From contig CP084167.1 of NCBI GenBank assembly GCA_021513715.1, positions 2,560,001 to 2,624,000 on the forward strand: a stretch of DNA of 64,000 nucleotides. The letters run 5' to 3'. Each line of letters begins with the position of its first letter. Positions within the stretch are counted from its first letter, which is position 1. The notes below the pieces were generated by a model. The model worked only from the letters and a program-made list of their open reading frames with translations. It did no database searches and was not told where the DNA came from. Of the stretch, positions 1 to 64,000 are shown one piece after another. The position numbers and the translations under genes are program-made. The stretch comes from Candidatus Heimdallarchaeum endolithica. Its GTDB lineage: Archaea > Asgardarchaeota > Heimdallarchaeia > Heimdallarchaeales > Heimdallarchaeaceae.

Positions 1-279
1 CTTAGCCAACATTCCTTTTTCCCTGTTATTCCCCCAAAAAGTAATGCTCGTTATCCCTCTCCTCCTCCCCTCGGACCAATAGTTCAAGCTCATCGTCTCT
101 ACCCTGGTCTGTATCGTCGTAATCATCATCCCGAGTATCGTAGTAGTATTGAACACGTCTTTGGTCTCCTTAAACTCTCTCTTCCCCCAATCCTTGATCG
201 TTTACCCTCCACCATCCTCTCTACCTTGTACAGTTCTCTTCTCTGTTACAACTACCTTTTACTCCTTCGGACCGTTTAG
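1..279 (+). CDS. C-terminal part of an IS5-like DDE transposase (5' truncated by window edge)
   Basis: Not in the ORF track. Frame +1 is open from base 1 to TAG at 277-279: ...FPVIPPKSNAR...YRRNHHPEYRSSIEHVFGLLK...LLCYN. This carries the R-x3-E-x6-K (YREK-type) signature and the P-x-IPPK-x-N motif typical of IS4/IS5-group transposases. Confidence 0.75.
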   Translation, partial: LSQHSFFPVIPPKSNARYPSPPPLGPIVQAHRLYPGLYRRNHHPEYRSSIEHVFGLLKLSLPPILDRLPSTILSTLYSSLLCYNYLLLLRTV

Positions 280-306
280 TAGGTGAAAAAGAATTTTTGG
301 ACATGC
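1..306 (+). mobile_element. Right end of an IS5-like insertion sequence; putative terminal repeat ...TTTTGGACATGC ending near 306
   Basis: The transposase C-terminus is followed by a short non-coding tail, then composition switches abruptly to AT-rich host sequence after 306. The left end is outside the window, so the IR cannot be paired. Confidence 0.55.
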
Positions 307-389
307 TTTTTTAAATTAAAAGAGATTCTATAATTTTCTTTTTGTAAGTTATTTTTTTATCCCATTGATTTAAATAAAAAACATCTGTT

Positions 390-842
390 TTAAATTTGAA
401 CTGAAGCTATTACAGTTTCAAAGTTTATATCTTCGAACTTATTAATAATTGAGTATCCTTCGCTATCAATTGGTAAGTTTGAAATGAATAAGGCATGTAT
501 CTTTCTCCCTTCTGGTTTTACTCTTGTTATACGTTCAATAAAATCTTTAATATCTTCAATAGGAACGAAACTGTTCCTATAAAATCTACTTTCACCTAAA
601 ATGAGCTTTTGGTCGTTAAAAGCTACAAAATCAAAAATTAGTATCTCGTTAAGTGTCCAACTCACCCATTGATATCCTTCATTTTCATAATCGTACATTG
701 GGATATCGAATCCTGCTTTTTTTAATTCTTCAACGCATAGTTTTACGACTTCTGGGTGCGCTTTTCCGGGAATAAAATAACTTAATTTAGGTAATACATT
801 GGATATTTTTAGTACTAGTTGTGTTGTGAGATTCATTCTCAT
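390..842 (-). CDS. Hypothetical protein with a PD-(D/E)XK restriction-endonuclease-like fold, possibly degenerate
   Basis: FDFVAFNDQKLILGESRF resembles D-x-va...gE-x-K (K replaced by R), followed by a helix and ALFISN strand as in Mrr-like domains. Confidence 0.4.
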   Translation of the reverse strand: MRMNLTTQLVLKISNVLPKLSYFIPGKAHPEVVKLCVEELKKAGFDIPMYDYENEGYQWVSWTLNEILIFDFVAFNDQKLILGESRFYRNSFVPIEDIKDFIERITRVKPEGRKIHALFISNLPIDSEGYSIINKFEDINFETVIASVQI

Positions 843-1022
843 TTTTTATATTGGAAAATAGTATAAGAAGATATTCATTAAATTTGGACTTACTTATTTT
901 TCTATTTTCTGTTTTTACCTCTTATTTTGAGCTTTTTAGTCTAATTTTTCTATTTTTATTCTAAATAAAAGGTCTTTATCTCTAAACTTAAATATATTAG
1001 TAAAAATCTCGTTTTAGTTAAA

Positions 1023-1895
1023 ATGAGTTTCGAGATTCTGGATACACGAGAGTTAAATTCCGAGAATACATGGATGAAAATTAAAGCTCCATTAATTGCT
1101 GAAAGATGTAAAGCAGGACAATTTATTATTATACGTTCAAATGAAAAAGGAGAACGTATCCCTCTTACCATTGCCAATTGGGATAAAAAAGAGGGCTCAG
1201 TTGAAGTTGTTTTTCAAAAAGTAGGAGCAAGTACACAAGAATTAGGTACCTACAAAAAAGGAGACTTTTTGCTTGATGTTGTAGGTCCATTAGGTATACC
1301 CACACACACAAAAGGAGCAGGGAATACTATTGTTATAGGTGGAGGATTAGGAATTGCAATTGCTACCCCTGTGGCTCGAGCATATAAAGAAGCAGGAAAT
1401 AAAGTACATGTCATTATTGGAGCTCGAACAAAAGAATTACTCTTTAATGTTGAAATATTAGAATCTTTTGCAGATGGACTAACAATTTGTACAGATGATG
1501 GGAGTTTTGGTATCAAAGGATTTGTCACCCAACCACTGCAAGAAATGATAGATAAAGGTGAAAAAATTGACACCGTATTTTGTGTTGGACCCCCCATAAT
1601 GATGAAGTTTATTTCTAAAATAACAGAAAAACATGGGATCCACACTGTCGCTTCTCTTAACACCATTATGTTAGATGGAACAGGTATGTGCGGTGCATGT
1701 AGAGTTACTATTGGTAATGAAATTAAATTTGTTTGTGTTGATGGCCCTGATTTTGATGCACATTTAGTAGATTGGGATGAAATGATGGCTAGAACACAAG
1801 CTTATAGAGAGGAGGAGAAAATAGCATTAGAGCATTACCATAAATGTAGAGCTGAAAAGGCTTTAGAAGAGCAAAATTCTAAAGAAAAGAAGTAG
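1023..1895 (+). CDS. sudB: NfnA / sulfide dehydrogenase beta subunit (FAD/NAD-binding, 2Fe-2S)
   Basis: GQFIIIR...GERIPLTI, GPLG, GGGLGIA, DGTGMCGACRV...VCVDGP motifs; directly upstream of the GltD-like partner. Confidence 0.93.
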   Translation: MSFEILDTRELNSENTWMKIKAPLIAERCKAGQFIIIRSNEKGERIPLTIANWDKKEGSVEVVFQKVGASTQELGTYKKGDFLLDVVGPLGIPTHTKGAGNTIVIGGGLGIAIATPVARAYKEAGNKVHVIIGARTKELLFNVEILESFADGLTICTDDGSFGIKGFVTQPLQEMIDKGEKIDTVFCVGPPIMMKFISKITEKHGIHTVASLNTIMLDGTGMCGACRVTIGNEIKFVCVDGPDFDAHLVDWDEMMARTQAYREEEKIALEHYHKCRAEKALEEQNSKEKK

Positions 1896-1907
1896 AGGTA
1901 GAAAAAA

Positions 1908-3374
1908 ATGGGTTCTGACGCAAAAAAAAGTAGTGGTAGAAAGCCATTAGTAAGAACACGATTACCTATGGCTACACAGAGACCAGAGGATAGAATAAAT
2001 AATTTTGATGAAGTACCTTATGGTTATAATGAAGCAGAAGCAGTACTTGAATCACAAAGATGTTTACAATGTAGAAACGCTCCTTGTGTAAAAGGTTGCC
2101 CTGTTGAAGTTCCAATTCCACAGTTTATTAAATTGGTTCAACAAGGTAAGTTCGTTGAAGCTGCAGAAATAATAAAAACAAAAAATAGTCTTCCTGCAAT
2201 AACTGGAAGAGTATGCCCACAAGAACTTCAATGTGAAGCTCGTTGTGTTATGGGAAAAAGATATCAACCAGTGTCTATAGGCAATCTTGAACGTTTTGTG
2301 GCTGATTACGCACGAGAGCATGGTGAAAAACTTCCTGAACTTCCTGAACCAACAGGAAAAAAGGTTGCTGTGGTAGGAGCAGGGCCTGCTGGTTTATCAT
2401 GTGCTGGAGATCTGGCTTTACTTGGACATGATGTAACAGTTTTTGAAGCACTTCATGCACCAGGTGGTGTATTAATTTATGGTATTCCAGAGTTTCGTTT
2501 ACCTAAAGATATCGTTAAATATGAAACTAGTTACTTAAAAAAGATAGGTGTAAAGATTATACCCAATTTTATTATTGGAAAAAATAAAACCGTTAAAGAA
2601 CTACTTAATGAATTTGATGCAGTTTTCATAGGAACAGGCGCTGGGTCTCCAAGATTGTTAAACATTCCTGGAGTAAACTTGGTTAATGTATATTCTGCTA
2701 ACGAGTATCTAACTAGAGTAAACTTGCTAAAAGGTTATTTGTTCCCTGAATATAAAACGCCAGTGAAAAAAGGAAAAACAGTGATCACCATCGGTGCTGG
2801 AAATGTAGCTATGGATTCAGCAAGAACAGCAAAAAGACTTGGTGCTGAAAACTCTATTATTGTATACAGAAGAAGTAAAAAAGAATGCCCAGCTAGAGTA
2901 GAAGAGGTACATCATGCAGAAGAAGAAGGAATAGATTTTAGATTTTTGACAAATCCAATTAGAATAATAGGAGATGAAAAAGGGAGAGTAAAAGCTTTAG
3001 AATGTTTACGTTACAAACTTGGGGAACCAGATGAAACAGGAAGAGCTAAACCTATTCCTATTGAAGGTTCAGAGCATATAATTGAATGTGATGTTGTTAT
3101 AATTGCAATTGGAAACAATCCTAATCCTATTATTCCTCAAACTACACCAGACTTAGAAACTAGTAAATGGGGGACAATAATTACTAACTCGAAAACAGGA
3201 GAAACTAGCTTGCAACGAGTTTATGCTGGAGGAGATATAGCAACAGGAGCAGCAACAGTTATTGCAGCAATGGGCGCTGGAAAAATAGCTGCAAAAAGCA
3301 TCCATAAACAATTAATGGGTCACGAAATCGATGAGGAAGAACATAACCTCGAAGTAGGTAAATGTGACTCTTAA
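1908..3374 (+). CDS. sudA: NfnB / sulfide dehydrogenase alpha subunit (GltD-like NADPH oxidoreductase)
   Basis: RCLQC...CVKGCP, GRVCPQELQCE, GAGPAGL, YGIPEFRLPK, GAGNVAMD, AGGD motifs. Confidence 0.93.
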   Translation: MGSDAKKSSGRKPLVRTRLPMATQRPEDRINNFDEVPYGYNEAEAVLESQRCLQCRNAPCVKGCPVEVPIPQFIKLVQQGKFVEAAEIIKTKNSLPAITGRVCPQELQCEARCVMGKRYQPVSIGNLERFVADYAREHGEKLPELPEPTGKKVAVVGAGPAGLSCAGDLALLGHDVTVFEALHAPGGVLIYGIPEFRLPKDIVKYETSYLKKIGVKIIPNFIIGKNKTVKELLNEFDAVFIGTGAGSPRLLNIPGVNLVNVYSANEYLTRVNLLKGYLFPEYKTPVKKGKTVITIGAGNVAMDSARTAKRLGAENSIIVYRRSKKECPARVEEVHHAEEEGIDFRFLTNPIRIIGDEKGRVKALECLRYKLGEPDETGRAKPIPIEGSEHIIECDVVIIAIGNNPNPIIPQTTPDLETSKWGTIITNSKTGETSLQRVYAGGDIATGAATVIAAMGAGKIAAKSIHKQLMGHEIDEEEHNLEVGKCDS

Positions 3375-3448
3375 ATTTTTAAACCTTTTTTTAAATCTCT
3401 TTCAATCTTTTTTTGGTAAAAAAAGTCTTAGTCCAGGATTAATTTTAT

Positions 3449-3928
3449 CTATAAAATTAAACGATAAAGATAAGCATTTTCTCTATCTTCATAATATTTT
3501 CGAATAGTCCTGATTCGCTTAAAACCCATTTTTTCATATAGGTTAATAGCATAATTGTTAGTTACTCTTACTTCAAGTTTAATTGAATTAAATCCTAGTT
3601 CTTTTACTCTAGTTATGAAGTATCTAAGTATCATTTTTCCGTATCCTTTCTTCCTAAAATTTCTATGAATTGCTATAGAAAGTATATGTGCTTCAGACTT
3701 AAATGATGATCTTCCTCCAAGAATGAAACCTATTATCTTGCTATAAGAATTATTATTATTTGATAAATTAACATCAATTTCTAAAGCAAAGCATAGGTCA
3801 GGATTCTGAAAGAAAATTAAGGAAATATATAATTCAGGAAAAGGAAATGCAAATGTGATTCGCTCTAAATCATAAACATCAACAATATCTTCAGTTTGCA
3901 TTTCTCTTATCCGTATCATAAGTTTCAC
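3449..3928 (-). CDS. rimI: RimI/Ard1-like GNAT N-acetyltransferase
   Basis: HILSIAIH..FRKKGYG, LEVRVTN..AINLYEKMGF, KYYED.ENAY. The start may be a few codons downstream. Confidence 0.88.
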   Translation of the reverse strand: MKLMIRIREMQTEDIVDVYDLERITFAFPFPELYISLIFFQNPDLCFALEIDVNLSNNNNSYSKIIGFILGGRSSFKSEAHILSIAIHRNFRKKGYGKMILRYFITRVKELGFNSIKLEVRVTNNYAINLYEKMGFKRIRTIRKYYEDRENAYLYRLIL

Positions 3929-4000
3929 ATTTAGTAGTTATTGATTACAACCATAGTTTAACAGAAAAAAACTTTGTGTTCTGTTGAATAGTTTGAAATA

Positions 4001-4015
4001 GGGAAAGTTAAATAA
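4001..4015 (+). promoter_or_regulatory. BRE + TATA box for the structured RNA
   Basis: GGGAAAG followed by TTAAATAA (4008-4015), about 25 nt upstream of the first hairpin at 4036; archaeal promoter geometry. Confidence 0.6.
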
Positions 4016-4035
4016 GACTTTGAGTAGATTCTTAT

Positions 4036-4265
4036 GCCTTCTATCGAGGACTTGTTAGAGGTTGTTTATGACAAACGATGAAAGCAAGAGCAAAAAGAAG
4101 GCTACAGCCTATCATATACGGGCTCTTTACCAAGTTGAGTGTGACACTCAGAACAATGAGGTTGAGTCAACCCTGATAGGCTACATTGGGTTCTCCTGAG
4201 GAGCTCTGCTAGCAGATGTGGGATTGTCCCAAAGATGAAGCTTAGTGTTAGCCTTGGGGGAACCC
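4036..4265 (+). ncRNA. Multi-hairpin box H/ACA pseudouridylation guide RNA: two H/ACA units (4036-4106, 4107-4185) plus a third K-turn hairpin (4188-4265)
   Basis: Hp1: stem GCCTTCT(4036-42)/AGAAGGC(4096-4102), pocket, upper stem CTTGTT/AGCAAG, K-turn-like TAGA...ACGATGA, ACA at 4104-06. Hp2: GCCTATCA(4107-14)/TGATAGGC(4174-81), upper stem GGCTC/GAGTC, ACA at 4183-85, 14 nt from the upper stem. Hp3: 14 bp stem 4188-4201/4252-4265 with CAGA...AAGATGA and no ACA. Confidence 0.8.
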
Positions 4266-4328
4266 TTTAGTTATATTGAAACAGAAAAATTAAAAATAGG
4301 TTGAAATTAAGCAATTTAGAAGAAAATA

Positions 4329-4403
4329 GGGGTAGTGGTCTAGTGGTATGACAACGCCTTCACGCGGCGTAGGTCGCAGGTTCAATTCCTGCCTACCCCA
4401 CCA
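4329..4403 (+). tRNA. trnV: tRNA-Val(CAC), intronless, CCA encoded
   Basis: Acceptor stem GGGGTAG/CTACCCC, D arm GTC..GAC, anticodon arm ACGCC-TTCACGC-GGCGT, T arm GCAGG-TTCAATT-CCTGC, 3' ACCA. Confidence 0.97.
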
Positions 4404-4426
4404 CCAACAATTTGTTGAGAAATCAA

Positions 4427-5398
4427 ATGTCAGAATCAAATATTGATCACGGATTTATTGACCTTTTTTCTGGAGCTGGAGGTTTTAGTTCTGGGTTTAG
4501 ACTTGCTGGCTTTAAAGAATTACTAGTTATTGAAAGGAATCTCTCTGCCATAAAAACATACAACTTGAACCTGCCTGACGCAATTTGTATAAATGATGAT
4601 ATACGGAATATTCATTCTTTAGAAATAGAAAGAAAATGTTATCAAAAACCAACTGTCGTGTTAGCCTCTCCCCCTTGTGAACCGTTTACTTCTGCAAATA
4701 CCAAACGAAAACCAACAACATGGGAAAGATTTTTTGAAGATCCCCAAGGGGATTTGATTTTTCATGCAATAAGGATAATCAAAGATTTAAATCCTGAATT
4801 TTTTGTTATCGAGAATGTTGTACCTATTATTGATGGTGAAGGAAGAGAAATTATTCTTGAAGCTTTTGCTGACTCCAAATTCCCAACTATATATTTTAAT
4901 GTTATTCGTGCTGAAAAACATGGTTCTCCTTCTTCTAGAAAGCGTGTTTTTATTTCTAACATCAATCTTGATTTGGAGAAGAAAAAAATTGTTACTGTAG
5001 GTCAAGTTTTATCTGGTCTCCAAGATCCTTCCTATCCAAATGATCTTCCTAATCACTTTCTAACTCCTATTCCAGATAAAATCCAAAAGAGAATTCATCA
5101 AATCAAACCTGGAAACGCTGCTGTTTATTTTGAAGGTGCATCAAGTGAAAAATTAAATTGGATTAGGCTTGATAAAAACAAACTTTCTCCTACTGTGATG
5201 GGAAAATCTAGGTTTATTCATTTTGATCAAGATCGGGCTTTGACGATACGTGAGCATGGGCGATTAATGACTTTTCCAGATTATTATGAGTTTACTGGAA
5301 CCGTTGAAGAAATGTATAATCAAGTTGGAGAAGCAGTTCCCCCACTAATTTCCTATTTGATTGCAAAAAAAATTAAAGAAAAAATTTCTGAATCCTAA
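4427..5398 (+). CDS. Cytosine-C5 methyltransferase (orphan)
   Basis: Motif I DLFSGAGG, IV SPPCEPF, VI ENV, VIII R-x-R-VF, IX RLMTFPD, X QVGEAVPP. The ORF track starts at TTG 4412; ATG 4427 is preferred. Confidence 0.9.
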   Translation: MSESNIDHGFIDLFSGAGGFSSGFRLAGFKELLVIERNLSAIKTYNLNLPDAICINDDIRNIHSLEIERKCYQKPTVVLASPPCEPFTSANTKRKPTTWERFFEDPQGDLIFHAIRIIKDLNPEFFVIENVVPIIDGEGREIILEAFADSKFPTIYFNVIRAEKHGSPSSRKRVFISNINLDLEKKKIVTVGQVLSGLQDPSYPNDLPNHFLTPIPDKIQKRIHQIKPGNAAVYFEGASSEKLNWIRLDKNKLSPTVMGKSRFIHFDQDRALTIREHGRLMTFPDYYEFTGTVEEMYNQVGEAVPPLISYLIAKKIKEKISES

Positions 5399-5446
5399 TC
5401 AATTTTTCCAAAACATTTAATTTTTCTATGGTAAATTTCTTTTAGA

Positions 5447-6499
5447 ATGTCTTCGAGTAAATCATCAAGAAAAGTTAAACGAACAAATTTTGCCACCTTA
5501 TCTAAAGGAATAATTAAAGCTGGGTATTGTGCTTCTTGTGGTGCTTGTGTAAGTGTTTGTCCTGTTAATAGCATTGAAATGCATAATGATCTTCCAAAAC
5601 TTGTTTCTACTTGCATTTCTTGTGGAGCTTGTGTTGATGCTTGTTATCGTTTTCAAAAACGTGAGAAGCAAAAGCAAGCAGCAATGAATCCAAATGACAT
5701 TTTAGAAATATATACTGCTAGAACTAAAGATGAAAATATTTATTCTCAAGCTCAAAACGGAGGAGTTGTTACTACTCTCCTTGTTCATGCACTTAAAGAA
5801 GGGATGATTGACGGAGCATTGATTACAGGTCAATACTCTACCCTTTTTGAACCTAAACCTCTATTAATAAATTCTCCAGAAGGAGTTATTCAAGGAGCAG
5901 GATCAAAATATGTTATTAGTAATAGTTTAACCAAATTAGATGCAATTCGTACTAGTCATAAAAAGAAAGCAGCAGTTGTGGGAGTTCCTTGCCATATTGA
6001 ATCACTTACGCGAATTATGCAATTTGGATATCTTGGGCTTGAGCATAGGGTCGCATTGAAAATAGGTTTATTTTGTATGCACTCTTATGATAAAAATCTG
6101 CTCAAACAATTTGTGGCTGACAAATTTAACATTAGTCCTGAACAAATAATAAAGATGGACATTGATAAAGGTAAGTTTATCTTCATTACTGAAACAGAGA
6201 AATATAAGGTTAAGCTGTCTGAAGTCGATTCTGCTTTCTATAATGGTTGTCACTACTGTTCTGATTTTACTGCTGAATATGCTGATATCGCCGTGGGAAA
6301 TATCGGTGTGGATGCAAAGAGTAATGTGGTTGTAATTCGTACTCAAAAGGGAAAAGAATTGTTTGATTCAGCGATAGAAAAAGGACTTTTAGATGTGACA
6401 ATGATTGATCCTCAAGAGTGGGAAGCAAAATTTGGGCTTGTTTTCAAACTTGAAAAAAGAAAGAAAAAAGAGGTTAAACCTCTCCCTCCTCTGGATTGA
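5447..6499 (+). CDS. F420 hydrogenase/dehydrogenase beta subunit family (FrhB/FpoF-like) with N-terminal 2x[4Fe-4S]
   Basis: CASCGACVSVCP and CISCGACVDAC, then AQNGGVVT, GSKY, VGVPC, IGLFC, GCHYCSDF, ADIAVG. Confidence 0.88.
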   Translation: MSSSKSSRKVKRTNFATLSKGIIKAGYCASCGACVSVCPVNSIEMHNDLPKLVSTCISCGACVDACYRFQKREKQKQAAMNPNDILEIYTARTKDENIYSQAQNGGVVTTLLVHALKEGMIDGALITGQYSTLFEPKPLLINSPEGVIQGAGSKYVISNSLTKLDAIRTSHKKKAAVVGVPCHIESLTRIMQFGYLGLEHRVALKIGLFCMHSYDKNLLKQFVADKFNISPEQIIKMDIDKGKFIFITETEKYKVKLSEVDSAFYNGCHYCSDFTAEYADIAVGNIGVDAKSNVVVIRTQKGKELFDSAIEKGLLDVTMIDPQEWEAKFGLVFKLEKRKKKEVKPLPPLD

Positions 6500-6520
6500 T
6501 CATTGCTGGTGATTTTTTCA

Positions 6521-7270
6521 TTGAAAAAAATAGAACTTTTTTCTATCCCTTTTCCTATTGTTAAAAAAGGCGATAACATAGCTGAACTAATTGTAAAAGA
6601 ATTGATTGATAACAATATAAGAATTCAAGATGGAGATATTTTTGTTATTGCACATACTATTATCTCTCGTGCAGAAGGTAATGAGTACTACCTACCTTCT
6701 ATTTCTCCTTCTTTTCTTGCTGAAATAATTTCTCGTAAAACAGGAAAAGATCCTTCATTGGTGCAGCTAATTCTAAATGAGTCTTCCTCTCTAGAAAAGG
6801 TTCAGAATAGGATTATTATTAGTAAACATCGTTTAGGATGGATATCTGCTAATGCTGCAGTTGACCAATCTAATTCTCTTCCTAATCATGCAGTTACATT
6901 ACCTACTGATCCTGAAAAAACTGCTAGAAAAATAGGTGTTTACTTGAAATTAAGATTAAAGAAGACTATTTCTGTATTAATTTCTGATACTCATGGTCGA
7001 GCACTCAGAAGGGGAGCGATTAATGTAGCTATTGGTTCTTATAATTTTTCAGTAATTGATGATGCAAGAGGACGTAGAGATATTTTCGGTAATGAATTAA
7101 AATCTACTTTAGTTGCTTTGGCTGATGAGGTTTGTTCTGCTGCAGAATTATTAATGGGACAAGCTGATGAAATGTCTCCAGTTGTTGTGGTAAGAGGATT
7201 TAATCAACGTTCTCCTGTTTCTTCAATTTATGAATTGCAATATGAAGATAATAAACGACTTTTTAAATGA
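6521..7270 (+). CDS. cofE: Coenzyme F420-0:L-glutamate ligase
   Basis: GDNIA...DGDIFVIA..IISRAEG, ANAAVDQSN, LPTDP, ISDTHGRALRRG, ADEVCSAAELLMG. GGTGA SD at 6508-12 favours TTG 6521 (track start 6503). Confidence 0.92.
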   Translation: MKKIELFSIPFPIVKKGDNIAELIVKELIDNNIRIQDGDIFVIAHTIISRAEGNEYYLPSISPSFLAEIISRKTGKDPSLVQLILNESSSLEKVQNRIIISKHRLGWISANAAVDQSNSLPNHAVTLPTDPEKTARKIGVYLKLRLKKTISVLISDTHGRALRRGAINVAIGSYNFSVIDDARGRRDIFGNELKSTLVALADEVCSAAELLMGQADEMSPVVVVRGFNQRSPVSSIYELQYEDNKRLFK

Positions 7271-7343
7271 AAAAAGCGTAAGTTTAAATAATAACTAAAT
7301 TAATTCAATCAACGAAAGCAATTCGCTTGTAAGGTGTTATTAG

Positions 7344-8063
7344 GTGTTTAAACGTTCAAAACGCTCAAAACTTGAAGAAGCAAATGTACTTTTAGGAGAA
7401 GCAAAAGTTTTAGGTCAGCAAAAAAAATATCAAGAAGCTGTTGAAGCGATTGAAAAAGCAATAGTACTATTCACACATGAGAATGATAGACAAAAACTTG
7501 ATTTGTCTAAGGCATTACTTTATGAATTTAAAGCTGAGCAATCTATAAAGTCTAATCGTGCTTTAGAAGCTTCCAATTATCTTGGACGAGCTGGAGGCTT
7601 CTATATGCGTCTACATATGGTTAATGACTTGAATCGAGTATACAAAAAACAAGCAGACATTCTACTTATTTTGGCTAGACAAACCATGAAAGAAAAGCAT
7701 TTTATTGAAGCAGCATCTTATTTTGAGCAAGCTGCTATGGCTTATCAAAAATTAAAGAATAAAGAGATGGAACTCGACTGTAAAGCCAAATCTTATGTTT
7801 CTCGAGCTGCAGCAGAAAAAACAATATCTGGTAGAAAAGTTTTTCTTAGAAAAGCAGTGGAATTGATGAAGGAAACAGGAACAGATAATCCAATAATAAA
7901 AGGCCATTTAGCCTATTATAATGGGTTATTTATAAAAGATGAAAAGAAGGAAGAAGCTCTTCGTTATTTTAGTGAGGCATTACAAAATTATCAAAAAGCT
8001 GGAATGTCAAAAAGGGTAGAAGAAATAAAAAAGATGATTGATGATCTAGCTACAAACCTATAA
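7344..8063 (+). CDS. TPR/alpha-solenoid protein, alpha-SNAP-like
   Basis: Repeated helical units KYQEAVEAIEKAIVLF, ALEASNYLGRAGGFY, FIEAASYFEQAAMAY, KEEALRYFSEALQNY. TPR-like call is firm; the SNAP subfamily is tentative. Confidence 0.65.
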   Translation: MFKRSKRSKLEEANVLLGEAKVLGQQKKYQEAVEAIEKAIVLFTHENDRQKLDLSKALLYEFKAEQSIKSNRALEASNYLGRAGGFYMRLHMVNDLNRVYKKQADILLILARQTMKEKHFIEAASYFEQAAMAYQKLKNKEMELDCKAKSYVSRAAAEKTISGRKVFLRKAVELMKETGTDNPIIKGHLAYYNGLFIKDEKKEEALRYFSEALQNYQKAGMSKRVEEIKKMIDDLATNL

Positions 8064-8102
8064 TGTTCATTTCTTGCCCTTTTTTAGAAGTTATGCAGTT
8101 AT

Positions 8103-8696
8103 TTATTTAATAAATGGTTTTCTAAACTTCAAAACTTCTTCTTCACTTTGTATAGCTAGTCTCGCTGCATGAGAAAAAAGATTCTCGACATTTTCAGCTG
8201 ATAAAGCAGATGTTTCTATGTAATCAAAGTTATTTTCTTTAGCGTATTCTTCTGCTTTTTCTCTTTCTACAGTTCTTGCATTAGTTAAATCGCTCTTATT
8301 TCCACATAAAATAATGGGTATTTCAGAACATTTTTTCTTTATTTCACTAACCCAAAAAGGAACATCATCGAATGTTGCAGTTTTTGTAATATCATAAACT
8401 ACAATAGCGACTTTTGCTCCTAGAAAATATTTCTGTCTGACAAACCCAAAAATCTCTTGTGCTCCTGTATCCCATAAGCTAATTCTAACTTTAACATCAT
8501 CAGTTAGTATGTCTTTAGACAAATTCTCGTTTAATTCCTCTTTTGTTAAGGATAGACTTTTAGTTAACCAACTTACACCCATTGTTGGAATATATGAATA
8601 AGAAAAGGTGTTCATTGTATACCTTCTTGCTAATGAGGTTTTACCAACAAAAGCTGAACCAATTGTAATTATTTTATATAAATGCCGTTCTATCAT
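8103..8696 (-). CDS. Rab-like small GTPase
   Basis: G1 GSAFVGKTS, G2 YIPTMG, G3 WDTGAQE, G4 GNKSD, G5 ETSAL. Likely start is ATG 8696, just after the upstream stop (track ORF extends to 8759). Confidence 0.92.
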   Translation of the reverse strand: MIERHLYKIITIGSAFVGKTSLARRYTMNTFSYSYIPTMGVSWLTKSLSLTKEELNENLSKDILTDDVKVRISLWDTGAQEIFGFVRQKYFLGAKVAIVVYDITKTATFDDVPFWVSEIKKKCSEIPIILCGNKSDLTNARTVEREKAEEYAKENNFDYIETSALSAENVENLFSHAARLAIQSEEEVLKFRKPFIK

Positions 8697-8698
8697 TT

Positions 8699-9547
8699 TT
8701 ATCTCCAAAATATTTCTACTAATTTTCTTTCGATGTTTATACTGCTTAAACGCCTCCATTCATCAAGAATCAACGGTTTTGTGTTTTTATTAATTAATTC
8801 TCTAAATTGTTCAGGACTAAAGTATTTTCTGATGATATCTACTAATTCAGAAGTGAAATTAAGGAATATTTCTTTCATTTGGCTACAGTTTTCAATTTCT
8901 GTTATCTGTATTGAGTTTAACTCATCTTTTATAAAAAATCCTTCCTTATTAAAGAAAAATAATTTATCAATTTCCTTATAATCATTTATTAGTTTATTAA
9001 CATCGATTCTTAATAATTGGTTAATTTCTTCCTCGTTGGATTGCGATTTTGTAGCTTTTTTTATTCCTGTACATAAAGAGTTTATAATATTCTCAAATAT
9101 TTCTAATAAATTCCTGAACTCAATATCTTTCACATGATTTGATATAATCGAATTAACTTTGAAAACTTCAGAAATTACCATAGACGGTGATAAAGGTTTT
9201 TTTACTAGTTTAATTTCATCTAGGAAATTTTTAGCTGTTTCTTTATCATAAATATCAAATGAGTATAGAAAGAGATTCATTAAAAAAAATAATTGAGAAT
9301 ATGCGATTCCTTCCTTTTGCTCTTGAGAAATCAGTACAAATATAAAATCATACTTTTCTTCAATTAATACAGTAGTTTTCTTAAAGATCACTTCTCGTAA
9401 TTGACCTAGTTCTCTCTGTTCTCCCATTTTTATAAATTCTAATAGCCCTGAAAAATGCTCTGGTTTAAGAATTAAATTTTCACTATTGGGTGTGTCTGTA
9501 AAGATAGTGTCATAGTTATTTTTGTTTAGTATATAAAAATTAGCCAA
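8699..9547 (-). CDS. Hypothetical protein with putative N-terminal longin/profilin-fold domain
   Basis: FYILNK...FSGLLEF...GQLREVIF....VLIEE...FIFVLIS pattern resembles Asgard longin-like domains; helical C-terminal half; translationally coupled to the GTPase. Confidence 0.5.
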   Translation of the reverse strand: MANFYILNKNNYDTIFTDTPNSENLILKPEHFSGLLEFIKMGEQRELGQLREVIFKKTTVLIEEKYDFIFVLISQEQKEGIAYSQLFFLMNLFLYSFDIYDKETAKNFLDEIKLVKKPLSPSMVISEVFKVNSIISNHVKDIEFRNLLEIFENIINSLCTGIKKATKSQSNEEEINQLLRIDVNKLINDYKEIDKLFFFNKEGFFIKDELNSIQITEIENCSQMKEIFLNFTSELVDIIRKYFSPEQFRELINKNTKPLILDEWRRLSSINIERKLVEIFWR

Positions 9548-9670
9548 TTAGTACACCTTTCTAATATTAATTAGAAAATAAATTTAAACTTATTCCTTTA
9601 TCAGTTTCTGTACTAACTTGTCTGATTTTTGTATTTCTTTCATTTGTTTTAGAAGTATAAAAAAAGTGGA

Positions 9671-11863
<2,193 letters not shown>

Positions 11864-12020
11864 TTATTTCCTCTGATGAAATTTATTTATTATTCCTTGA
11901 TCCAAAACCTTAATTGACCTTTATTAAGGTTATTTTTTGACAGCATTTTATTAACAAATGAGATATTAGTATATATATTATAAACCCTCTAAAAAAGAAA
12001 GAAAAAAGAAGAAGGTACTA

Positions 12021-13733
12021 TTAACACCCTGGAGTAAAGTAAGGCTTAAGTTCTCCAATATGTGAATCTTCTTCAAGAGTTGCTATCTGATAAATTTTAT
12101 ACCCTCCAGTTAGATTCCTTGGATCAAAACCATGTTGCTTTAGAATTCGGTACGCAAGATAAGAAGTAAATCCTGTTATACAATGTAAGTATACTGGTTG
12201 ATTTTTTGGAATCTCATCTAGTCTTTCTCTTAGTTGACCAATTGGGATGTTTATCGCTCCTGGAATACAACCTTCAGCATGTAATTCTGGCCCTCTTACG
12301 TCAATAATTGTTGCCCCTTCTTCTTTTAATCTATGCGCTTCATTCCAATGCCATATTTTTACTTCTCCCCTCATAACGTTAGAAGCAACAAAACCAGCCA
12401 TATTTACACAATCTCTAGCGCATCCAAATTGTGGAGCATAACATAATTCAAGATTTTCTAAGTCATATACAGTCCCCTTAAAATTTATGACTGTTGCAAT
12501 GACATCTATCCTTTTTTCTGTTCCTGGACCTCCTACTGCTTGTGCGCCCAATATTCTACCATCTTTAGTGTCAAAAATTAATTTCATTGATATTTCTTGT
12601 GCATTAGGGTAGTAGCTTGCATGATTTTGGGGATGAACATAGATTTTCTCATAGTTGGTAATCCCTAATGATTTAAGTTGTTTTTCGTTTAAACCTGTTT
12701 GAGCAACAGTTTTATCAAAAACCTCAAGTACTGCAGTTCCTATTGAACCTTTATAAGTTGTTTTTCTTCCTGCAAGATTGTCTGCAGCTATTCTTCCTTC
12801 TCTATTAGCTGGACCAGCAAGAGGAACAATAGTGGGTTTTCCTGTTATATAATTCTTAACCTGAACAGCATCTCCAACAGCATAAATATCAGGATCTGAG
12901 GTTTGCATGTGTTCATTGACTATTATATATCCACGCTCAGTTAATTCAAGTCCACAGTCTTTAGCTAAATGTGTGTCCGGCCTGATTCCTATACTTAAAA
13001 TAACAAGATCTGTTTCGATTTTTCTACCACTTTGAGTAATAACCTTATATTTTCCTTCTCCACCTGTTGGCTTTTCAAAACCTGCAACTCCATCACCTAG
13101 AATTAGTTTTACTCTATTTAGTACAAGCTCGTTATGGACAAATTGTGCCATCTCTCTATCTAATGTTGGCAAAACTTGGTCTAAAAGTTCAATCACTTTT
13201 ACACGAATACCTCTCCGACTAAGATTTTCAACCATTTCTAGTCCTATATACCCTGCTCCGATTACTGTAGCTGTAACAGGGTTATTCTTCTCAATAAAGT
13301 CATATATCTTTTCTGTATCTGGAATATTACGAAGCGAAAAAATAGGAATACCATCCATTCCTCTAAAAGGCGGGCGAATTGGTTCTGCACCAGGAGCTAA
13401 CACAAGTTTATCATAAGAAAGTTCGTATTCTTTTCCAACTTCTCTGTTAAGTACTTTAACTGTCTTTTTTTCTCTGTCGATAGAAGTAACTTCATTCATT
13501 ACTCTAACATCAATATTGAAGAATTGTTTGAATTTTTCTGGTGTCATAAGTACTAATTTTTCTCGTTCTTGTATCACTTTTCCAATATAATAGGGAAGTC
13601 CACAATTGGCAAAAGATACATAGGGTCCTCGTTCTAGTATAACTATTTCTGCAAATTCATTCAATCGCCTATATCTAGCTGCTGTGCTTGCACCACCAGC
13701 AACTCCACCTATAATTACTATTCGTTTTTTCAA
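12021..13733 (-). CDS. cdr: CoA-disulfide/persulfide reductase with C-terminal rhodanese (CoADR-RHD, Npsr-like)
   Basis: GGVAGG, SFANCGLPY, GAGYIGLE, YAVGD, YAPQF; rhodanese IIDVR...GCIPGAINIP...HCITG. Confidence 0.9.
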   Translation of the reverse strand: MKKRIVIIGGVAGGASTAARYRRLNEFAEIVILERGPYVSFANCGLPYYIGKVIQEREKLVLMTPEKFKQFFNIDVRVMNEVTSIDREKKTVKVLNREVGKEYELSYDKLVLAPGAEPIRPPFRGMDGIPIFSLRNIPDTEKIYDFIEKNNPVTATVIGAGYIGLEMVENLSRRGIRVKVIELLDQVLPTLDREMAQFVHNELVLNRVKLILGDGVAGFEKPTGGEGKYKVITQSGRKIETDLVILSIGIRPDTHLAKDCGLELTERGYIIVNEHMQTSDPDIYAVGDAVQVKNYITGKPTIVPLAGPANREGRIAADNLAGRKTTYKGSIGTAVLEVFDKTVAQTGLNEKQLKSLGITNYEKIYVHPQNHASYYPNAQEISMKLIFDTKDGRILGAQAVGGPGTEKRIDVIATVINFKGTVYDLENLELCYAPQFGCARDCVNMAGFVASNVMRGEVKIWHWNEAHRLKEEGATIIDVRGPELHAEGCIPGAINIPIGQLRERLDEIPKNQPVYLHCITGFTSYLAYRILKQHGFDPRNLTGGYKIYQIATLEEDSHIGELKPYFTPGC

Positions 13734-13920
13734 TTAAATCCCTTGAAAAGTTATTAAATAGTAAGTTCTAAATAAGAATATAAAATTAAGGGTATGACTA
13801 TGTTTATTATTTTTGTTTGCAAAAAAGATATCAATTAAGTATTAATCACTTTAGTACAACTGATAATTAATAGTTCTTAAAATATTATTAATGACAAAAA
13901 AAATAAAGAAAATAGTGCTC

Positions 13921-15087
13921 TCACTCTATTTCTTCTAATTCTTCTAATAAGTAGCGAGTACTAGTTTGCTTCATTTTTGCATCTTGCTCTTTTTCTCTTT
14001 CACTGATAATGTCTCTCTCTATACGGTCTAAGGCGACTGCAAAAGCTCCAAATAATCCATATCCTTCTGAGCGAGAAACATAGGTTTTTCCTTTATTTGT
14101 AGTTATTCTCAGCCTAATATGATATAAGATATATCCCCTAAATTTCTTTTTTGGAATAGATTTAATGTGAATATAGAAATGTCCAGTATTTCCAATTATT
14201 GCAGAATATTTCTTAATGAATTCTGAAGATAAATCAAAAAGTTGCTTTAAATCTTCCTCATCAATCTCTCCCATAACATTGATGAAATAACCCTCCTGCT
14301 TAGGAGGAACACTAACTGTTTCTAGCAAGTCATGTGTGGTTAGAATCCCTACAACATGGTTTGAATCATCAACAACAACTAACGCTTTGTGGTCAGAGTC
14401 AAGAAGTTTTTTTATTGCTAGTTCAACAGTGTCATCTTGTTTGCAAGCTACAACATCTGTACTCATCAGATTAATTATTTGTGTAGAGTAAGGATCAATC
14501 TGTGTTTCAGATCTATCTCCAAATGTCTGTCCTGGTAAATCTGATAGAAGAATTGGTTTAAGATCATGGGGACTAACAATACCAATTAGTTCATTTTTTT
14601 CATTTACAACAGGACATCGGGAAATGTTATTGTTTCTGCATATTGATAGTAATTGTGCTGCAGTTGTTTCTGGATTACTAGTTATTGGGTTGGGTGTCAT
14701 TAGTTCTTTTACCTTTTTTCCTTTATAACGTTCAAGTTCGCTCTTTATAAGATCTATATCCCGAATGACACCTATTATTTCTCCATTTTCTTCAACAGGA
14801 ATAGAACGAATTTTTAATTTAATAAGTAGTTTCGCAATTTCATTAATTGCGAGATTTTTCTTTATTGTTGGGACTTTTTTAATAAAAGTAGATACTTTAG
14901 AATCTAAATAAAGCCTCGATTGTCTAGCTAGAAATCTTTTTGTTAAATAACCTAAAAACACATATTTTTCATCAAAAACTAATATTTCTCTTGTATTTTC
15001 ATCAAAAAGTTCTAATGCTTTTGCTAGTTTTTCATTTTCTCCAACTGACACGTAATCTGAAATTAAAGATTCAATTTTTTCGCTCAT
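13921..15087 (-). CDS. Four-CBS-domain protein with C-terminal HPF/RaiA-like domain (candidate archaeal ribosome hibernation factor)
   Basis: Two CBS pairs (IPVEENGEIIGVI..DL, CPVVNE.NELIGIV...DL, LVVVDD.NHVVGILT..DL). The C-terminus YHIRLRITT..G..YVSRSEGYGLFGAFAVALDRIERDI matches the HPF beta-beta-helix end. Confidence 0.72.
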   Translation of the reverse strand: MSEKIESLISDYVSVGENEKLAKALELFDENTREILVFDEKYVFLGYLTKRFLARQSRLYLDSKVSTFIKKVPTIKKNLAINEIAKLLIKLKIRSIPVEENGEIIGVIRDIDLIKSELERYKGKKVKELMTPNPITSNPETTAAQLLSICRNNNISRCPVVNEKNELIGIVSPHDLKPILLSDLPGQTFGDRSETQIDPYSTQIINLMSTDVVACKQDDTVELAIKKLLDSDHKALVVVDDSNHVVGILTTHDLLETVSVPPKQEGYFINVMGEIDEEDLKQLFDLSSEFIKKYSAIIGNTGHFYIHIKSIPKKKFRGYILYHIRLRITTNKGKTYVSRSEGYGLFGAFAVALDRIERDIISEREKEQDAKMKQTSTRYLLEELEEIE

Positions 15088-15218
15088 GTTTTAACATAGA
15101 ATTCTATTCCCTTAAAATTTATGGTTAAGCAACACATTATTGGGAAAGGTTTTTTATTGCTTATTTCTTTATATTTAAATAGATTTAAATAAATTAATCA
15201 ATAATAGTAGATTAAAAG

Positions 15219-15491
15219 GTGAACACTTTGGTCAGTATATTACAAGCACTAAAAGTATCTCTACTCTTCCTTATTTTCGGCTTAATACCTTTCGTATTAG
15301 TCGTTATAGCAATAGTATCCTTGATTTCAATGGGCTTTGGTTTCGATTTTAAAGTTTTATATGCAAATGAAGGAGTAGATACTGGTTCTGTTTTAGGCAA
15401 TCTCGGGCTTTTAATAGTTGCATCGTTTATCTTCTTCGTTGGACTTTTCAAAGCTATAGGAGATATTGCTGAAGCAGCCTTATTAGAATAA
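15219..15491 (+). CDS. Small membrane protein (2 hydrophobic segments)
   Basis: 90 aa hydrophobic ORF with an upstream TATA-like element and a downstream T-tract. Confidence 0.7.
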   Translation: MNTLVSILQALKVSLLFLIFGLIPFVLVVIAIVSLISMGFGFDFKVLYANEGVDTGSVLGNLGLLIVASFIFFVGLFKAIGDIAEAALLE

Positions 15492-15509
15492 TTTTTTTTT
15501 CTTTTTTTT

Positions 15510-15621
15510 ATAGTACTTCCGAATTATCTCAAAAAGTATGAATTGAGAACACGCCAATGATAGTATGAACTCCTATAGTTTTAACCTATAGAAATCGGCC
15601 AACTTATTGCGGAAGTACTAT
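15510..15621. repeat. 112 bp intergenic element bounded by a perfect 12 bp inverted repeat (sRNA or MITE-like)
   Basis: ATAGTACTTCCG (15510-21) / CGGAAGTACTAT (15610-21); internal stems TCTCAA/TTGAGA and CTATAG/CTATAG; AGTATGAA occurs twice. Confidence 0.6.
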
Positions 15622-15717
15622 TTTTAAAAAAAATTTGTTTTGTAGTAACGGACTTTGTTTGAAAAGTTGTCTTTAGCTTAAAAGAATGGTTTTTCGATTG
15701 TAAAACTATTTAAATGT

Positions 15718-17364
15718 ATGAAAAATAGTCTTGTTAAGGAAACGTTTGTTATACGAATGATAACAATGAATAACCTAAGCTTAAATAGTAGTTATAAACA
15801 GAAAAACAGTAGTTTTCTAGATGTTTTTTTAATAGGTTTTTCAATATTATGTTTATCTCTCTATATCTTTTTCTTCAATAAAATGATTTTAATTTTTGAA
15901 GAATTTGCTGTTATTTTTAATATATTGTTCATTTTTTCGATTTTTCTCCTATGGTCGTTGACTTCTAGTTTATTTTATTTTTTAAATAAAACAGAACAAG
16001 AGTTTAAAATTTTTTTTTCTACTCTCTCCTTGCTTATTGTAATGGCTATATTATCTACTTACTTAATTTCAATAATGGAAAGGATTTTTATTCTTATTAC
16101 AAGCTTAAAAAAAGAATTAATGATTATTATTTATACTTCTTATATTGTTCCTGTAATAGAGGAAATTTCTAAAATTTTTCCTATTTTAATTCTTTTCAGA
16201 CATTATATCCGTTATAGGTATGAAGGAAAATTAAAAACATACCGTTTAATTGTTTCTTACAGACAATTTGTGTTCTATTCAGTTCTTTTTGGCTCATGTT
16301 TTGGGTTTTTTGAGCACTTTTTCTTATTTTCCTCACTTTTTGATTTTGAGAATATTGGTAATATTGTTTTCCTTCGTATTTTTTATCCTCTTCATCCTGT
16401 AACTTCTGGTTTGTTAGCGATTGGTGTTGGATATTTTTTATTTGTTGATTCAAATATTAAAAAAATGAAAACTTGGTTAGCAACCCTTCTACCTATTTTA
16501 TTGTCTCTAGTTTTTCATATTTTTTGGAATTACAACTCTTATTTTAATTTGCTTACTCTCTTGCAGTATATAGGTTGGGCAGCTACTGGATTGTATTTTG
16601 TTATCTGCGTTTTTTTAATTAAAAGGCCAAATATATGCACTGACTGTGGAATACAGCATCCAAAAGGGTCTTGCAAGAAAGATTCAGCTCTTAATATCTC
16701 TCTTAAAAAATTTATTAAGAAAGATTTAGTTGTTGAAAGTGATTATATCGTTAAAGAAGAATATATTGTCTGCCCTCTTTGTGGAGTTCAAGCTTTTGAT
16801 GGTGAAATTTGTTATGCTTGTAACAGTTGGGCAAAATTTCAATGTTCTAACTGTAATCAAGTTGTACCTCCTTTTGCGAGAACATGCTGGTCATGTGGAG
16901 CATCATTACCGACACTACAAGATAAAATCAGATCTACATTTCCCTCGTCTTATATGACCTTCTCTGTTGCAGTAACTCGAATTGTTTCATCTACAGTCTT
17001 GATTAGTTTGATTGTTGGGTTGCTTAATTTAAAAAATAAATTAAGTTATTTAGGTTTTACAATTTTACTCCTTTCGATTTTGATAGCTTTATCTACCTCT
17101 CTAATTTGGTATGGAATGAATAGTAAGAGAATAGATTCAATAATTGTGTCAATTGTGGTGACTTCATCTGTCTTCTTCACTATATTATCTATGAATTTAC
17201 TTCTGATTCTTTTGAGTATAGTTCAATTGTTTATTATACACAACCTTGTCTTCGGTTTATTTGGTTTAATAATTTCTTCCATTGTTATTTATGGAATATA
17301 TAAATATCTTAGAGCGACTTTTAGAGGTGACAGTTTAATTGTAGGGGGTGAAGTTCTTGGATGA
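15718..17364 (+). CDS. PrsW-family intramembrane glutamic protease fused to zinc-ribbon repeats and extra TM helices
   Basis: PVIEEISK, FGFFEH, PLHPVTSG, FHIFWN (all four PrsW motifs); Cys pairs CTDC, CPLC, CYAC, CSNC, CWSC. Start could be 15757 or 15766. Confidence 0.8.
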   Translation: MKNSLVKETFVIRMITMNNLSLNSSYKQKNSSFLDVFLIGFSILCLSLYIFFFNKMILIFEEFAVIFNILFIFSIFLLWSLTSSLFYFLNKTEQEFKIFFSTLSLLIVMAILSTYLISIMERIFILITSLKKELMIIIYTSYIVPVIEEISKIFPILILFRHYIRYRYEGKLKTYRLIVSYRQFVFYSVLFGSCFGFFEHFFLFSSLFDFENIGNIVFLRIFYPLHPVTSGLLAIGVGYFLFVDSNIKKMKTWLATLLPILLSLVFHIFWNYNSYFNLLTLLQYIGWAATGLYFVICVFLIKRPNICTDCGIQHPKGSCKKDSALNISLKKFIKKDLVVESDYIVKEEYIVCPLCGVQAFDGEICYACNSWAKFQCSNCNQVVPPFARTCWSCGASLPTLQDKIRSTFPSSYMTFSVAVTRIVSSTVLISLIVGLLNLKNKLSYLGFTILLLSILIALSTSLIWYGMNSKRIDSIIVSIVVTSSVFFTILSMNLLLILLSIVQLFIIHNLVFGLFGLIISSIVIYGIYKYLRATFRGDSLIVGGEVLG

Positions 17365-18541
17365 AGAAAGGAAATACAAAGAGCGACAACTAAAGTTAGA
17401 CGCAAAGAAACACTTTTTAGAGCAATCTAAATTTACTGCAGCAGAGCTACAAGCAAGAGGATATCAGCTCTCACCAATTCTGTTTGAAGATTCAAGGAGT
17501 AGAAGAGTGTTTGATGAAGGAAGGGTTGAAAAATTCTCTTTTATTGAAAAAACAAAAAAACTACTATTGACCTTGTTTGGATTTATTGTCAATCTTATTT
17601 GGTTAGTCATTGATTATAATAATGTGAACAGCGAAAAATATTTCCTTCATAACAAAAATAGAAGTAAAAGAGAATATTATTCTGAACTAATATTACATAT
17701 TTCAACATTTTATTCAATAACGCTTATTGTTCTTGTTCTTATTAATTATTTCATTTTAGAATCAGCTGTTGTCTCTTCTCTTTATGATATTCGTTCATTA
17801 GTTTGGTATCCTGATAGGGCTTTAAGTTTAAGTTACATTTATGTTTTTTCAGCTAAAACGCCTTTTGATATAATTACAAATACTATTCTAACTGTTTTAA
17901 TTCCTTTTTTTGTTGCTGGTATTGCTGCAGGAATAGCGTGGAAAGATGATGCAAAAGATGTTGTTGGACCATCTTCGTTTCTATCGTTTTTACTATTTTT
18001 AGCTTTCTTCTTTAATGAAATCTTCATCACATCATCCTTTAAAATTAGTGATATTCTTGCAGGTTGGTTTTTGTCATTATTATATGAATCTATGATGCTT
18101 ATAGTGCTGTTTCAAGCACTTATACTTAGTTTACTCGGTGGTGCGTTAGGTGTTATGCTAGGTATTTCTTTTTCAAACATTGCTTCACAAAAAAATGATG
18201 AGCACTCTTTTTTCTCTCCTTCTATTCTTCCTGTAATACCTATTACTGTCAAAACTTTGTTTGATATGGTAGATGTTTCTTCACTCACCACTTCTTCATT
18301 TAATCCTAGGATAATGTTAGTTTACTTAAATAGAACTATAGAGTTAAATTCAAAAAGAATAAAAGTAGAGCATTGCCCCTATTTTGTTGAAGGACGTTGC
18401 GCATATTTAGGGTATAAAACAACAGCAACAAAAAAACAAATTTGCACAACAGAATCATACAATTCATGTAGGGTTCTTGCATTTATTTTACAGAGTAAAC
18501 TATTAATTAAAGAAATAAAAGAGGAAGAAAAAAATGGTTAA
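17348..18541 (+). CDS. Multi-pass membrane protein with C-terminal Cys cluster
   Basis: About 5 hydrophobic segments; CPYF....CAYLG...IC......C tail; overlaps both neighbours. Confidence 0.7.
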   Translation: MKFLDEERKYKERQLKLDAKKHFLEQSKFTAAELQARGYQLSPILFEDSRSRRVFDEGRVEKFSFIEKTKKLLLTLFGFIVNLIWLVIDYNNVNSEKYFLHNKNRSKREYYSELILHISTFYSITLIVLVLINYFILESAVVSSLYDIRSLVWYPDRALSLSYIYVFSAKTPFDIITNTILTVLIPFFVAGIAAGIAWKDDAKDVVGPSSFLSFLLFLAFFFNEIFITSSFKISDILAGWFLSLLYESMMLIVLFQALILSLLGGALGVMLGISFSNIASQKNDEHSFFSPSILPVIPITVKTLFDMVDVSSLTTSSFNPRIMLVYLNRTIELNSKRIKVEHCPYFVEGRCAYLGYKTTATKKQICTTESYNSCRVLAFILQSKLLIKEIKEEEKNG

Positions 18542-19295
18542 TATTAAAAATTACATGAATCTAAAAGGGTTTGTTATTTTACTAGCAGTTATCTTGTTTA
18601 TTCTGCTAAATAGTACTCAAGAATCATATATCCCTCTTGATCAAATTGATTATACAACTTTAGAAACTATTCAAACAGGTTCAGAAACCAGTTGGACTTC
18701 CTCTCTTCCTGTTTCTACAACTACAACAACATTTCCTGAAATTACTGGTTCTATCCCTCAACCTTCTTCTTCTCCTTCTAGTTTCTCTCCTGCAACATTA
18801 ATTGCTATTGTAACTAGCATTTTTTTCATAGGTGTTATTGTTTTATTAATTATGAAACGAAAAAATTTTGTTACCTATGGTTCTTTTACTAGACCAAAAA
18901 GGGAACATATGAAAACTATAACTGAAAAAAGAGAAATTTTCAGAACTCAGATTGTTACACTTAAAGATATCTTGTTAGAATACCTTGATGATAAGAAATA
19001 TACAGAGGGGGTAATTTATGGTTTCCTCACCCTTGATAAAAATATGAAAAAATTATTAGGTCTAAAAAGAAAGCGCTCTTTAACTCCTAAGGAGTTTGCT
19101 GAATCCTTGGAACTTCCTGAAATCATTCAAAATTTAAAAAATATTGTTAATTTATTTTATAGAGCGAGATATAAACTTGAAAAGTTAAAAAAGGATGATC
19201 TGTTGGATTTTATTAATAACTTGGATATAATAAAAGAAAAAAGTAAAACTGCTAAAAAAATTGAAATTCGCCAAGTAATTGTTAAGGAGGAATGA
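18534..19295 (+). CDS. Membrane-anchored DUF4129-domain protein with short Ser/Thr/Pro-rich ectodomain
   Basis: N-terminal hydrophobic segment, S/T/P-rich stretch, TM followed by KRK, then LTPKEFA...LFYRARY (DUF4129 T-x-x-E...ARY signature). Confidence 0.72.
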   Translation: MVNIKNYMNLKGFVILLAVILFILLNSTQESYIPLDQIDYTTLETIQTGSETSWTSSLPVSTTTTTFPEITGSIPQPSSSPSSFSPATLIAIVTSIFFIGVIVLLIMKRKNFVTYGSFTRPKREHMKTITEKREIFRTQIVTLKDILLEYLDDKKYTEGVIYGFLTLDKNMKKLLGLKRKRSLTPKEFAESLELPEIIQNLKNIVNLFYRARYKLEKLKKDDLLDFINNLDIIKEKSKTAKKIEIRQVIVKEE

Positions 19296-19299
19296 TTAA

Positions 19300-20598
19300 A
19301 TGGAAAAAACTAATCTTTTTAGTATTCGTTATGAAGCAATTTTTAAAACAGTTATACAAACGTTAATTTTGTTCTTAATCTTGTTTTTTCCTTTTGTATT
19401 TAACTTTGTTACTACATCTCCTCCCTATACTATAAATAACTATGGTCCTGGTGGTTATTCTATTTTTAGAGAAAAACTAGTAGAAGAGGACTTTAATGTT
19501 TCCCGTATCTTGATAAGCACAGAAAATCTGTTAGATCTTCCTAAATCGTCAATTTTAATAATTGCTGGAGGAACAAAGTCTTATAGAAATATCGAGATCC
19601 AAAGAATTACCGCCTTTTTATATCGTGGAGGAACAGTCTTTTTGCTTATTGACTCTATTACTTCACAAAACTTAGCACTCAAACTGAATATTAGTTCTTC
19701 AATGAGTAATATCATGGAAACAGTTAATTATTACAAGAGCCCAGAAATTGTCTTGACAGAAGCTCCATTTAAGGAAGTTCTCAAATATTCTCCGATCGAT
19801 AAGTTAGCTTTTCTTCAACCTAAAGTTGTTTATGGTTCTACAAACACTTACCTTAAAATAAAAACAAATAATACAGCTTTTCTTGATTCAAATTTTGATA
19901 AAAAATGGTCTATGTATAAAGAGGATTTAAGAGAATACACTATAGCTAGGGTTGAAGGTCGAGGGTCAGGGGTTTTAATAGTTGTTGGTTCTCCAAGTTT
20001 CTTGACAAATGACTTATATGTTGCTGGTTTTGCTAATATTAATACTACAATTTATCTCTTAAAACTCTATTCTAGTTACTTGTTTGGTGAAGGAGCGAGA
20101 TATGTTTACTTTGATGAAAGTCATAAACGTTGGTCAATTTGGTCTAGAGATGGTCTAATTAACCAAACTTACGGGACTATTACTCTTCTTACACAATCTG
20201 AAGCTTTTATTCTTATGATTATTCTCTTGATTATAGGACTTTACTATATATTACCTAATATTCGCAAATTTAAAAGAAAATCGAAAAAAGGCTATAAAGA
20301 CTTCCTAAAAAAGCATATCTATAGCAAAGAAAGAGAACTTTATGATACTTTGGGACAAGCAGTAAAACCAACTGAAGAAGAAAAAATATTAACTTCTTTA
20401 TATTTTCAATATGAAAACTTTCCAAATAGAGTGTACAACATCTATTTGCAAAGAAAGTTGAATAATGTCAGTGAAAAGAACTTTACTGACGAAGAAAAAA
20501 CATTGTTTAATGAAATTATAAAAAGAAAAATTGATTTCAAAGTATTTATTTATTTGTTTAATAAATTAGAAGAAATCCAAAAGAGGAATTTAGTATGA
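19300..20598 (+). CDS. DUF4350-domain membrane protein (module A)
   Basis: YTINNYGPGGYS, FL.RGGTVFL, GSGVLIVVGSPSFLTN, VYFDESH, flanked by TM segments. Confidence 0.75.
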   Translation: MEKTNLFSIRYEAIFKTVIQTLILFLILFFPFVFNFVTTSPPYTINNYGPGGYSIFREKLVEEDFNVSRILISTENLLDLPKSSILIIAGGTKSYRNIEIQRITAFLYRGGTVFLLIDSITSQNLALKLNISSSMSNIMETVNYYKSPEIVLTEAPFKEVLKYSPIDKLAFLQPKVVYGSTNTYLKIKTNNTAFLDSNFDKKWSMYKEDLREYTIARVEGRGSGVLIVVGSPSFLTNDLYVAGFANINTTIYLLKLYSSYLFGEGARYVYFDESHKRWSIWSRDGLINQTYGTITLLTQSEAFILMIILLIIGLYYILPNIRKFKRKSKKGYKDFLKKHIYSKERELYDTLGQAVKPTEEEKILTSLYFQYENFPNRVYNIYLQRKLNNVSEKNFTDEEKTLFNEIIKRKIDFKVFIYLFNKLEEIQKRNLV

Positions 20599-21536
20599 AT
20601 GTAGAAGAAACAAAAGAAATTTTCCAAAAAGTCTTGGAACAGATGAAAAAAAGAATTGTTGGGAACGATAAAGTGATAGAATTAATTTTTGCAACAATGT
20701 TAGCAGATGGGCATGTGCTTTTGGAAGGAGTACCAGGTATCGCTAAGACATTAATGGCATCCACTTTAGCAGAAATACTTGATCTAAATTTTAAACGGAT
20801 TCAATTCACTCCTGATTTACTTCCAGCTGATATTACTGGAGGAAATATTTACAACAGAAAAACAAATGAGTTTGATTTTGTTAAAGGGCCTGTTTTCACT
20901 AATATCCTTTTAGCTGATGAAATAAATAGGAGTCCTCCTAAGACTCAATCTGCTCTTCTAGAGGCCATGCAAGAACATCAGGTGTCTAGTGGAACTAAAA
21001 CATATGACTTACCAGACCCATTTTTTGTTATTGCAACTCAAAATCCAATAGAAAGTACGGGAGTTTATCCTCTTCCTGAAGCGCAAATTGATAGATTTTT
21101 AGTAAAAATTTTAGTTAAACCTCCAAACGTGACTGGAGAAGTTGAAATGTTGAAAATGAAAAAAGAAAAAATGTTTGCTGATGTTGATATGGTTATAAGG
21201 AAAGAAACAATTTTGACTATGAAAAAAGAAATTGAGACAAATGTTAAGATTTCTGATCAAGTGTTGGAATATATCGCTAAGCTTGTAACAGCAACAAGAG
21301 AAATCCCCTCTTTATCACTAGGTGCAAGTCCCCGCGGTTCTATTGCTTTATTGACACTCAGTCGGTCTATTGCTGCAATAAATGGACGAGATTATGTGGA
21401 GCCTGATGATATTAAATCTATCTTCCATGCTGTGATTAATCATCGTTTAATATTATCACCTGAAGCAGAAATTGAACAAATAAGAGTGGAAGAAATAATT
21501 AAGAATCTCCTTTCTGAAGTTGAAGTAGTTATATAA
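20595..21536 (+). CDS. moxR: MoxR-family AAA+ ATPase (module A)
   Basis: GHVLLEGVPGIAKT, RIQFTPDLLPAD, LADEINRSPPKTQSALLEAMQE, ATQNPIE, YPLPEAQIDRF, GASPR. Confidence 0.96.
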   Translation: MNVEETKEIFQKVLEQMKKRIVGNDKVIELIFATMLADGHVLLEGVPGIAKTLMASTLAEILDLNFKRIQFTPDLLPADITGGNIYNRKTNEFDFVKGPVFTNILLADEINRSPPKTQSALLEAMQEHQVSSGTKTYDLPDPFFVIATQNPIESTGVYPLPEAQIDRFLVKILVKPPNVTGEVEMLKMKKEKMFADVDMVIRKETILTMKKEIETNVKISDQVLEYIAKLVTATREIPSLSLGASPRGSIALLTLSRSIAAINGRDYVEPDDIKSIFHAVINHRLILSPEAEIEQIRVEEIIKNLLSEVEVVI

Positions 21537-21555
21537 TTCAAACAGTGGTGAAAAC

Positions 21556-22935
21556 TTGTCTCTAGAAACAAGAACGGAATTAACTAGATCAGGACGATTT
21601 CTCATACTTGTAGGCTCTATTATGCTTGTTTTAGGAATTGCTATCGAAAATTATTTGTTTATTATTCCTGGATTGTTTCTTCTATTGGTTATTACTTCAA
21701 TTCTTGTTAATTTCTTCCTTTTTCAAAGTTTTCCTGAAGCTTCTATACTCGTTTCAAAAGATCATGTTCGAAGTAGGGGATTGGTTGCTGTAGTAGGTAG
21801 TATTCAAAATAAAAACAAAAAAAAGTTAACTTGTCGTATAACTTTAAACTACTCTTATCACTTTCTCATGGTTGAAAAGCCTGAATCTTATCTTATTCAA
21901 GTTGAACCAAATTCTGAAACTAAGCTAGATTGGTATTTACTAGCTGTTAGAAGAGGTAATGGGATTATTGGACCAATTTCAATTTCTTTTGGATTCTTTC
22001 AACAATTATTTATTAATCAAGTAATCTATTCAGAAAAAATACAAATAAAAATACTTCCTCAAAGACCAAAAGTTCAAATTCCATGGAAAACAAAAAAGGA
22101 TCTCTTGATGCAACTAGTAAACCAATTTGCTCAAAGAGTAAAAGGTCAAGGAACAGAATTTTTCGCTTTAAGAGATTATTTACCTGGAGATGAGATGAAG
22201 CACATAGATTGGAGAGCTACAGCTAGACACGATAAGCTTATAACAAGAGAATTTGAAGACGAGAAACAACTTCACTTTCTCATTTTTCTTGATCTAGGCA
22301 GTACCATGTTTGGACCAAAGTTTGACTATGCCTTATCAAGCGTCGTTTCTCTTTGTAGTTTAATAAAAGGAACTAATCATGATCTGACTGTGGTAGCTTA
22401 CTCGCATGTGGTAGAAAAATTTATTGTACCTCAAATTGGAATCCATGAACTTAAACTCATGCTTAATTTATATGATTTAGACGCCACAGGCGTTCAAAGT
22501 GATTTTGTAGAAGCTGCAAAATTTGCAAGAACACAAAATTTTCATCATAGTATTGCTATTATCTTTTCAGATTTAGATGGCGACATTAATCAAAAACTTC
22601 GTGGGCTAGATATTCTTAAGTTAATGGGATCTAAGATAATATTTGTTAATTTTTCTACACCAAATTTTAATATCCTTGCTTCAAAGGAATGGTTAATTGA
22701 AAAATCTCCCACCATATCTTATTCTACTATTCTGGATAAAGTCTTTTCAAGTTTAACAATGGATGAATATAAAATTAGAGAATTAAAAGTAAGAAGAATA
22801 TTAAATGCTTTTGATGGAGATTTTGTTTCAATATATGGTTATGATGACGATGTTGTTTTAGCACTTTATCGTTTAATGAAAAAATATAATCCAAAGCGAA
22901 AATTAGATGTTTTTTATAACAGAGGGGAAACTTAA
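21556..22935 (+). CDS. DUF58 / vWA-domain protein with N-terminal TMs (module A)
   Basis: GTEFFALRDYLPGDEMKHIDWRATAR...LITREFE; the MIDAS position reads DLGST; IIFSDL. Confidence 0.9.
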   Translation: MSLETRTELTRSGRFLILVGSIMLVLGIAIENYLFIIPGLFLLLVITSILVNFFLFQSFPEASILVSKDHVRSRGLVAVVGSIQNKNKKKLTCRITLNYSYHFLMVEKPESYLIQVEPNSETKLDWYLLAVRRGNGIIGPISISFGFFQQLFINQVIYSEKIQIKILPQRPKVQIPWKTKKDLLMQLVNQFAQRVKGQGTEFFALRDYLPGDEMKHIDWRATARHDKLITREFEDEKQLHFLIFLDLGSTMFGPKFDYALSSVVSLCSLIKGTNHDLTVVAYSHVVEKFIVPQIGIHELKLMLNLYDLDATGVQSDFVEAAKFARTQNFHHSIAIIFSDLDGDINQKLRGLDILKLMGSKIIFVNFSTPNFNILASKEWLIEKSPTISYSTILDKVFSSLTMDEYKIRELKVRRILNAFDGDFVSIYGYDDDVVLALYRLMKKYNPKRKLDVFYNRGET

Positions 22936-23702
22936 TGGTAAGAATACGTGATGCAGATTTTAACGCAAATTGGAATTTGGAATTAAAAAAAACAAGAGGT
23001 TTTCAAATTATACAAATTCTTCATCTTTTGTTTGGCTTTATAGCTTTGTTACTTGTCCTTATTCAATCTATTTTGAGTGAAAATGTTATTATCTTTACAG
23101 TTTGGTTGTCATTTGCAATAATACTCCTGTTAATTGATATTTCTCACGGGAGTAATATTAAGATTCAAGATGAAATGACTTTTTTTGGTTTAGTGCTTTT
23201 GGGAACACTATTTTCTATGTATTTTGCAAATATAGAGTCAATGTTTTTTATTGATAACCTTAACCAGTTAAATATAATATCATATCAGATTATGGTTGGA
23301 GTATCTATCTCTCTGCGTCTCTTCCTTGCTATATACTTTGAATCCTTATATTCTAAAGAGTTTAAGGTTTTACATCCAAAAACTATCTATTCTTCTGAAC
23401 AATTGGAGATGTATAAAAGTAATTTGCTAAAAACCAATTTCTCAGTAAAGCAAGTTAGACAGCTAGATCTTAAAGAGCAATTTTACTATCTTGTATCTAA
23501 AATATTTGTTCCAATAATCATTATTGGGTTTTTTGTACTGTTATCTTATGCTTATGCTTATTTTATTTACTTGCTTTTGCCCAATGACGTGCTTAAAGAA
23601 TTTATAGTTAAGCCTGCTTTTATTGTTTTTTCATTATTGTTCAGTTTTATATTGGTAAGAGTAGCTAATTCTTTACCAGAGCTTATCAAAAAAAGTTCGT
23701 GA
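22935..23702 (+). CDS. Multi-pass membrane protein (module A terminal gene)
   Basis: About 6 hydrophobic segments; TAATG stop/start overlap with the DUF58 gene. Confidence 0.7.
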   Translation: MVRIRDADFNANWNLELKKTRGFQIIQILHLLFGFIALLLVLIQSILSENVIIFTVWLSFAIILLLIDISHGSNIKIQDEMTFFGLVLLGTLFSMYFANIESMFFIDNLNQLNIISYQIMVGVSISLRLFLAIYFESLYSKEFKVLHPKTIYSSEQLEMYKSNLLKTNFSVKQVRQLDLKEQFYYLVSKIFVPIIIIGFFVLLSYAYAYFIYLLLPNDVLKEFIVKPAFIVFSLLFSFILVRVANSLPELIKKSS

Positions 23703-23789
23703 GAAAGATATAGACTTAAAATATTTATTAAATTTAAATAAACCCTTTTTGCAACAAATTTTACTGGCTATAAAAAGTAAAAGAGTGTT

Positions 23790-24500
23790 TTACTTTAAAT
23801 CTTGTTCCCAATATTTTTTCAATTGTTCTAGTGTTGGAGCTCTTCCGCATGTTTTCTCATTTTCAGGACAGTATCCATAAAAATCACAGAAAGCACCAGC
23901 TTTCTTAAACAACACTGGAGCTACTTTTTTTACTTCATTCAGCATTTTATTAGCAAGTTCTCTTATTTCCCATTGAGCTCTTGTACAACATCGCGATGCA
24001 AAAAAATCTATTAATGCATGAGCATTCATAGAAACAACTAATTGAGTGCTTGTTGAATTTGGAAGAATATATCTTGCATCTTCTTTTGGTATCCCTTTTT
24101 CTACTAATTTGTTATAAAAGACAAATAACTCATTAATTTTATTTTCGTACTCTTCTTTCATTCCTGATTCAGTAATTGTTTTAGGCGTAATAAAACTAAA
24201 AGAAGAAGCATTAACATACCTCTGTGATTGTTGTGAGTAACTTGCTATTCTTTTTCTTACTAATTGATGAGATAACACTCTACTCACACCTGATACGTGA
24301 AATACAAAAATATTATGCTCAATAATTGAAAGATGGCCTGATTCAATAATTTTACATAAATATTCTTCTTTTTTTAGTTTAGCTTTTTGTTTGACTCTTT
24401 CTAACTCTGCTTCTTCACTATAACAAATTACTGCTGCTATATTCGCAATTAATTCAGCTTCTTCAGGATAACTAATAAGGCTAACTTCGATAATGTTCAC
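23790..24500 (-). CDS. thyX: FAD-dependent thymidylate synthase
   Basis: GHLSIIEH, GVSRVLSHQLVRKRIASYSQQSQRYV, EDARYILP, AQWEIR. Confidence 0.95.
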   Translation of the reverse strand: MNIIEVSLISYPEEAELIANIAAVICYSEEAELERVKQKAKLKKEEYLCKIIESGHLSIIEHNIFVFHVSGVSRVLSHQLVRKRIASYSQQSQRYVNASSFSFITPKTITESGMKEEYENKINELFVFYNKLVEKGIPKEDARYILPNSTSTQLVVSMNAHALIDFFASRCCTRAQWEIRELANKMLNEVKKVAPVLFKKAGAFCDFYGYCPENEKTCGRAPTLEQLKKYWEQDLK

Positions 24501-24692
24501 TTCCTTCGATTATTTATCTCTTATAATCCATTATTATGACCTATTTCAAATTTGTTTCTATTGATTTTTACAAACTATTAACACTCCCTTTATTAAGCAA
24601 AATGAAATCAGAAACCTTTTTGAACTAAAAAGTATAATATTAAAAATAGGGTGTTATATTACATTATTCTAAGATAAGATAGAGGATTCTTT

Positions 24693-27600
24693 ATGGCAAC
24701 GAAAGTAAAAAAACTAAAAACTACAAAAAGGTTGAAGCATAAACCAGCTGTTATTCCTAAAAAAACAAGGAAAATCAAGACCAAAAAAAGTAAGCTCCCT
24801 ATAGTTACTGTAGAGGAAAAGAAATTAAAAGTAAAAAATATTATTTTTACGATTATCTTTGGAGCTTTAACAATTGCAGCATTTTTCTTTAGAAGAATTA
24901 TAAGTAATCTAAATCCTCCATCAGATCCTGTGACAGAGCTTATTATCACAATTGTACGTATGTTTTTAATAGGATTGTTCACATATATTACACTCTTATC
25001 TTTTGAAACTTATAAAGTAAAATTTCATCCTAAACCATTAAGAATATTATTGACGATTATAACATTAATTATATTTTTCCCCTTAACTTTATTCAAGTAT
25101 TATACAAGGCATAATGTTTGGCGAATTATATTTGTAGGAACTACAATTCTCTCACTTTTTATGACCTTCTTTGGGTCGTACCTTACTGGTGTCTTTTATA
25201 GAGATAGTTTAAATGGAGCAGAACCAGATAAGAATCAAATAGATACAAGTTTCTTATCATCCCCTTTTATTATTAATCTTCCAGTTGATATAGAATCTTT
25301 CTTAGATTTATTAAATAATTTAGGTAACCTTGATGATCTTACTTTAGAAACAAGCGTTGCTAATATTACAGCTCAAGATGGTTTTTTAGGTAATTTTCTC
25401 TATCGCTGGGATGTATATGATGAATACAATCCAGATGGGTGGGAATTTGAAAAATCAAATGAAGCAACTTTGTATAACATTCCACAAGATGAGAGAGGAG
25501 AACCTGATGATTTTGATGATGCTACAGATGTAAAAATGTCTATTCAGCAGTCAATTTATACTGCTACAAGCGGTGTGGATATTAGTTTACTTTCAACTTG
25601 GAATTCCATTTATCGTCCTCATATTGATTGGGAAAGTGATTGGAGTGATAATGTAAAAGATCTACAAGGTAATTCAGTAGGTTCTAGTGATACAAGTATT
25701 TACTATGACACTCAAGATCAGCTTCATTTAAAAACAAAAGCAGATAAATCCGATCCGTTAACTCCTTTTCAGGGAACTTTTGAGTATAGTACTTACTTTA
25801 TGTACGAGGATGATGTAGATTATATAATGCAAAACTCTCTTGACTATGAAAATTTAGACAATAATTATATTCAATCAGAGTATTCAGCATTTTTACAAGC
25901 TCCAGAAGGATATTATGATACAATCTCAACAGCTGTTACAAACTTTGCTGATAATGAAATAGGTAGTACAATAGATTCTTCAACTTCGGTTTATGATGTT
26001 GTTAGTAGTGTAATACAAAATGTGCTAAATAAAGGGAATTTAGAAAATATTTTTGGTGCAACAAATGTAGATACTGGAGGAGAAGATCCAGCCAATGTGC
26101 TAGCTAGAAACGAAAATGCACCATCTTCTGCTTACATTTCTCTTACTGTTATGGCTTTGAGAAGACTAGGTATTCCTGCTCGTCCTGTAATGGGTTTTGC
26201 AGTAGGTAGTGGAACTGAGAGTTACAGAGAAATTAAATTGGCAAACTTATACTATTGGGTAGAAGTTTTAATGCCATTAGATACAGATAACGATGGTTCA
26301 ACTGATGAATATCGTTGGGGTCAATTTCAAATAGGCCCATATCCTGTTGATGAATCAACATTTGTTTTTTGTGAAAATAGTCTTAATGCCCAATATGATT
26401 TGGATTTACAAATATTTGAACAAACCCCGGGAGATGTTAGAACAATGTCTTCTGGAGAAGGTGAAATATCTCTTGTTGACCATGGAGTAACATATACTAT
26501 TCAAGTTACTGCAACTAGAAGTGGGAATCCTTCTGAAAACATTCCTATAACCTTAAAATCTTACTCTGCAAGTGAATTACAAGGAGGATTTTCTACTTCC
26601 ATTTTATCTGGTGGAATAGAGATTTCTCAACAACCTGTTTTAACTGATGCTTCTGGTGTCGCGACGTTGTCTTATGAATTTACATCGCAGAATTACTCTA
26701 CATTTGATTTTGCGGATCAAACAGGTACTACATATTTTATTGTAGCTCTTAATGGATTAAATAGTTACTCTGCAAAAGGTGTGGCGATATTTCCTTTTGG
26801 TTATTTAACTGATGTAGTACTAAATGCATCAAAACAAACGATACCTAATCCTCAGAATCCAGCAGAAACGAAAACCTATTACTTGATTCAACAAGGATGG
26901 AAATATGAAATGTTTACTTATCTCTACAAAGATGGGCCTCCCGGAACTGACCCTTTAGAAAATCGGACAGTAAACTATTACCTTTTAACTCCAGAGCAAC
27001 TACAAGATGTGCTTAATGGTGCTACAATAGATCCAGCACAGTTTACCTTAATTGGAAGTGTTACAACAGATCCGAATGGTAACTCTTCAGTTTTTTCAGT
27101 AAATGATACAACTCACTCTGATTATTTTACCTCATTACAAGTGAACACTACATATGCAATTTTTGCTTTATATGGATTAAATTATTCCTATGCGCCAATA
27201 GTGATAATTGATGGATTAATGGCTTCTGTAAGAGTTAATGATACTGTGCTAGATACAGGTGCAGATGGTCCCACAATGTGGGAAGAAATAAATGTGACTC
27301 TTTCCATGCAACCGCCTAATGGATATGTTGAACCTCTTGCAGATGAAGATACATGGCTGTGGATTGTCTATGAGAGTGATTGGCAAGAATATGATGGTTC
27401 AATCGATGGAACAACATATAATTCCACATTAAATTCCTCGACAAGAAGTTATTATATTGGTCATAGAAAAACTGACTCTAACGGACAAATTATAGAAAAC
27501 TACTTGATTGATGTAAATCAACTTGGAGCAGGAAAATTCAAAATTGTTGCTATTTATTCAGAGAGATGGGAAGGTTCAGAAGATATATTTATTATAACTG

Positions 27601-27800
27601 GGCCAGCTTTAAGCATTATTATAAATACAAAAGATACAGTTGTTTTAGACAGCTATAGAACAGATAATCATTTAGTTGCTTTTGTGAGAAGTATAAATGG
27701 TTTCTTTTGTGCAATATTTTCTACTATAGCTCTTGTCATTGCTAAAAAATATTCCTTTTACAAAAAAAGGAACAATTGTGAGAAAAAAAATAATCGGTGA
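24693..27800 (+). CDS. Large membrane-anchored surface protein with transglutaminase-like domain (catalytic triad absent) and Ig-like repeats
   Basis: Basic N-tail, about 4 TMs, then MALRRLGIPARPVMGF...YYWVEV...WGQF; invasin-type T-D-x-x-G motifs (LTDASG, TTDPNG, KTDSNG); hydrophobic C-terminus. Confidence 0.75.
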   Translation: MATKVKKLKTTKRLKHKPAVIPKKTRKIKTKKSKLPIVTVEEKKLKVKNIIFTIIFGALTIAAFFFRRIISNLNPPSDPVTELIITIVRMFLIGLFTYITLLSFETYKVKFHPKPLRILLTIITLIIFFPLTLFKYYTRHNVWRIIFVGTTILSLFMTFFGSYLTGVFYRDSLNGAEPDKNQIDTSFLSSPFIINLPVDIESFLDLLNNLGNLDDLTLETSVANITAQDGFLGNFLYRWDVYDEYNPDGWEFEKSNEATLYNIPQDERGEPDDFDDATDVKMSIQQSIYTATSGVDISLLSTWNSIYRPHIDWESDWSDNVKDLQGNSVGSSDTSIYYDTQDQLHLKTKADKSDPLTPFQGTFEYSTYFMYEDDVDYIMQNSLDYENLDNNYIQSEYSAFLQAPEGYYDTISTAVTNFADNEIGSTIDSSTSVYDVVSSVIQNVLNKGNLENIFGATNVDTGGEDPANVLARNENAPSSAYISLTVMALRRLGIPARPVMGFAVGSGTESYREIKLANLYYWVEVLMPLDTDNDGSTDEYRWGQFQIGPYPVDESTFVFCENSLNAQYDLDLQIFEQTPGDVRTMSSGEGEISLVDHGVTYTIQVTATRSGNPSENIPITLKSYSASELQGGFSTSILSGGIEISQQPVLTDASGVATLSYEFTSQNYSTFDFADQTGTTYFIVALNGLNSYSAKGVAIFPFGYLTDVVLNASKQTIPNPQNPAETKTYYLIQQGWKYEMFTYLYKDGPPGTDPLENRTVNYYLLTPEQLQDVLNGATIDPAQFTLIGSVTTDPNGNSSVFSVNDTTHSDYFTSLQVNTTYAIFALYGLNYSYAPIVIIDGLMASVRVNDTVLDTGADGPTMWEEINVTLSMQPPNGYVEPLADEDTWLWIVYESDWQEYDGSIDGTTYNSTLNSSTRSYYIGHRKTDSNGQIIENYLIDVNQLGAGKFKIVAIYSERWEGSEDIFIITGPALSIIINTKDTVVLDSYRTDNHLVAFVRSINGFFCAIFSTIALVIAKKYSFYKKRNNCEKKNNR

Positions 27801-30800
27801 GAACTATGAAGCATTATCAGCACAGAAAAATTTGTACAATTTTTATTTCCTTGGTAATATTGGTATCAAGTTTACCAGTTTATTCATTAAATTATGATAA
27901 GATAATATCTAAAAGTGATAATAGTCTGATATTAAAAGAAAATAGTTTAATTAATCATAAGAATAGAGAAAAAACCAATTCTTATTTTCATTACAGTTCT
28001 CACTTTACTAGAAAAGAAAAAGAACTATTTGATAACTATGGTTATTATCGTTTTCCATTAAAAAATAAGTTATATATTGGTACTTCTGAAACTTCTCTTA
28101 GTTCTGGAACGTCTAGGCTGAAACTGAGTATTAGTTCTCCCACAGAAGGGACAAAACTATTTCGTGGAAACACAATAACTGTTAGTGGTGTTCTTCGCTC
28201 AGCTGCACCAAATGACTTCTGGGACGGAGAAACAGTGGAGCTATATTATAACCTAACTGAAGCTGAATTTAAAGTAGATCCTGATTCTTATCGTAGTTCT
28301 AATTATTATGTTACTTCTGTAGTTACAAATAGCAAAGGAGAATTTACTGCAACAATTAGTACATCTACTCTCTCTACTGATTTTCGTTCAAAGGTTGGAA
28401 ATATCACTATTTTCACGTGGTTCAACGGAGATCCAGAGAAAGGGCGTGGGTCTGGTTCTCCTGGCAGTTCTTATGTGTTTGTTTACGGTGGGTTGAAAAC
28501 AGATGTAACATACTCTGTCACTAACCCTAATCAACCTTATTCATTTACAACACAAATATTGTTTGATAATGATACAGTAGTTCAAACTAGTGGAAGTCAG
28601 TATAACATTAAGGTCACTTGGTTAACGGATAATAGAGTCGATATAAATGGGAATTTTACTTTTGATGCCACAAATTCTCATACTTATTCCAACACTAGTC
28701 CTTCCACAATTCAAACGGTGAAATATGAATCATATTATGATAGTTCCCAACTATCATTGAATTTCTTTGTTGCTGTAGGTGATTCTTCTTTTAGTAATCA
28801 ACTTCTCCATTCTGTAAAACAAGCAGCTACAAGTGAACAAGTAGTTGTATCATCCTATTATGTTACAGGAGCTGGATTAACTGATGCAGATATTTTAATA
28901 CTTCTTGATTCATATATAACAGTTTATGCAAATATCTCTGATTCGTCTGGGTTAGTAGGAGCAGGTTATAATGTCACTCTGGAGTTCTATCATGGAACAA
29001 CTAGATATAATTTAACTACGATAAAAACTAATTCTTCTGGAGCTATTCAAACTAAACACTATGTTGACCATAATAACATTGGTGATATAACTATTAATAA
29101 TGCTTTTTATGTAAGGATGACAGTGAGTGCTTCTGAATTCGGAGGAGCTGATGTTACTCCTGACACTCTTGGGTCAGTTTTACAATCAATAATTAATTCT
29201 ATTAGTATATCCATTTCTAACACAACAGTTTTCTATACTCCTGGTAAATCAATAGCATATACTATAACTGTTAAAGATAATTTTGGTAGAAATGCACCAT
29301 TAGCACAGTTTCAAGTGGACTTTCCAGGGTTAAGTACTATCACTTCTTCAACCAGTTCTTCAGGAACAAAAGCATTGTCTTCTATTATTCCTTCTTATGC
29401 TGTTCACACTCAAACAAAAACAATAAATGTTACAGCATTAAATACTGATGGTGGATCGTATAAATACATTGTTAATGGGACTCCTCAAGACAGTGACACA
29501 TTTAACATTTATTTTGACTTAAGTTTAACACTTAAGGGTCCTTATGATTCTAATATTGTTGATGGTGAGACTGTTTCTTACTTTAATAATACTTATTATT
29601 CATTTTTCCAATCTGGTGATATATATAATCTTACTGTGGTTGATGAATGGGGAAGAAATCCTATTGGTGCACCCTTCTCATTAAATTTTGAAGGACAAAT
29701 CGTTTCTGGTGTTATAACATCAGCTAATAACTTCATTGAGCTAGATCCAGATCTTGATCCTGCTACTGGAGTGGATATTAACGTTCCCACGACAATATCG
29801 TTAGTTGCAGCAGCTGGGGAAGCTAATTACCAGTCCTCAATTTCACATACAGTGACTATATATGGACCTGATCTTGATGCTCCTGTCATTAATGGAGAAA
29901 CCTTGTCTCCTAATCCTTTTACAACAGCTTCACATGAACCATTCTTTAATGTTAGTTTTAGTATAAGTGTTTCAGATGTAGGTAGTGGTGTTAGAAGTGT
30001 AATTATTTACTATCAAGTTATTGAATCTAATGACAGTAGTCTGCTTAACCCAGCAAATTGGATTACTTTAACTCTTACAGATTTAGGTGGAGGTATATGG
30101 TTTGGTTATATTAATGCAACTACTGATTATGCCCTACAATATGTACATTATTATATCGAAGTAAAGGATTATGCAGGTTATGGTTTACAGGAAAATGGAA
30201 CAAGACAACCAACTGCTCAATATGATGAAGATTTTGGATTAACAAGTTATTTGTATAATGAAACATATACTAACTACTACCAACTTGGAGATTATGAACC
30301 TCCTATAGAAGTTGCAGTTCCCTCAACTGTAGACTCTCTTGACCCTAAAAATCCTTATCTTAATATTACTGTTTATGTTAATGATAGTCTTATTTATACT
30401 GGAGTATCTCAAGTTTTAATTTTTATCAATCGAACAGCTGTTGGAGGTACTACTGAAATTAACTGGGTAAATGGGGCCAAAATGACTAACATCCCAGGAA
30501 CAAATGCTTGGTTTTATCAATTGTTAGCTGAATATAATTATCAGTATAGCTGGTACTATATAGCTTATGACAATGCTGAACCATCTCCTGGGACTTATAT
30601 GAGTCAAACATATACATATGATGCGATTGATGATAGTCCCCCAATTATCTATAATATTGATGTTGTTCCTTCTTCTGGTCTTCTGTGGAATAGCACTATG
30701 AACTTTACAATAAGAGTAGATGATGTTCAAAATGAAGTAGAAAATGTTACACTTTTTATTGTTTTGACAGACCCAAATGGTGTTGAAGTGGAAAATGAAG

Positions 30801-31492
30801 CAATAGCTTTAACAGCTCAAACGGGTACAATTATATATGACTATACCCTAAATTTGAGCGATTTTAATTATTCATTATATGGCGGTTACTTGTTAGAATA
30901 TCACTTTTATGTGGAAGATACAGTGGGCAATAATATGAGCACGACAACAATACAATTAGCCATTAGTAATCCTGCACCACCTAATCGTCCTCCTGTTGGG
31001 GATCCAACCAGCCCTGGTAGTGAAACTCCTATAGGCGGTATCGTTGGAGGAGCTGTTGGTGGAATTGTTGCACTTATTGTAATTCTCTTCCTGTGGTTTA
31101 ATAGGCATTCTCTCAGAAGTTATGCACAACAGCAAACACTGAGAAAAAGGCTACGAGACTACCTAAGAGATATATTGGACGATATTAATCGTCTAGGATC
31201 TGAAGGACGATACAAAGAAGCTATTCTAAAAACGTGGCAAGTGATAGAAGGTGTGGGGAGAGAGTTTTTCGATACTCCTAGGTTTAGACATCAAACACCT
31301 ATGGAGTATGCTACCGTTCTTTCCAGAAGAGGAAAGATAGATTTAGCAATCTTAAATACTCTTTCTGAGTATTTTGAAAAAGCAAGATATGGTGCTGAAG
31401 TAATTACTGAAACAGACTTTAATGCAACCATATCTGCATTAATGAAAATAGTTAACCAGCTAGAAGCTGGTGAAATGGAAATAGAAACATAA
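27797..31492 (+). CDS. Large single-pass surface glycoprotein with Ig-like repeats and cytoplasmic DUF4129 domain
   Basis: Signal peptide; Ser/Thr-rich beta-strand ectodomain with many N-x-S/T sequons; repeats starting DLDAPVI, DYEPPI, DDSPPII; Pro linker; TM GGIVGGAVGGIVALIVILFLWF; QTPMEYA...FEKARYG. Confidence 0.8.
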   Translation: MRTMKHYQHRKICTIFISLVILVSSLPVYSLNYDKIISKSDNSLILKENSLINHKNREKTNSYFHYSSHFTRKEKELFDNYGYYRFPLKNKLYIGTSETSLSSGTSRLKLSISSPTEGTKLFRGNTITVSGVLRSAAPNDFWDGETVELYYNLTEAEFKVDPDSYRSSNYYVTSVVTNSKGEFTATISTSTLSTDFRSKVGNITIFTWFNGDPEKGRGSGSPGSSYVFVYGGLKTDVTYSVTNPNQPYSFTTQILFDNDTVVQTSGSQYNIKVTWLTDNRVDINGNFTFDATNSHTYSNTSPSTIQTVKYESYYDSSQLSLNFFVAVGDSSFSNQLLHSVKQAATSEQVVVSSYYVTGAGLTDADILILLDSYITVYANISDSSGLVGAGYNVTLEFYHGTTRYNLTTIKTNSSGAIQTKHYVDHNNIGDITINNAFYVRMTVSASEFGGADVTPDTLGSVLQSIINSISISISNTTVFYTPGKSIAYTITVKDNFGRNAPLAQFQVDFPGLSTITSSTSSSGTKALSSIIPSYAVHTQTKTINVTALNTDGGSYKYIVNGTPQDSDTFNIYFDLSLTLKGPYDSNIVDGETVSYFNNTYYSFFQSGDIYNLTVVDEWGRNPIGAPFSLNFEGQIVSGVITSANNFIELDPDLDPATGVDINVPTTISLVAAAGEANYQSSISHTVTIYGPDLDAPVINGETLSPNPFTTASHEPFFNVSFSISVSDVGSGVRSVIIYYQVIESNDSSLLNPANWITLTLTDLGGGIWFGYINATTDYALQYVHYYIEVKDYAGYGLQENGTRQPTAQYDEDFGLTSYLYNETYTNYYQLGDYEPPIEVAVPSTVDSLDPKNPYLNITVYVNDSLIYTGVSQVLIFINRTAVGGTTEINWVNGAKMTNIPGTNAWFYQLLAEYNYQYSWYYIAYDNAEPSPGTYMSQTYTYDAIDDSPPIIYNIDVVPSSGLLWNSTMNFTIRVDDVQNEVENVTLFIVLTDPNGVEVENEAIALTAQTGTIIYDYTLNLSDFNYSLYGGYLLEYHFYVEDTVGNNMSTTTIQLAISNPAPPNRPPVGDPTSPGSETPIGGIVGGAVGGIVALIVILFLWFNRHSLRSYAQQQTLRKRLRDYLRDILDDINRLGSEGRYKEAILKTWQVIEGVGREFFDTPRFRHQTPMEYATVLSRRGKIDLAILNTLSEYFEKARYGAEVITETDFNATISALMKIVNQLEAGEMEIET

Positions 31493-31502
31493 GGTGAATA
31501 AA

Positions 31503-32015
31503 ATGTTTGGATGGGCAAAAAAGAGAAAAAGGTTAAAAAAATTAGATCAACTGTTTAATTCTGCTATGGCCGATGTAAGAATATTTGAGCAAAGGCAAGA
31601 CTATCGCGGAGCAGTAATTGCTTCATTTGGGGGGCTTACGAGTATTGCTGAGAACTTAATCAATCTTACAAGAGCTCCACATCAGACAGGTAGAGAATTT
31701 GGCATGCAAGTTGCAGAACAAGCAAATATCTCTACTGAAGTCATGGACGAATTTCTTACATCTTTTGAAATAGCTCGATATACTGAAAGAGAAATAGGTT
31801 ATGATGATTATCAAGAGGCTGTACAACGATTGGATGTTTGTTTTAGAGGTATACGAGAACAAGGTATTCAAGAAATAACTGAAGAAACATCTTCAAAGAA
31901 AGAAAAGAAACAGAAAATAAAAACAGCTAAAAAAGAAACAGCTAAAAAGGAAATAGCTAAAGTAAAAGCTAGTAAGCAATTAAAAACTAGAAAACAGTTG
32001 AAAACTAGAAGATAG
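31503..32015 (+). CDS. Soluble DUF4129-domain protein with Lys-rich repetitive tail
   Basis: YRGAVIASF...QTGREFG...FEIARYT. The track start GTG 31494 lies within the GGTGA SD, so ATG 31503 is preferred. Confidence 0.72.
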   Translation: MFGWAKKRKRLKKLDQLFNSAMADVRIFEQRQDYRGAVIASFGGLTSIAENLINLTRAPHQTGREFGMQVAEQANISTEVMDEFLTSFEIARYTEREIGYDDYQEAVQRLDVCFRGIREQGIQEITEETSSKKEKKQKIKTAKKETAKKEIAKVKASKQLKTRKQLKTRR

Positions 32016-32066
32016 TGGATTTTGGTAAATAAAGAAATAGAATAATCAAAAAATGGTGTGTAATGT

Positions 32067-33851
32067 ATGTCCGAGGAAGAAAATCAAGAAATAGTGGACA
32101 AGTATGAGAAAGAACTTGCAAAGCAAGAAGATGAATCAGCAAAAAAACAAAAGGTTAAGAAAGTAAAAACCAAAAAACAGAGTAAAAAACCAAAGAAAAA
32201 ATTTAAGCTTCAAAAAGTAAAATTTACGAAATATTCTTTGGCTATGACTTTGTTGTTTCTCATAGTTATAATTCCACTATTTATTGGTTTGGTTGGCTTG
32301 GGTGGAAAAAGTGTGAAATTTTCCATCTATAACACTGGATGGGATGGTCTTTCCACTGTGTATAATACATTACAAGCTGAAAATAAATATGAGATATCAA
32401 ATGGAATGTCAAGTTTGACAATCTTGAACAGATTAAATAGTAGTGGTGTTCTTGTAATTATTGGTCCAACAACAAGTTATAATTTCGCAGAAACTATTAG
32501 TCTTGTAACCTTTTTGGTTAGAGGAGGAAGTTTGATAGTTGCAGATGATTTTGGTTCAGGAAATAAGATATTTGAACCTTTTTGGAATGTTATTGAAACA
32601 TATGACTCACTTGTTTCTTTGGGACTTGTTCCTTCCTTAACAGACATATTTTTTGGAAATCAAAGTTCTCCTTCAAATGTTACATCAGTTGAAGATTTAG
32701 CTGGTGCAGCAATATTCGAGATGCTGGCTGGGATGTTAAAAGCAATAGGCTTTAACCAAACAGTATTAATGGACGCTGGAAGTAATTATGGGGGTGTAAG
32801 TTCTCAACCATTGTTAAAAGATACAAACCCTGATAATCCTTTGACAGCTGGAATCACAAAAGGTGTTCAGATGGAATTTGGTACGGTATTAAGCGTTAAA
32901 ATAAACAACTCTCGTTATAATCCTTCTACAAGACAGTATGAGTGGTATACAGATTGGGTTCCTTTGCAGCCTTTGTCTATAAATATTACGATTGAAGGTG
33001 GCGAATATGGCAATATGGAACCAATATTTATAGAAGATGTAATGTTGCCATTTCTCTCGTTTTTCACTACTACAACATCTTGGATGGAATCAAATTTTAG
33101 AGAAGCTTTAACTGGTGATGCGATACCAGATGAGGGTGAGTGGGGAAACACTGCTTTTGCGCCTATATTGTCAATACCTATAGGTAGAGGAAAAATAGTA
33201 ATGATTGGAGATCCTGACATTTTCATAAATAAATGGATAGAAGATACAGAACATAATGATAATCTTATATTTTGTCAGAATTTGTTTGATTATGTTACTG
33301 AAAATATTGTTGCAAATACAACAAGTGGAAAAATACCTATAATATTTGATGAAGGACATACACAATATAAATTTTATAGTCCAGCTCTGGTATCGACTAT
33401 TTTAATGAGGTTGATTACAGAGATGTCTATGTATCCACTTTATTCACCTTTTGTTCCTATTATGTTTGCAGTTATGGCATATCCCCTAATACCAAAAACT
33501 AGACGATTGACTCCTGTATTGTGGACACGATACAGAGGAGAAAGAGGAAGATCACGTTTTGAGCGTGAAATAAAAAGAATATTAGAAACTGGAAGCTACA
33601 GTGAAGCAGTAGGTTTGCTTTATAGGTCCATGTTAAGGGGAGTAAGAAAAGTTGATACTTCTGCCGCAAGTTCTCCTAGAGCTTTGGCAGAGTTCTTTAT
33701 TTCAAGGGGATTCCCCTTGAAAAAGGGAGCTTTGGTAAGCGAATTTGAGCGAATTGATCGCTATCTACAAAGACCAAAGTTGCTCCCACAATCAGAATTT
33801 GAAAAAATGTTGCAGTTTATCAAAAATCTAATTGATACTCTGCCTAAATAA
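32067..33851 (+). CDS. DUF4350-domain membrane protein (module B)
   Basis: FSIYNTGWDGLS, RGGSLIVADDFG, GRGKIVMIGDPDIFIN, IIFDEGH; paralogous motifs to 19300-20598. Confidence 0.8.
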   Translation: MSEEENQEIVDKYEKELAKQEDESAKKQKVKKVKTKKQSKKPKKKFKLQKVKFTKYSLAMTLLFLIVIIPLFIGLVGLGGKSVKFSIYNTGWDGLSTVYNTLQAENKYEISNGMSSLTILNRLNSSGVLVIIGPTTSYNFAETISLVTFLVRGGSLIVADDFGSGNKIFEPFWNVIETYDSLVSLGLVPSLTDIFFGNQSSPSNVTSVEDLAGAAIFEMLAGMLKAIGFNQTVLMDAGSNYGGVSSQPLLKDTNPDNPLTAGITKGVQMEFGTVLSVKINNSRYNPSTRQYEWYTDWVPLQPLSINITIEGGEYGNMEPIFIEDVMLPFLSFFTTTTSWMESNFREALTGDAIPDEGEWGNTAFAPILSIPIGRGKIVMIGDPDIFINKWIEDTEHNDNLIFCQNLFDYVTENIVANTTSGKIPIIFDEGHTQYKFYSPALVSTILMRLITEMSMYPLYSPFVPIMFAVMAYPLIPKTRRLTPVLWTRYRGERGRSRFEREIKRILETGSYSEAVGLLYRSMLRGVRKVDTSAASSPRALAEFFISRGFPLKKGALVSEFERIDRYLQRPKLLPQSEFEKMLQFIKNLIDTLPK

Positions 33852-33907
33852 AATAATGTTTCAAAGAAATAAAAAAATCAAAAAAAAGAAAAGGAAAGTG
33901 AAAAAAA

Positions 33908-34912
33908 ATGAGTGAAGAAGAAAAACCGGCTAAAAAACCGGCTAAAGGAAAAGCACAAACTGAAGCAGTGGTTACACCAAAAGATATCAAAAGAGTGTGG
34001 TCAGAGATCTATGCTGAATTAAAACGTGTAATTATTGGTAAATTAGATGTACTAGAAGATCTCTTTATTGCTCTTCTTGCAAGAGGGCATGTGTTGCTTG
34101 AAGGTGTACCTGGTGTTGCAAAAACTGTGATGGCTAAAAATTTTGCTGCTACACTTGGGGCTGAATTCAAAAGAGGACAATTTACTCCTGACTTACTCCC
34201 AAGCGATGTAGTAGGTACTACTATATATGATCCTAAAGCAGGAACATTTAAGATGAGAAAAGGCCCCATATTTACAAACATCTTCTTGGCTGACGAAATT
34301 AATCGAAGTCCTCCAAAAACCCAAGCTGCTTTGCTTGAAGCTATGGCTGAGAAACAAGTCACAGTAGAAGGAACCACATTTAAACTTGAGCCACCTTTTC
34401 TGGTAATTGCAACTCAGAACCCTGTAGAACAAGAAGGAACATACCCATTACCGGAAGCACAAGTAGATCGTTTTATGTTTAAATTGATTGTTGACCTACC
34501 TTCTCCAGAGGAAGAAATAGAAATAATTGATCTTTCACATAAACATGCTTTTCGTACAGTTCGCAGAATAACCACTCCTATGACTATCATTAGAATGATA
34601 GAAACTGTGGAAAAGAGAATCTATGTACATGAAGACATTATGTCCTACATCAGAGATATTACTGTAGCAACTCGTACTGATCCACGATTATTACTTGGTG
34701 GTTCTCCAAGATGTAGTATTGCGCTGTTAAATGCTTCAAAAGCTGTGGCAGCAATGAATGGCAGAGACTACGTTATTCCTGATGATGTTAAACGTGTCGC
34801 CAAGATAGGTGCAGCTCATCGTTTACAAATGAAACCTGAAGCGGAGTTGGAAGGTACCACTGGAAATATGGTTATGGATGATATCTTACGCAATTTACCT
34901 GTACCCGTATAA
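33908..34912 (+). CDS. moxR: MoxR-family AAA+ ATPase (module B)
   Basis: GHVLLEGVPGVAKT, QFTPDLLPSD, LADEINRSPPKTQAALLEAM, ATQNPVEQEGTYPLPEAQVDRF. Confidence 0.96.
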   Translation: MSEEEKPAKKPAKGKAQTEAVVTPKDIKRVWSEIYAELKRVIIGKLDVLEDLFIALLARGHVLLEGVPGVAKTVMAKNFAATLGAEFKRGQFTPDLLPSDVVGTTIYDPKAGTFKMRKGPIFTNIFLADEINRSPPKTQAALLEAMAEKQVTVEGTTFKLEPPFLVIATQNPVEQEGTYPLPEAQVDRFMFKLIVDLPSPEEEIEIIDLSHKHAFRTVRRITTPMTIIRMIETVEKRIYVHEDIMSYIRDITVATRTDPRLLLGGSPRCSIALLNASKAVAAMNGRDYVIPDDVKRVAKIGAAHRLQMKPEAELEGTTGNMVMDDILRNLPVPV

Positions 34913-34922
34913 ACTTAATTAG

Positions 34923-36371
34923 GTGATTACAATCTTTACACGAAGAGGAGGATACCTGATATTCTTTGGTATTGTAATGATTAGCATAGGCTTTGCACTT
35001 GCAGGTTTCCTAGCTCTAAATAACATTCTTGAATCATTTGGAGCACATCCAGTGCCTGAGACATCAACAGAACCCCCCCAAGGAACAGGATTAATGGACC
35101 TTTTCCATTTCTACCTTTTAGATTCGACTCTAATATGGTATTTCATCATCCTAGGAGTTATGCTTATTTTCTCCGTTATGCTTGGCTTACCATTCTATAG
35201 ACTTGGTGCAAATCCTGAATCTATTGAAATAAAAAGAAAAGTAGCTAAAGCAAAAGCTTTTGCTGGGGATTATGTGTATATAGAAGTGACAGTAAGAAAC
35301 AAATCAGTAAATCAGCTTCCCCATGTAGAAATTTATGATGCTATTCCAGAAGTTTTTGACTTGGTGTTAGGAGAAAATTTCATCATTACACAACTGAACC
35401 CAAAAGAAATAGTAACTTTTGGATATGTAGTAAGGATTCCAATAAGAGGGTTGTTTAACATTGGACCAACTAAAATAATAATTAAAGACCGAATGGGTTT
35501 TTATGCTACAGAAGGTGAAATTAAAACAAAAACAGAGATATTAGTTTATCCAAGCTATGAGGATATTAGAAAAATGGAAATGATTGGTAAAAAACGCCGA
35601 TTAGGAGTTATTTTTGGAATGCATCGAACTAAAGTTAAAGGAATGGGTGATGACTTCGCAGGAATCAGACAATATCAAACAGGAGATCCATTCAAGTTTA
35701 TTGATTGGAAAAGCGTTGCACGTTCAGGCAAAATGATGGTTCGTGAATTTGAAGCTGAACAAAATATTAGAGTCATTATCATGATTGATGCTTCTGCAAG
35801 TATGGGTGCTGGACTTCCTAGAAATACGAAACTAGAATATGCTATCCGAAGTGCAGTGTTATTAATGCATCTGGCTTTTGAAAAGCATGATATGGTTGGT
35901 TTGTGTGTATATGATGATGAAGTGAGGACTTGGATTGATCTAACTAGCTCTAGAAGCAGACTATTTGCATTTTTAGAAGCATTGGCCTTAGTGAAACCTA
36001 GGGGCGAATCAGATTTAGAGAAAGCTATGGATTATGCAATAAAAAGAACAAGAAGAGCATCGTATATTGTTGTTTTGTCTGATTTAGAGTCTCATCCTCA
36101 AAAAATAGTTTCTGCAATAAGACAGGCACGAGGACGAAAACATCAGGTCACTGTGATAAGTCCATTTGGTCCATGGTTTGAGATTGTATCACAGCAATTA
36201 AGCCCTATAGAACAATTGATAGGTTATGCAATGGTTGAAAAGCAGATGGGTGAAAGATATAGAATGTTTAAAGCTATAAGAAAATTCGATGCTACAACTG
36301 TTAATGTAGGTCCAGATGACTTCTTGCCTACTATAATGGCTCAATTTAGAAGAATGCAAAGGAGAGGATAA
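34923..36371 (+). CDS. DUF58 / vWA-domain protein with N-terminal TMs (module B)
   Basis: GDDFAGIRQYQTGDPFKFIDWKSVAR...VREFEAE; intact MIDAS DASAS; VLSDL. Confidence 0.92.
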   Translation: MITIFTRRGGYLIFFGIVMISIGFALAGFLALNNILESFGAHPVPETSTEPPQGTGLMDLFHFYLLDSTLIWYFIILGVMLIFSVMLGLPFYRLGANPESIEIKRKVAKAKAFAGDYVYIEVTVRNKSVNQLPHVEIYDAIPEVFDLVLGENFIITQLNPKEIVTFGYVVRIPIRGLFNIGPTKIIIKDRMGFYATEGEIKTKTEILVYPSYEDIRKMEMIGKKRRLGVIFGMHRTKVKGMGDDFAGIRQYQTGDPFKFIDWKSVARSGKMMVREFEAEQNIRVIIMIDASASMGAGLPRNTKLEYAIRSAVLLMHLAFEKHDMVGLCVYDDEVRTWIDLTSSRSRLFAFLEALALVKPRGESDLEKAMDYAIKRTRRASYIVVLSDLESHPQKIVSAIRQARGRKHQVTVISPFGPWFEIVSQQLSPIEQLIGYAMVEKQMGERYRMFKAIRKFDATTVNVGPDDFLPTIMAQFRRMQRRG

Positions 36372-36374
36372 AGA

Positions 36375-37889
36375 ATGGAATCGTTATCAGAAACAAGAAT
36401 GATTGATCTAGGAATTAGAGGTGTAGAACGAAGGCTCAAGGGCGCAAGAACGCAGACAATTATTACTAATGTAATCTCTAGAGTAATAGCAATAGGCGTG
36501 ATTTTGTGGCTGTTTCTTCAATTATGGACTAATATTGACAAAACAAAATTACCTCCAGGTCATTTGGTTGATTCTCTTACCATCGCCTTTCTTTATTTTG
36601 AGAGTGTTGCAGTTTTATTCTTCCTTATACCCATATTCTTAACCTCTCTGATTTTTGGGGCAATGGGCGGCAGTTCTGATGGAAGTGCTATATTACTTAC
36701 TGCTAGGGCATTCTTTACAGTAGACATTTTTAACAATGTATCTCCCCCTGAACCGTTGTCTTCATCTGATCTCTATGGGAGCGATAGCACAAACCTGCTT
36801 TCTGTTTTTACTAGCTCCTTTGGTTATCTGTGGAAAAACCGTGTCTTCTTTAAAGAAACTAACAGAGCAACAATTCTTATTTTAGCAGTTGTTATCTTCT
36901 GGTTAGGTGTAACTGCCTTCTTAATGAGGTCAGATATGCGAACGGCTGCGACTGTTTTTGCTTCTTCTCAATTTATTGTTCTATATGCTCAAACTCAATT
37001 ATTATTCAAAGATCAGTTGTCTTATTCTCCAACAGAAAAAATATTTGAGCTTTTTTCCTATGATGCAGTAATTACAGCTTTAGCCTCATATTTGTTCCTT
37101 GAAATAGCATTGCAAACTTCTTATATTTCAAAGATACTCAACCCAACACAAGACAGGCAAAAGAGGGTCTTACAAGCTCTTGATAGACTAAAGGAATTTA
37201 GACTGGGAGTAACTCCTGTAACAACTGAAATAAGTAAACCAGAGGAAGAGGAAACTAAAAAAGAAGCTTCAAAAACGATTTCTGGAGCAGGTAGCAGTTT
37301 AGTTAAAAAATATGGTGCTACAGCTGTTGCATTTTTAGCAGAAAAAACTAAAGACTCATTATTTGCTAAACCTGGGGGAAGACAAGCTAAATTAACTGGA
37401 AGGTTGCAACGATATCATGATAGTTTAGTGCATAGTGATACAGAAGTAGATCAAAAACTAGTGGGTGCGTCAGTTGCTGTTTCACCAATGATGACTATTG
37501 TATATATTACAATATCAATCATCTTTAGACTAGTAATTATGATGTTAGGATTATTCTTAGTCTTGAACCCTGATATTCTGTTGTTTATTCTTCGTTATCC
37601 TCCTTCAATTTATTATAGCTTAGAACTGTTAGAACCTGAAGGAGTGGTTTTGCTATTAATTCCTATTATAGTGATGATTTTATTGCTTACAGAATTAATA
37701 GGTTATATACAAAAAAGATTGGCTGCAAGAATAAGTCAAGAAAAAACAGAAGAAGAACTAATGGAAGAAATACAGTATGAAGAAGAAGAGGGGACAGGAA
37801 TAGTAACTGAAGGGCCGATAAGCGGAATATCAGAGGAAGAATTATTCTATAAACAATTAGAAGAAGAATTCTCTGATGAAGAAGAATAA
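36375..37889 (+). CDS. Multi-pass membrane protein with acidic C-terminal tail (module B terminal gene)
   Basis: About 7 hydrophobic segments, a large central soluble loop and a Glu-rich tail. Confidence 0.75.
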   Translation: MESLSETRMIDLGIRGVERRLKGARTQTIITNVISRVIAIGVILWLFLQLWTNIDKTKLPPGHLVDSLTIAFLYFESVAVLFFLIPIFLTSLIFGAMGGSSDGSAILLTARAFFTVDIFNNVSPPEPLSSSDLYGSDSTNLLSVFTSSFGYLWKNRVFFKETNRATILILAVVIFWLGVTAFLMRSDMRTAATVFASSQFIVLYAQTQLLFKDQLSYSPTEKIFELFSYDAVITALASYLFLEIALQTSYISKILNPTQDRQKRVLQALDRLKEFRLGVTPVTTEISKPEEEETKKEASKTISGAGSSLVKKYGATAVAFLAEKTKDSLFAKPGGRQAKLTGRLQRYHDSLVHSDTEVDQKLVGASVAVSPMMTIVYITISIIFRLVIMMLGLFLVLNPDILLFILRYPPSIYYSLELLEPEGVVLLLIPIIVMILLLTELIGYIQKRLAARISQEKTEEELMEEIQYEEEEGTGIVTEGPISGISEEELFYKQLEEEFSDEEE

Positions 37890-38019
37890 AAATAGAACAA
37901 AACTTTCCTTTTCTTTTTATTTTTTTAAGAACTAAATTTCACTTTTTTGATATTTATTAATACCAAAAGAAAATAATGAACTTCAAAATAAAAAATGGAA
38001 TAAATAAAAAAATAAACAA

Positions 38020-40251
38020 TTATGTTCGTTTATACATGAATCTGTCCCAATTGTTGGCTGTTGGTATCTCTGCTGGTAATCCTTTTCTTTCTCTGATGCT
38101 GGCGATAACCTCTTGTTCAAGGTTTGTTGGTACTGGTTCGAAACCTAAAAATTGATAACCAAAGAAAGCTTTTCCTGAACTTTCACTACGGATCTCATCA
38201 GCTAAGTGAATTGTTTCAGCAGTAGGAACCTTGCCTTTGAGTTTAGTGTTTTCTCCCTCTGTAGTCATGTCAAGTATCATTCCTCTATGTTGGGTAAGCA
38301 ACGCTGTTATATTTCCAATGAATTCATTAGGAACTTTTATGTCAATTTGTAATATGGGTTCTAAGAGTTGAGGGTTGGATAAAATGAAAGTGGTATGAAA
38401 ACCAGCGAGACTCATCTGGAAGATTTCACTGAAACCAGTGTGTGCAGGATCAACGTGAACAACAGCATCAGTTATTGTGAATTTTGCACCCATTAAAGGT
38501 TCTTTTGCGAGTGTAGCTCCACTAGCAAAATCATGAAAGACTTGGATGATATATTGTTGAATGTTTTCTAAACGTTGAACACCTTTAGTATTATCTACCA
38601 AAATATTAGTGTCAGCAATAGCCCAAATTCTTCTTGCTTCTCTAGCATCCCAACCTGCTTCTTCATGAAGAGTGGCTGCACGTTCTTTTCTGTCTTGATC
38701 CATATTCACTTTACCTGATTTAATAAGCTCGATTGTTTTTTCATCTAAAGGTTCAACATGAACTTCAAATCTGTTATGACCATTTGGAGATTTGGCGAAG
38801 ACATCAGGACCTCGAGTAGTGGGTCTTTCTCTGTAAACAATAATAGGATCACTTACCTCAATATCAACTTGTTCTCTAATTCTAGTAACTAGAATCTCGA
38901 TTTGTAAGGGGTCAATACCCGAGAGCACATAGGTTTTAGACTCTTCATCATGGCGAAAAGCAGCTGTAGGGTCTGCCATAATCCATTTGGATACAACTTC
39001 TCCTAATTTAGCTATGTCTTGTGGGTCTTTAGGCTTGATGGTACGGCTGACAACAGGTTCAGCAACATAGGAAATTTCCTCAAATGGATGTATTTTACCA
39101 ATATCTTTAGCATTAATGAAAGTTTCACCAGCAGGGCAGATGAAACCGAAGATGGCAAAAAGATTTCCTGCAGGGATTTCATCAACATCAAGAATATCTG
39201 TAATTTCCATTACTCCTAAACGTTTAATGTTAGTTTTGTCTTTTTTACCAACCAAGTATAGTGTGTCAGATTTACGAAGAGTACCACTATAAACACGACC
39301 AATTAAAGTAGGACGCTTAGATTTGGGTTCAATGAAGATTTTGGTAATCATGCCCATTAAAGGACCGTTGGGGTCAGCATTAAGTAAAGCCTTTCCTTGA
39401 GGACTTTCGAGATCTCCTGACCAAATGTTAGGGATTTTAACTTTTTGACCATCCTCAGGATTGGGTAAATGTTTGATAACCATCTCAAGTAAAGGTTCCT
39501 CTAGAGGAAGATTTTTGCGTAGCCATTCTTTATCGTTTTGATTGTATTTTTCAAAAATATCTTGAGGTTTGATCTTTAGGCGTTTTAAAGTGGACATGTT
39601 GAATGCCCAACCATCTTTGGCTGAACCAATTGCTACAGAGTCATCAGTAAACTTTACACGCCATTTTTTCGCTAATTCTTTAGGTGCATTAGCTTCAATA
39701 AGTTTGTTTACTTCAGTAATAATAGCATCAATTCTGCTAAAAACTTGATCAGGTTTTAAACGAAGTTCAGAAATAAGACGGTCAACCTTGTTAATGTATA
39801 AAACAGGTTTACACATTTCTCCAATAGACAAACGAATATTGGTTTCTGTTTGAGTCATAACTCCTTCAAGAGCATCAACTAAAAGAATAACGCCATCAGA
39901 CCCACGAAGAGCACGACTAACTTCACCAGTAAAACTAATGTGTCCTGGAGTGTCATTAATCTCCATTAAATAACGTTTAGTTTCACCATTTTCATCTGTA
40001 TACTCGTAATCAAGAAGAACAACAGAAGTAAAAATGGTAATACCACGTTCTTGTTCTTCTTGATCTGAATCCATCATAACTTTTTTACCAGCGTCTGCAT
40101 CAGACATGAGTCCAGCTTTTCTTAATAGATAATCGCTTGTTGTTGTTTTTCCATGATCTATGTGAGCTGCGATACTGAACACTCTTCTTAGTTCATTTGG
40201 GTGCTCTTTGATCATTTGTCTAATATCGTCAGCATTTTTTACTTTAACCAT
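38020..40251 (-). CDS. fusA: Translation elongation factor EF-2 family GTPase, probably the divergent archaeal paralog (aEF-2p)
   Basis: AHIDHGKTT, RGITI, DTPGH, NKVD, KSPNGHNR, LLEPI; diphthamide loop reads HVDPAHTG; no flanking ribosomal protein genes. Confidence 0.88.
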   Translation of the reverse strand: MVKVKNADDIRQMIKEHPNELRRVFSIAAHIDHGKTTTSDYLLRKAGLMSDADAGKKVMMDSDQEEQERGITIFTSVVLLDYEYTDENGETKRYLMEINDTPGHISFTGEVSRALRGSDGVILLVDALEGVMTQTETNIRLSIGEMCKPVLYINKVDRLISELRLKPDQVFSRIDAIITEVNKLIEANAPKELAKKWRVKFTDDSVAIGSAKDGWAFNMSTLKRLKIKPQDIFEKYNQNDKEWLRKNLPLEEPLLEMVIKHLPNPEDGQKVKIPNIWSGDLESPQGKALLNADPNGPLMGMITKIFIEPKSKRPTLIGRVYSGTLRKSDTLYLVGKKDKTNIKRLGVMEITDILDVDEIPAGNLFAIFGFICPAGETFINAKDIGKIHPFEEISYVAEPVVSRTIKPKDPQDIAKLGEVVSKWIMADPTAAFRHDEESKTYVLSGIDPLQIEILVTRIREQVDIEVSDPIIVYRERPTTRGPDVFAKSPNGHNRFEVHVEPLDEKTIELIKSGKVNMDQDRKERAATLHEEAGWDAREARRIWAIADTNILVDNTKGVQRLENIQQYIIQVFHDFASGATLAKEPLMGAKFTITDAVVHVDPAHTGFSEIFQMSLAGFHTTFILSNPQLLEPILQIDIKVPNEFIGNITALLTQHRGMILDMTTEGENTKLKGKVPTAETIHLADEIRSESSGKAFFGYQFLGFEPVPTNLEQEVIASIRERKGLPAEIPTANNWDRFMYKRT

Positions 40252-40500
40252 AATTTTTCACCATTATTTAACATTAGTACTAATCATAAGTTTACTAATT
40301 GCTTTTCATTAAGTTGAGCGAACTTTCAAAATTTGAATTATAAAGTTAATGATTATATAGTTCTTTCTTTGAGTGTACTATTTGTTGCTAGTAAATCAAG
40401 CATTCAAATTATGTTTTCTTCTCCTAGTTTAACTAAAAAATATTTGGTTTTTTTATTTCTTTAACAATAAGAGTTAAGAATTTCTCTTCTATTTTAACTT

Positions 40501-41655
40501 GTGCAGACTCTATATGCTCATAAAGCTTTAATTGGTGAAAATTTAGAATTAAAGAAAAGTGTCTTAATTGCTTTCTCTGAGGATGGTAATATTCAATCTT
40601 TAGATTTTGATGTAGAAAATTTCTCTGCTGATATAGTTCTGTCTAAAGATACTTTAGTTCTTCCTAGTTTTATTAATATGCATACTCATATTGGTGATTT
40701 TCTACTTAAAGATCGAGGGTTTGGTTTGTCTTTAAGAGAAGTTGTTGGTAAAAATGGAATTAAACATTCTTTTCTCACGCAGATAAGTGATGAACGTCTC
40801 CAATTTTCTTTGAAACAATCTCTTTCCCTTCTCATTTCAAATGGCTACTCTACTTTTATAGACTTTCGGGAGGGAGGAATTAAAGGCGTTTCAGCGTTAA
40901 GGAAAATCTTAAAATCATTTTCTATTCGAGGTATCATATTAGGACGTCCTTATGGTAGTGAAAAAATAGCTGATCTAGTTGGATATGTTGATGGCTTTGG
41001 TTTTTCAGATGTTTTTTCAATATTTGAAAAAGATGAATTAATAACTAACTTAAACAAAATTTGTTCTTCAAATCCTGAGTTATTGCTTTCAATACATATT
41101 GCTGAAACAAAAGAAATAGTAGAAAAATCTATACTAAAAATAGGAAAATCAGACTTCAATTACGTTATGGATAAGTTTACTCCATCTTTTATTGTTCATT
41201 GTAACTATATTACGGAAGATGAAGAATTTCGTAAAATTAAAGAGCATAAATTAGGTGTTGTCTGTTGTCCTCTAACAGCTTCATATTTTGGACTAAGATT
41301 TCCTCCAATAGCTGAATGTTTGAAGTATAATATTCCTCTTGCTCTAGGGACAGATAATATAATGATTGCTGACGTTAATCCTTTCTTTCTTTTGCGTTTT
41401 ACTCTTCTAAGTTTATCTTCTAAAGGCGTTTTTCTTTCTCCTAAAGCTCTCCTGAAAACACTTACTGTTAACCCTGGGTTAATGCTTAACAAGAAAATAG
41501 GTCAAATTTCTCCAGGTTACAAAGCTGATTTAATAGGTATAAATATGTCATCTCTAAATATTATACATTCAAGAGATATCTACAAAGCATTAGTTTTTAG
41601 GACTTCAGTTAAAGATGTAAACTTTCAAATGTTTGAAGGGCGGAAGATAAAATGA
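40501..41655 (+). CDS. Metal-dependent amidohydrolase (cytosine/adenosine deaminase-like)
   Basis: PSFINMHTHIGD, DFREGG, IHIAE, IVHC, ALGTDN, G.I.PG.KADL. Confidence 0.87.
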   Translation: MQTLYAHKALIGENLELKKSVLIAFSEDGNIQSLDFDVENFSADIVLSKDTLVLPSFINMHTHIGDFLLKDRGFGLSLREVVGKNGIKHSFLTQISDERLQFSLKQSLSLLISNGYSTFIDFREGGIKGVSALRKILKSFSIRGIILGRPYGSEKIADLVGYVDGFGFSDVFSIFEKDELITNLNKICSSNPELLLSIHIAETKEIVEKSILKIGKSDFNYVMDKFTPSFIVHCNYITEDEEFRKIKEHKLGVVCCPLTASYFGLRFPPIAECLKYNIPLALGTDNIMIADVNPFFLLRFTLLSLSSKGVFLSPKALLKTLTVNPGLMLNKKIGQISPGYKADLIGINMSSLNIIHSRDIYKALVFRTSVKDVNFQMFEGRKIK

Positions 41656-42344
41656 TAGAGGAACTTTTAAGACCAAAAGTAGTCATAAATGTTGCTTGTT
41701 CTTTAGATGGAATAATAGCAACTAATAAAGGACCTTTGGATTTGTCTAATGAAGAAGATTGGTCTCGTGTTCATACTCTACGAAATAACTCTGACGCTAT
41801 TTTAGTTGGTATTAATACAATAATTAACGATAATCCAGGATTGAAAGTTAAACACGTTAAATTAACTCCTCCTCATCCTTATAGAGTTATTCTTGATAGT
41901 TGCGCTAGAATACCTTTAGATGCTAAAGTTTTGCAAGAACAGGCTACATTTCCCACTATTTTATTTACCTCTGAAATTACTAAATCTAAATCTCTTGTAC
42001 TTAAGGAAAAAGGTGTGTCAATTGAAATTGTGAATAAAACAGAAAAAGGTTTTCTGGATCTTGGAATGATATTAGACATTCTTTATAAAAAATATAATAT
42101 TAAAAAATTAATGGTTGAGGGAGGAGGAAAAGTAGTTGCTAGTTTTATCACTTACAAGCTGGTTGATGAATTAATAATTTTTTATGCCCCCACATTTGTA
42201 GGTTCTATAGATGGGATCCCTCTTTTTCCTGTAAAGGCTAAAGAAACAATATCTGCACATGATAGAATTCAAAATTTAGATTGCAAAAAGATGGGTGATG
42301 GATTTCTCATCAAAATTCAGTATGGAGAAAACAAATGTCAATAG
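41652..42344 (+). CDS. 2,5-diamino-6-ribosylamino-4(3H)-pyrimidinone 5'-phosphate reductase (RibD C-terminal / Rib7 type)
   Basis: ACSLDG, VH.LR...DAILVGINT...DNP.L, RVILDS, LMVEGGG, LVDE. Confidence 0.9.
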   Translation: MIEELLRPKVVINVACSLDGIIATNKGPLDLSNEEDWSRVHTLRNNSDAILVGINTIINDNPGLKVKHVKLTPPHPYRVILDSCARIPLDAKVLQEQATFPTILFTSEITKSKSLVLKEKGVSIEIVNKTEKGFLDLGMILDILYKKYNIKKLMVEGGGKVVASFITYKLVDELIIFYAPTFVGSIDGIPLFPVKAKETISAHDRIQNLDCKKMGDGFLIKIQYGENKCQ

Positions 42345-43393
42345 AGGAATATCTTAACTTTATAGAAAATGAACAATGCGATCTTCTTGTTAAAGCAAAT
42401 GAAATCAGATTTAACACTTACTCGAATCAAGTGACTTTTTCAAGAAATTATTTTGTTCCTGTAACTCGGCAGTGTAGAAACAATTGCACTTACTGTAGCT
42501 TCTCAAATTCAGATGTCTCAAGTTGGGTGACCCCCTCTCAATTTCAAATACATCTAGCTGAAGCTAAAAAAAATAATTGTTTCGAACTTTTACTTACGAT
42601 GGGAGAAAAACCAGAAGAGCGCTATGAGAGTGCTAGGCAATTTCTTAAAAGATATGATTTTAATTCTTCTACAGAGTATGTTGCTTATCTTTGTGAGTTG
42701 GCGTTAGAAAAAAAAATTCTTCCTCATTCCAATTTGGGAGTGTTGGATTATGAAGAATTATCTGTGTTGAAAACAGTAAATGTTAGTATGGGGCTTATGT
42801 TGGAAAGTTCAAGTAGTCGTTTGTTAAAGAAAGGCATGCCTCATTTTAATTCTCTTGGAAAAGATCCAGTGAAACGATTAGAGACTATCGAAAATGCAGG
42901 TAAATTGAAGATACCCTTTACTACAGGTATTCTTGTTGGTATTGGAGAAACTTGGAAAGAACGTATTCAAAGTCTTTTAGATATTAGATATTTAAGTAAA
43001 AAATATGACCATATCCAAGAGGTAATAGTTCAGAATTTTAATCCTCAAAGTAACACTTTAATGAAAAATCATCCTCCTCCATCGGAAAGAGATTTTTTAC
43101 TAACTGTTGCCTTAGCAAGGTTAATACTTCCTTCAAACGTAAGTATTCAAGTACCACCTAATCTCAATATTCAAAGAATAGTTAAAGCTTTAACATATGG
43201 TGCTAACGACTTAGGAGGAATATCACCTGTAACTCCTGATTATATTAACCCTAATGAACCATGGCCCAACGAATATGAACTTAAACAACACTTAAAACAA
43301 GAGAAATTTGCTCTAATTCAAAGACTCCCTGTCTATACAAAATACATTAAGTATTTAAGTAAAGAGTTGAAAAACATCATTAATCAATTGTAA
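42335..43393 (+). CDS. cofG: FO synthase subunit 1 (radical SAM)
   Basis: VTFSRN.FVPVT..CRNNCTYCSF, LPHSNLG, SMGLMLE, IPFTTGILVGIGET, HIQEVIVQNF, QVPPNL, DLGGISP.T.DYINP. Confidence 0.93.
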   Translation: MSIEEYLNFIENEQCDLLVKANEIRFNTYSNQVTFSRNYFVPVTRQCRNNCTYCSFSNSDVSSWVTPSQFQIHLAEAKKNNCFELLLTMGEKPEERYESARQFLKRYDFNSSTEYVAYLCELALEKKILPHSNLGVLDYEELSVLKTVNVSMGLMLESSSSRLLKKGMPHFNSLGKDPVKRLETIENAGKLKIPFTTGILVGIGETWKERIQSLLDIRYLSKKYDHIQEVIVQNFNPQSNTLMKNHPPPSERDFLLTVALARLILPSNVSIQVPPNLNIQRIVKALTYGANDLGGISPVTPDYINPNEPWPNEYELKQHLKQEKFALIQRLPVYTKYIKYLSKELKNIINQL

Positions 43394-43399
43394 GGAGAA

Positions 43400-44527
43400 T
43401 TGATAAAAATAAAACTAACTCCAAAGGTTGATACTATTTTATCTTTAGAGGAAATCATTAGCAAATCTTCAGCTGATATAGAATATGTTTATTTTCTCCT
43501 TAAAAAAAGAGGTGAAAACCTCTTTTATTTAATTAAAAAAGCAGATGAGCTGCGTTTTAGATTAGTAGGCGATAAAGTAAGTTTTGTTGTTAATCATAAT
43601 ATAAATTTCACAAATTATTGTGTTGGTTCGTGTAGATTTTGTTCATTTAAAAGTAGTAAAAACTCATTGATTAAAGGATACAGGATGAGTCCTGAACAAT
43701 TTAAAGAAACAGTAAAAGATGCTATAGAAAAAGGAGTAAGTGAAATTTGCATTCAAGGGGGATTAGATCCAACTATAACATATGAATATTATTTGGAGTT
43801 AATAAAAATTGTACGTAGTATTTCTTCTACAGTTCATATTCATGCATTTTCTCCTTCTGAAGTGGCTTATATGTCTCACATTAGTGGAGAAAACGTAGAG
43901 GTGATTTTTAAAGAGTTGAAGTCTAAAGGGTTAAATTCCTTTCCTGGCACTGCTGCAGAAATACTAGATGATCAAGTCAGAAAAATTATTTGCCCTGAAA
44001 AAATAACAACGCAAGAATGGATAGATATTGTTGTAACAGGACATAACCTTGGCATTCATTCATCTTCAACTATGATGTACGGTCATATAGAATCTTTACT
44101 AGATGAAGCAAAACACTTTGTTATCCTCAAAAATATTCAAGAGGAAACAGGGATGTTTACAGAATTTGTACCTTTACCTTTTGTTCATCATAATACTCTT
44201 CTCTATAGTGATTATGGTGCTCAAGCAGGAAGTACAGGATTACATGACCTTGCAATATTCAGTACTGCGAGAGTTTACTTTAATAGTAGCATTCCTAATA
44301 TTCAAGTATCTTGGCCTAAACTCGGGTTAAAATTTGCTCAATTTTCCTTATATGCAGGCGTTAATGACTTAGGTGGAACTCTATACCACGAAAATATTTC
44401 AAAAAGTGCAGGATCAAAGTACGGAGAATTCACATCAGTTGATGATTTTATTAGATTGATTAAGGATGCAGGGAGAATTCCTGTCCAAAGAAGTACGATA
44501 TATGAGGAACTAACTTCTTATAGGTAA
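43400..44527 (+). CDS. cofH: FO synthase subunit 2 (radical SAM)
   Basis: NINFTNYCVGSCRFCSF, EICIQGG, HAFSP.E, PGTAAEIL, TMMYGH, EFVPLPF, NIQVSW.KLG, NDLGGTL..E.IS..AG; adjacent to cofG. Confidence 0.92.
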   Translation: MIKIKLTPKVDTILSLEEIISKSSADIEYVYFLLKKRGENLFYLIKKADELRFRLVGDKVSFVVNHNINFTNYCVGSCRFCSFKSSKNSLIKGYRMSPEQFKETVKDAIEKGVSEICIQGGLDPTITYEYYLELIKIVRSISSTVHIHAFSPSEVAYMSHISGENVEVIFKELKSKGLNSFPGTAAEILDDQVRKIICPEKITTQEWIDIVVTGHNLGIHSSSTMMYGHIESLLDEAKHFVILKNIQEETGMFTEFVPLPFVHHNTLLYSDYGAQAGSTGLHDLAIFSTARVYFNSSIPNIQVSWPKLGLKFAQFSLYAGVNDLGGTLYHENISKSAGSKYGEFTSVDDFIRLIKDAGRIPVQRSTIYEELTSYR

Positions 44528-44636
44528 AGAAGCCCCTTTTGTTTTTCTTTATATTTTATTTTATCTTTCTACTATTAACGTTCAAAGAGTAAAATAACAT
44601 TTTTATGTAATGGTTTCTACTTTAGAATAGAAGTCG

Positions 44637-45497
44637 ATGTCACCTAGTAAAACAAAAGAGCCTATAAATATATTTAAAGCGCTCTCTAATCCAATTAGAA
44701 GGAATCTAGTTAGTTTTATTGGTGACAAATCAAGATATGGTGATTCTGTTTCCTTTACCCAAATTCAGCAAGAATTTAAAATGAAAGTGGGAACCTTGTA
44801 TCATCATCTTGACTCTCTGGGAGATCTGATTACTCAAGATGAGAAGAAAAAGTACTTACTTACTTCAAAAGGAGTTCAAGCTTATAATTTAATAGAAGAT
44901 AAGATTGATGCATTTGCAAAGGAAATCACCTCATTTGGACCTTTTTCTTTTCTGCACAAACTTTTTTTACGTGATTATTTCGGTAAAATTCAATCTGATC
45001 CTTTACGTTTTTTGGGAATCTCATTATTCATTTTTTCTGGGTTTGTTGTTGGTTCATATTTCTTATCTTATGGACCAATCTTTATCTTTCCAACATTAGT
45101 AAATCCACAATTTTTAACTCCAATTTTATTTGTTTTATCAACATTAGTGATTTATTTACTTTTAGAGTTTTTATCCTCTCTATTTTTCAAGAAAACGGCA
45201 GATAAATTAGCATTGTTCCAAGCTGTACTCTACTCTCAAATCCCCTTGTTTATTTTTTCAATTGTTGAATATTTTACTATAGATGTGGATTATTCAGTAT
45301 CGCCTTTAGATATCTCTATATGGCTTTTCTTACTTTTAATTTTCATTCAATTATTATTTTTAGGGATAATTATTGAAGCTCTGATTGTAATTAAAGGATT
45401 AAGAATGGAAAAAGCAGGGTTGATAGCACTATTGGTTATCTACTTACTTAATCTTTTCTCGTTTTTATTATTACGGGGGTTGGTGGTGAGTATATGA
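44637..45497 (+). CDS. ArsR-type winged-helix domain fused to a Yip1-like membrane domain
   Basis: IFKALSNPIRR...SFTQI...GTLYHHL..L..LI......Y.LT.KG, then about 5 TMs with AVLYSQIP. Confidence 0.75.
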   Translation: MSPSKTKEPINIFKALSNPIRRNLVSFIGDKSRYGDSVSFTQIQQEFKMKVGTLYHHLDSLGDLITQDEKKKYLLTSKGVQAYNLIEDKIDAFAKEITSFGPFSFLHKLFLRDYFGKIQSDPLRFLGISLFIFSGFVVGSYFLSYGPIFIFPTLVNPQFLTPILFVLSTLVIYLLLEFLSSLFFKKTADKLALFQAVLYSQIPLFIFSIVEYFTIDVDYSVSPLDISIWLFLLLIFIQLLFLGIIIEALIVIKGLRMEKAGLIALLVIYLLNLFSFLLLRGLVVSI

Positions 45498-48400
45498 AAA
45501 AGTTACAGAATTTTCGAAATAGATTCACTAACCTAATATTCGAAAAAATTCGAAATAAAGCTTTTTCAAGAGAGAAAAGTATACTCTTTCTGAGAGCGAG
45601 TAAGTTGAAAAGTGCATTATGTTCTAATCAGATTCCAATAGCCCCATCATCTCTGAAACGATACATTGCACTTTTACTCCTCTCACTTATGCTTTTCTCT
45701 TCTCCTCTTCTAGCTCGTGGATTGGCTAATAGTAGTAATCCACGAGCTCTTTCTTCCATAAATGTTTCTTCACCTTTATATCAAGAAAAATTGAGTTTTA
45801 TAGCAGGAAAGAATGATAGTTTATTGGCTAGTTTGTCATTAAAAGGAGGAAACATGGATTTTGATATGGAAATCCCATCATCAATTTTATACAAAATAAA
45901 AGATCTCTCCCTTATTGTTTCAAACCAAACTTTCTTTCAAGATGTTTGGACTAATCCTTTATGGAGATATCCAAATGGGCTGAATATATTGTTTACAATT
46001 AATTCACAAAATCCAACTGTTGTAGAAAATGCTATTCATGATATAATGACAATCATAAACAATCAATATAATGTAAGCTCAATTGTTTATTCTATTAATT
46101 CTTTTAATGAAGGAGAAACTAAAGTTTCGATCTTTTCATTCATTGACTTCTTTTTACAGAAAGAAATATTTACTGATATTTTTGGAATTAATGAGACTGT
46201 AAGTAATGGAAATTTTGTTTCTCTTTTTCATTCTCAATTATTAAAACGTCCATCTGTTTATGCCTTTGGTTTTTATCTATTTCTAAGAAATGGTAAGATT
46301 CAATATCTTACTCGAAAAGCGTTTGTGTTTATAAAAGAGAAAATTCCTGTGGTGAACAATGAACGATTGCTTGAATTAAGCTCTATACTCGGAACTTCAC
46401 TTATGCCAAATACTAATGCATTGTATTCTAATATCGATATTAGATTCCCATTTTTAGCTAATTTTACATTAGTAAGACCCTTTCCAACAAATGTTGCCCC
46501 CAAATTGTCTGGGCTCTTTCAATGGGTGCTAAAAACTCCCTTATTTGTAATTTTTCCCACCTTTAATGCTAGTTTGCATTATTACTTATCCGTTGAAGAT
46601 AGTGCAAAATTTCCAAGAGTTATCATAACTAACTCTTATTCTGATACTTTAATTGAAGAAAATGGTATCTTCAAAATGAATTATGAAGTAGAAAATATAG
46701 GGAACACTATAGCTTATAACACTACCTTGTTCTTTCCAATTCCTCGTGAACTTGAGTTCTATTCAAAAGAAAACCTTTCTGTTCCCGTTCTAAAGGACGA
46801 AATCGAAATAAATTCGAGTTTTAGTAATGAAATTAAATTGAAAATTGATATATCTTCATTAAAAGAGACAGACTTACTTCTGCGAATATTAGGTTGGTAT
46901 CAAAATGTTTCAACTAACGCATTGGAAAGATGGAATGATACTACTCAGATTCCACTATATGGGACTGAATTAACACTGATTTCAGAACATGGGTTTCCAT
47001 CTGACCTTGTTGACTTCTTATTAAACAACGTGGTTCCTGTTCTTATGAACTATACAATTGAAGAATTATATACTAACATAGATGCTGTAATTGAGAAATT
47101 ATATGAATCACTTATTTATACCTATAATACAACTTTCTACGCCTTCTATGATATGAAATCAATATTTAATTACATATCAGATGATTTTCAAATAATATAT
47201 ACTTCTTTTGGAAGTTTTCTTTATTGTATAATTCCAGAAATTGGAGTAAATGAAACTATTAGAGTAAATTGGTCAATTGAAAATATTCCAACAAAATATG
47301 ATCGAGTAGGGATATTTAACCTAACATCCGAAGCCAATGATGATCAGGTTATAAAGAAATATGCGATATTTCAAACAAAGAATACAGATTATCATACTCT
47401 TCTCATATCTAAATATTCAGAAATTGACAGTACAGGACGGATATTGAGTGATTACGATGAAATAACGAATTCATTCATTAATATTGGTACCCGATTTAAG
47501 TATTCGAACATAAATGGGGATGAATATTATGGTTTGACAAACGGTATAAATATTCAAATTGGGGATGATGAGGCCATCATAGAAAGTAAATTGACTACAT
47601 CTAGTTCTGTATATTCTGTTGGGGATAATATATTTTTAACATTAAATATAACTAATAGAGGACAAATACCTGCATATGATATTAATATTGAAATTGCCAA
47701 CATCAAACTAGATTTCCTATGGCAACCTAGCGACATTATAAAATTAAAGAGTTTAACGATTGATTCGATTGCTCCTAACGAAAGTTTTGTGAGGATAATT
47801 CAATTAAGAGCAAACAGTTATATCGGCTTTAATACTTATATTGCGTTTATTAGTTTTGTTTCTGACAAAGATCAATCTGGTGTTGAAGTTACTGATCCTT
47901 GGACAAATCAAACTTCAGTGTGGACATACGGTGGTGAAACAAAAAATATTGTTACTTCTACATTAGTTTCTGGATTGCTTATTCCTTCTCAGTCATTTGT
48001 GAATAAATCTAGGCCCAGTTTTCCTTTACCAGAGGTAGTGTCAAATGTTAGTTATTCACTCTCTTCCGACAATTCTACTGTAACAGTACAATATGAAATA
48101 AGCAATACTGGCTTATCAGAAGCAAACGTTTCCATCACACAATTTCTCGATAACTCAACCTACTCTTCCCTAGAATCTGTCGAAATTAGAAAAAGTGGAG
48201 CAAGTTATAATTATGTAGTTAGTAGTTACCTGACTTATATTAAATTAAATCTAATAGAGCAAGTTACTCTTCTTCCTGGAGAAAAAGTAACAATAACAGA
48301 GACTTATTCCATTAAAAACACTAAACTAGTTCTTTCACCTTTACAAATAGAGTATTATTCACTTTATGAGATAATGACAACTGACTTCCAATCAGACTAC

Positions 48401-48685
48401 ACTGATTTGGGTGAAGAAAGCACAGTTTTTGTTAGCGAGTATTTACACTTCAGCCCACTAAACGCAACTGAAAGTGATCAAGCCAAATTCAAATGGTCTT
48501 CGTATTCTGACAGCATTGACATTGATTTGCCTCCGATAGAAGAGGAACCAACAACAAATTTTGTAGTTACTTTTCCTGAAATCCACTTTATGTTTATAGT
48601 TGTGAGCGTTGGCACAGCAACAGTTGTAGTAAGTATATTTTCAATTATAAGTGCAATATTAAGAAAAAGAAAGGGATATATGTAA
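45494..48685 (+). CDS. Large surface protein with CARDB/BatD-like Ig domains and C-terminal membrane anchor
   Basis: Signal-like hydrophobic stretch; repeats YEVENIGNT.A, LNITNRG..PA, YEISNTG..EA; terminal TM + RKRK. Confidence 0.72.
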   Translation: MKKLQNFRNRFTNLIFEKIRNKAFSREKSILFLRASKLKSALCSNQIPIAPSSLKRYIALLLLSLMLFSSPLLARGLANSSNPRALSSINVSSPLYQEKLSFIAGKNDSLLASLSLKGGNMDFDMEIPSSILYKIKDLSLIVSNQTFFQDVWTNPLWRYPNGLNILFTINSQNPTVVENAIHDIMTIINNQYNVSSIVYSINSFNEGETKVSIFSFIDFFLQKEIFTDIFGINETVSNGNFVSLFHSQLLKRPSVYAFGFYLFLRNGKIQYLTRKAFVFIKEKIPVVNNERLLELSSILGTSLMPNTNALYSNIDIRFPFLANFTLVRPFPTNVAPKLSGLFQWVLKTPLFVIFPTFNASLHYYLSVEDSAKFPRVIITNSYSDTLIEENGIFKMNYEVENIGNTIAYNTTLFFPIPRELEFYSKENLSVPVLKDEIEINSSFSNEIKLKIDISSLKETDLLLRILGWYQNVSTNALERWNDTTQIPLYGTELTLISEHGFPSDLVDFLLNNVVPVLMNYTIEELYTNIDAVIEKLYESLIYTYNTTFYAFYDMKSIFNYISDDFQIIYTSFGSFLYCIIPEIGVNETIRVNWSIENIPTKYDRVGIFNLTSEANDDQVIKKYAIFQTKNTDYHTLLISKYSEIDSTGRILSDYDEITNSFINIGTRFKYSNINGDEYYGLTNGINIQIGDDEAIIESKLTTSSSVYSVGDNIFLTLNITNRGQIPAYDINIEIANIKLDFLWQPSDIIKLKSLTIDSIAPNESFVRIIQLRANSYIGFNTYIAFISFVSDKDQSGVEVTDPWTNQTSVWTYGGETKNIVTSTLVSGLLIPSQSFVNKSRPSFPLPEVVSNVSYSLSSDNSTVTVQYEISNTGLSEANVSITQFLDNSTYSSLESVEIRKSGASYNYVVSSYLTYIKLNLIEQVTLLPGEKVTITETYSIKNTKLVLSPLQIEYYSLYEIMTTDFQSDYTDLGEESTVFVSEYLHFSPLNATESDQAKFKWSSYSDSIDIDLPPIEEEPTTNFVVTFPEIHFMFIVVSVGTATVVVSIFSIISAILRKRKGYM

Positions 48686-48943
48686 TTACCTTAAATCAAA
48701 ATCATCTGAAGTTAGATTCTTCAGAAAAGCCATCATTTCTTCTTGCATATCTTGACTTTGTTTCATGCTCATTGTTTGTGCATAAAACATAGTAAACAAT
48801 TCTCCTAGTAAGCATTGTGTGCATAGTTCTGTAGTAAGTTCCTCATTTGGAAATCTACAAGGAAAATCAAGTTTTTTTACGTTACCATTTGGGTCTCTCG
48901 CATTAATACTTGGCTTCCATTTACATTTTCTCGTTGACTGCAT
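48686..48943 (-). CDS. Small hypothetical protein with four Cys
   Basis: 85 aa; GGTGA SD upstream of the ATG; C..., FPCRFP, CTQC, then a Met/Gln-rich helix; fills the gap between flanking genes. Confidence 0.7.
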   Translation of the reverse strand: MQSTRKCKWKPSINARDPNGNVKKLDFPCRFPNEELTTELCTQCLLGELFTMFYAQTMSMKQSQDMQEEMMAFLKNLTSDDFDLR

Positions 48944-49107
48944 TTTAATTCACCAAAAAGAAAAAACTCTCTGATTTCCTTTTTCTTATTGGATTAAAAG
49001 CTTTATTGTAAAACTCTTTCAGTTTTAAATTTAAATGGTATTATTTTTTATAAATCCTCTTAAGATCAAAGTGACATGTTTAAAAAGAAAAAACTTTTTT
49101 TTCGTTT

Positions 49108-51654
49108 GTGAAATGTCCCGATTGTAGTAAAGCCTTAACAATTGAAGAAAAAAGTCACACATTTACTTTTCGTTGTCAATTTTGTGGATACTACTCAAAA
49201 ATAGTAGGAGCTAAGAATGCTGAAGAAGCTTATGAGAAAGCTGTGGAAAAGGCTATAGTCCAAAATAATACAATCCAAATATCAAAAAAGGAATCAGAAC
49301 AACTGGTTAAAAGATTAACCCTTCAAGAGAAAATTAATTTGATTAAAAAAGGGAATGGTGATCCTTCTAATCTCCCAAATCCCTTAGTTAAATTGTTAAG
49401 ACATCCTGACTTAGAACCAGTTTACTATTTATTCTTGGAGCAGAAGTCTCCAGCTTTAGCTAAAGATTCCCTTTTTCTTCCATCTGAATTAAGTTCCTTT
49501 CTTAAGAAAAAGGGTTTTGTTCAATTATATGAATTTCAAAAACAATCGTTCAAAAAGATAATAGAAGGAAAAAATGTCGTTATTGTAGCCCCAACTGGAA
49601 CAGGTAAAACAGAGGCTTTTCTTTTTGCTATATTAACAGAAATTTGGAAATCTCATCCTCATCCCCTATTACGAACTGGTCCTTATGCAATCTTTATTTA
49701 TCCAAATAAAGCATTAGCTAGAGATCAACAAAAGAAGATAAGTGAATATAGTTCAAAGTTGGGAATAACTTGTGAAATTTTTGATGGAGATACTTCACAA
49801 TCCAAAAGAAAAAAGATTTTGGAAAATCCCCCTGATATTTTAATAACAAATCCTGATATGCTACACTATCATATGCAAAAACCAAGTTTTAGAAGTCTAC
49901 TTTATCCTGTAAGGTTTGTTGTTATAGATGAAGTTCATGTAGCCGTAGGCGCATTTGGAACAAATCTTTATTTTATAATTAGGCGATTAAGTCGATTGAC
50001 AAAAAACAAATTACAGTTTATTGCAGTTTCTGCCACAATTGGTAATGCTGTTGAGTTTACTTCTAAATTATTTAACAGCTCTTCTATGGATATAGTAGAA
50101 GTAACTGATGCACGAAAAGCACCTACACATCTTATGATCGTTTATCCATATGGAACAAGCCAGTATACACTTACAGGAGACATTACTCGATTGCTTGTTT
50201 CATCAGGTAGAAAAATTTTAGTTTTCCAGAATAGTCATAAAAATGCAGAAATTATTAATCTCCTTCTCAGCCAAAGAATGAAAATTGACAGTGCAGTGCA
50301 TAGAGCTGGTCTCACAAAGAAGTATAGAGCACAGGTAGAAAAAAGATTTAGAGATAATGAACTAGATGTGTTAGTTTCAACACCTACTTTAGAATTAGGT
50401 ATAGATATTGGCAGTGTAGATTCTGTTGTATCTTCAATTGTTGACTTTACAAGGTTTACTCAACGACTAGGTAGGGCAGGAAGAAAAGGCCAGGAATCAA
50501 TAGGTGTTCTTATTCTTCGAGACAATGACCCAATCTCTACCTATTATGCTTTTTACCCTGAAGACTATTTTGAAGATATAAGAAAAGGATTTATTGAACC
50601 AAAAAATGAACTCATTGCCTATTACCAAATATTATCTGCTGTGGTGGATAAACCAGTAAAAGAAGGAGAATTTCAAGAGTTTAAACACATTATTTTGAAT
50701 CTTGTAAATGATGGTTTAGTTAAATTAGCACCAAAAGGAGAATTTCAAATAGCTGATTATTCAAAGGCTAGAAAAGTTTTGTCAGCATTTAATTTAAGAG
50801 GAATCGGTGATACTATCATAATTGAAGATATCAACGGCAAAGAACTAGGTAGTCGTTCAATGCCAATGGCTGCAAGAGAGTTACATCCAGGGGCAATATA
50901 TCTACTAGGCGGAAAATATTATCGTTCTCTGTCCTTTCAGTATGATCCGAGGTTAAGTCGTGGAAAAGTTAAAGTTCAAAATATTCCTCCACTTAATAAA
51001 AAAACTACTGCTTTACGTTTTGCAATGCCTGAAATTATTAAAATTCATGAATTAAAGAAAATTACTGGAACAGAAGCAATTTACTGTGATCTACGAATAA
51101 CAGAAAATGTAATTGGTTATTCACTTTCTGATATCTTTACTGATGAGAATGTTGAAAACATTCCCTTAAAAGAACCTATTCAGTATTCTTTTGTAACTAA
51201 AGGATTTATGTTTGTGATGCCTAAACCTCAGGAAATCTTTAGAAAATACCCTGATAAGCATGAAGATGAACTAGTCACTGGCACATTTCATGCAATTGAA
51301 CACGTTTTAATCGAATCAAGCGAAATGATAACTGGTGGAGGGAGTAATGAAATAGGAGGTATTTCGATGGGCAATTCTGGGGCAATTTTTGTGTATGATG
51401 GAGCTAAAGGAGGTTCAGGACTTTCAAAACTACTTTTCGACCGCTTAGATGAAGCGCTAAATCGGTCATTAAATATTCTTAAGAAATGTACATGTAAAAC
51501 GATAGATGGTTGTCCCCGCTGTACTTACAGCTATCAATGTGGAAATAATAACTTTCCATTGAATAAGTATGGTGCAATTGAATCTCTGAGTCTTGTTAGG
51601 AGATCCAAACTTAAAATCATTGAAGATGTGAGCGGCTATAGCCCTTTGATTTAG
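49108..51654 (+). CDS. DEAD/DEAH-box helicase with C-terminal DUF1998 (Hrq1/MrfA/SftH-like)
   Basis: APTGTGKT, YPNKALARDQ, TNPDMLH, DEVH, SAT, TLELGIDIG, QRLGRAGR, C-x-C...GCPRC...C; N-terminal CPDC/CQFC ribbon. Confidence 0.92.
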   Translation: MKCPDCSKALTIEEKSHTFTFRCQFCGYYSKIVGAKNAEEAYEKAVEKAIVQNNTIQISKKESEQLVKRLTLQEKINLIKKGNGDPSNLPNPLVKLLRHPDLEPVYYLFLEQKSPALAKDSLFLPSELSSFLKKKGFVQLYEFQKQSFKKIIEGKNVVIVAPTGTGKTEAFLFAILTEIWKSHPHPLLRTGPYAIFIYPNKALARDQQKKISEYSSKLGITCEIFDGDTSQSKRKKILENPPDILITNPDMLHYHMQKPSFRSLLYPVRFVVIDEVHVAVGAFGTNLYFIIRRLSRLTKNKLQFIAVSATIGNAVEFTSKLFNSSSMDIVEVTDARKAPTHLMIVYPYGTSQYTLTGDITRLLVSSGRKILVFQNSHKNAEIINLLLSQRMKIDSAVHRAGLTKKYRAQVEKRFRDNELDVLVSTPTLELGIDIGSVDSVVSSIVDFTRFTQRLGRAGRKGQESIGVLILRDNDPISTYYAFYPEDYFEDIRKGFIEPKNELIAYYQILSAVVDKPVKEGEFQEFKHIILNLVNDGLVKLAPKGEFQIADYSKARKVLSAFNLRGIGDTIIIEDINGKELGSRSMPMAARELHPGAIYLLGGKYYRSLSFQYDPRLSRGKVKVQNIPPLNKKTTALRFAMPEIIKIHELKKITGTEAIYCDLRITENVIGYSLSDIFTDENVENIPLKEPIQYSFVTKGFMFVMPKPQEIFRKYPDKHEDELVTGTFHAIEHVLIESSEMITGGGSNEIGGISMGNSGAIFVYDGAKGGSGLSKLLFDRLDEALNRSLNILKKCTCKTIDGCPRCTYSYQCGNNNFPLNKYGAIESLSLVRRSKLKIIEDVSGYSPLI

Positions 51655-51728
51655 TTGTAATACCCTAGTAATGTTCACATCATGTGTCCGTGTTATATCA
51701 TTTTTTTAGGTAAACTAAGAATTGGTTT

Positions 51729-52148
51729 TTGATCAACATGCTATCATCATCAAATCTTAACGTGAAAGAGATGCTAAATATTGCTCTCGACTGTATCTTC
51801 CCAACAAGTGAAGCTATTGAACCTGAAATATTAAAAGAAATCACAAAGTTCCTAGAACAACAAGAACCCCAAGCTCCAACAGAGGATGCTGAAATTGTTA
51901 GAGGAGAAATAAGAAAAGCTTTAATACACTTTAAAAATCGTCCTTATTTATATAATTCAAGAAAAAAGATTGAGAGCCTCTTACTTAAAAATGAAAATTG
52001 GAGAAAGTTCATTATTGCCCCTCACTCATTTAAGGATGAACTAATTGAAGCAGGATTATCATCAAAAGAGATAGCGTTGTTGAGATCGTCCCTTGAGAAT
52101 GCAGAAAACACACTAAATCTCCTAAAACACATTCCTCAACCCTACTAA
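51729..52148 (+). CDS. Hypothetical helical protein
   Basis: 139 aa ORF filling the intergenic gap; no recognisable motif. Confidence 0.6.
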   Translation: MINMLSSSNLNVKEMLNIALDCIFPTSEAIEPEILKEITKFLEQQEPQAPTEDAEIVRGEIRKALIHFKNRPYLYNSRKKIESLLLKNENWRKFIIAPHSFKDELIEAGLSSKEIALLRSSLENAENTLNLLKHIPQPY

Positions 52149-52270
52149 TCCTTTGCATTCTCTTTTTTATTCTCTATTCTTTTTATAGAGAATTCTAACC
52201 TCTATTTTGTTATTCTATTCTTTCGAAAAAAAAAGATAATGTTTTAAATATTGATTTTTTTTTAATTATA

Positions 52271-53785
52271 ATGGCTAATTTAAGAAAAAAATACACCACG
52301 GCATTAGACAAACAAAGATTGTTAGAAATTGCTGTTATAAGCATTATAATGTTAGTTCTCTTTGTTTTTTCACTTTATATTAAAAATGCGTTTCATTCTT
52401 GGTTTTATGACCAAGAAGGTATTAGTTTTTATTGGTATTATGACCCCTCTAATCCCGAAGCTGTATGGTACATAGAAGGTTATGTCGATGCTTCATATTA
52501 CTATCAACCTTATTTATACGCTTTCAGGTATCAAAATTGGAATCCTTACCTTGGAGGTGAAGGACCATTGAATGGGTATGCTTATGGACCTCTCTTTATT
52601 TATGGACTTTATTTTATTTCCCTTTTTGTGTCTATTATTAATCCATCTCTGTCAAATTTTCAAGTAGTAATTGAATCAGTAAAATGGACACATATTGTTT
52701 TTGATTCATTATCAGTTGTCATGCTTTTTGTAATCATAATTAATTTAGATGTATTAAAGCCAAAGAAATACTCTAAGTACTTTACTGGCGTGATAACTTC
52801 CATTGTTTATATATTCATGCCTTTTAATCTGATGTATATTGATGCTTTAAATTTAAATATTCCTCAAATGACTTTCTTTGTTCTTCTTGGAATGTTTTTA
52901 TTTAGAAAAGAAAAATATGTTTTATCTTCATTTGTTATGACTCTGGGATGGTTATCAAAGCAAATGCCGCTTTTTCTTGTTATTCCTTGGTTTATCATAC
53001 TCTGGAAAAAAAATGAGGATTTGAAAAAAGCAATTGTAGATTTCTTTCTTCCTTTTCTTATTTTTACATTAATGTTTTCCATTCCGTGGTTAATCCTATC
53101 ACCTTTGGGCTATCTTTTTAGGCTATTTGGGCCCGGAAAACCGTTGTCTCTTGTTTCTTTGTCTTCTAAGTATAATGGATATACTGTTAGTTTAGCTCAT
53201 AGTTTTCTAAAATTAGGGAGCGAGACCTTAGCTAACATATATCTGTTTATTAACAAATATATGATACCTTTTTTTATTTTTTATTTACTCACTTTGTTAA
53301 TTAGTTATTTCAATGCTTTAGAGATATTTAATGATGAAAAACAATTTTATATCTATAATACAATTGTTGTTCTTGTTTCTCATATATTTATTTCCAGAGG
53401 AATTTACAAGTATTACGATGCATTTTTTTCTCCATTCTTTATTATTTTTCTTGTTTCACTACTTTGGTATTATTTCGATTATTGTAGATTCAAGCAAAAG
53501 ATCTTATTTTATACATATTTCTTTATATCATTAGTATCATGTTCAATTATTCTTTATTACGTTAATTGGATAATAATTACAAAGTCTAGATTCCTTCATC
53601 CTCTCTATTTATTGTTAATCTTCATTTTTATTTCTAGCTTCTTGGAAAGTGATTTTTACTCGAGTTTAATTAAAATTGAGAATTATAAAATGATATTATG
53701 GGATGTCAAGAAGATTTATTCAGATATAAAAAATGTTTTTCAAAAACGTAAAAAAGACAAAGATCTCAAAAATAATTTGAAATGA
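52271..53785 (+). CDS. GT-C fold membrane glycosyltransferase (GT87/DUF2029/PIG-M-like)
   Basis: Polytopic; D...YY in the first external loop, YAYGPLFIY, LSKQMPLFL.P. Confidence 0.65.
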   Translation: MANLRKKYTTALDKQRLLEIAVISIIMLVLFVFSLYIKNAFHSWFYDQEGISFYWYYDPSNPEAVWYIEGYVDASYYYQPYLYAFRYQNWNPYLGGEGPLNGYAYGPLFIYGLYFISLFVSIINPSLSNFQVVIESVKWTHIVFDSLSVVMLFVIIINLDVLKPKKYSKYFTGVITSIVYIFMPFNLMYIDALNLNIPQMTFFVLLGMFLFRKEKYVLSSFVMTLGWLSKQMPLFLVIPWFIILWKKNEDLKKAIVDFFLPFLIFTLMFSIPWLILSPLGYLFRLFGPGKPLSLVSLSSKYNGYTVSLAHSFLKLGSETLANIYLFINKYMIPFFIFYLLTLLISYFNALEIFNDEKQFYIYNTIVVLVSHIFISRGIYKYYDAFFSPFFIIFLVSLLWYYFDYCRFKQKILFYTYFFISLVSCSIILYYVNWIIITKSRFLHPLYLLLIFIFISSFLESDFYSSLIKIENYKMILWDVKKIYSDIKNVFQKRKKDKDLKNNLK

Positions 53786-53981
53786 AGAAACATATTCCAA
53801 TTAATAGATTAAATGCTGAAATTTTCTTATGTCTTATATTTGTTTTTTTCGTGTCTGCTTTTTACCTTAATGAAAAACATCGACAGAACATAGAAAACCT
53901 TCTTTAATAGTTTTGTTCCACTTCAAAAAGAATTATAAAGTATAAAAATTCATTATTAGTAGTAAATAGTAAGGTATTCAA

Positions 53982-54542
53982 ATGAAGGAAACAAATAATC
54001 GTGCTGTTTCTCCTGTGATAGGAACAATGCTCATGATCAGTTTAGTAGTTGCTGCGAGTGTATTTGTAGCAATTTTTGTTAATAATATTAGCGTTCCTGC
54101 AATAGAAATAGGAGAAGAAACTCCCTCACTTCATTCAGTAAAAATAGATATTGTTTATTTTAATATCACAGATACTAATGCAAATGGATTAAACGATACG
54201 TTTGTAGTAAAATTTAATTTGGGTTTAGATTCTCCAACAATTTATGTACAAGATTTTGATATTTTAATACCAACAGGAGACTTAGTAGACAATACAATTC
54301 CGTGGGTTATTACTGATTCAAATAGTTCGTGGAATACAGATTTTTATGGCTATCCTGTTTTGAATGGTAGTTTGAATGCAACATTCACAGTACAATGCTA
54401 TGATTTATCTACTACTGCAGGAGAAATAGCTCCTGGATATTCATTCTACTACTTAATTAGATATAACTATGTTTCAGTCCAGGGAAATCAATTAACACTC
54501 ATTTCTGATGTTTATCAATCAGAGTTAATAACAACAAACTAA
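53982..54542 (+). CDS. Archaeal type IV pilin-like protein (class III signal peptide)
   Basis: NNRA|VSPVIGTMLMISLVVAAS: PibD/FlaK cleavage motif plus hydrophobic helix; six N-x-S/T sequons. Confidence 0.88.
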   Translation: MKETNNRAVSPVIGTMLMISLVVAASVFVAIFVNNISVPAIEIGEETPSLHSVKIDIVYFNITDTNANGLNDTFVVKFNLGLDSPTIYVQDFDILIPTGDLVDNTIPWVITDSNSSWNTDFYGYPVLNGSLNATFTVQCYDLSTTAGEIAPGYSFYYLIRYNYVSVQGNQLTLISDVYQSELITTN

Positions 54543-54616
54543 TGTTAAATCTAATCATAATTTCTTCTTTTTTCGTAACATTTTTTTAGATATTTGTGCT
54601 AATTACTTTGAACATA

Positions 54617-55351
54617 ATGTCTCTTGAACCAAAGCGCGCTTATAAAATAGTCTTAATTGGAGACCCAGAAGTAGGAAAAACTTCAATAAGAAGAAGATAT
54701 ATGGGAAAAACGTTTAAAGGAGAATATTTGAAAACAATAGGAGCTGATTTTGCAGCACAAAAAGTAGAAATTGAAGATGAAGTTGTTTTACTAACAATAT
54801 GGGATCTAGCAGGGCAGACTATCTTCCATGGAATGCGTTCTTCTTTTTATCAAGGATGTAAATCTGCTTTAGTTGTTTTTGATATTACAAATATTGAAAG
54901 TTTAAATAATGTAGAAAAATGGACTGAAGAAGCAGTAACATATGCAAAAAGTTCGTTACAAGAGATCTATTTAATAGGTAACAAAATAGATCTGAAGAAA
55001 GAGAGGGTAGTTACCAAAGCACAAATAGATGAAAAAGTAAAACAGTTAGAATCTTTGGTTAATTTTCCCATTAGAGTTTATGAAACATCAGCCCTTACAG
55101 GAGAAAACATTCAGTCTTTATTTATGGACCTAAGTAGAAGGTTAATTATAAGTGACAATGTAAAATTTGAAGAAGAAATTGGAACTAAACGCTTGCATGA
55201 TACTAAAAAAGAAAAGAGGAAAGAAGAAATTGGGACTGTTGATTATAAGTCTAAAGAGGACTTGAAAGAGATAATAAGCCATATAGAGCTCCACATTGAA
55301 AAAATAAATGATTTTATCACTTTACTTAAAAAAAGACTAGATAGGATGTAA
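54617..55351 (+). CDS. Rab-like small GTPase with C-terminal helical extension
   Basis: GDPEVGKTS, YLKTIGADF, WDLAGQ, GNKID, ETSAL. Track start is GTG 54596; ATG 54617 is preferred. Confidence 0.92.
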   Translation: MSLEPKRAYKIVLIGDPEVGKTSIRRRYMGKTFKGEYLKTIGADFAAQKVEIEDEVVLLTIWDLAGQTIFHGMRSSFYQGCKSALVVFDITNIESLNNVEKWTEEAVTYAKSSLQEIYLIGNKIDLKKERVVTKAQIDEKVKQLESLVNFPIRVYETSALTGENIQSLFMDLSRRLIISDNVKFEEEIGTKRLHDTKKEKRKEEIGTVDYKSKEDLKEIISHIELHIEKINDFITLLKKRLDRM

Positions 55352-55431
55352 TCGGTAATCATTTTTTAAGAAATGATACAAACTTTTCTTTTTTTTCACT
55401 TTTAAAAAAAAGAGAGAATTTCACGGATAAG

Positions 55432-56751
55432 TTATTGTTCATCTAGTTTCGTTAATTTGACAAATATTTTTTTGTAAAACTTTTGTACTTTTTGTAAGGA
55501 CTTGAGTTCTACATACTCATTTGCACCGTGAACATTTCCTCCTAGACCTCCAAATTCTATAGCTGGAATATTCTGGGCACTAAACCATCTTGAATCTGTA
55601 GCTCCTCCCATCTCAATTGTTTTTGCAGGTAAGTCAAGATCTTTTACTACTTCGAGAGCTTTTTGAACCAATATCGAGGTTTCTGGAGTATTAACAGGAC
55701 CAATACTACCTTCAGCTTTTATCTCTAATTCAACTTTATGTTCCTTAAAGAAATCTTCAAAATATTTTTGAACTAAATCATGCTTATTACTCATGATTCT
55801 TAAGTCTAATTGTACAAAATAATGTTCTTCTCTCTCAACAAAGTAATTAAAAGTAAGATTTATTCCATAATCACTGTAATCTGATGGAATGTTTACGTTG
55901 TCAAAGTCTTTTACAGAACGAAAGAAAGAGGTTAAATTTTCATCAATCTCAAAAGTTTCTCCGTCTGTAATTTTCTTTACATAGTTAACTGTTATTTCTG
56001 GAGGGATAACGTTATTTTTTACAAAAATACCACTAATCGATTGAACAAAGTCGTCCTTTGAAAGTTTCCTAGATGCTGCAACAGCACAGTGAATGTCTAG
56101 TTTTTTGTTAAAATATGCTGCGTGCATTGTTCTATTTCCAGCGATTTCTGTTGTAAACTTTTCTGAAAATAACTTGCCTTCAATAATTTTCTTCCTCTTT
56201 GGGATCTTTAGGTTTATTACATACGGATTTCTTCTTCTGTTGATTATTTGTAAACCATTAGCATCACCATTAATTACATAATCAGGAGTTAAACCTAGTT
56301 TTTCTAGTTGAGGAAGAAGCTCTCCTGCTCCAAAAGCTCCTCCTGACTCTTCATCTAAATTAAAAGCAAAAATCATTGTGCCTTTTTTCTCTCTTGCAAA
56401 GAAATCAGCCAGACTTAGCATTACAGCAACAGAGCCTTTCATATCTGCACTTCCTCTCGCATATCCTTTTTCGTCTATTATTGTAAAAGCAAAAGGATCA
56501 GTTTTCCAATTAGGGCCAGGAGGAACAACATCACAGTGACCTAAATATAATATTATAGGGGAACCTCTTTTTATATAAGAAATAAGTGACCAATAACCTT
56601 CTTTCTCATACATAACGGATTGATACCCATATTCTGATAGGAGATCCCTAATAAAGAGTAAAATATCCTTGTTAGGTTTAACGTTTTGTACAGGGTTATT
56701 TATTGTGTTAAAAGACACAAGTTTTTCAAGAATGGTTAAATAACTGTTCAT
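55432..56751 (-). CDS. M20 family metallopeptidase/deacylase (DapE/ArgE-like)
   Basis: GHCDVVPPG, ARGSADMKG, DEESGG, GGATDSR, HGANE. Track ORF extends to 56790. Confidence 0.9.
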   Translation of the reverse strand: MNSYLTILEKLVSFNTINNPVQNVKPNKDILLFIRDLLSEYGYQSVMYEKEGYWSLISYIKRGSPIILYLGHCDVVPPGPNWKTDPFAFTIIDEKGYARGSADMKGSVAVMLSLADFFAREKKGTMIFAFNLDEESGGAFGAGELLPQLEKLGLTPDYVINGDANGLQIINRRRNPYVINLKIPKRKKIIEGKLFSEKFTTEIAGNRTMHAAYFNKKLDIHCAVAASRKLSKDDFVQSISGIFVKNNVIPPEITVNYVKKITDGETFEIDENLTSFFRSVKDFDNVNIPSDYSDYGINLTFNYFVEREEHYFVQLDLRIMSNKHDLVQKYFEDFFKEHKVELEIKAEGSIGPVNTPETSILVQKALEVVKDLDLPAKTIEMGGATDSRWFSAQNIPAIEFGGLGGNVHGANEYVELKSLQKVQKFYKKIFVKLTKLDEQ

Positions 56752-56953
56752 AAAAAAAAGAAAAATAGCAAATTTATTAGTTTTCCTCATAAAGAGGTGT
56801 TTTAAATTTTTAAAATAGTGATTCTTTTTTCTAAAGAATTAAGTATAAAATTTGATAATATTTATTATGTATAAGTAAAAAATGAACTAGGCAATCTTTC
56901 GCACTGTTCAGCACAATATTTTTATACTACTTTTTTTATGAATGATTTGCATA

Positions 56954-56967
56954 CTACACGTGTGTAG
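56954..56967. promoter_or_regulatory. Palindromic candidate operator CTACAC-GT-GTGTAG
   Basis: Perfect 6 bp inverted repeat between a TATA-like TTTTTATA and the AGGTG SD of the downstream surface-protein gene. Confidence 0.3.
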
Positions 56968-56979
56968 GTGTTAAAAAAA

Positions 56980-58104
56980 ATGAATAAAAAAGGAATCTTT
57001 TTAATGGCTTTGTTCTTACTTTCATTCCTTAGTGTAATGCCAACTAAGGCCGTAGTGGAAGATAAGGACACTGTTACCATTACATTGGGAACAGATGTCG
57101 CTGGTTATGTTGACAAAGGTGAACTTTATGTTGAAATTGACCGCGACGTTCTTCCTGACGGAAAAATCTTCTACACTGGAGATGAAATATGGTTACACTT
57201 CTTCTATGATGTAGCCTATACAAACTTCTTCGGTGCAGCAGGTCCAAATGGAGGTTTCCAATGTGATGCCTGGTTTTATGAAGAACCAGATGAAAACGGA
57301 TTGTATAATGAAACAAGATTCAGTGGTATGCTTAACGGATATCTAGATGACTATGATTTAGGTCTAACAGATTTCGATCCTTATGAAGGTAATACAACAC
57401 AAGAAATTACTATTACCCTAGAAGAAGGATGGCACACCTTTACTATTGTAGCAGCTGAATATATTTCAGACAATACCCATACCGAATTCCACTGGGACTG
57501 GGTTAAAGATGAAGTAAGCTTTTATGTTAGCGCTGATAGTGCCTTAACAGAAGCTCCTGCTGTTGAAACATCCGGAAAGAAAGTTAAATTCGAATCTATT
57601 GCTCAAAACTCTGAAGATATGAAAAACGGATTCGAATGGACAAGTATGTGGGATGTTCGTCCAGTAGCTGAACCAGAAGCATATTCTGACCTAGAAATAT
57701 CAACAAAGAAATTAGTAACAAAAATAACTGCTTATTATAACACAACATGGCAAAAATTGAACCTAACAGACTATGTTTGGGATACAGGTTTCGTTGACAT
57801 GTACTCAATGGGTTATGGTGATGTTGCATGGTTTAATGCTGCTATAAACAACAGTTTAGTTCAAGCTACAAAAGGAACTGTACCTTTGAACCTTGGAGTA
57901 AACTACGTTGTGTTTGCAGTAGTAGGATTTCATGCATATGACTATGCCTATTACTATGGAATACCCTTCCCAACAGTACAATTCTCAAGCGTAATCTATA
58001 AGATTGACGTAGTACCAGGATTAGGACCCTCATACGGTATCCTTATAAGTGTCTCAATCTTTGGTCTAGTGGCTGCTTTAGGATTAAAGCGCTTTAGAAA
58101 ATAA
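56980..58104 (+). CDS. Secreted acidic surface protein with C-terminal membrane anchor
   Basis: Signal peptide MNKKGIFLMALFLLSFLSVMPTKA, acidic beta-rich body, C-terminal GILISVSIFGLVAALGL-KRFRK. Confidence 0.8.
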   Translation: MNKKGIFLMALFLLSFLSVMPTKAVVEDKDTVTITLGTDVAGYVDKGELYVEIDRDVLPDGKIFYTGDEIWLHFFYDVAYTNFFGAAGPNGGFQCDAWFYEEPDENGLYNETRFSGMLNGYLDDYDLGLTDFDPYEGNTTQEITITLEEGWHTFTIVAAEYISDNTHTEFHWDWVKDEVSFYVSADSALTEAPAVETSGKKVKFESIAQNSEDMKNGFEWTSMWDVRPVAEPEAYSDLEISTKKLVTKITAYYNTTWQKLNLTDYVWDTGFVDMYSMGYGDVAWFNAAINNSLVQATKGTVPLNLGVNYVVFAVVGFHAYDYAYYYGIPFPTVQFSSVIYKIDVVPGLGPSYGILISVSIFGLVAALGLKRFRK

Positions 58105-58119
58105 TAAAGGTGAAAAAAA

Positions 58120-60069
58120 ATGAACAAGAAACTATTTATTGCCCTATTTGTGGTCTCTACAATGTTGGTGTCTAGTGTATATTCTGCTTCAACAAGTAAG
58201 GCTGCAGTAGAACCAATAGCCACTTTAACCTATAAAACAAACGGTGGAGGCTTCCGTCCTGATTATGGTCTTTACATTGCTCAATATCTAAGTGAATTAG
58301 GTATTAAAGTAAATGTAAAGGTTGAGGAATGGATAGTCTTTGTAGGCACTCTTACTGTTACTTTCGACTTTGACCTTTCCTTTGTAGGTTTAACTGGTGG
58401 TGGTGCAGACCCAGATCTAACTGGTGTGTATAATGAAAACGGTTCTCTAAACATGTTTGGAATAAACACCAAAATGCCTTATGGAGCAGAAAATGAACAA
58501 ATGATGAAGGAAGGAGTCCTCATCATGGATCTAGAAGAAAGACAACAACACTATTATGAATGGCAACAATTAATCATGGATAAAATCTTGCCAATGTTAC
58601 CATTCTTCAGTCCTCGTTCATATGTTGCTAATTGGGCTACATTAGATGGATATGACAATCGTTGGGGTATTGTTGATTCTTTACCTTATATGGAATTCAC
58701 ATCCTTACACGAAGGTCAAACCTCAACTGCAGAATTCTATGATTCTGACGCTAAATGGAAAGAATTAAACCCATTGTTACAAGATGATGCATCCAGTTCT
58801 TATATCTCATCTTTAGTCATGGAACCATTAATGCAAATGACTCCTGACTTTGAACCAATTAAAACTGGATTAGTTAAAGATTGGCAACAAGATGAAACAA
58901 ATGAGTTACTCTACAAATTCACTCTCCGTGATGATGTATATTGGAATCCATCCTTTAACATCACTGGAAGAGACAGTAGTTCTGACCCACTAGTTGATGA
59001 TGATGGAAACATCGTAGATCCCAGTATCTTAATGTCTGGTGACAAAGGAGAATTTAGTGATGGAACTAACCAACAAGTAACTGCTAAAGATGCAGTATTC
59101 ACTTTGCTTGCTTGGGCTAACCCAATCACCAGTGAAGATGCTGATGTATACAACTGGATTCATGACATATGGGTTGATCCTTCAGATCCTTTATCCTTCT
59201 GGATAGAAATCGATGGTGACCCTGATACTGAAGAAGCAGAAAATTATGCTCCCTTCTGGTCAGCAATGACTCCAAGAGTATTACCTGAATTCTTCTTGAA
59301 TACAACTAACGTAACCGTTACATACTCCAGTGGTGGAGTACCAATGCTTGGTATTGGTGAAGGTATTCTTGATACTCCTCAATGGAAGACTTACAGTACT
59401 TCTGCATTTGGTTGTGGTAAGTACATGTTAGATTACTACGTTGAGAACTCAATTACAGTCTTACAAGCCTCACCATTCTGGTTTGGTGTAGGAGCCATTG
59501 ATGGAACAGAACAGGATCTAGATATCAAAACCTTTAACATTCGTGTTATTCCTGATATTACTTCTGCATTAGCAGAGTTCAAAGCAGGAAAACTCGATAT
59601 CATGGGTATGACTTCCTTCCCAGATGAAAGAAAGGCCATGGAAACTGATCCTAAATTTGATGTTCAATCAGCTCTACAAAGCTATGTTAACTTCATGGGA
59701 TTCAACCTCAGAAGACCATTCATCGGTGGAGATGACAACTATGTCTTCTTAACTGAATCTGGTTATGAGGAATATACCAAGGCTCTTGCTGTCAGAAAAG
59801 CTATTGCATACGCAATTGATAGAGAAGAAATCAACAAAGTTCTTCATGATGGTGAATACTTGATCTCTCACAGCGTTATTTATCCAGTACAAGCATTCTG
59901 GTATTATAACGACGTTATCAAGTACAACCACGATCTTGATACAGCTATTGCATGGCTTAAGAGAGCAGGAGTATACAAGGAAGCTACAACTACTACAACT
60001 CCATTACCAATAATTGGCGTTGTTGCAGCAATCATGTCCTTTGTATTACTCAGAAGGAAGAAAAACTAA
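58120..60069 (+). CDS. ABC transporter substrate-binding protein, family 5 (OppA/DppA-like), C-terminally anchored
   Basis: LNPL, YKFTLRDDVYW, VTAKDAVFT, GCGKYML, FKAGKLDI, VRKAIAYAIDREEI; poly-Thr linker + TM + RRKKN. Confidence 0.9.
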   Translation: MNKKLFIALFVVSTMLVSSVYSASTSKAAVEPIATLTYKTNGGGFRPDYGLYIAQYLSELGIKVNVKVEEWIVFVGTLTVTFDFDLSFVGLTGGGADPDLTGVYNENGSLNMFGINTKMPYGAENEQMMKEGVLIMDLEERQQHYYEWQQLIMDKILPMLPFFSPRSYVANWATLDGYDNRWGIVDSLPYMEFTSLHEGQTSTAEFYDSDAKWKELNPLLQDDASSSYISSLVMEPLMQMTPDFEPIKTGLVKDWQQDETNELLYKFTLRDDVYWNPSFNITGRDSSSDPLVDDDGNIVDPSILMSGDKGEFSDGTNQQVTAKDAVFTLLAWANPITSEDADVYNWIHDIWVDPSDPLSFWIEIDGDPDTEEAENYAPFWSAMTPRVLPEFFLNTTNVTVTYSSGGVPMLGIGEGILDTPQWKTYSTSAFGCGKYMLDYYVENSITVLQASPFWFGVGAIDGTEQDLDIKTFNIRVIPDITSALAEFKAGKLDIMGMTSFPDERKAMETDPKFDVQSALQSYVNFMGFNLRRPFIGGDDNYVFLTESGYEEYTKALAVRKAIAYAIDREEINKVLHDGEYLISHSVIYPVQAFWYYNDVIKYNHDLDTAIAWLKRAGVYKEATTTTTPLPIIGVVAAIMSFVLLRRKKN

Positions 60070-60182
60070 AATTTCAAACATTTTCTTTTTTTCTTTTTTA
60101 AATTCAGTTTAATTTTGAGGATTGTTAAAATTTTTAACCGTTGTTGTTTATTGTTTTGTAAAACAGGTCAAGTGTTAATATT

Positions 60183-60611
60183 ATGCGATGTCCTTATTGT
60201 GGTTATCATAAAGTAGTAAAAAAGACTAATAAAAGACTAATTTATGAATGTACTAGGTGCAAATACCAATTTGAAGTTAGTTTTTCTAAGATAATGTTCG
60301 AGAAAATTTTTATTATACCTTTTTCTTCAGTAATTGTTTTTTTAGTCATACAAGGGATTTGCTTTTCTTTATCGTTTATTTCAAACAATATTTTATCTAA
60401 GTCTTTTTGGAACAGTTTTAGCGCTTTTAATGCTCTTTTTCTTATTATTCAAATTTTTTTATACTTCATTTATATAGAGCCTAAACAAATTTTCTTGATA
60501 AAAGATAAAGTGAATATTTTTCGTAAGATCGTTTATCTGTCTTCTTACTTAAAAATCTCAATGTTAATTGCAATAACGATAATTATTGTTCAAATTGTAG
60601 TTAATAGATAA
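60183..60611 (+). CDS. Small membrane protein with N-terminal zinc ribbon
   Basis: CPYC...CTRC followed by 3 hydrophobic segments. Confidence 0.65.
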   Translation: MRCPYCGYHKVVKKTNKRLIYECTRCKYQFEVSFSKIMFEKIFIIPFSSVIVFLVIQGICFSLSFISNNILSKSFWNSFSAFNALFLIIQIFLYFIYIEPKQIFLIKDKVNIFRKIVYLSSYLKISMLIAITIIIVQIVVNR

Positions 60612-60691
60612 GAAATTAACAATCTATTTTTTCTATGTTTGGATTAAATAAAAGGGTTTAAAGGGCTTCAAAAGTTAAATAGAGAGATGAT

Positions 60692-61462
60692 TTATTCTTG
60701 CATGCTAATTTTAATTACCTTAGAACACCAATTTATAACACTTTTTGCAATTATAAATTTCTTAAATTTTCTAGTTCTCTTCTCTTTTGTGATGGTTTTT
60801 ACTTTTGAGTATTTTCCAATTTCTTTCCCAAAGTCATATCCGAAAAGTATAACTTCTTTTATACTATAATTGGCAGAGAAACAAACAGCTCTGTCTCCAT
60901 CTGTAAAGCCTAAAAAGTTCCTAAAGCCTCCTAATTCTTCTGATTGCGTTGAAAATAGAAAATGTCCGGTTTTCGTAATTTTAGGTAAATATCTCTTCGC
61001 TTGATCAACATTGTCACCATGGATATGAACAATCAAAATAGAACCGCTTTTTTGTGCTTTTATCTGATCTTCTACACAACCATCTAAATCAGAAATAATA
61101 ATTCCAGGATTTAATCCATTCTCTAATAAAAAAGATGTAGCTCCATCAACAGCAATAAGGACGGCATTTGTATTATCTATTAACATTTTTCTAACCTTTT
61201 TTGCTACTTCCTTTGACAAACTATTTCCTGGAGCTACAATTATTGCTATTTTTCCTTTTAATTGATTTATTAACTCCTTTTCTTTATTTCTTGAATTTAT
61301 TTTGAACAAACTATTTATCTCTTTTACAGCATTTAAATCACTTTTTGGAGAGATACTAAGGAAATCACATATTGCAGGATACCAATATTTTAGCCAAGTA
61401 GTAAGTGAAAAATCCAATTTTTCAAGTTCAAGGAATAGTTTGTCTTCAGTTTTAAAAATCAT
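60692..61462 (-). CDS. mptE: 6-hydroxymethyl-7,8-dihydropterin pyrophosphokinase (DUF115)
   Basis: IAVDGAT, IISDLDG, VHIHGDN, NFLGFTDGDRAV, GYDFG..IGKYSK. Confidence 0.88.
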   Translation of the reverse strand: MIFKTEDKLFLELEKLDFSLTTWLKYWYPAICDFLSISPKSDLNAVKEINSLFKINSRNKEKELINQLKGKIAIIVAPGNSLSKEVAKKVRKMLIDNTNAVLIAVDGATSFLLENGLNPGIIISDLDGCVEDQIKAQKSGSILIVHIHGDNVDQAKRYLPKITKTGHFLFSTQSEELGGFRNFLGFTDGDRAVCFSANYSIKEVILFGYDFGKEIGKYSKVKTITKEKRTRKFKKFIIAKSVINWCSKVIKISMQE

Positions 61463-63227
61463 CTAAATCTTCCTTTGTTATCTTTCTTTTACTTTCAAGT
61501 TTTAGAAGTGCAGTATTATATCTGCTTACCACGTCATTAAAAGTTATAAAACCAATTACTTTTTTATTATTTTTTAAAGAGACTACTGGCATACCTTCAA
61601 TATTGTTGTCTTTTAACTTTGCGATAACCTCTCTTAATGTGTCGCTGGGTTTAACAGTTATTACATTTTCAGTCATTACTTCATAAACAAATTTTTTGTT
61701 TGAAGAAAAACCTCTTGAAAAGTCTGAACTTGCTATAATCCCAACTAGATTATCTTCTTCATCAAAAACAGAAATAGCTGATACTTTGTGTAAATATAAT
61801 AATGAAATAGTATTTTTGAGTAAGTCATTTTTCTTTACTTTAGGGAAAATAGTATCCATTGCTTCTGAAACTCTTATTCCTTCTAAGATGTCTGTATTGC
61901 TTATTTTTTTCCTCAATATGACTTCTTTACTTTGTACCTGACCAGAATACAAACTGAAATCCATAGAAACTACAAAAGCAGCTGCGTTTGATAGAATAAT
62001 TGGAATTACGAGTGAAGGAAAACCTAACATTTCTAGAACAATAAGCATGGATGCAATTGGAGTTTTTGTAGTGGCAGCATGCATTGCAGACATTCCTACT
62101 ATGATAAATACAATATAGTTAACTCCAGGAAAGACTTTAGAATAAACAGCTCCTAATACAGCCCCTGTCACAAGAGATGGCCCCATTACTCCCCCAGAAG
62201 CACCCATTCCTACACATGTAGAAGTAACAATAATTTTTCCAAGAAAAAGTAAAAGTAAAATGGAAAAACCTATATTTTCTCCATTTTCTAAAAGAAAGTT
62301 TATCGCTTGGAAACCTGTTCCTTGTAAAGATAGACCTTCAGGTAACCCTAAACTAAATAAAAAAACAATAAGAGCTGTAATTGTCATCCCGATGAAAGGG
62401 AGAATATACGACCACTTTATGTATTTATTTACCAAACTTGTTAGTGATTTGTATAGTAATGAAAAACCAATTCCTGATACTCCTGAAATGGCACCTAGTA
62501 ATAAAAATAATAGTGAATTAATTATAGATAGCTGTACAGGGGCAGTTTCTATCTCTAAATAAACTGGATGGGAGTTCAGTGCGGTTAAAATTGCCATAGA
62601 AACTAGAAGAGAAATCGCACTTCCTAGAAGTGCTGGGAGAAATACAGTTTCATCAAGATCATGTTTGTATGGGACTTCAGAAGCAAAAACTGTTCCACCT
62701 AATGGAGAACGAAAAACTGCTGCAGTACATGCTGCAGCTCCAATTGTTATTGCGTGAGTAGCCTCATCTTGGCTGAAATTCATCTTATCGCCTAAAGAAT
62801 AAGCCATTGCAGCTCCTATTGTGACAGATGGCCCTTCTCTTCCTGCTGGAGCATTAACACCTAAAGTAAGAAAACTTGCTATAAACTTTGACCAAATAAC
62901 TCGCATCGGGATTTTCTTTCCAGTGTTTTTATGTTCTAAAATATAGGAAATTCCAGCTCCTCGTACTTCATCAAATCCAAAATAAAGAAAAAGAGAAATT
63001 AAAGCACCAGTTAAGGGAAAAGAAATCAATATAGAAATTTGAGACAACCACTTTTGGGTATTAACTACAAGAGCTGCAAATAAACCCATTATAACCCCAC
63101 TCATAATACCTGTAATGATCGCAAAAGGAAACCATTTTTTACTGTATTTCCAATATTTGATAAAAACCTCTTTAAAATACCTAAAAAATCGTTTTTTTCC
63201 TTTGTTTTTAATTGTCTTTTTTTTCAC
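61452..63227 (-). CDS. CLC-family chloride channel/antiporter with C-terminal CBS pair
   Basis: GREGP, FRSPLGGTVFASE, GASGGVMGPSL, SLY, two CBS domains. Confidence 0.92.
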   Translation of the reverse strand: MKKKTIKNKGKKRFFRYFKEVFIKYWKYSKKWFPFAIITGIMSGVIMGLFAALVVNTQKWLSQISILISFPLTGALISLFLYFGFDEVRGAGISYILEHKNTGKKIPMRVIWSKFIASFLTLGVNAPAGREGPSVTIGAAMAYSLGDKMNFSQDEATHAITIGAAACTAAVFRSPLGGTVFASEVPYKHDLDETVFLPALLGSAISLLVSMAILTALNSHPVYLEIETAPVQLSIINSLLFLLLGAISGVSGIGFSLLYKSLTSLVNKYIKWSYILPFIGMTITALIVFLFSLGLPEGLSLQGTGFQAINFLLENGENIGFSILLLLFLGKIIVTSTCVGMGASGGVMGPSLVTGAVLGAVYSKVFPGVNYIVFIIVGMSAMHAATTKTPIASMLIVLEMLGFPSLVIPIILSNAAAFVVSMDFSLYSGQVQSKEVILRKKISNTDILEGIRVSEAMDTIFPKVKKNDLLKNTISLLYLHKVSAISVFDEEDNLVGIIASSDFSRGFSSNKKFVYEVMTENVITVKPSDTLREVIAKLKDNNIEGMPVVSLKNNKKVIGFITFNDVVSRYNTALLKLESKRKITKEDLDDF

Positions 63228-63279
63228 ATTTCTAACTTGAAAAGAACTCTTTTATCTTTTTCTCCTTTTTTTACTTGGA

Positions 63280-64000
63280 TGTATACTCAACTCACATTGG
63301 TAACAAATAAATAGAAGTGGGTTACGTGGGTAAGTGATATATTATGAACAAACCCGAACGTAACCTGGAGAAACTAAGAAAGATTGTGGTTAAAAAAGCT
63401 TTGGAAGGAGAGAAGATAAAAGAGGTAGCTCACAAGTATATGGTGAGTAGGAAGTTTGTGTATAAGTGGTTGAAGAGGTTCAGAGAGAACCCTGAAGGAG
63501 TATGGTGGAAAGATAGATCTTCCAGACCAAAAACTATACACAGGAAAGTAGATGAGGAGTTAAAAGAGAGGATAAGGGAGTTAAGAATAAAACAAGGAAT
63601 GAATGTGGAGAAGATAGCTTATTTGTTGAAGAGAGAAGGAAAAGCACTCTCTCAGACGACAGTGACGAAAGTAATAAAAGAGTTAGGTCTTCCTTTATGG
63701 GTTAATAGAAAAAAGAGGAAAAGACCTCGATACAAGAGTTTTGAACGTCAAAAACCTAACGAACTCTGGCAAATAGATGTGAAAGGACCATTCTGGGTAG
63801 AAGAACAGGGACAACATCTCCATCTCATAACCTTGATAGACGACCACTCACGATTCTGTCTGGGAGCTAAATTCCACCCTTTTGCACCAAAAAAAGAGCA
63901 GATAATAAGTTTGCTAGAGGAAGCAATAAAAGAGTACGGTTACCCCGAGTCTATACTTACTGACAATGGAGCACTCTTCTCTTCCGTTAGAGGAGGAACA
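63280..64000 (+). mobile_element. Left part of an IS481-family insertion sequence
   Basis: Begins TGTATACTCAAC... (IS481 elements start with TGT), 64 nt before the transposase ATG; purine-rich and compositionally distinct. Right end is outside the window. Confidence 0.7.
63344..64000 (+). CDS. IS481-family DDE transposase (3' truncated by window edge)
   Basis: Not in the ORF track. MNKPERN...VSRKFVYKWLKRF...DRSSRPKT (HTH) ...FERQKPNELWQIDVKG...IDDHSRF...YGYPESILTDNG (rve core, first two Asp). Confidence 0.92.
   Translation, partial: MNKPERNLEKLRKIVVKKALEGEKIKEVAHKYMVSRKFVYKWLKRFRENPEGVWWKDRSSRPKTIHRKVDEELKERIRELRIKQGMNVEKIAYLLKREGKALSQTTVTKVIKELGLPLWVNRKKRKRPRYKSFERQKPNELWQIDVKGPFWVEEQGQHLHLITLIDDHSRFCLGAKFHPFAPKKEQIISLLEEAIKEYGYPESILTDNGALFSSVRGGT

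Follow-up and report, generated by a model that had tools for sequence, protein, structure and literature searches.

A probable three-motif box H/ACA guide RNA of the Pab40/Afu4 family upstream of tRNA-Val in Candidatus Heimdallarchaeum endolithica

What does the gap upstream of the tRNA-Val gene of Ca. H. endolithica encode? The window (the whole stretch of DNA that was analyzed, 64,000 nt) contains 400 bp (3929–4328) between a divergent gene that we called by sequence as a GNAT (RimI-like) acetyltransferase (3449–3928, − strand) and tRNA-Val(CAC) (4329–4403, + strand), just as a sequence-only reading of the window had placed the gap between rimI and tRNA-Val. That reading had taken the gap to hold an unannotated H/ACA guide RNA, and had named Rfam and folding searches, covariation among relatives near tRNA-Val, and conservation of the ACA position as the checks to make. 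The acetyltransferase gene is a neighbor only, and its place beside the RNA is not conserved beyond the genus; the downstream tRNA neighbor is conserved across the host family. Immediately 3′ of tRNA-Val lies a C5 DNA methylase gene (4412–5398) in which PCE replaces PCQ, an order kept family-wide. Genes for a Rab-like small GTPase and a CDC48-type AAA ATPase are close by (8103–11860) and are typical of Asgard archaea.

We examined base composition, folding and promoter signals in the gap. The segment 4036–4265 is 46.5% GC, compared with 25.5% and 17.5% in its flanks and 30.8% genome-wide. The + strand of the gap folded into three back-to-back hairpins (z = −3.5), and 0 of 200 shuffled sequences were equally stable; an RNA from the minus strand was dismissed because of its weaker fold (z = −2.0). 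The three GC-enriched tandem hairpins of the sequence-only reading were thus recovered, as was the promoter that it had seen ahead of them: a BRE (GGGAAAG) and a TATA box (TTAAATA) occupy 4001–4014 (+). A TATA-like element recurs in most family members 28–30 nt before the first stem base, a G, with a variable spacer. From the promoter position, transcription would be expected to start near 4034.

The Rfam model RF00064 (HgcG/Pab40) matched 4034–4270(+) over its full length (44.3 bits, E 2.6e-10, model positions 1–276), and this was its sole match in the 3.33-Mb host genome. The score falls short of the 77-bit gathering cut-off, so that the cut-off misses the window RNA; some relatives score 52 bits. 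The remaining Rfam matches in the region scored at chance level and were dismissed. Searches for HgcF and HgcE gave no match, and their controls were likewise silent. DNA searches found the RNA in 29 of 30 host-family genomes, at ~70–74% identity outside the genus, and ahead of tRNA-Val(CAC) in every case where the contig extends far enough. A 59-pair model was then applied to 27 sequences; 93.7% of cells were paired, and two-sided changes occurred in 29 of the 59 pairs versus 15.5 in shuffles and 3–10 with slid partners, a control biased in the model's favor because the structure was drawn from the window RNA's own sequence. RNAalifold alone gave two-sided changes in 24 of 51 pairs. A descriptor scan of the whole genome ranked hairpins 2 and 1 at the top (−23.4 and −20.1), the next candidate reaching −14.8 and the best of a reversed-genome control −15.1. 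The same scan, which atypical guides lacking a lower stem escape, revealed no other H/ACA guides above background in the host genome.

These results bear on the simplest alternative, that the hairpins are chance GC-rich folds, a tRNA 5′ leader or a terminator with no guide function. The adjoining tRNA gene and the Rfam score under the cut-off would suit it; sequence conservation, specific rRNA complementarity, and phylum-wide homologs that lie far from any tRNA do not, and covariation, the descriptor scan and the permutation test described below effectively refute it. We concluded that the gap most likely encodes a real, unannotated small RNA that is the Asgard copy of the known three-hairpin Pab40/Afu4 family and that probably directs Cbf5 to three uridines in the active center of the ribosome. 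The RNA would be an independently transcribed box H/ACA guide of ~235 nt (4034–4270, + strand, ends approximate), homologous to Pab40/Pf7/Afu4 and to Haloferax sR-h45, an explanation to which we assign a probability of roughly 0.92. The claim of an unannotated guide therefore stood as to the gene, whereas the type of RNA is not an unknown one, being represented by RF00064 and sR-h45.

The anatomy of the three hairpins, all on the + strand, supports this identity strongly, including the archaeal-type multi-unit architecture that had been proposed. Hairpin 1 (4036–4102) consists of a lower stem (4036–42/4096–4102), a pocket (4043–49 and 4090–95) and, above the pocket, a 10-layer GA stem with a K-turn (4058–60/4076–81); its ACA box lies at 4104–4106, and the position is ANA in 27/27 family members. 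Hairpin 2 (4107–4181) has its pocket at 4115–23 (ACGGGC) and 4168–73 (CAACCC), an apical stem-loop at 4136–4150 and an ACA box at 4183–4185 (ACA in 26/27, AUA in 1). The K-turn of hairpin 2 has A for G at 4132 (the 2n position) in the host; 19 of 27 family members have G. Hairpin 3 (4188–4265) has a pocket at 4202–07 and 4247–51 and a K-turn at 4215–17/4233–38. Its box position (4262–4264) is degenerate: it reads ACC and is predicted to be fully paired, the lower stem extending over it, so hairpin 3 lacks a proper ANA box. Across the family this position is AUU (13), AUA (7) or ACU (3), with ACC in the host genus and ACA in distant Asgard homologs.

All three hairpins bear K-turns ~10 layers above the pocket, in keeping with the model of PMC4652768, and the order of lower stem, pocket and upper stem expected of archaeal H/ACA RNAs is supported by covariation. 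Measured from the closing pair of the upper stem, the ACA boxes of hairpins 1 and 2 lie 14 nt and 15 nt away, within the 14–16 nt expected of an ANA box, and the upper-stem-to-box distance is 14–15 nt for all three hairpins in 27/27 family members. The stems, pockets and T-ACA spacing that the sequence-only reading had described for hairpins 1 and 2 were therefore confirmed, and the position of the boxes proved to be conserved. It had also given the hinge as ACAGCC and denied it the status of an H box; the letters are correct and no H box is present, but GCC is already inside stem 2, and hence the hinge is ACA alone. The K-turns on every hairpin, the paired ACC at box 3 and the match to an Rfam family go beyond what had been seen before.

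We asked whether the host encodes the proteins that such an RNA would need. Genes for Cbf5, Nop10, Gar1 and L7Ae are all present, and the last three products pass profile cut-offs. Cbf5 has an intact catalytic GTLD motif, its N-terminal part is 97% identical to the Ca. H. aukensis PM71 counterpart, which marks the host as a Heimdallarchaeum, and its sequence is split by a LAGLIDADG intein whose splice residues are normal. Cbf5 function would thus depend on intein splicing, which counts as a point against the guide explanation. The intein (L068:2541-5060(+); G000:C1:1889040-1891559) is ~500 aa long and sits at VRKL|C...SSN|CHDIG; no intein occupies this Cbf5 site in any of the relatives checked (the sister species and six more), the closest having Ala or Val there. 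A word search of the literature for a Cbf5 intein returned only incidental co-mentions. In the mechanism that we propose, L7Ae would bind the K-turn of each hairpin, and Cbf5-Nop10-Gar1 would bind the lower stem and ANA box; each pocket would flank an unpaired U of pre-23S rRNA by pairing on both sides, and Cbf5 would isomerize that U to pseudouridine.

It could instead be supposed that the RNA binds Cbf5 and L7Ae mainly as a chaperone of rRNA folding, by pairing with H69, H89 and H92, and is not a modification guide. The degenerate box 3, the atypical pockets and the dual role of yeast snR10 in processing and modification speak for such a chaperone. We consider it highly improbable, since 27/27 family members retain the 10-layer GA stem and the 14–15 nt box distance and homologs are catalytically active (PMC2377435, PMC7075261).

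Under the guide explanation, the pockets should match rRNA. We used the host genome's own rRNAs as targets, scored 1240 rRNA uridines, and mapped positions to E. coli after correcting for the rrlA record, in which positions are one base ahead of the standard. Two-sided complementarity around rRNA uridines was found. The host 23S gene itself (L034:932-5067(-)) is 4136 nt long and is interrupted by AT-rich insertions at two places. The insertion near position 1905-2585 contains a LAGLIDADG-like ORF; the other is found at the L2449 site, and its ends are group-I-like (exon U, intron G). The host 16S and 23S genes lie ~110 kb apart.

Hairpin 1 paired around U2496, which ranked first among the 1240 uridines; 0 of 200–300 shuffles were as good. 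Given that the RNA is an H/ACA guide, hairpin 1 very probably directs modification of U2496. Hairpin 3 paired around U1915 in helix 69 of 23S, a target that the pocket nucleotides by themselves do not single out (13 of 200 shuffles were as good). Its pocket follows the H69 stem of the host family (GAGCUC versus UGAGCUU); in Odin the two sequences are AGAG and CUCU. Motifs 1 and 3 of Pab40 modify P. abyssi 2588 and 2016 in vitro (E. coli 2496 and 1915; PMC2377435). Hairpins 1 and 3 of the window RNA are predicted to target the same two sites, and the three motifs occur in the same order. By descent, we are confident that hairpin 3 is a helix-69 U1915 guide. In the two Asgard families that have only motifs 2 and 3, the 23S flank at U2496 is also altered (UUGGUACC).

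In Haloferax, a typical UN pocket can do without the ACA box, which becomes necessary when more bases are unpaired (PMC7075261). A wide pocket 3 goes together with ACA in distant Asgard homologs, and most host-family members have a tight pocket 3 that pairs U1917 together with a relaxed box; the latter combination fits the Haloferax rule, and therefore Psi1915 only is predicted. In the host genus, hairpin 3 has a U:U mismatch at 1917 as well as the buried ACC box. For these reasons hairpin 3 may be weakened, perhaps decaying, in the host genus, and we put the chances that it still works there at about even.

The target of hairpin 2 was more difficult to assign. The descriptor scan revealed a site at A-loop U2554 with UUC unpaired; there the pairing scored −21.3 kcal/mol versus −16.1 at U2586, and 2 of 200 shuffles were as good for the A-loop, in a pairing geometry that was relaxed after the A-loop site had appeared. 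The U at this site is the 5′-most unpaired one, and PMC7075261 gives the 5′-most unpaired U as the modified one. U2555 is often A in the Asgard genomes compared, and U2554 is kept in nearly all. U2257 came out on top only under loose scoring and was rejected because a 2x2 mismatch falls on the 3′ side, the important one. One Hodarchaeales 23S gene carries a ~310-nt insertion situated between the A-loop and U2580 (L190:1190-1500).

An alternative that keeps the same RNA has hairpin 2 guiding U2586 only and not the A-loop, which was also our initial reading. Haloferax sR-h45 SL1 is responsible in vivo for Psi2605 (= E. coli 2586; PMC7075261), and Muller et al. (2008) proposed 2586 for motif 2 of Pf7/Afu4. 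The site forms AACCC/GGGUU and ACGG/CCGU pairs in typical UN geometry and ranks first when geometry is strict; pairing is lengthened to CAACGG in some relatives, and one relative (G003) prefers 2586. Moreover, the invariant C of ACGG mismatches the A-loop of the host family. Besides the better A-loop score, this alternative is opposed by the invariant C that stands where the pocket starts and pairs with G2553, and by one genome (G041) that has C at 2586 yet keeps motif 2. Importantly, guides elsewhere follow A-loop variants, whereas the 2586 flank hardly varies. When the 5′ pocket strand was compared with the A-loop stem of its own genome in other Asgard families, four A-loop variants were matched (GAUGGGC/GCCCAUU, GACGGGC/GCCCGUU, GACAGGC/GCCUGUU, GAUAGGC/GCCUAUU). 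A permutation test over 14 Asgard families, which are not independent and whose pockets were read by eye, gave 81 Watson-Crick pairs between hairpin-2 pocket and A-loop versus 74.7 when permuted (p about 0.002). On the strength of the A-loop score and of these lineage-tracking pockets, U2586 as the only target was demoted, and we regard it as unlikely.

Our preferred assignment is that hairpin 2 probably guides A-loop U2554 with UUC unpaired. U2586 is a possible additional target, somewhat less likely than not. Pairing of the host-family pocket with the A-loop includes a C:A mismatch and amounts to 5/7 pairs, as many as at U2586; because the strand ACGGGC is mismatched to A2561 and on that side suits U2586 just as well, guiding of both uridines by hairpin 2 is plausible. 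These comparisons supply evidence on the disputed motif-2 target of the Afu4/Pf7 family, the A-loop or 2586. Motif 2 of Afu4 is reported to have been first assigned to L2601, which is in the A-loop (~E. coli 2555 when mapped as in PMC2377435); this assignment is disputed in PMC2377435 and kept in PMC4652768.

Purpose-built covariance models detected homologs in Hodarchaeales (22/22), in Odin, in Loki and in most other Asgard families sampled. Most of these have all three motifs, and two families have only motifs 2 and 3, as does Haloferax sR-h45. Full homologs were not found in the same-order families f2–f4, where some f3 genomes contained one- or two-hairpin pieces only. The 23S of f3, a sister family, has C at 2586. 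Most of the distant homologs possess a further K-turn (C/D-like GAUGA ... UGA), which encloses motif 1 by joining a 5′ leader with the stretch that follows box 1, and basal stems that enclose motifs 2 and 3 with each ACA in an internal loop; the host-family RNA is without these additions. The literature that we searched contained no description of H/ACA guides from Asgard archaea.

The sequence-only reading had placed the host in the lineage closest to eukaryotes and deemed the RNA informative on the origin of two-hairpin snoRNAs. The first point holds at the level of the class Heimdallarchaeia and not below it; for Heimdallarchaeum, the host, we take closeness to eukaryotes to be true at class level only. 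As to the second, the window RNA differs from eukaryotic two-hairpin snoRNAs in having three hairpins with K-turns, and ANANNA occurs in 0/27 sequences at hinge 1 and 1/27 at hinge 2. Asgard homologs are mostly three-hairpin RNAs with no true H box. The Hodarchaeales hinge ACAGGA was considered as a proto-H box and rejected: the bases after ACA pair with the segment before the hairpin, and the sequences are lineage-specific. It resembles ANANNA because its last bases are part of a covarying basal stem. The three-unit K-turn design is common to Pyrococcus, Archaeoglobus and most Asgard families sampled and is therefore old in archaea, and sR-h45 (PMC7075261) and N. equitans (PMC3491384) already provide archaeal examples with two hairpins. 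Judged by its predicted architecture, the RNA is an old archaeal design and not an intermediate towards two-hairpin snoRNAs, and its value for their origin is limited.

Its bearing on eukaryote origins lies in the target set, not the architecture. All three best-predicted sites (2496, 2554, 1915) are pseudouridines in yeast and human, and for relatives of eukaryotes the RNA yields concrete, testable predictions of rRNA pseudouridylation at these conserved positions. Yeast snR46, snR10 and snR191 guide Psi2865, Psi2923 and Psi2258, which are E. coli 2496, 2554 and 1915. Conceivably, one widespread Asgard guide installs 2496, A-loop 2554 and H69 1915, and the snR46, snR10 and snR191 pockets descend from its modules; we think this improbable. 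If it were true, hairpin 2 would be tuned to the A-loop, possibly switching to U2586, and descent would have proceeded by splitting and re-pairing of one ancestral RNA.

Lastly, we compared the window RNA with known guides. Like Pab40/Pf7/Pho40 (RF00064 HgcG) and Archaeoglobus Afu4, it has three tandem H/ACA motifs, K-turns and ANA boxes; it differs from the Pab40 family in its divergent sequence, in pockets retuned to host-family rRNA, and in a box 3 that is degenerate and paired. Its motif 2 best fits U2554, whereas that of Pab40 acts on P. abyssi 1932. Haloferax volcanii sR-h45 is a homolog of motifs 2 and 3 and shares the H69 target, but it consists of two hairpins with a linker of 56 nt, has an H-like box, and makes Psi1915, Psi1917 and Psi2586; the window RNA retains motif 1, and the tight pocket 3 of its family predicts Psi1915 only. 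Each of the three yeast guides is a snoRNA of its own, with two hairpins, Nhp2 and an ANANNA H box but no K-turn, and their likeness to the window RNA is in the predicted target sites. The window RNA would thus be an additional member of a known guide family.

Follow-up and report, generated by a model that had tools for sequence, protein, structure and literature searches.

A short non-coding gap in the genome of Candidatus Heimdallarchaeum endolithica raises two questions: does it encode a guide RNA that directs pseudouridylation of 23S rRNA next to the peptidyl transferase loop, and how is such a guide related to those known from other archaea and from eukaryotes? The genome is a single contig of 3,326,783 bases with 30.8% G+C, and the window, i.e. 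the whole stretch of 64,000 nucleotides that was analysed, contains this gap, which is bordered by a GNAT acetyltransferase gene (3449-3928, minus strand) on one side and on the other by tRNA-Val(CAC) (4329-4403, plus strand), a downstream neighbour situated outside the guide. The three-hairpin box H/ACA RNA itself spans 4036-4265 on the plus strand and has 46.5% G+C. Around 25 nt 5' of its first hairpin, at 4001-4015 on the same strand, a purine run followed by TTAAATAA constitutes a putative archaeal promoter of BRE/TATA-like appearance, and relatives possess a similar A-rich/AGTTCAA element at an equal distance from the hairpin. Transcription would start from the TATA-like element near 4008-4015; a scan for sigma-70 promoters and terminators is uninformative for archaeal DNA. 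Directly 3' of the tRNA-Val lies a C5 cytosine DNA methylase gene (4412-5398) in which the motif reads PCE and not the usual PCQ. The 23S target is about 430 kb away from the guide in this genome, where 16S and 23S are unlinked, while in some Asgard genomes (L114/G094, L069/G065, L109/G127) the guide is found 0.6-7 kb from the target site.

Three hairpins were predicted on folding 4036-4265 (z = -3.16). Hairpin 1, window positions 4036-4106, gave z = -3.14 by itself and none of 200 shuffled sequences was as stable. Its lower stem H1 has 7 bp, formed by GCCTTCT (4036-4042) and the strand at 4096-4102 in the MFE as well as in the centroid structure, and its upper helix H2 has 6 bp between 4051-4056 and 4083-4088, both strands being assigned by folding and covariation. 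Between the two helices there is a two-strand internal pocket, as in archaeal box H/ACA guides, composed of the 5' guide strand ATCGAGG (4043-4049) and the 3' guide strand GCAA (4090-4093), with A4089 and A4094-A4095 unpaired. Above H2 we recognized a K-turn with an apical stem-loop (4057-4082), which from its sequence is a predicted L7Ae site: G4058-A4059 faces G4080-A4081 next to a 3-nt bulge (4077-4079), as judged by eye, and the motif is capped by the stem-loop 4060-4076. Its distance from the pocket, the 6 bp of H2, is in accordance with the archaeal H/ACA rule of 5-6 bp. The hairpin terminates with an ACA box (4104-4106) that directly abuts the next stem and is separated from the position of the target U by 14 nt (4090-4103), the rule for archaeal ACA/ANA boxes being 14-15 nt. 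All these elements are on the plus strand. The original prediction had placed ATCGAGG at 4043-4049, GCAAA at 4090-4094 and the modified U 14 nt from the ACA, and the sequence agrees with it on these points.

The single 23S gene of this genome reads GGCTTGCTACCTCGATGTCGG at the target, and the region as a whole is GGCUUGC-UA-CCUCGAUGUCGG, i.e. it has CUUGC rather than UUUGC. The target had been expected to be 5'-UUUGC-[U N]-CCUCGAU-3'; the 7-bp 5' side of this pairing stands, while the 3' side has to be corrected to the CUUGC of the 23S rRNA and the GCAA of the guide, and the genome does not contain the test string TTTGCTACCTCGAT because the 23S sequence differs from it by one base. A4094 faces a C, and consequently the 3' duplex has 4 bp (GCAA:UUGC), all of them Watson-Crick, instead of 5. 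The guide strands thus pair with CCUCGAU (E. coli 2498-2504) and UUGC (E. coli 2492-2495), giving 7 + 4 bp around an unpaired UA, UUGC-[UA]-CCUCGAU. The target nucleotide (genome position C1:2131870, minus strand) is a U, as foreseen, and in a gap-free alignment it corresponds to C2496 of E. coli K-12, the equivalent position that had been proposed. According to the established structure of 23S rRNA, it faces A2455 and closes helix 89 at its base, next to the peptidyl transferase loop. When the rRNAs were dinucleotide-shuffled 3000 times, an exact match of this kind arose in two of the shuffles; with G-U pairs allowed an equal score was reached in none of 300 shuffled rRNAs.

The RNA is present in 29 of 30 genomes of the same family, as found by BLAST. 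In 20 such homologues, a set chosen without regard to the pocket, ATCGAGG is unchanged in every case; ATCGAGGA and GCAA are invariant in all 20 when aligned, whereas stems, loops and flanks change. The target UUGCUACCUCGAU is likewise identical in all 19 of the family 23S genes that were read. Among the 20 homologues listed, 19 have an ANA box at 14 nt and the remaining one has it at 15 nt. Beyond the family, a model of the hairpin gave matches in 49 of 151 sampled genomes of the phylum, at least one of these matches being weak and seemingly false, and in 46 of 83 genomes of the class. The weak match in G133 (L105) has no pocket geometry and was treated as false. Among these copies are those in 10 of 22 genomes of a family whose nearest neighbours in a comparison of a ribosomal protein are for the most part labelled Hodarchaeales (the labels are mixed). 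On sequence the pocket is conserved across Asgard lineages, Hodarchaeales apparently among them.

The alignment of 49 hairpins was fitted to its own model and the sequences are related, so that the following counts of conservation and covariation are overstated: CGAGG is kept in 48-49 of 49, the 3' guide has G in 49, C in 49, A in 44 and A in 48 with variable flanking positions, the GA on the 3' strand of the K-turn motif occurs in all 49, 90% of stem cells are paired, and two-sided changes affect 12 of 13 pairs (7/7 in the lower stem H1 and 5/6 in the upper helix H2). Most Asgard copies retain the downstream hairpins. In L088, L095, L097, L099 and L101, which represent families f3 and f4 of the same order, hairpin 1 apparently stands alone, not being followed directly by hairpins 2 and 3, and a clear ANA box is missing from some of these copies. 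Two genomes, G066 (L119) and G076 (L120), have G and not C at E. coli 2495 in their 23S, which breaks the pairing with GCAA; a model search of the sampled genomes of their families did not find hairpin 1, and searching by pattern for a CCAA guide that would compensate for the change gave background-like matches only.

At the normal threshold the Rfam scan gave no match at the guide locus. A permissive scan matched 3980-4269 to the HgcG/Pab40 family (RF00064) with 44.3 bits and an E-value of 5.5e-11, which is below the gathering threshold of 77 bits. This cut-off is reached by none of 151 Asgard genomes vs. 92 of 133 in the phylum that contains Thermococci, i.e. the Asgard copies escape RF00064. 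To compare the guide with the characterized RNA we used the P. abyssi genome (G439), which was reached via a match in Methanofastidiosia and from there the Thermococci-containing phylum; a pattern scan of all named genomes had missed Thermococcales and returned six chance-like bacterial matches in addition to that one Methanofastidiosia copy. The RF00064 match in P. abyssi is at 382332-382604, the published coordinates of Pab40. Only one register of the P. abyssi 23S gives U at all eight published domain V pseudouridine positions, and in this register P. abyssi 2549, 2588 and 2603 correspond to E. coli 2457, 2496 and 2511. P. abyssi U2588 is consequently the same nucleotide as the Heimdallarchaeum target U, the alignment of the two 23S sequences being gap-free there.

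In Pab40 motif 1 the pocket consists of AAGCGAGG / GCGA and the ACA is 14 nt away; of all sites in the P. abyssi 23S, U2588 fits it best. It shares with hairpin 1 the GCC start, the pocket CGAGG / GCRA, the 6-bp H2, a K-turn-type motif, the ACA at 14 nt and the GCC of motif 2 right after it. The two differ in that Heimdallarchaeum has stems richer in A+T and a full K-turn with an apical stem-loop, while Pab40 has a short K-loop; the 3' duplex contains A-U in Heimdallarchaeum and G-U in Pab40. They also form a compensatory pair: GCGAGG of Pab40 pairs with CCUCGC and UCGAGG of Heimdallarchaeum with CCUCGA, the E. coli 2503 equivalent being C in P. abyssi (guide G) and A in Heimdallarchaeum (guide U). 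Model R1, built only from Asgard hairpins, matches Pab40 motif 1 with 29.2 bits (E 1e-5) as well as three further copies from the Thermococci group. As in Pab40/Pf7/Pho40/Tko1/Afu4, which are HgcG (PMC2377435), there are three motifs in the same order with the same target U; they are ordered 2496, (2586), 1915 and their pockets match those of Pab40, the box of motif 3 being degenerate in this genome. Judged by its anatomy and target, the guide RNA is an orthologue of RF00064 without formal Rfam membership. On the same evidence hairpin 1 corresponds to motif 1 of an archaeal H/ACA RNA with three motifs, the Asgard orthologue of Pab40/HgcG/Pf7/Afu4, and holds its putative pseudouridylation pocket. 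The original prediction had missed this orthology. The guide is of a kind already known from archaea, and this Asgard copy of it is unannotated.

The activity of the orthologous guide is well described. Pab40 motif 1 directs formation of Psi2588 in the P. abyssi 23S, a position that is CMCT-positive in vivo and rated +++ on reconstitution in vitro (Muller et al. 2008, PMC2377435), and the equivalent Psi2592 of T. kodakarensis is gone in cbf5, nop10 and gar1 deletion strains (PMC6138745). The 23S of S. islandicus contains three pseudouridines only and none at the 2496 equivalent (PMC11077068), so the modification is patchy among archaea. In Heimdallarchaeum the family models of Cbf5, Nop10, Gar1 and L7Ae all score above their cut-offs, and the catalytic HSGTLD motif of Cbf5 is intact. 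We consider it very probable, given this gene content and the conserved pairing, that hairpin 1 guides pseudouridylation of the 23S U at E. coli 2496 in Heimdallarchaeum. By analogy with archaeal H/ACA particles, L7Ae would bind the K-turn while Cbf5 with Nop10 and Gar1 would bind the lower stem and the ACA; in the pre-23S rRNA the pocket would pair with UUGC and CCUCGAU, the two segments that flank the unpaired UA, and Cbf5 would then convert the U to pseudouridine. Because of its location in helix 89, the U is probably reached by the guide while the subunit is being assembled, and the pseudouridine would stiffen the end of the helix. No new mechanism is revealed. The Pyrococcus guide and its site were proven in 2008, and that archaea and eukaryotes share the site was published in the same year. 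The present data extend this proven guide-target pair to Asgard archaea, suggest that a guide directed the pseudouridine at E. coli 2496 in those archaea which are most closely related to eukaryotes, and predict a precise, testable rRNA modification. A literature search, of incomplete coverage, found no description of Asgard H/ACA guides.

The hairpin could also bind the rRNA segment and modify it poorly or not at all, either acting as a chaperone of helix 89 assembly or being kept for the sake of the other hairpins. This is improbable. Its 3' duplex has only 4 bp, the 3' duplex being the more critical one, and in P. abyssi some well-formed predicted pairings are inactive, with 6 of 21 predicted sites disproved (PMC2377435). 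However, the active Pab40 motif 1 also has a 4-bp 3' duplex, with one G-U pair, and the Heimdallarchaeum duplex is no weaker. Active guides most often have an H2 of 6 bp (PMC2377435), and hairpin 1 agrees with both of Muller's geometric rules, 6 bp in H2 and 14 nt to the ACA. The 14-nt spacing and ANA box are moreover kept across homologues, the orthologous pairing is active in Pyrococcus, and the apparent occurrence of hairpin 1 alone in some Heimdall lineages speaks against its being kept for other hairpins.

Less probable still than this is a main target other than the U at E. coli 2496, be it in a tRNA, in an mRNA, or the U at E. coli 2493, which is the orphan Psi2585 of P. abyssi. Some archaeal motifs do guide two to three sites (PMC2377435), but in a scan of 16S and 23S no site besides the 7 + 4 bp one had 3 bp or more on both sides, and guide registers which take in A4050 or A4089 lose the match, having no good counterpart in the rRNAs; homologues differ freely at A4089. 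The genome has three copies of the sequence TTGC-NN-CCTCGAT, and in the two outside the 23S the target position is not a U. Psi2585 is made by none of the P. abyssi guides (PMC6138745). That the match arose by chance or that the hairpin is a decayed remnant is hardly credible: the Rfam score is below threshold and hairpin 3 has no clear ANA box here, but the comparative data (29/30 family genomes, an invariant pocket, covarying stems and phylum-wide homologues) already refute it.

With guided modification of the U at E. coli 2496 as the preferred reading, the relation to eukaryotic guides can be considered. Eukaryotic H/ACA snoRNAs such as snR46 have two hairpins, an H box and Nhp2, and no K-turn. 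The Heimdallarchaeum RNA differs from this snR46/SNORA16 type, with its H box ANANNA in the hinge, in having three hairpins and a K-turn motif in each. For the equivalent human site we take the guide to be SNORA16 (RF00190). With E-values up to 10 allowed, the Rfam models of snR46 and SNORA16 recognized neither hairpin 1 nor its counterparts in four further genomes, so that homology to either snoRNA finds no support in the models.

Yeast 25S Psi2865 is guided by snR46 and is common to human (PMC8307265). Yeast 2826 is equivalent to E. coli 2457 (PMC11077068), from which the offset between the two numberings is 369, and yeast 2826/2865/2880 (PMC8307265) have the same spacing of 39 + 15 nt as P. 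abyssi 2549/2588/2603 and E. coli 2457/2496/2511; the three P. abyssi positions are listed as conserved in eukaryotes including yeast (PMC2377435). The proposed equivalence to Psi2865 with the offset of 369 therefore holds by published numbering and spacing. What snR46 (RF01253) has in common with hairpin 1 is this homologous uridine, identified in the same way, and the same enzyme family. The suggestion that the unit is a functional counterpart of snR46 is well supported, while the suggestion of an ancestor found no backing in the covariance models or in the archaeal architecture of the RNA. Likeness of the pockets cannot show descent because any guide for this U needs nearly the same pocket, and since guide backbones diverge fast and pockets converge on the target, descent into eukaryotes is neither supported nor excluded. 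A continuous vertical inheritance from the ancestor of Thermococci, Archaeoglobi and Asgard archaea through Hodarchaeales to the Psi2865 hairpin of snR46/SNORA16 in the first eukaryotes appears doubtful to us, although its archaeal half is supported by the sequence comparisons. If true, it would make a single guide-target pair traceable across the boundary between archaea and eukaryotes. Loss of snR46 results in sparsomycin hypersensitivity, tighter binding of A-site tRNA and more read-through of stop codons (PMC1766470), a phenotype which suggests that the Psi2865 site may have a fine-tuning role.

The other two hairpins have predicted targets of their own. Hairpin 2 (4107-4185, plus strand), with the 3' guide AACCC at 4169-4173 and an ACA at 4183-4185, has as its predicted target the U at E. 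coli 2586. The equivalent position, P. abyssi 2678, has been proposed as the target of motif 2 of Afu4/Pf7, and the site is modified in haloarchaea, fly and mouse (PMC2377435). Hairpin 3 (4188-4265, plus strand) has the guides AGCTC (4202-4206) and GTTAG (4247-4251), which fit helix 69 with the U at E. coli 1915. Motif 3 of Pab40 targets P. abyssi 2016 (PMC2377435), and our 23S alignment places this position at the U that corresponds to E. coli 1915. The Heimdallarchaeum hairpin 3 has an over-long lower stem and lacks an ANA box at a distance of 14-15 nt, so it may be inactive in this genome. Helix 69 of the family has the sequence GGAGCU-AACUAUG-AGCUUC, in which the G at 1918 is eukaryote-like. 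Hairpin 3 matches this lineage-specific stem with its guide AGCUC, while Pab40 has GGUUA.

Inserted sequences were detected both in the gene of the modifying enzyme and in the target gene. The cbf5 gene (G000:C1:1889049-1891559, plus strand, L023) contains, just after the GTYVRKL motif, an intein of roughly 500 residues that includes a LAGLIDADG domain, ends with SSN before a Cys, and must splice out. In the 23S gene an insertion of about 423 nt (L001:1987-2410, minus strand) separates the equivalents of E. coli 2449 and 2450; the target U follows 47 nt downstream of it. Its ends, CTACAC and GTGTAG, are complementary, its 3' junction is also present in relatives from the family, and it has no match in Rfam; by its sequence it resembles the introns of archaeal rRNA genes. 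A second insertion, about 678 nt long (L001:3056-3734, minus strand), contains an ORF of 186 amino acids with two LAGLIDADG-like motifs recognized by eye, and is probably a homing-endonuclease intron. It is because of these two insertions that the 23S gene is 4136 nt long.

Follow-up and report, generated by a model that had tools for sequence, protein, structure and literature searches.

Organization of the locus

The window is a 64,000-nucleotide stretch of Candidatus Heimdallarchaeum endolithica DNA (contig CP084167.1, positions 2,560,001 to 2,624,000), and a check of its open reading frames (ORFs) placed 14 of them on the + strand in two blocks of genes, A1 to A7 and B1 to B7. Junctions are tight, as neighbouring genes either overlap by 1 to 17 nt or are spaced 1 to 56 nt apart, and the ORF coordinates bear out an initial sequence-only reading of 14 co-directional, mostly overlapping or abutting genes in two blocks. 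Four of the seven families (DUF4129, DUF4350, MoxR, which matches AAA_3, and DUF58) are common to both blocks, and each block also has a polytopic protein at its end, A7 in block A and B7 in block B. The Pfam check upheld the domain names proposed earlier (DUF4129, DUF4350, AAA_3, DUF58 and Transglut_core), and the two differing front ends of the blocks are real.

The blocks are separated by thyX (23790..24500, - strand; ThyX PF02511, 218 bits), an antisense spacer that is a member of neither module and is found with unchanged position and orientation at 17 related loci. The earlier reading had thyX alone splitting the blocks, which is correct as to its position but overlooked its orientation. 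Since thyX lies on the minus strand, blocks A and B cannot share one transcript and constitute separate transcription units.

Components of block A

Block A is headed by A1 (15718..17364, + strand), a PrsW-like polytopic intramembrane protease of about 10 transmembrane (TM) segments, with a predicted cytoplasmic multi-zinc-ribbon insert and predicted C-terminal TM helices. A1 itself gave only a weak zinc-ribbon (DZR) match in Pfam. Its orthologue in genome G036 (L010) matches PrsW (PF13367) at 54.6 bits, above the Pfam threshold, the PrsW motifs EExxK, FxxxE, PLH and HxxWN are intact in 6 of 7 A1 orthologues, and five CxxC pairs are invariant across these orthologues, all of which sustains the proposed PrsW/zinc-ribbon protease at the head of the block. 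The family is rare, with 28 representative clusters matched among 1.84 billion proteins. A2 (17348..18541, +) is a polytopic membrane protein by TM prediction, with a four-Cys C-terminal tail and no significant family match in Pfam or NCBIfam; its Cys cluster is kept in family orthologues and in G036, confirming the Cys-tail membrane protein that had been described. A3 (18534..19295, +) is a bitopic protein with two TM segments and an outer loop that is short and rich in Ser/Thr/Pro. Its DUF4129 domain, on the cytoplasmic side, scored 23.4 bits against PF13559, marginally below the 24.8-bit cut-off, and 75 bits against a purpose-built DUF4129 profile.

A4 (19300..20598, +) is a DUF4350 protein of the arCOG01314 type (PF14258, 37.7 bits), composed of an N-terminal TM segment, a GldG-like ectodomain, a C-terminal TM segment and a cytoplasmic tail. 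A5 (20595..21536, +) is a MoxR AAA+ ATPase (AAA_3, 217.7 bits, plus AAA_lid_2) that belongs to an A-type clade supported in the MoxR tree by an SH-aLRT value of 99. Both Walker A and Walker B are intact in A5 and in its counterpart B5. A6 (21556..22935, +; PF01882, 58 bits) is the DUF58 protein of the block. It has a TM hairpin at its N-terminus and, in the cytoplasm, a vWA-like domain, the MIDAS of which is degenerate (DLGST), with loss of the metal-binding motif; this degeneracy was found in 10 of 10 A-type DUF58 orthologues. The last gene, A7 (22935..23702, +), encodes a 7-TM protein for which no family was found in Pfam, NCBIfam or Atlas. Its profile retrieved 22 matches, each at the end of a block A.

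Components of block B

B1 (24693..27800, +) is a membrane-anchored pseudo-transglutaminase, with four N-terminal TM segments followed by a dead transglutaminase core (Transglut_core PF01841, 33.7 bits) and beta-sandwich domains. The transglutaminase fold that had been called here stands, but the protein is dead as an enzyme: the AF2 model has Foldseek matches to factor XIII/TG2 and macroglobulin domains, while the catalytic Cys, His and Asp positions are substituted in the window protein and in its orthologues alike. B2 (27797..31492, +) is a giant single-pass surface protein with a signal peptide, an ectodomain of about 1050 aa made of a beta-sandwich array, a TM segment and a cytoplasmic C-terminal DUF4129 domain (PF13559, 26.1 bits at residues 1160-1210). 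Its ectodomain is modelled as all-beta, with Ig/macroglobulin-like sandwiches (AF2 mean pLDDT 71.6) and Foldseek matches to complement/alpha-2-macroglobulin and Ig-FN3 arrays, in agreement with the Ig-like single-pass protein first proposed. B3 (31494..32015, +; PF13559, 28.1 bits) is a soluble cytoplasmic DUF4129 protein with a Lys-rich tail, in which TM prediction found no TM segment.

B4 (32067..33851, +) is the DUF4350 protein of the block (PF14258, 46.2 bits) and runs from a Lys-rich cytoplasmic N-terminus through a TM segment, an ectodomain and a second TM segment to a DUF4129-like cytoplasmic tail. B5 (33908..34912, +; AAA_3, 215.2 bits) is a MoxR AAA+ ATPase of the B-type clade, and B6 (34923..36371, +) is a DUF58/vWA adaptor (PF01882, 124.6 bits; VWA_2, 55.3 bits) with an N-in TM hairpin and a cytoplasmic part composed of a beta-sandwich and a vWA domain with intact MIDAS (DASAS). 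Among 79 DUF58 sequences of the B-type and other non-A-type groups, about 73 have an intact DxSxS motif. B7 (36375..37889, +), a polytopic membrane protein whose cytoplasmic regions are charged and whose tail is acidic, represents an Asgard-specific family. No Pfam, NCBIfam or Atlas family was found for it, and all 66 matches of its profile lie downstream of a B-type DUF58 gene.

Relatedness of the two blocks

Identity between paralogues is 48% for A5/B5, 21% for A6/B6 and 31% over 100 aa for A4/B4. The A-type and B-type MoxRs form separate clades in the tree, each spanning several families or phyla, which supports the old divergence of the blocks suggested earlier. The shared tail order claimed for the blocks is retained for DUF4129, DUF4350, MoxR and DUF58 but does not extend to the final polytopic proteins, which are unrelated; a blank BLAST comparison of A7 with B7 and an hhalign probability of 10% ruled them out as homologues. 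The cytoplasmic tails of the DUF4350 proteins are homologous (hhalign 95.7%), and the B4 tail is a remote profile match to DUF4129 (hhalign 87%, E 4e-6), a link that is absent when the A4 tail is compared directly with DUF4129 by hhalign. The 3.3-Mb genome has three Pfam matches to DUF4129, and all of them fall in this locus.

Topology and rates of change

Topologies were derived from hydropathy and charge only. The N-terminus and the segment after the hairpin of DUF58 are K/R-rich and the hairpin loop is uncharged, a pattern that places the vWA domain in the cytoplasm, on the same side as MoxR. The DUF4129 domains follow the last TM segment and K/R-rich stretches. These predicted topologies fit the general picture, already drawn in the earlier reading, of cytoplasmic MoxR and DUF58 coupled to membrane-spanning surface proteins. 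For B1, the four N-terminal helices and K/R-rich N-terminus point to a large domain that lies inside, and the N/S/T-rich composition and the analogy to TgpA point to one that lies outside. Sequon density in B2 is 2.7 per 100 aa; observed/expected sequon ratios gave no distinction between inside and outside.

Within the family, median identity was 81%, 74% and 70% in the cytoplasmic parts B5, B6 and B3, 52% and 51% in the membrane-spanning parts B4 and B7, and 39% and 35% in the surface parts B2 and B1. B3 is conserved as strongly as the motor proteins.

Conservation and distribution

The twin arrangement with thyX recurs in about 17 species-level Heimdallarchaeaceae genomes and is kept in all of the approximately 17 Heimdallarchaeaceae-type loci with enough flank, from several genera, a recurrence that argues against chance. 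However, thyX and an EF-2 paralogue, which are unrelated neighbours, are conserved as well as the blocks in Heimdallarchaeaceae, and the adjacency consequently appears to be a gene order passed down by inheritance. Elsewhere in the order and class the blocks reside on different contigs or loci. It is well supported that block adjacency in Heimdallarchaeaceae represents inherited gene order of two transcription units.

Block B was present with no A1 found in family f6 (A1 in 0 of 5) and in genome G055, and in G036 block A lies next to a block B that is reduced. Across the order and class, about 4-5 kb separate A1 from an A-type MoxR, and the block A gene set, including the PrsW-like protease, survives rearrangement in genome G037; among the genomes searched, the link between this protease and block A occurs only in Heimdallarchaeia. 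The block B core spans Asgard lineages, together with a fast-evolving and variable giant surface protein. In these lineages DUF4350-MoxR-DUF58-B7 stays constant while the large DUF4129-bearing protein varies (about 820, 1200, 1700 or 2060-2270 aa). The block B DUF4350 profile also retrieved simple-type loci in Thermococcus, Methanoregula and Aenigmatarchaeota.

Proposed mechanism and alternative explanations

The evidence gives good support to the view that the locus holds two independent, anciently diverged variants of a widespread arCOG01314-type MoxR-DUF58-DUF4350-DUF4129 membrane module. The explanation we prefer as a whole, to which we grant about an even chance of being correct, adds that in each variant a MoxR/DUF58 motor acts on DUF4129 tails. 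A cytoplasmic MoxR hexamer would pair with a DUF58 adaptor tethered by its TM hairpin to the inner face of the membrane, and the pair would dock on DUF4129-type helical domains, the putative cytoplasmic tails of bitopic surface proteins. This contact between MoxR/DUF58 and DUF4129 is one that we purely infer. ATP hydrolysis would then cause a surface complex of ectodomains to be assembled, held or remodelled, with MoxR/DUF58 behaving as an inside-out chaperone and not as a pore.

The surface side of block B would be large and fast-evolving, made up of B2 with its beta-sandwich array, B1 as an inactive transglutaminase-like scaffold and the ectodomain of the DUF4350 protein. By analogy to Rea1 and CbbO, the MIDAS of its adaptor would grip an acidic residue of the client, a candidate being the Glu conserved in the 'FExARY' motif of DUF4129. 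In block A nearly all components are membrane-embedded and the adaptor has lost its MIDAS. The constant presence of a PrsW-like protease whose motifs are intact points to a role in proteolytic processing or quality control; PrsW would act on the DUF4129 and DUF4350 proteins, both bitopic, in coupling with remodelling by MoxR.

A secretion system (Makarova et al. 2015), in which large co-encoded surface proteins would be exported through a conduit of A2/A7 and B7 with energy from MoxR, seems unlikely. In its favor, DUF4350 is similar to GldG, a component of the gliding/T9SS-linked ABC system, and the components are mostly membrane or surface proteins (PMC5898192); moreover, a giant surface protein is encoded beside the block B core in every case. 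Yet B2 itself carries a signal-type hydrophobic segment at the N-terminus and a stop-transfer TM segment, as a Sec substrate would, no component resembled a known channel or secretin in Pfam, NCBIfam or Atlas, and block A is devoid of any large exported protein. MoxR ATPases such as RavA, CbbQ and NorQ, furthermore, are known as remodellers and chaperones and not as translocases. The polytopic A2, A7 and B7 may nevertheless have a role in translocation.

Signalling by regulated proteolysis, mainly in block A, is a rather improbable alternative, according to which PrsW would carry out site-1 cleavage of A3 and MoxR/DUF58 would free a DUF4129 fragment as the signal. The strict linkage of a PrsW gene with intact motifs to the cassette in Heimdallarchaeia is in its favor, A3 is built like a PrsW substrate, with a cytoplasmic domain, a single TM segment and little more than a short stretch outside, and the zinc ribbons of A1 and the Cys cluster of A2 could be sensing or binding modules. 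Against this, Pfam and NCBIfam revealed no DNA-binding or other output domain in the locus, a second copy of the block A cassette in G036 has lost the PrsW motifs and retained the gene set, and DUF4129 has no known signalling role.

The sequence-only reading had also entertained one hetero-complex, in which the blocks cooperate physically, the PrsW of block A for example processing or regulating surface assembly by block B. Retention of the twin in every Heimdallarchaeaceae-type locus with enough flank is what speaks for it. We consider it very unlikely, given the antisense thyX, the equal conservation of unrelated neighbours and the complete set of motor, adaptor, DUF4350 and DUF4129 in each block. 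The location of the blocks at separate loci elsewhere in the order and class, the occurrence of block B where no A1 was found and of block A beside a reduced block B, and the different old MoxR clades likewise leave the hetero-complex unsupported. Finally, metal-cofactor insertion or chelatase-like maturation of an envelope enzyme is hardly credible: the block B MoxR and its vWA partner with intact MIDAS form the pairing of NorQ/NorD, CoxD/CoxE and BchI/BchD, but neither block contains or adjoins a candidate metalloenzyme, B1, the sole enzyme-like client, is without a catalytic triad, and the block A vWA lacks MIDAS.

Comparison with known systems

CbbQ-CbbO, NorQ-NorD, RavA-ViaA and Rea1/Midasin are MoxR/vWA remodellers of solved mechanism, in which an AAA+ ring works with a MIDAS adaptor that grips an acidic residue of the client. 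Block B retains all of their sequence requirements, whereas the block A adaptor is without MIDAS; in both blocks the adaptor is membrane-tethered and the presumed clients are cytoplasmic tails of surface proteins. PrsW of Bacillus subtilis is a site-1 protease that cleaves the anti-sigma factor RsiW. A1 and its orthologues retain the four PrsW family motifs but add five CxxC pairs and extra C-terminal TM helices, and A1 is embedded in a MoxR cassette. Archaea are not known to have a sigma/anti-sigma system.

In gene content the blocks compare with three systems, those of arCOG01314, PFNA and TgpA, none of which has a known mechanism. The PFNA operon of bifidobacteria (pkb2-fn3-MoxR-duf58-tgm; PMC8430577, PMC6803598, PMC12067865) resembles block B in its clustering of a large FN3/Ig-like surface protein, MoxR, DUF58 and a transglutaminase-like protein. 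No gene for a Ser/Thr kinase, a PFNA feature, lies in or adjoining the blocks of the window, the transglutaminase-like B1 is catalytically dead, DUF4350, DUF4129 and B7 are extra, and the host-cytokine-binding role proposed for FN3 is inapplicable to a sediment archaeon. TgpA-type proteins carry a C-terminal DUF4129 in Pfam architectures, a domain that here sits on separate proteins (B2 and B3). In Pseudomonas aeruginosa, PA2875-PA2874-PA2873 (tgpA) are co-transcribed and encode MoxR, DUF58 and TgpA (Milani et al. 2012, PMC3507681). The likeness lies in a MoxR-type ATPase, DUF58 and a polytopic protein that bears a large domain of the transglutaminase-core type. However, TgpA is an active, essential transglutaminase while B1 is without the Cys, His and Asp, and the Pseudomonas operon as described has neither a DUF4350 gene nor a giant Ig-like protein.

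The nearest description is that of arCOG01314 (DUF4350), a 'putative novel secretion or membrane-remodelling system' of archaea (Makarova, Galperin, Koonin 2015; PMC5898192, section 3.2, Table 2). One predicted operon encodes a membrane-anchored DUF4350 protein with a GldG-like ectodomain, a COG0714 MoxR, an Ig-plus-vWA (DUF58) protein, Ig-like surface proteins and small membrane proteins (PMC5898192). Both blocks fit this description. DUF4129, the constant partner here, is missing from it, and the PF07760/arCOG02884 S-layer-like proteins that it includes were not detected. The vWA protein was read as secreted by Makarova et al., whereas hydropathy and charge place it in the cytoplasm. Block A adds the PrsW-like protease, the Cys-tail protein and the MIDAS-less adaptor, and block B the giant beta-sandwich protein, the pseudo-transglutaminase and the Asgard-specific B7. 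The arrangement at the locus matches one already described (PMC5898192), although that system was predicted and not experimentally characterised. Blocks A and B are variants of the module predicted in 2015 and not a new machine.

Organization of the locus

The open reading frame listing and Pfam scans revealed 14 plus-strand genes with tight junctions, and the two co-directional blocks described in the sequence-only reading were thereby borne out. Block A (15718-23702, +) encodes, in order, a polytopic protein with zinc ribbons (A1), a polytopic protein with a Cys tail (A2), a DUF4129 protein (A3), a DUF4350 protein (A4), a MoxR ATPase (A5; AAA_3, about 218 bits), a DUF58 protein (A6) and a protein with 7 TM segments (A7). 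Block B (24693-37889, +) encodes a 1035-aa protein with a transglutaminase core (B1), a 1231-aa protein with a C-terminal DUF4129 (B2), a soluble DUF4129 protein (B3), a DUF4350 protein (B4), a MoxR ATPase (B5; AAA_3, about 215 bits), a DUF58 protein with a VWA_2 match (B6) and a polytopic protein (B7). The two blocks were also said to end in the same order, which holds for DUF4129, DUF4350, MoxR and DUF58 and fails for the terminal polytopic proteins, since A7 and B7 are mutually unrelated in hhalign comparisons. Only four of the seven families are therefore shared between blocks.

The thyX gene (23790-24500, -; 218 bits) is separated from A7 by 87 nt and from B1 by 192 nt. Because it occupies the minus strand between them, the blocks constitute two transcription units. 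The flanks are unrelated to the blocks: the upstream genes encode a CoA-disulfide-reductase-like and a CBS protein, and the downstream gene encodes an EF-2 paralogue. This stand-alone paralogue (38020-40251, -) is convergent and directly 3' of block B in nearly all Heimdallarchaeaceae-type loci (L026-L043), a constancy of position indicating that the whole neighbourhood is syntenic. B4 is 93% identical to its DUF4350 counterpart in Candidatus Heimdallarchaeum aukensis PM71 (CP084166).

Conservation and age of the two blocks

A search of 60 relatives with A5 as query found A-type and B-type MoxR sequences (those grouping with block A and block B, respectively) on the same strand and separated by about 13 kb in at least 13 Heimdallarchaeaceae genomes, and full gene-by-gene synteny of the twin was seen in G012 and G002. 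A wider survey of GTDB species representatives returned 79 named loci, which were annotated with iterated profiles of the 14 block proteins; it was seeded with an alignment of B-type DUF4350 only and is consequently biased towards block B. Metagenome-assembled genomes carry their deposited taxonomic labels here, some of which are probably erroneous. All of the roughly 17 Heimdallarchaeaceae-type loci with enough flanking sequence exhibited the order DUF58, A7, antisense thyX, B1 through B7 and then the EF-2 paralogue, with thyX identities of 58-89%. B1 is the first gene of the operon to which B5 and B6 belong, and this order recurs in 17-19 related loci. Since the unrelated neighbours are equally conserved, the adjacency of the blocks reads as inherited gene order. 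Some survey labels seem inconsistent with their loci, among them a Heimdallarchaeaceae-type twin labelled 'Thorarchaeota' (L037; B4 identity 53%) and a Heimdall-type block B labelled 'Bathyarchaeia' (L057). L073 carries three extra genes between DUF4350 and MoxR.

Outside the family, the seven genes of block A form a cassette of their own in G036 (two copies), G031, G059, G047 and G225. In G037 (L108:9054-17304, G037:C388) its order is permuted to PrsW, MoxR, DUF58, two membrane proteins, DUF4129 and DUF4350, and the survival of the set through such a reshuffling speaks for its genes being functionally linked. The second G036 cassette (L011:6465-14485, G036:C2) encodes a PrsW-like protein that lacks EExxK and HxxWN and a DUF58 protein whose MIDAS position reads QGGAS; this copy may be degenerating or have been repurposed.

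The core of block B consists of DUF4350, MoxR, DUF58 and B7, preceded by a large DUF4129-bearing protein, a small DUF4129 protein or both, and is present in genomes labelled Heimdall, Hod, Thor and Hermod. Its front end varies: only Heimdallarchaeaceae-type loci have the pseudo-transglutaminase together with a roughly 1200-aa protein, and the protein at the front measures about 1700 aa in loci of the Hod type, about 820 aa in a second Heimdall lineage and 2060-2270 aa in Thor. Loci with the 1700-aa front end (L049-L080, Hod- and Heimdall-labelled) also encode, 3' of block B, two proteins that the window lacks: a conserved soluble one of 177 aa and one of about 425 aa with 13-17 predicted hydrophobic segments.

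In the tree of MoxR sequences, A-type sequences formed one clade (SH-aLRT 99), B-type sequences grouped with other Asgard B-type sequences and with arCOG01314-type sequences of Thermococcus, Aenigmatarchaeota and Methanoregula, and the third MoxR of the genome was separate. Together with the separate occurrence of the blocks outside the family, this topology indicates that the split is old and that the twin is not a local duplication. The old divergence of the paralogues proposed earlier is thus upheld. A local tandem duplication is rejected on the sharing of only four families, the unrelatedness of A7 and B7 and the placement of the MoxRs in different old clades. A joint complex of A and B, raised in the sequence-only reading as a single hetero-complex, is judged unlikely, given that the blocks occupy separate loci outside the family and that block B is present where A1 was not found (family f6 and genome G055).

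The third MoxR operon (G000:C1:1617766-1625979; L021:11680-19979) has different partners. It encodes MoxR and proteins of 724 aa (5 TM), 226 aa and 532 aa (10 TM), followed by a soluble 313-aa DUF58/VWA_2 protein without a TM anchor and a 623-aa CARDB/IgGFc-binding-like protein. The operon of G036 (L012), compared at its start, begins likewise with MoxR and proteins of about 710, 245 and 530 aa.

Motor, adaptor and DUF4129 proteins

A5 and B5 matched AAA_3 (PF07726; 217.7 and 215.2 bits) and AAA_lid_2 (76.8 and 77.1 bits), with Walker A (GxxGxxKT) and Walker B (hhhhDE) intact in both. The adaptors differ at the MIDAS. In B6 it is intact (DASAS, matching DxSxS), as it is in about 73 of 79 B-type and other non-A-type DUF58 sequences. 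In A6 the position reads DLGST and does not conform to DxSxS; all ten A-type DUF58 orthologues are degenerate here, each differing from the others. A6 is a DUF58 member (58 bits) and, judged by its motif, not a canonical MIDAS vWA protein. B6 also has a weak DUF11 beta-sandwich match N-terminal to its vWA domain. Hydropathy and charge suggest an N-in TM hairpin in DUF58, an arrangement that would place the beta-sandwich and vWA domains in the cytoplasm, on the same side as MoxR.

By the same measures, the DUF4129 of A3 and B2 is predicted to follow the last TM segment on the cytoplasmic side. The DUF4350 proteins (PF14258; A4 37.7 bits, B4 46.2 bits) have a TM segment at both ends, and the distribution of hydrophobic and charged residues is consistent with an N-terminus in the cytoplasm, an ectodomain between the two TM segments and a C-terminal tail of about 115 aa that is again cytoplasmic. 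The tail of the B4 type matched a DUF4129 profile (hhalign 87%, E 4e-6, 98 columns) and the tail of A4 matched that of B4 (95.7%), the A4 tail giving no direct match to DUF4129 in hhalign profile comparison. The whole genome, a single contig of 3.33 Mb, has three Pfam DUF4129 matches, all within the twin locus. Elsewhere, a DUF4350-like stretch (G000:C1:1422299-1422856; 29.5 bits) lies inside a 1034-aa open frame with no MoxR match there.

Long Lys-rich, low-complexity extensions, predicted to be cytoplasmic, occur at the N-termini of B1 (24693-24830) and B4 (32067-32230) and at the C-terminus of B3 (31880-32015), and B1 orthologues retain 13-22 K/R in the N-terminal segment. The C-terminus of B7 (37780-37889) is a strongly acidic, Glu-rich tail. 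Electrostatic docking is a possibility.

The PrsW-like protein and the Cys-tail protein of block A

A1 is a putative protease, its motifs assigning it to a PrsW-like family. It gave no match to the PF13367 model at E <= 0.01; its G036 orthologue scored 54.6 bits against a cut-off of 23.5 bits. The PrsW motifs EExxK, FxxxE, PLH and HxxWN are present in A1 and in six of seven aligned orthologues, and five CxxC pairs are invariant in the alignment. The four-Cys tail of A2 is kept in Heimdallarchaeaceae orthologues and in G036. The A1 family is rare: a search of 1.84 billion proteins gave 28 representative clusters at E <= 1e-3. A search of 250 genomes of the phylum found it in 24 of 25 genomes of family f1, 1/1 of f2, 10/10 of f3, 3/3 of f4, 8 of 17 of f5 and none of the five of f6; beyond these, weak matches appeared in two families only, none adjoining MoxR or DUF58. 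Remote PrsW-zinc-ribbon homologues were seen in two genomes of f19, a family of the same phylum outside the class of the window (G097 and G112; L105:14369-15130 and L106:4799-5683). There a soluble DUF4350-like protein (250-290 aa) is encoded about 3-5 kb away, with no MoxR or DUF58 nearby.

Surface and terminal membrane proteins

The transglutaminase core of B1 was recognized by PF01841 (33.7 bits). Its AF2 model, of moderate quality (pLDDT 56), gave Foldseek matches to factor XIII/TG2 and to macroglobulin-type beta-sandwiches, and a sequence search against the PDB gave no match. The catalytic Cys, His and Asp positions are all replaced, also in the G012 and G002 orthologues, and from these residues B1 is read as a pseudo-enzyme and not an enzyme of the TgpA type. 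The ectodomain of B2 was modelled (AF2, pLDDT 71.6) as almost all beta-strand and matched arrays of Ig, FN3 and macroglobulin domains in Foldseek; B2-type proteins are candidate major surface components. Block A encodes no Ig-like or S-layer-like surface protein. The possibility that B1 and B2 represent a split form of the 1700-2270-aa Hod and Thor proteins was discarded, the B1 profile not matching them. The observed/expected ratio of sequons did not discriminate between inside and outside domains.

A7 and B7 belong to no known family in Pfam or NCBIfam and matched only unnamed clusters in the ESM Atlas; NCBIfam provided no names for 10 proteins. A SpoIIM-like identity for A7, by analogy with the SpoIIM-like proteins of bacterial MoxR modules, found no support, with no PF01944 match genome-wide and no Pfam match in A7 or its orthologues.

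Within-family median identities in block B revealed a conserved cytoplasmic set (B5 81%, B6 74%, B3 70%) and a fast-evolving surface set (B2 39%, and the putatively surface B1 35%), with the membrane-spanning B4 (52%) and B7 (51%) between them. Such rates are consistent with a machine in the service of a variable surface protein.

Proposed mechanism and significance

The best supported picture, which we infer from the combined evidence, combines a MoxR ring in the cytoplasm, a DUF58 adaptor tethered to the membrane and the DUF4129 tails of surface proteins. MoxR and DUF58 would act on these tails, and a surface complex would be assembled or remodelled as a result. DUF4129 is the sole cytoplasmic element common to all membrane-spanning partners. 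In block B, gripping would be MIDAS-dependent and the surface load large and variable. Block A would operate with no MIDAS, mostly embedded in the membrane and with a PrsW-type protease added, features that point to processing or turnover. Among the rivals, a secretion system is the function already suggested for a related archaeal gene set, discussed below. A signalling cascade through regulated proteolysis would draw on the putative protease, which is present in one block only. Cofactor insertion is a further rival to action on DUF4129 tails.

A bolder extension of the DUF4129-tail picture, which we regard as rather unlikely, is that DUF4129 serves as a general cytoplasmic 'handle' by which MoxR and DUF58 pull single-pass surface proteins. 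If so, the DUF4350 tail and the C-terminus of TgpA would be further handles, and the module would be a prokaryotic inside-out transducer of force or conformation, functionally comparable to integrin-type MIDAS signalling. The Asgard module would then control a giant, rapidly diversifying surface adhesin, and the MIDAS-less copy of Heimdallarchaeia would be linked to a PrsW protease and so serve regulated turnover.

Few unexplained ATPase modules of bacteria and archaea are as common as MoxR-DUF58 clusters, and to our knowledge none of these has an established mechanism; our literature search found none. The twin is a real, conserved operon pair and a variant of a known, mechanistically unsolved kind of system. 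It reveals no new system and instead sharpens the question through its internal contrasts, for one genome sets a MIDAS against none, a PrsW-like protease in one block, and a large surface load (block B) against almost none (block A). Asgard surface proteins and protrusions are in addition of interest for ideas on the origin of eukaryotes.

Comparison with known systems

A defence system was rejected, with no PADLOC match for 10 proteins. Ternary systems of MoxR, vWA and beta-propeller proteins differ from the twin locus, which has no propeller or effector gene; A5 scored 47 bits with the bpMoxR model versus 218 bits with AAA_3. The bifidobacterial PFNA operon brings MoxR and DUF58 together with a kinase, an FN3 protein and a transglutaminase (PMC12067865), but no kinase domain corresponding to its core Ser/Thr kinase Pkb2 was found in the 14 genes or in those directly next to them. 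In Pseudomonas aeruginosa, PA2875, PA2874 and tgpA are co-transcribed and tgpA is essential (PMC3507681). Block B shares with this type the transglutaminase core fold and the MoxR/DUF58 operon, whereas the Cys-His-Asp triad is absent from B1.

Makarova, Galperin and Koonin proposed, without experiments, a 'putative novel secretion system' of archaea that comprises DUF4350, MoxR, Ig-vWA, Ig-like surface and small membrane proteins (PMC5898192, section 3.2, Table 2). The Ig-like or S-layer-like surface proteins of this arCOG01314 system are of the arCOG02884/PF07760 type; B2 is modelled as a beta-sandwich array, but PF07760 matched neither it nor any other block A or B protein. The DUF4350 protein of the system, with an N-terminal signal or TM segment, a large ectodomain and a C-terminal TM segment, has its counterparts in A4 and B4, and the adjoining COG0714 MoxR and vWA proteins correspond to A5/A6 and B5/B6.
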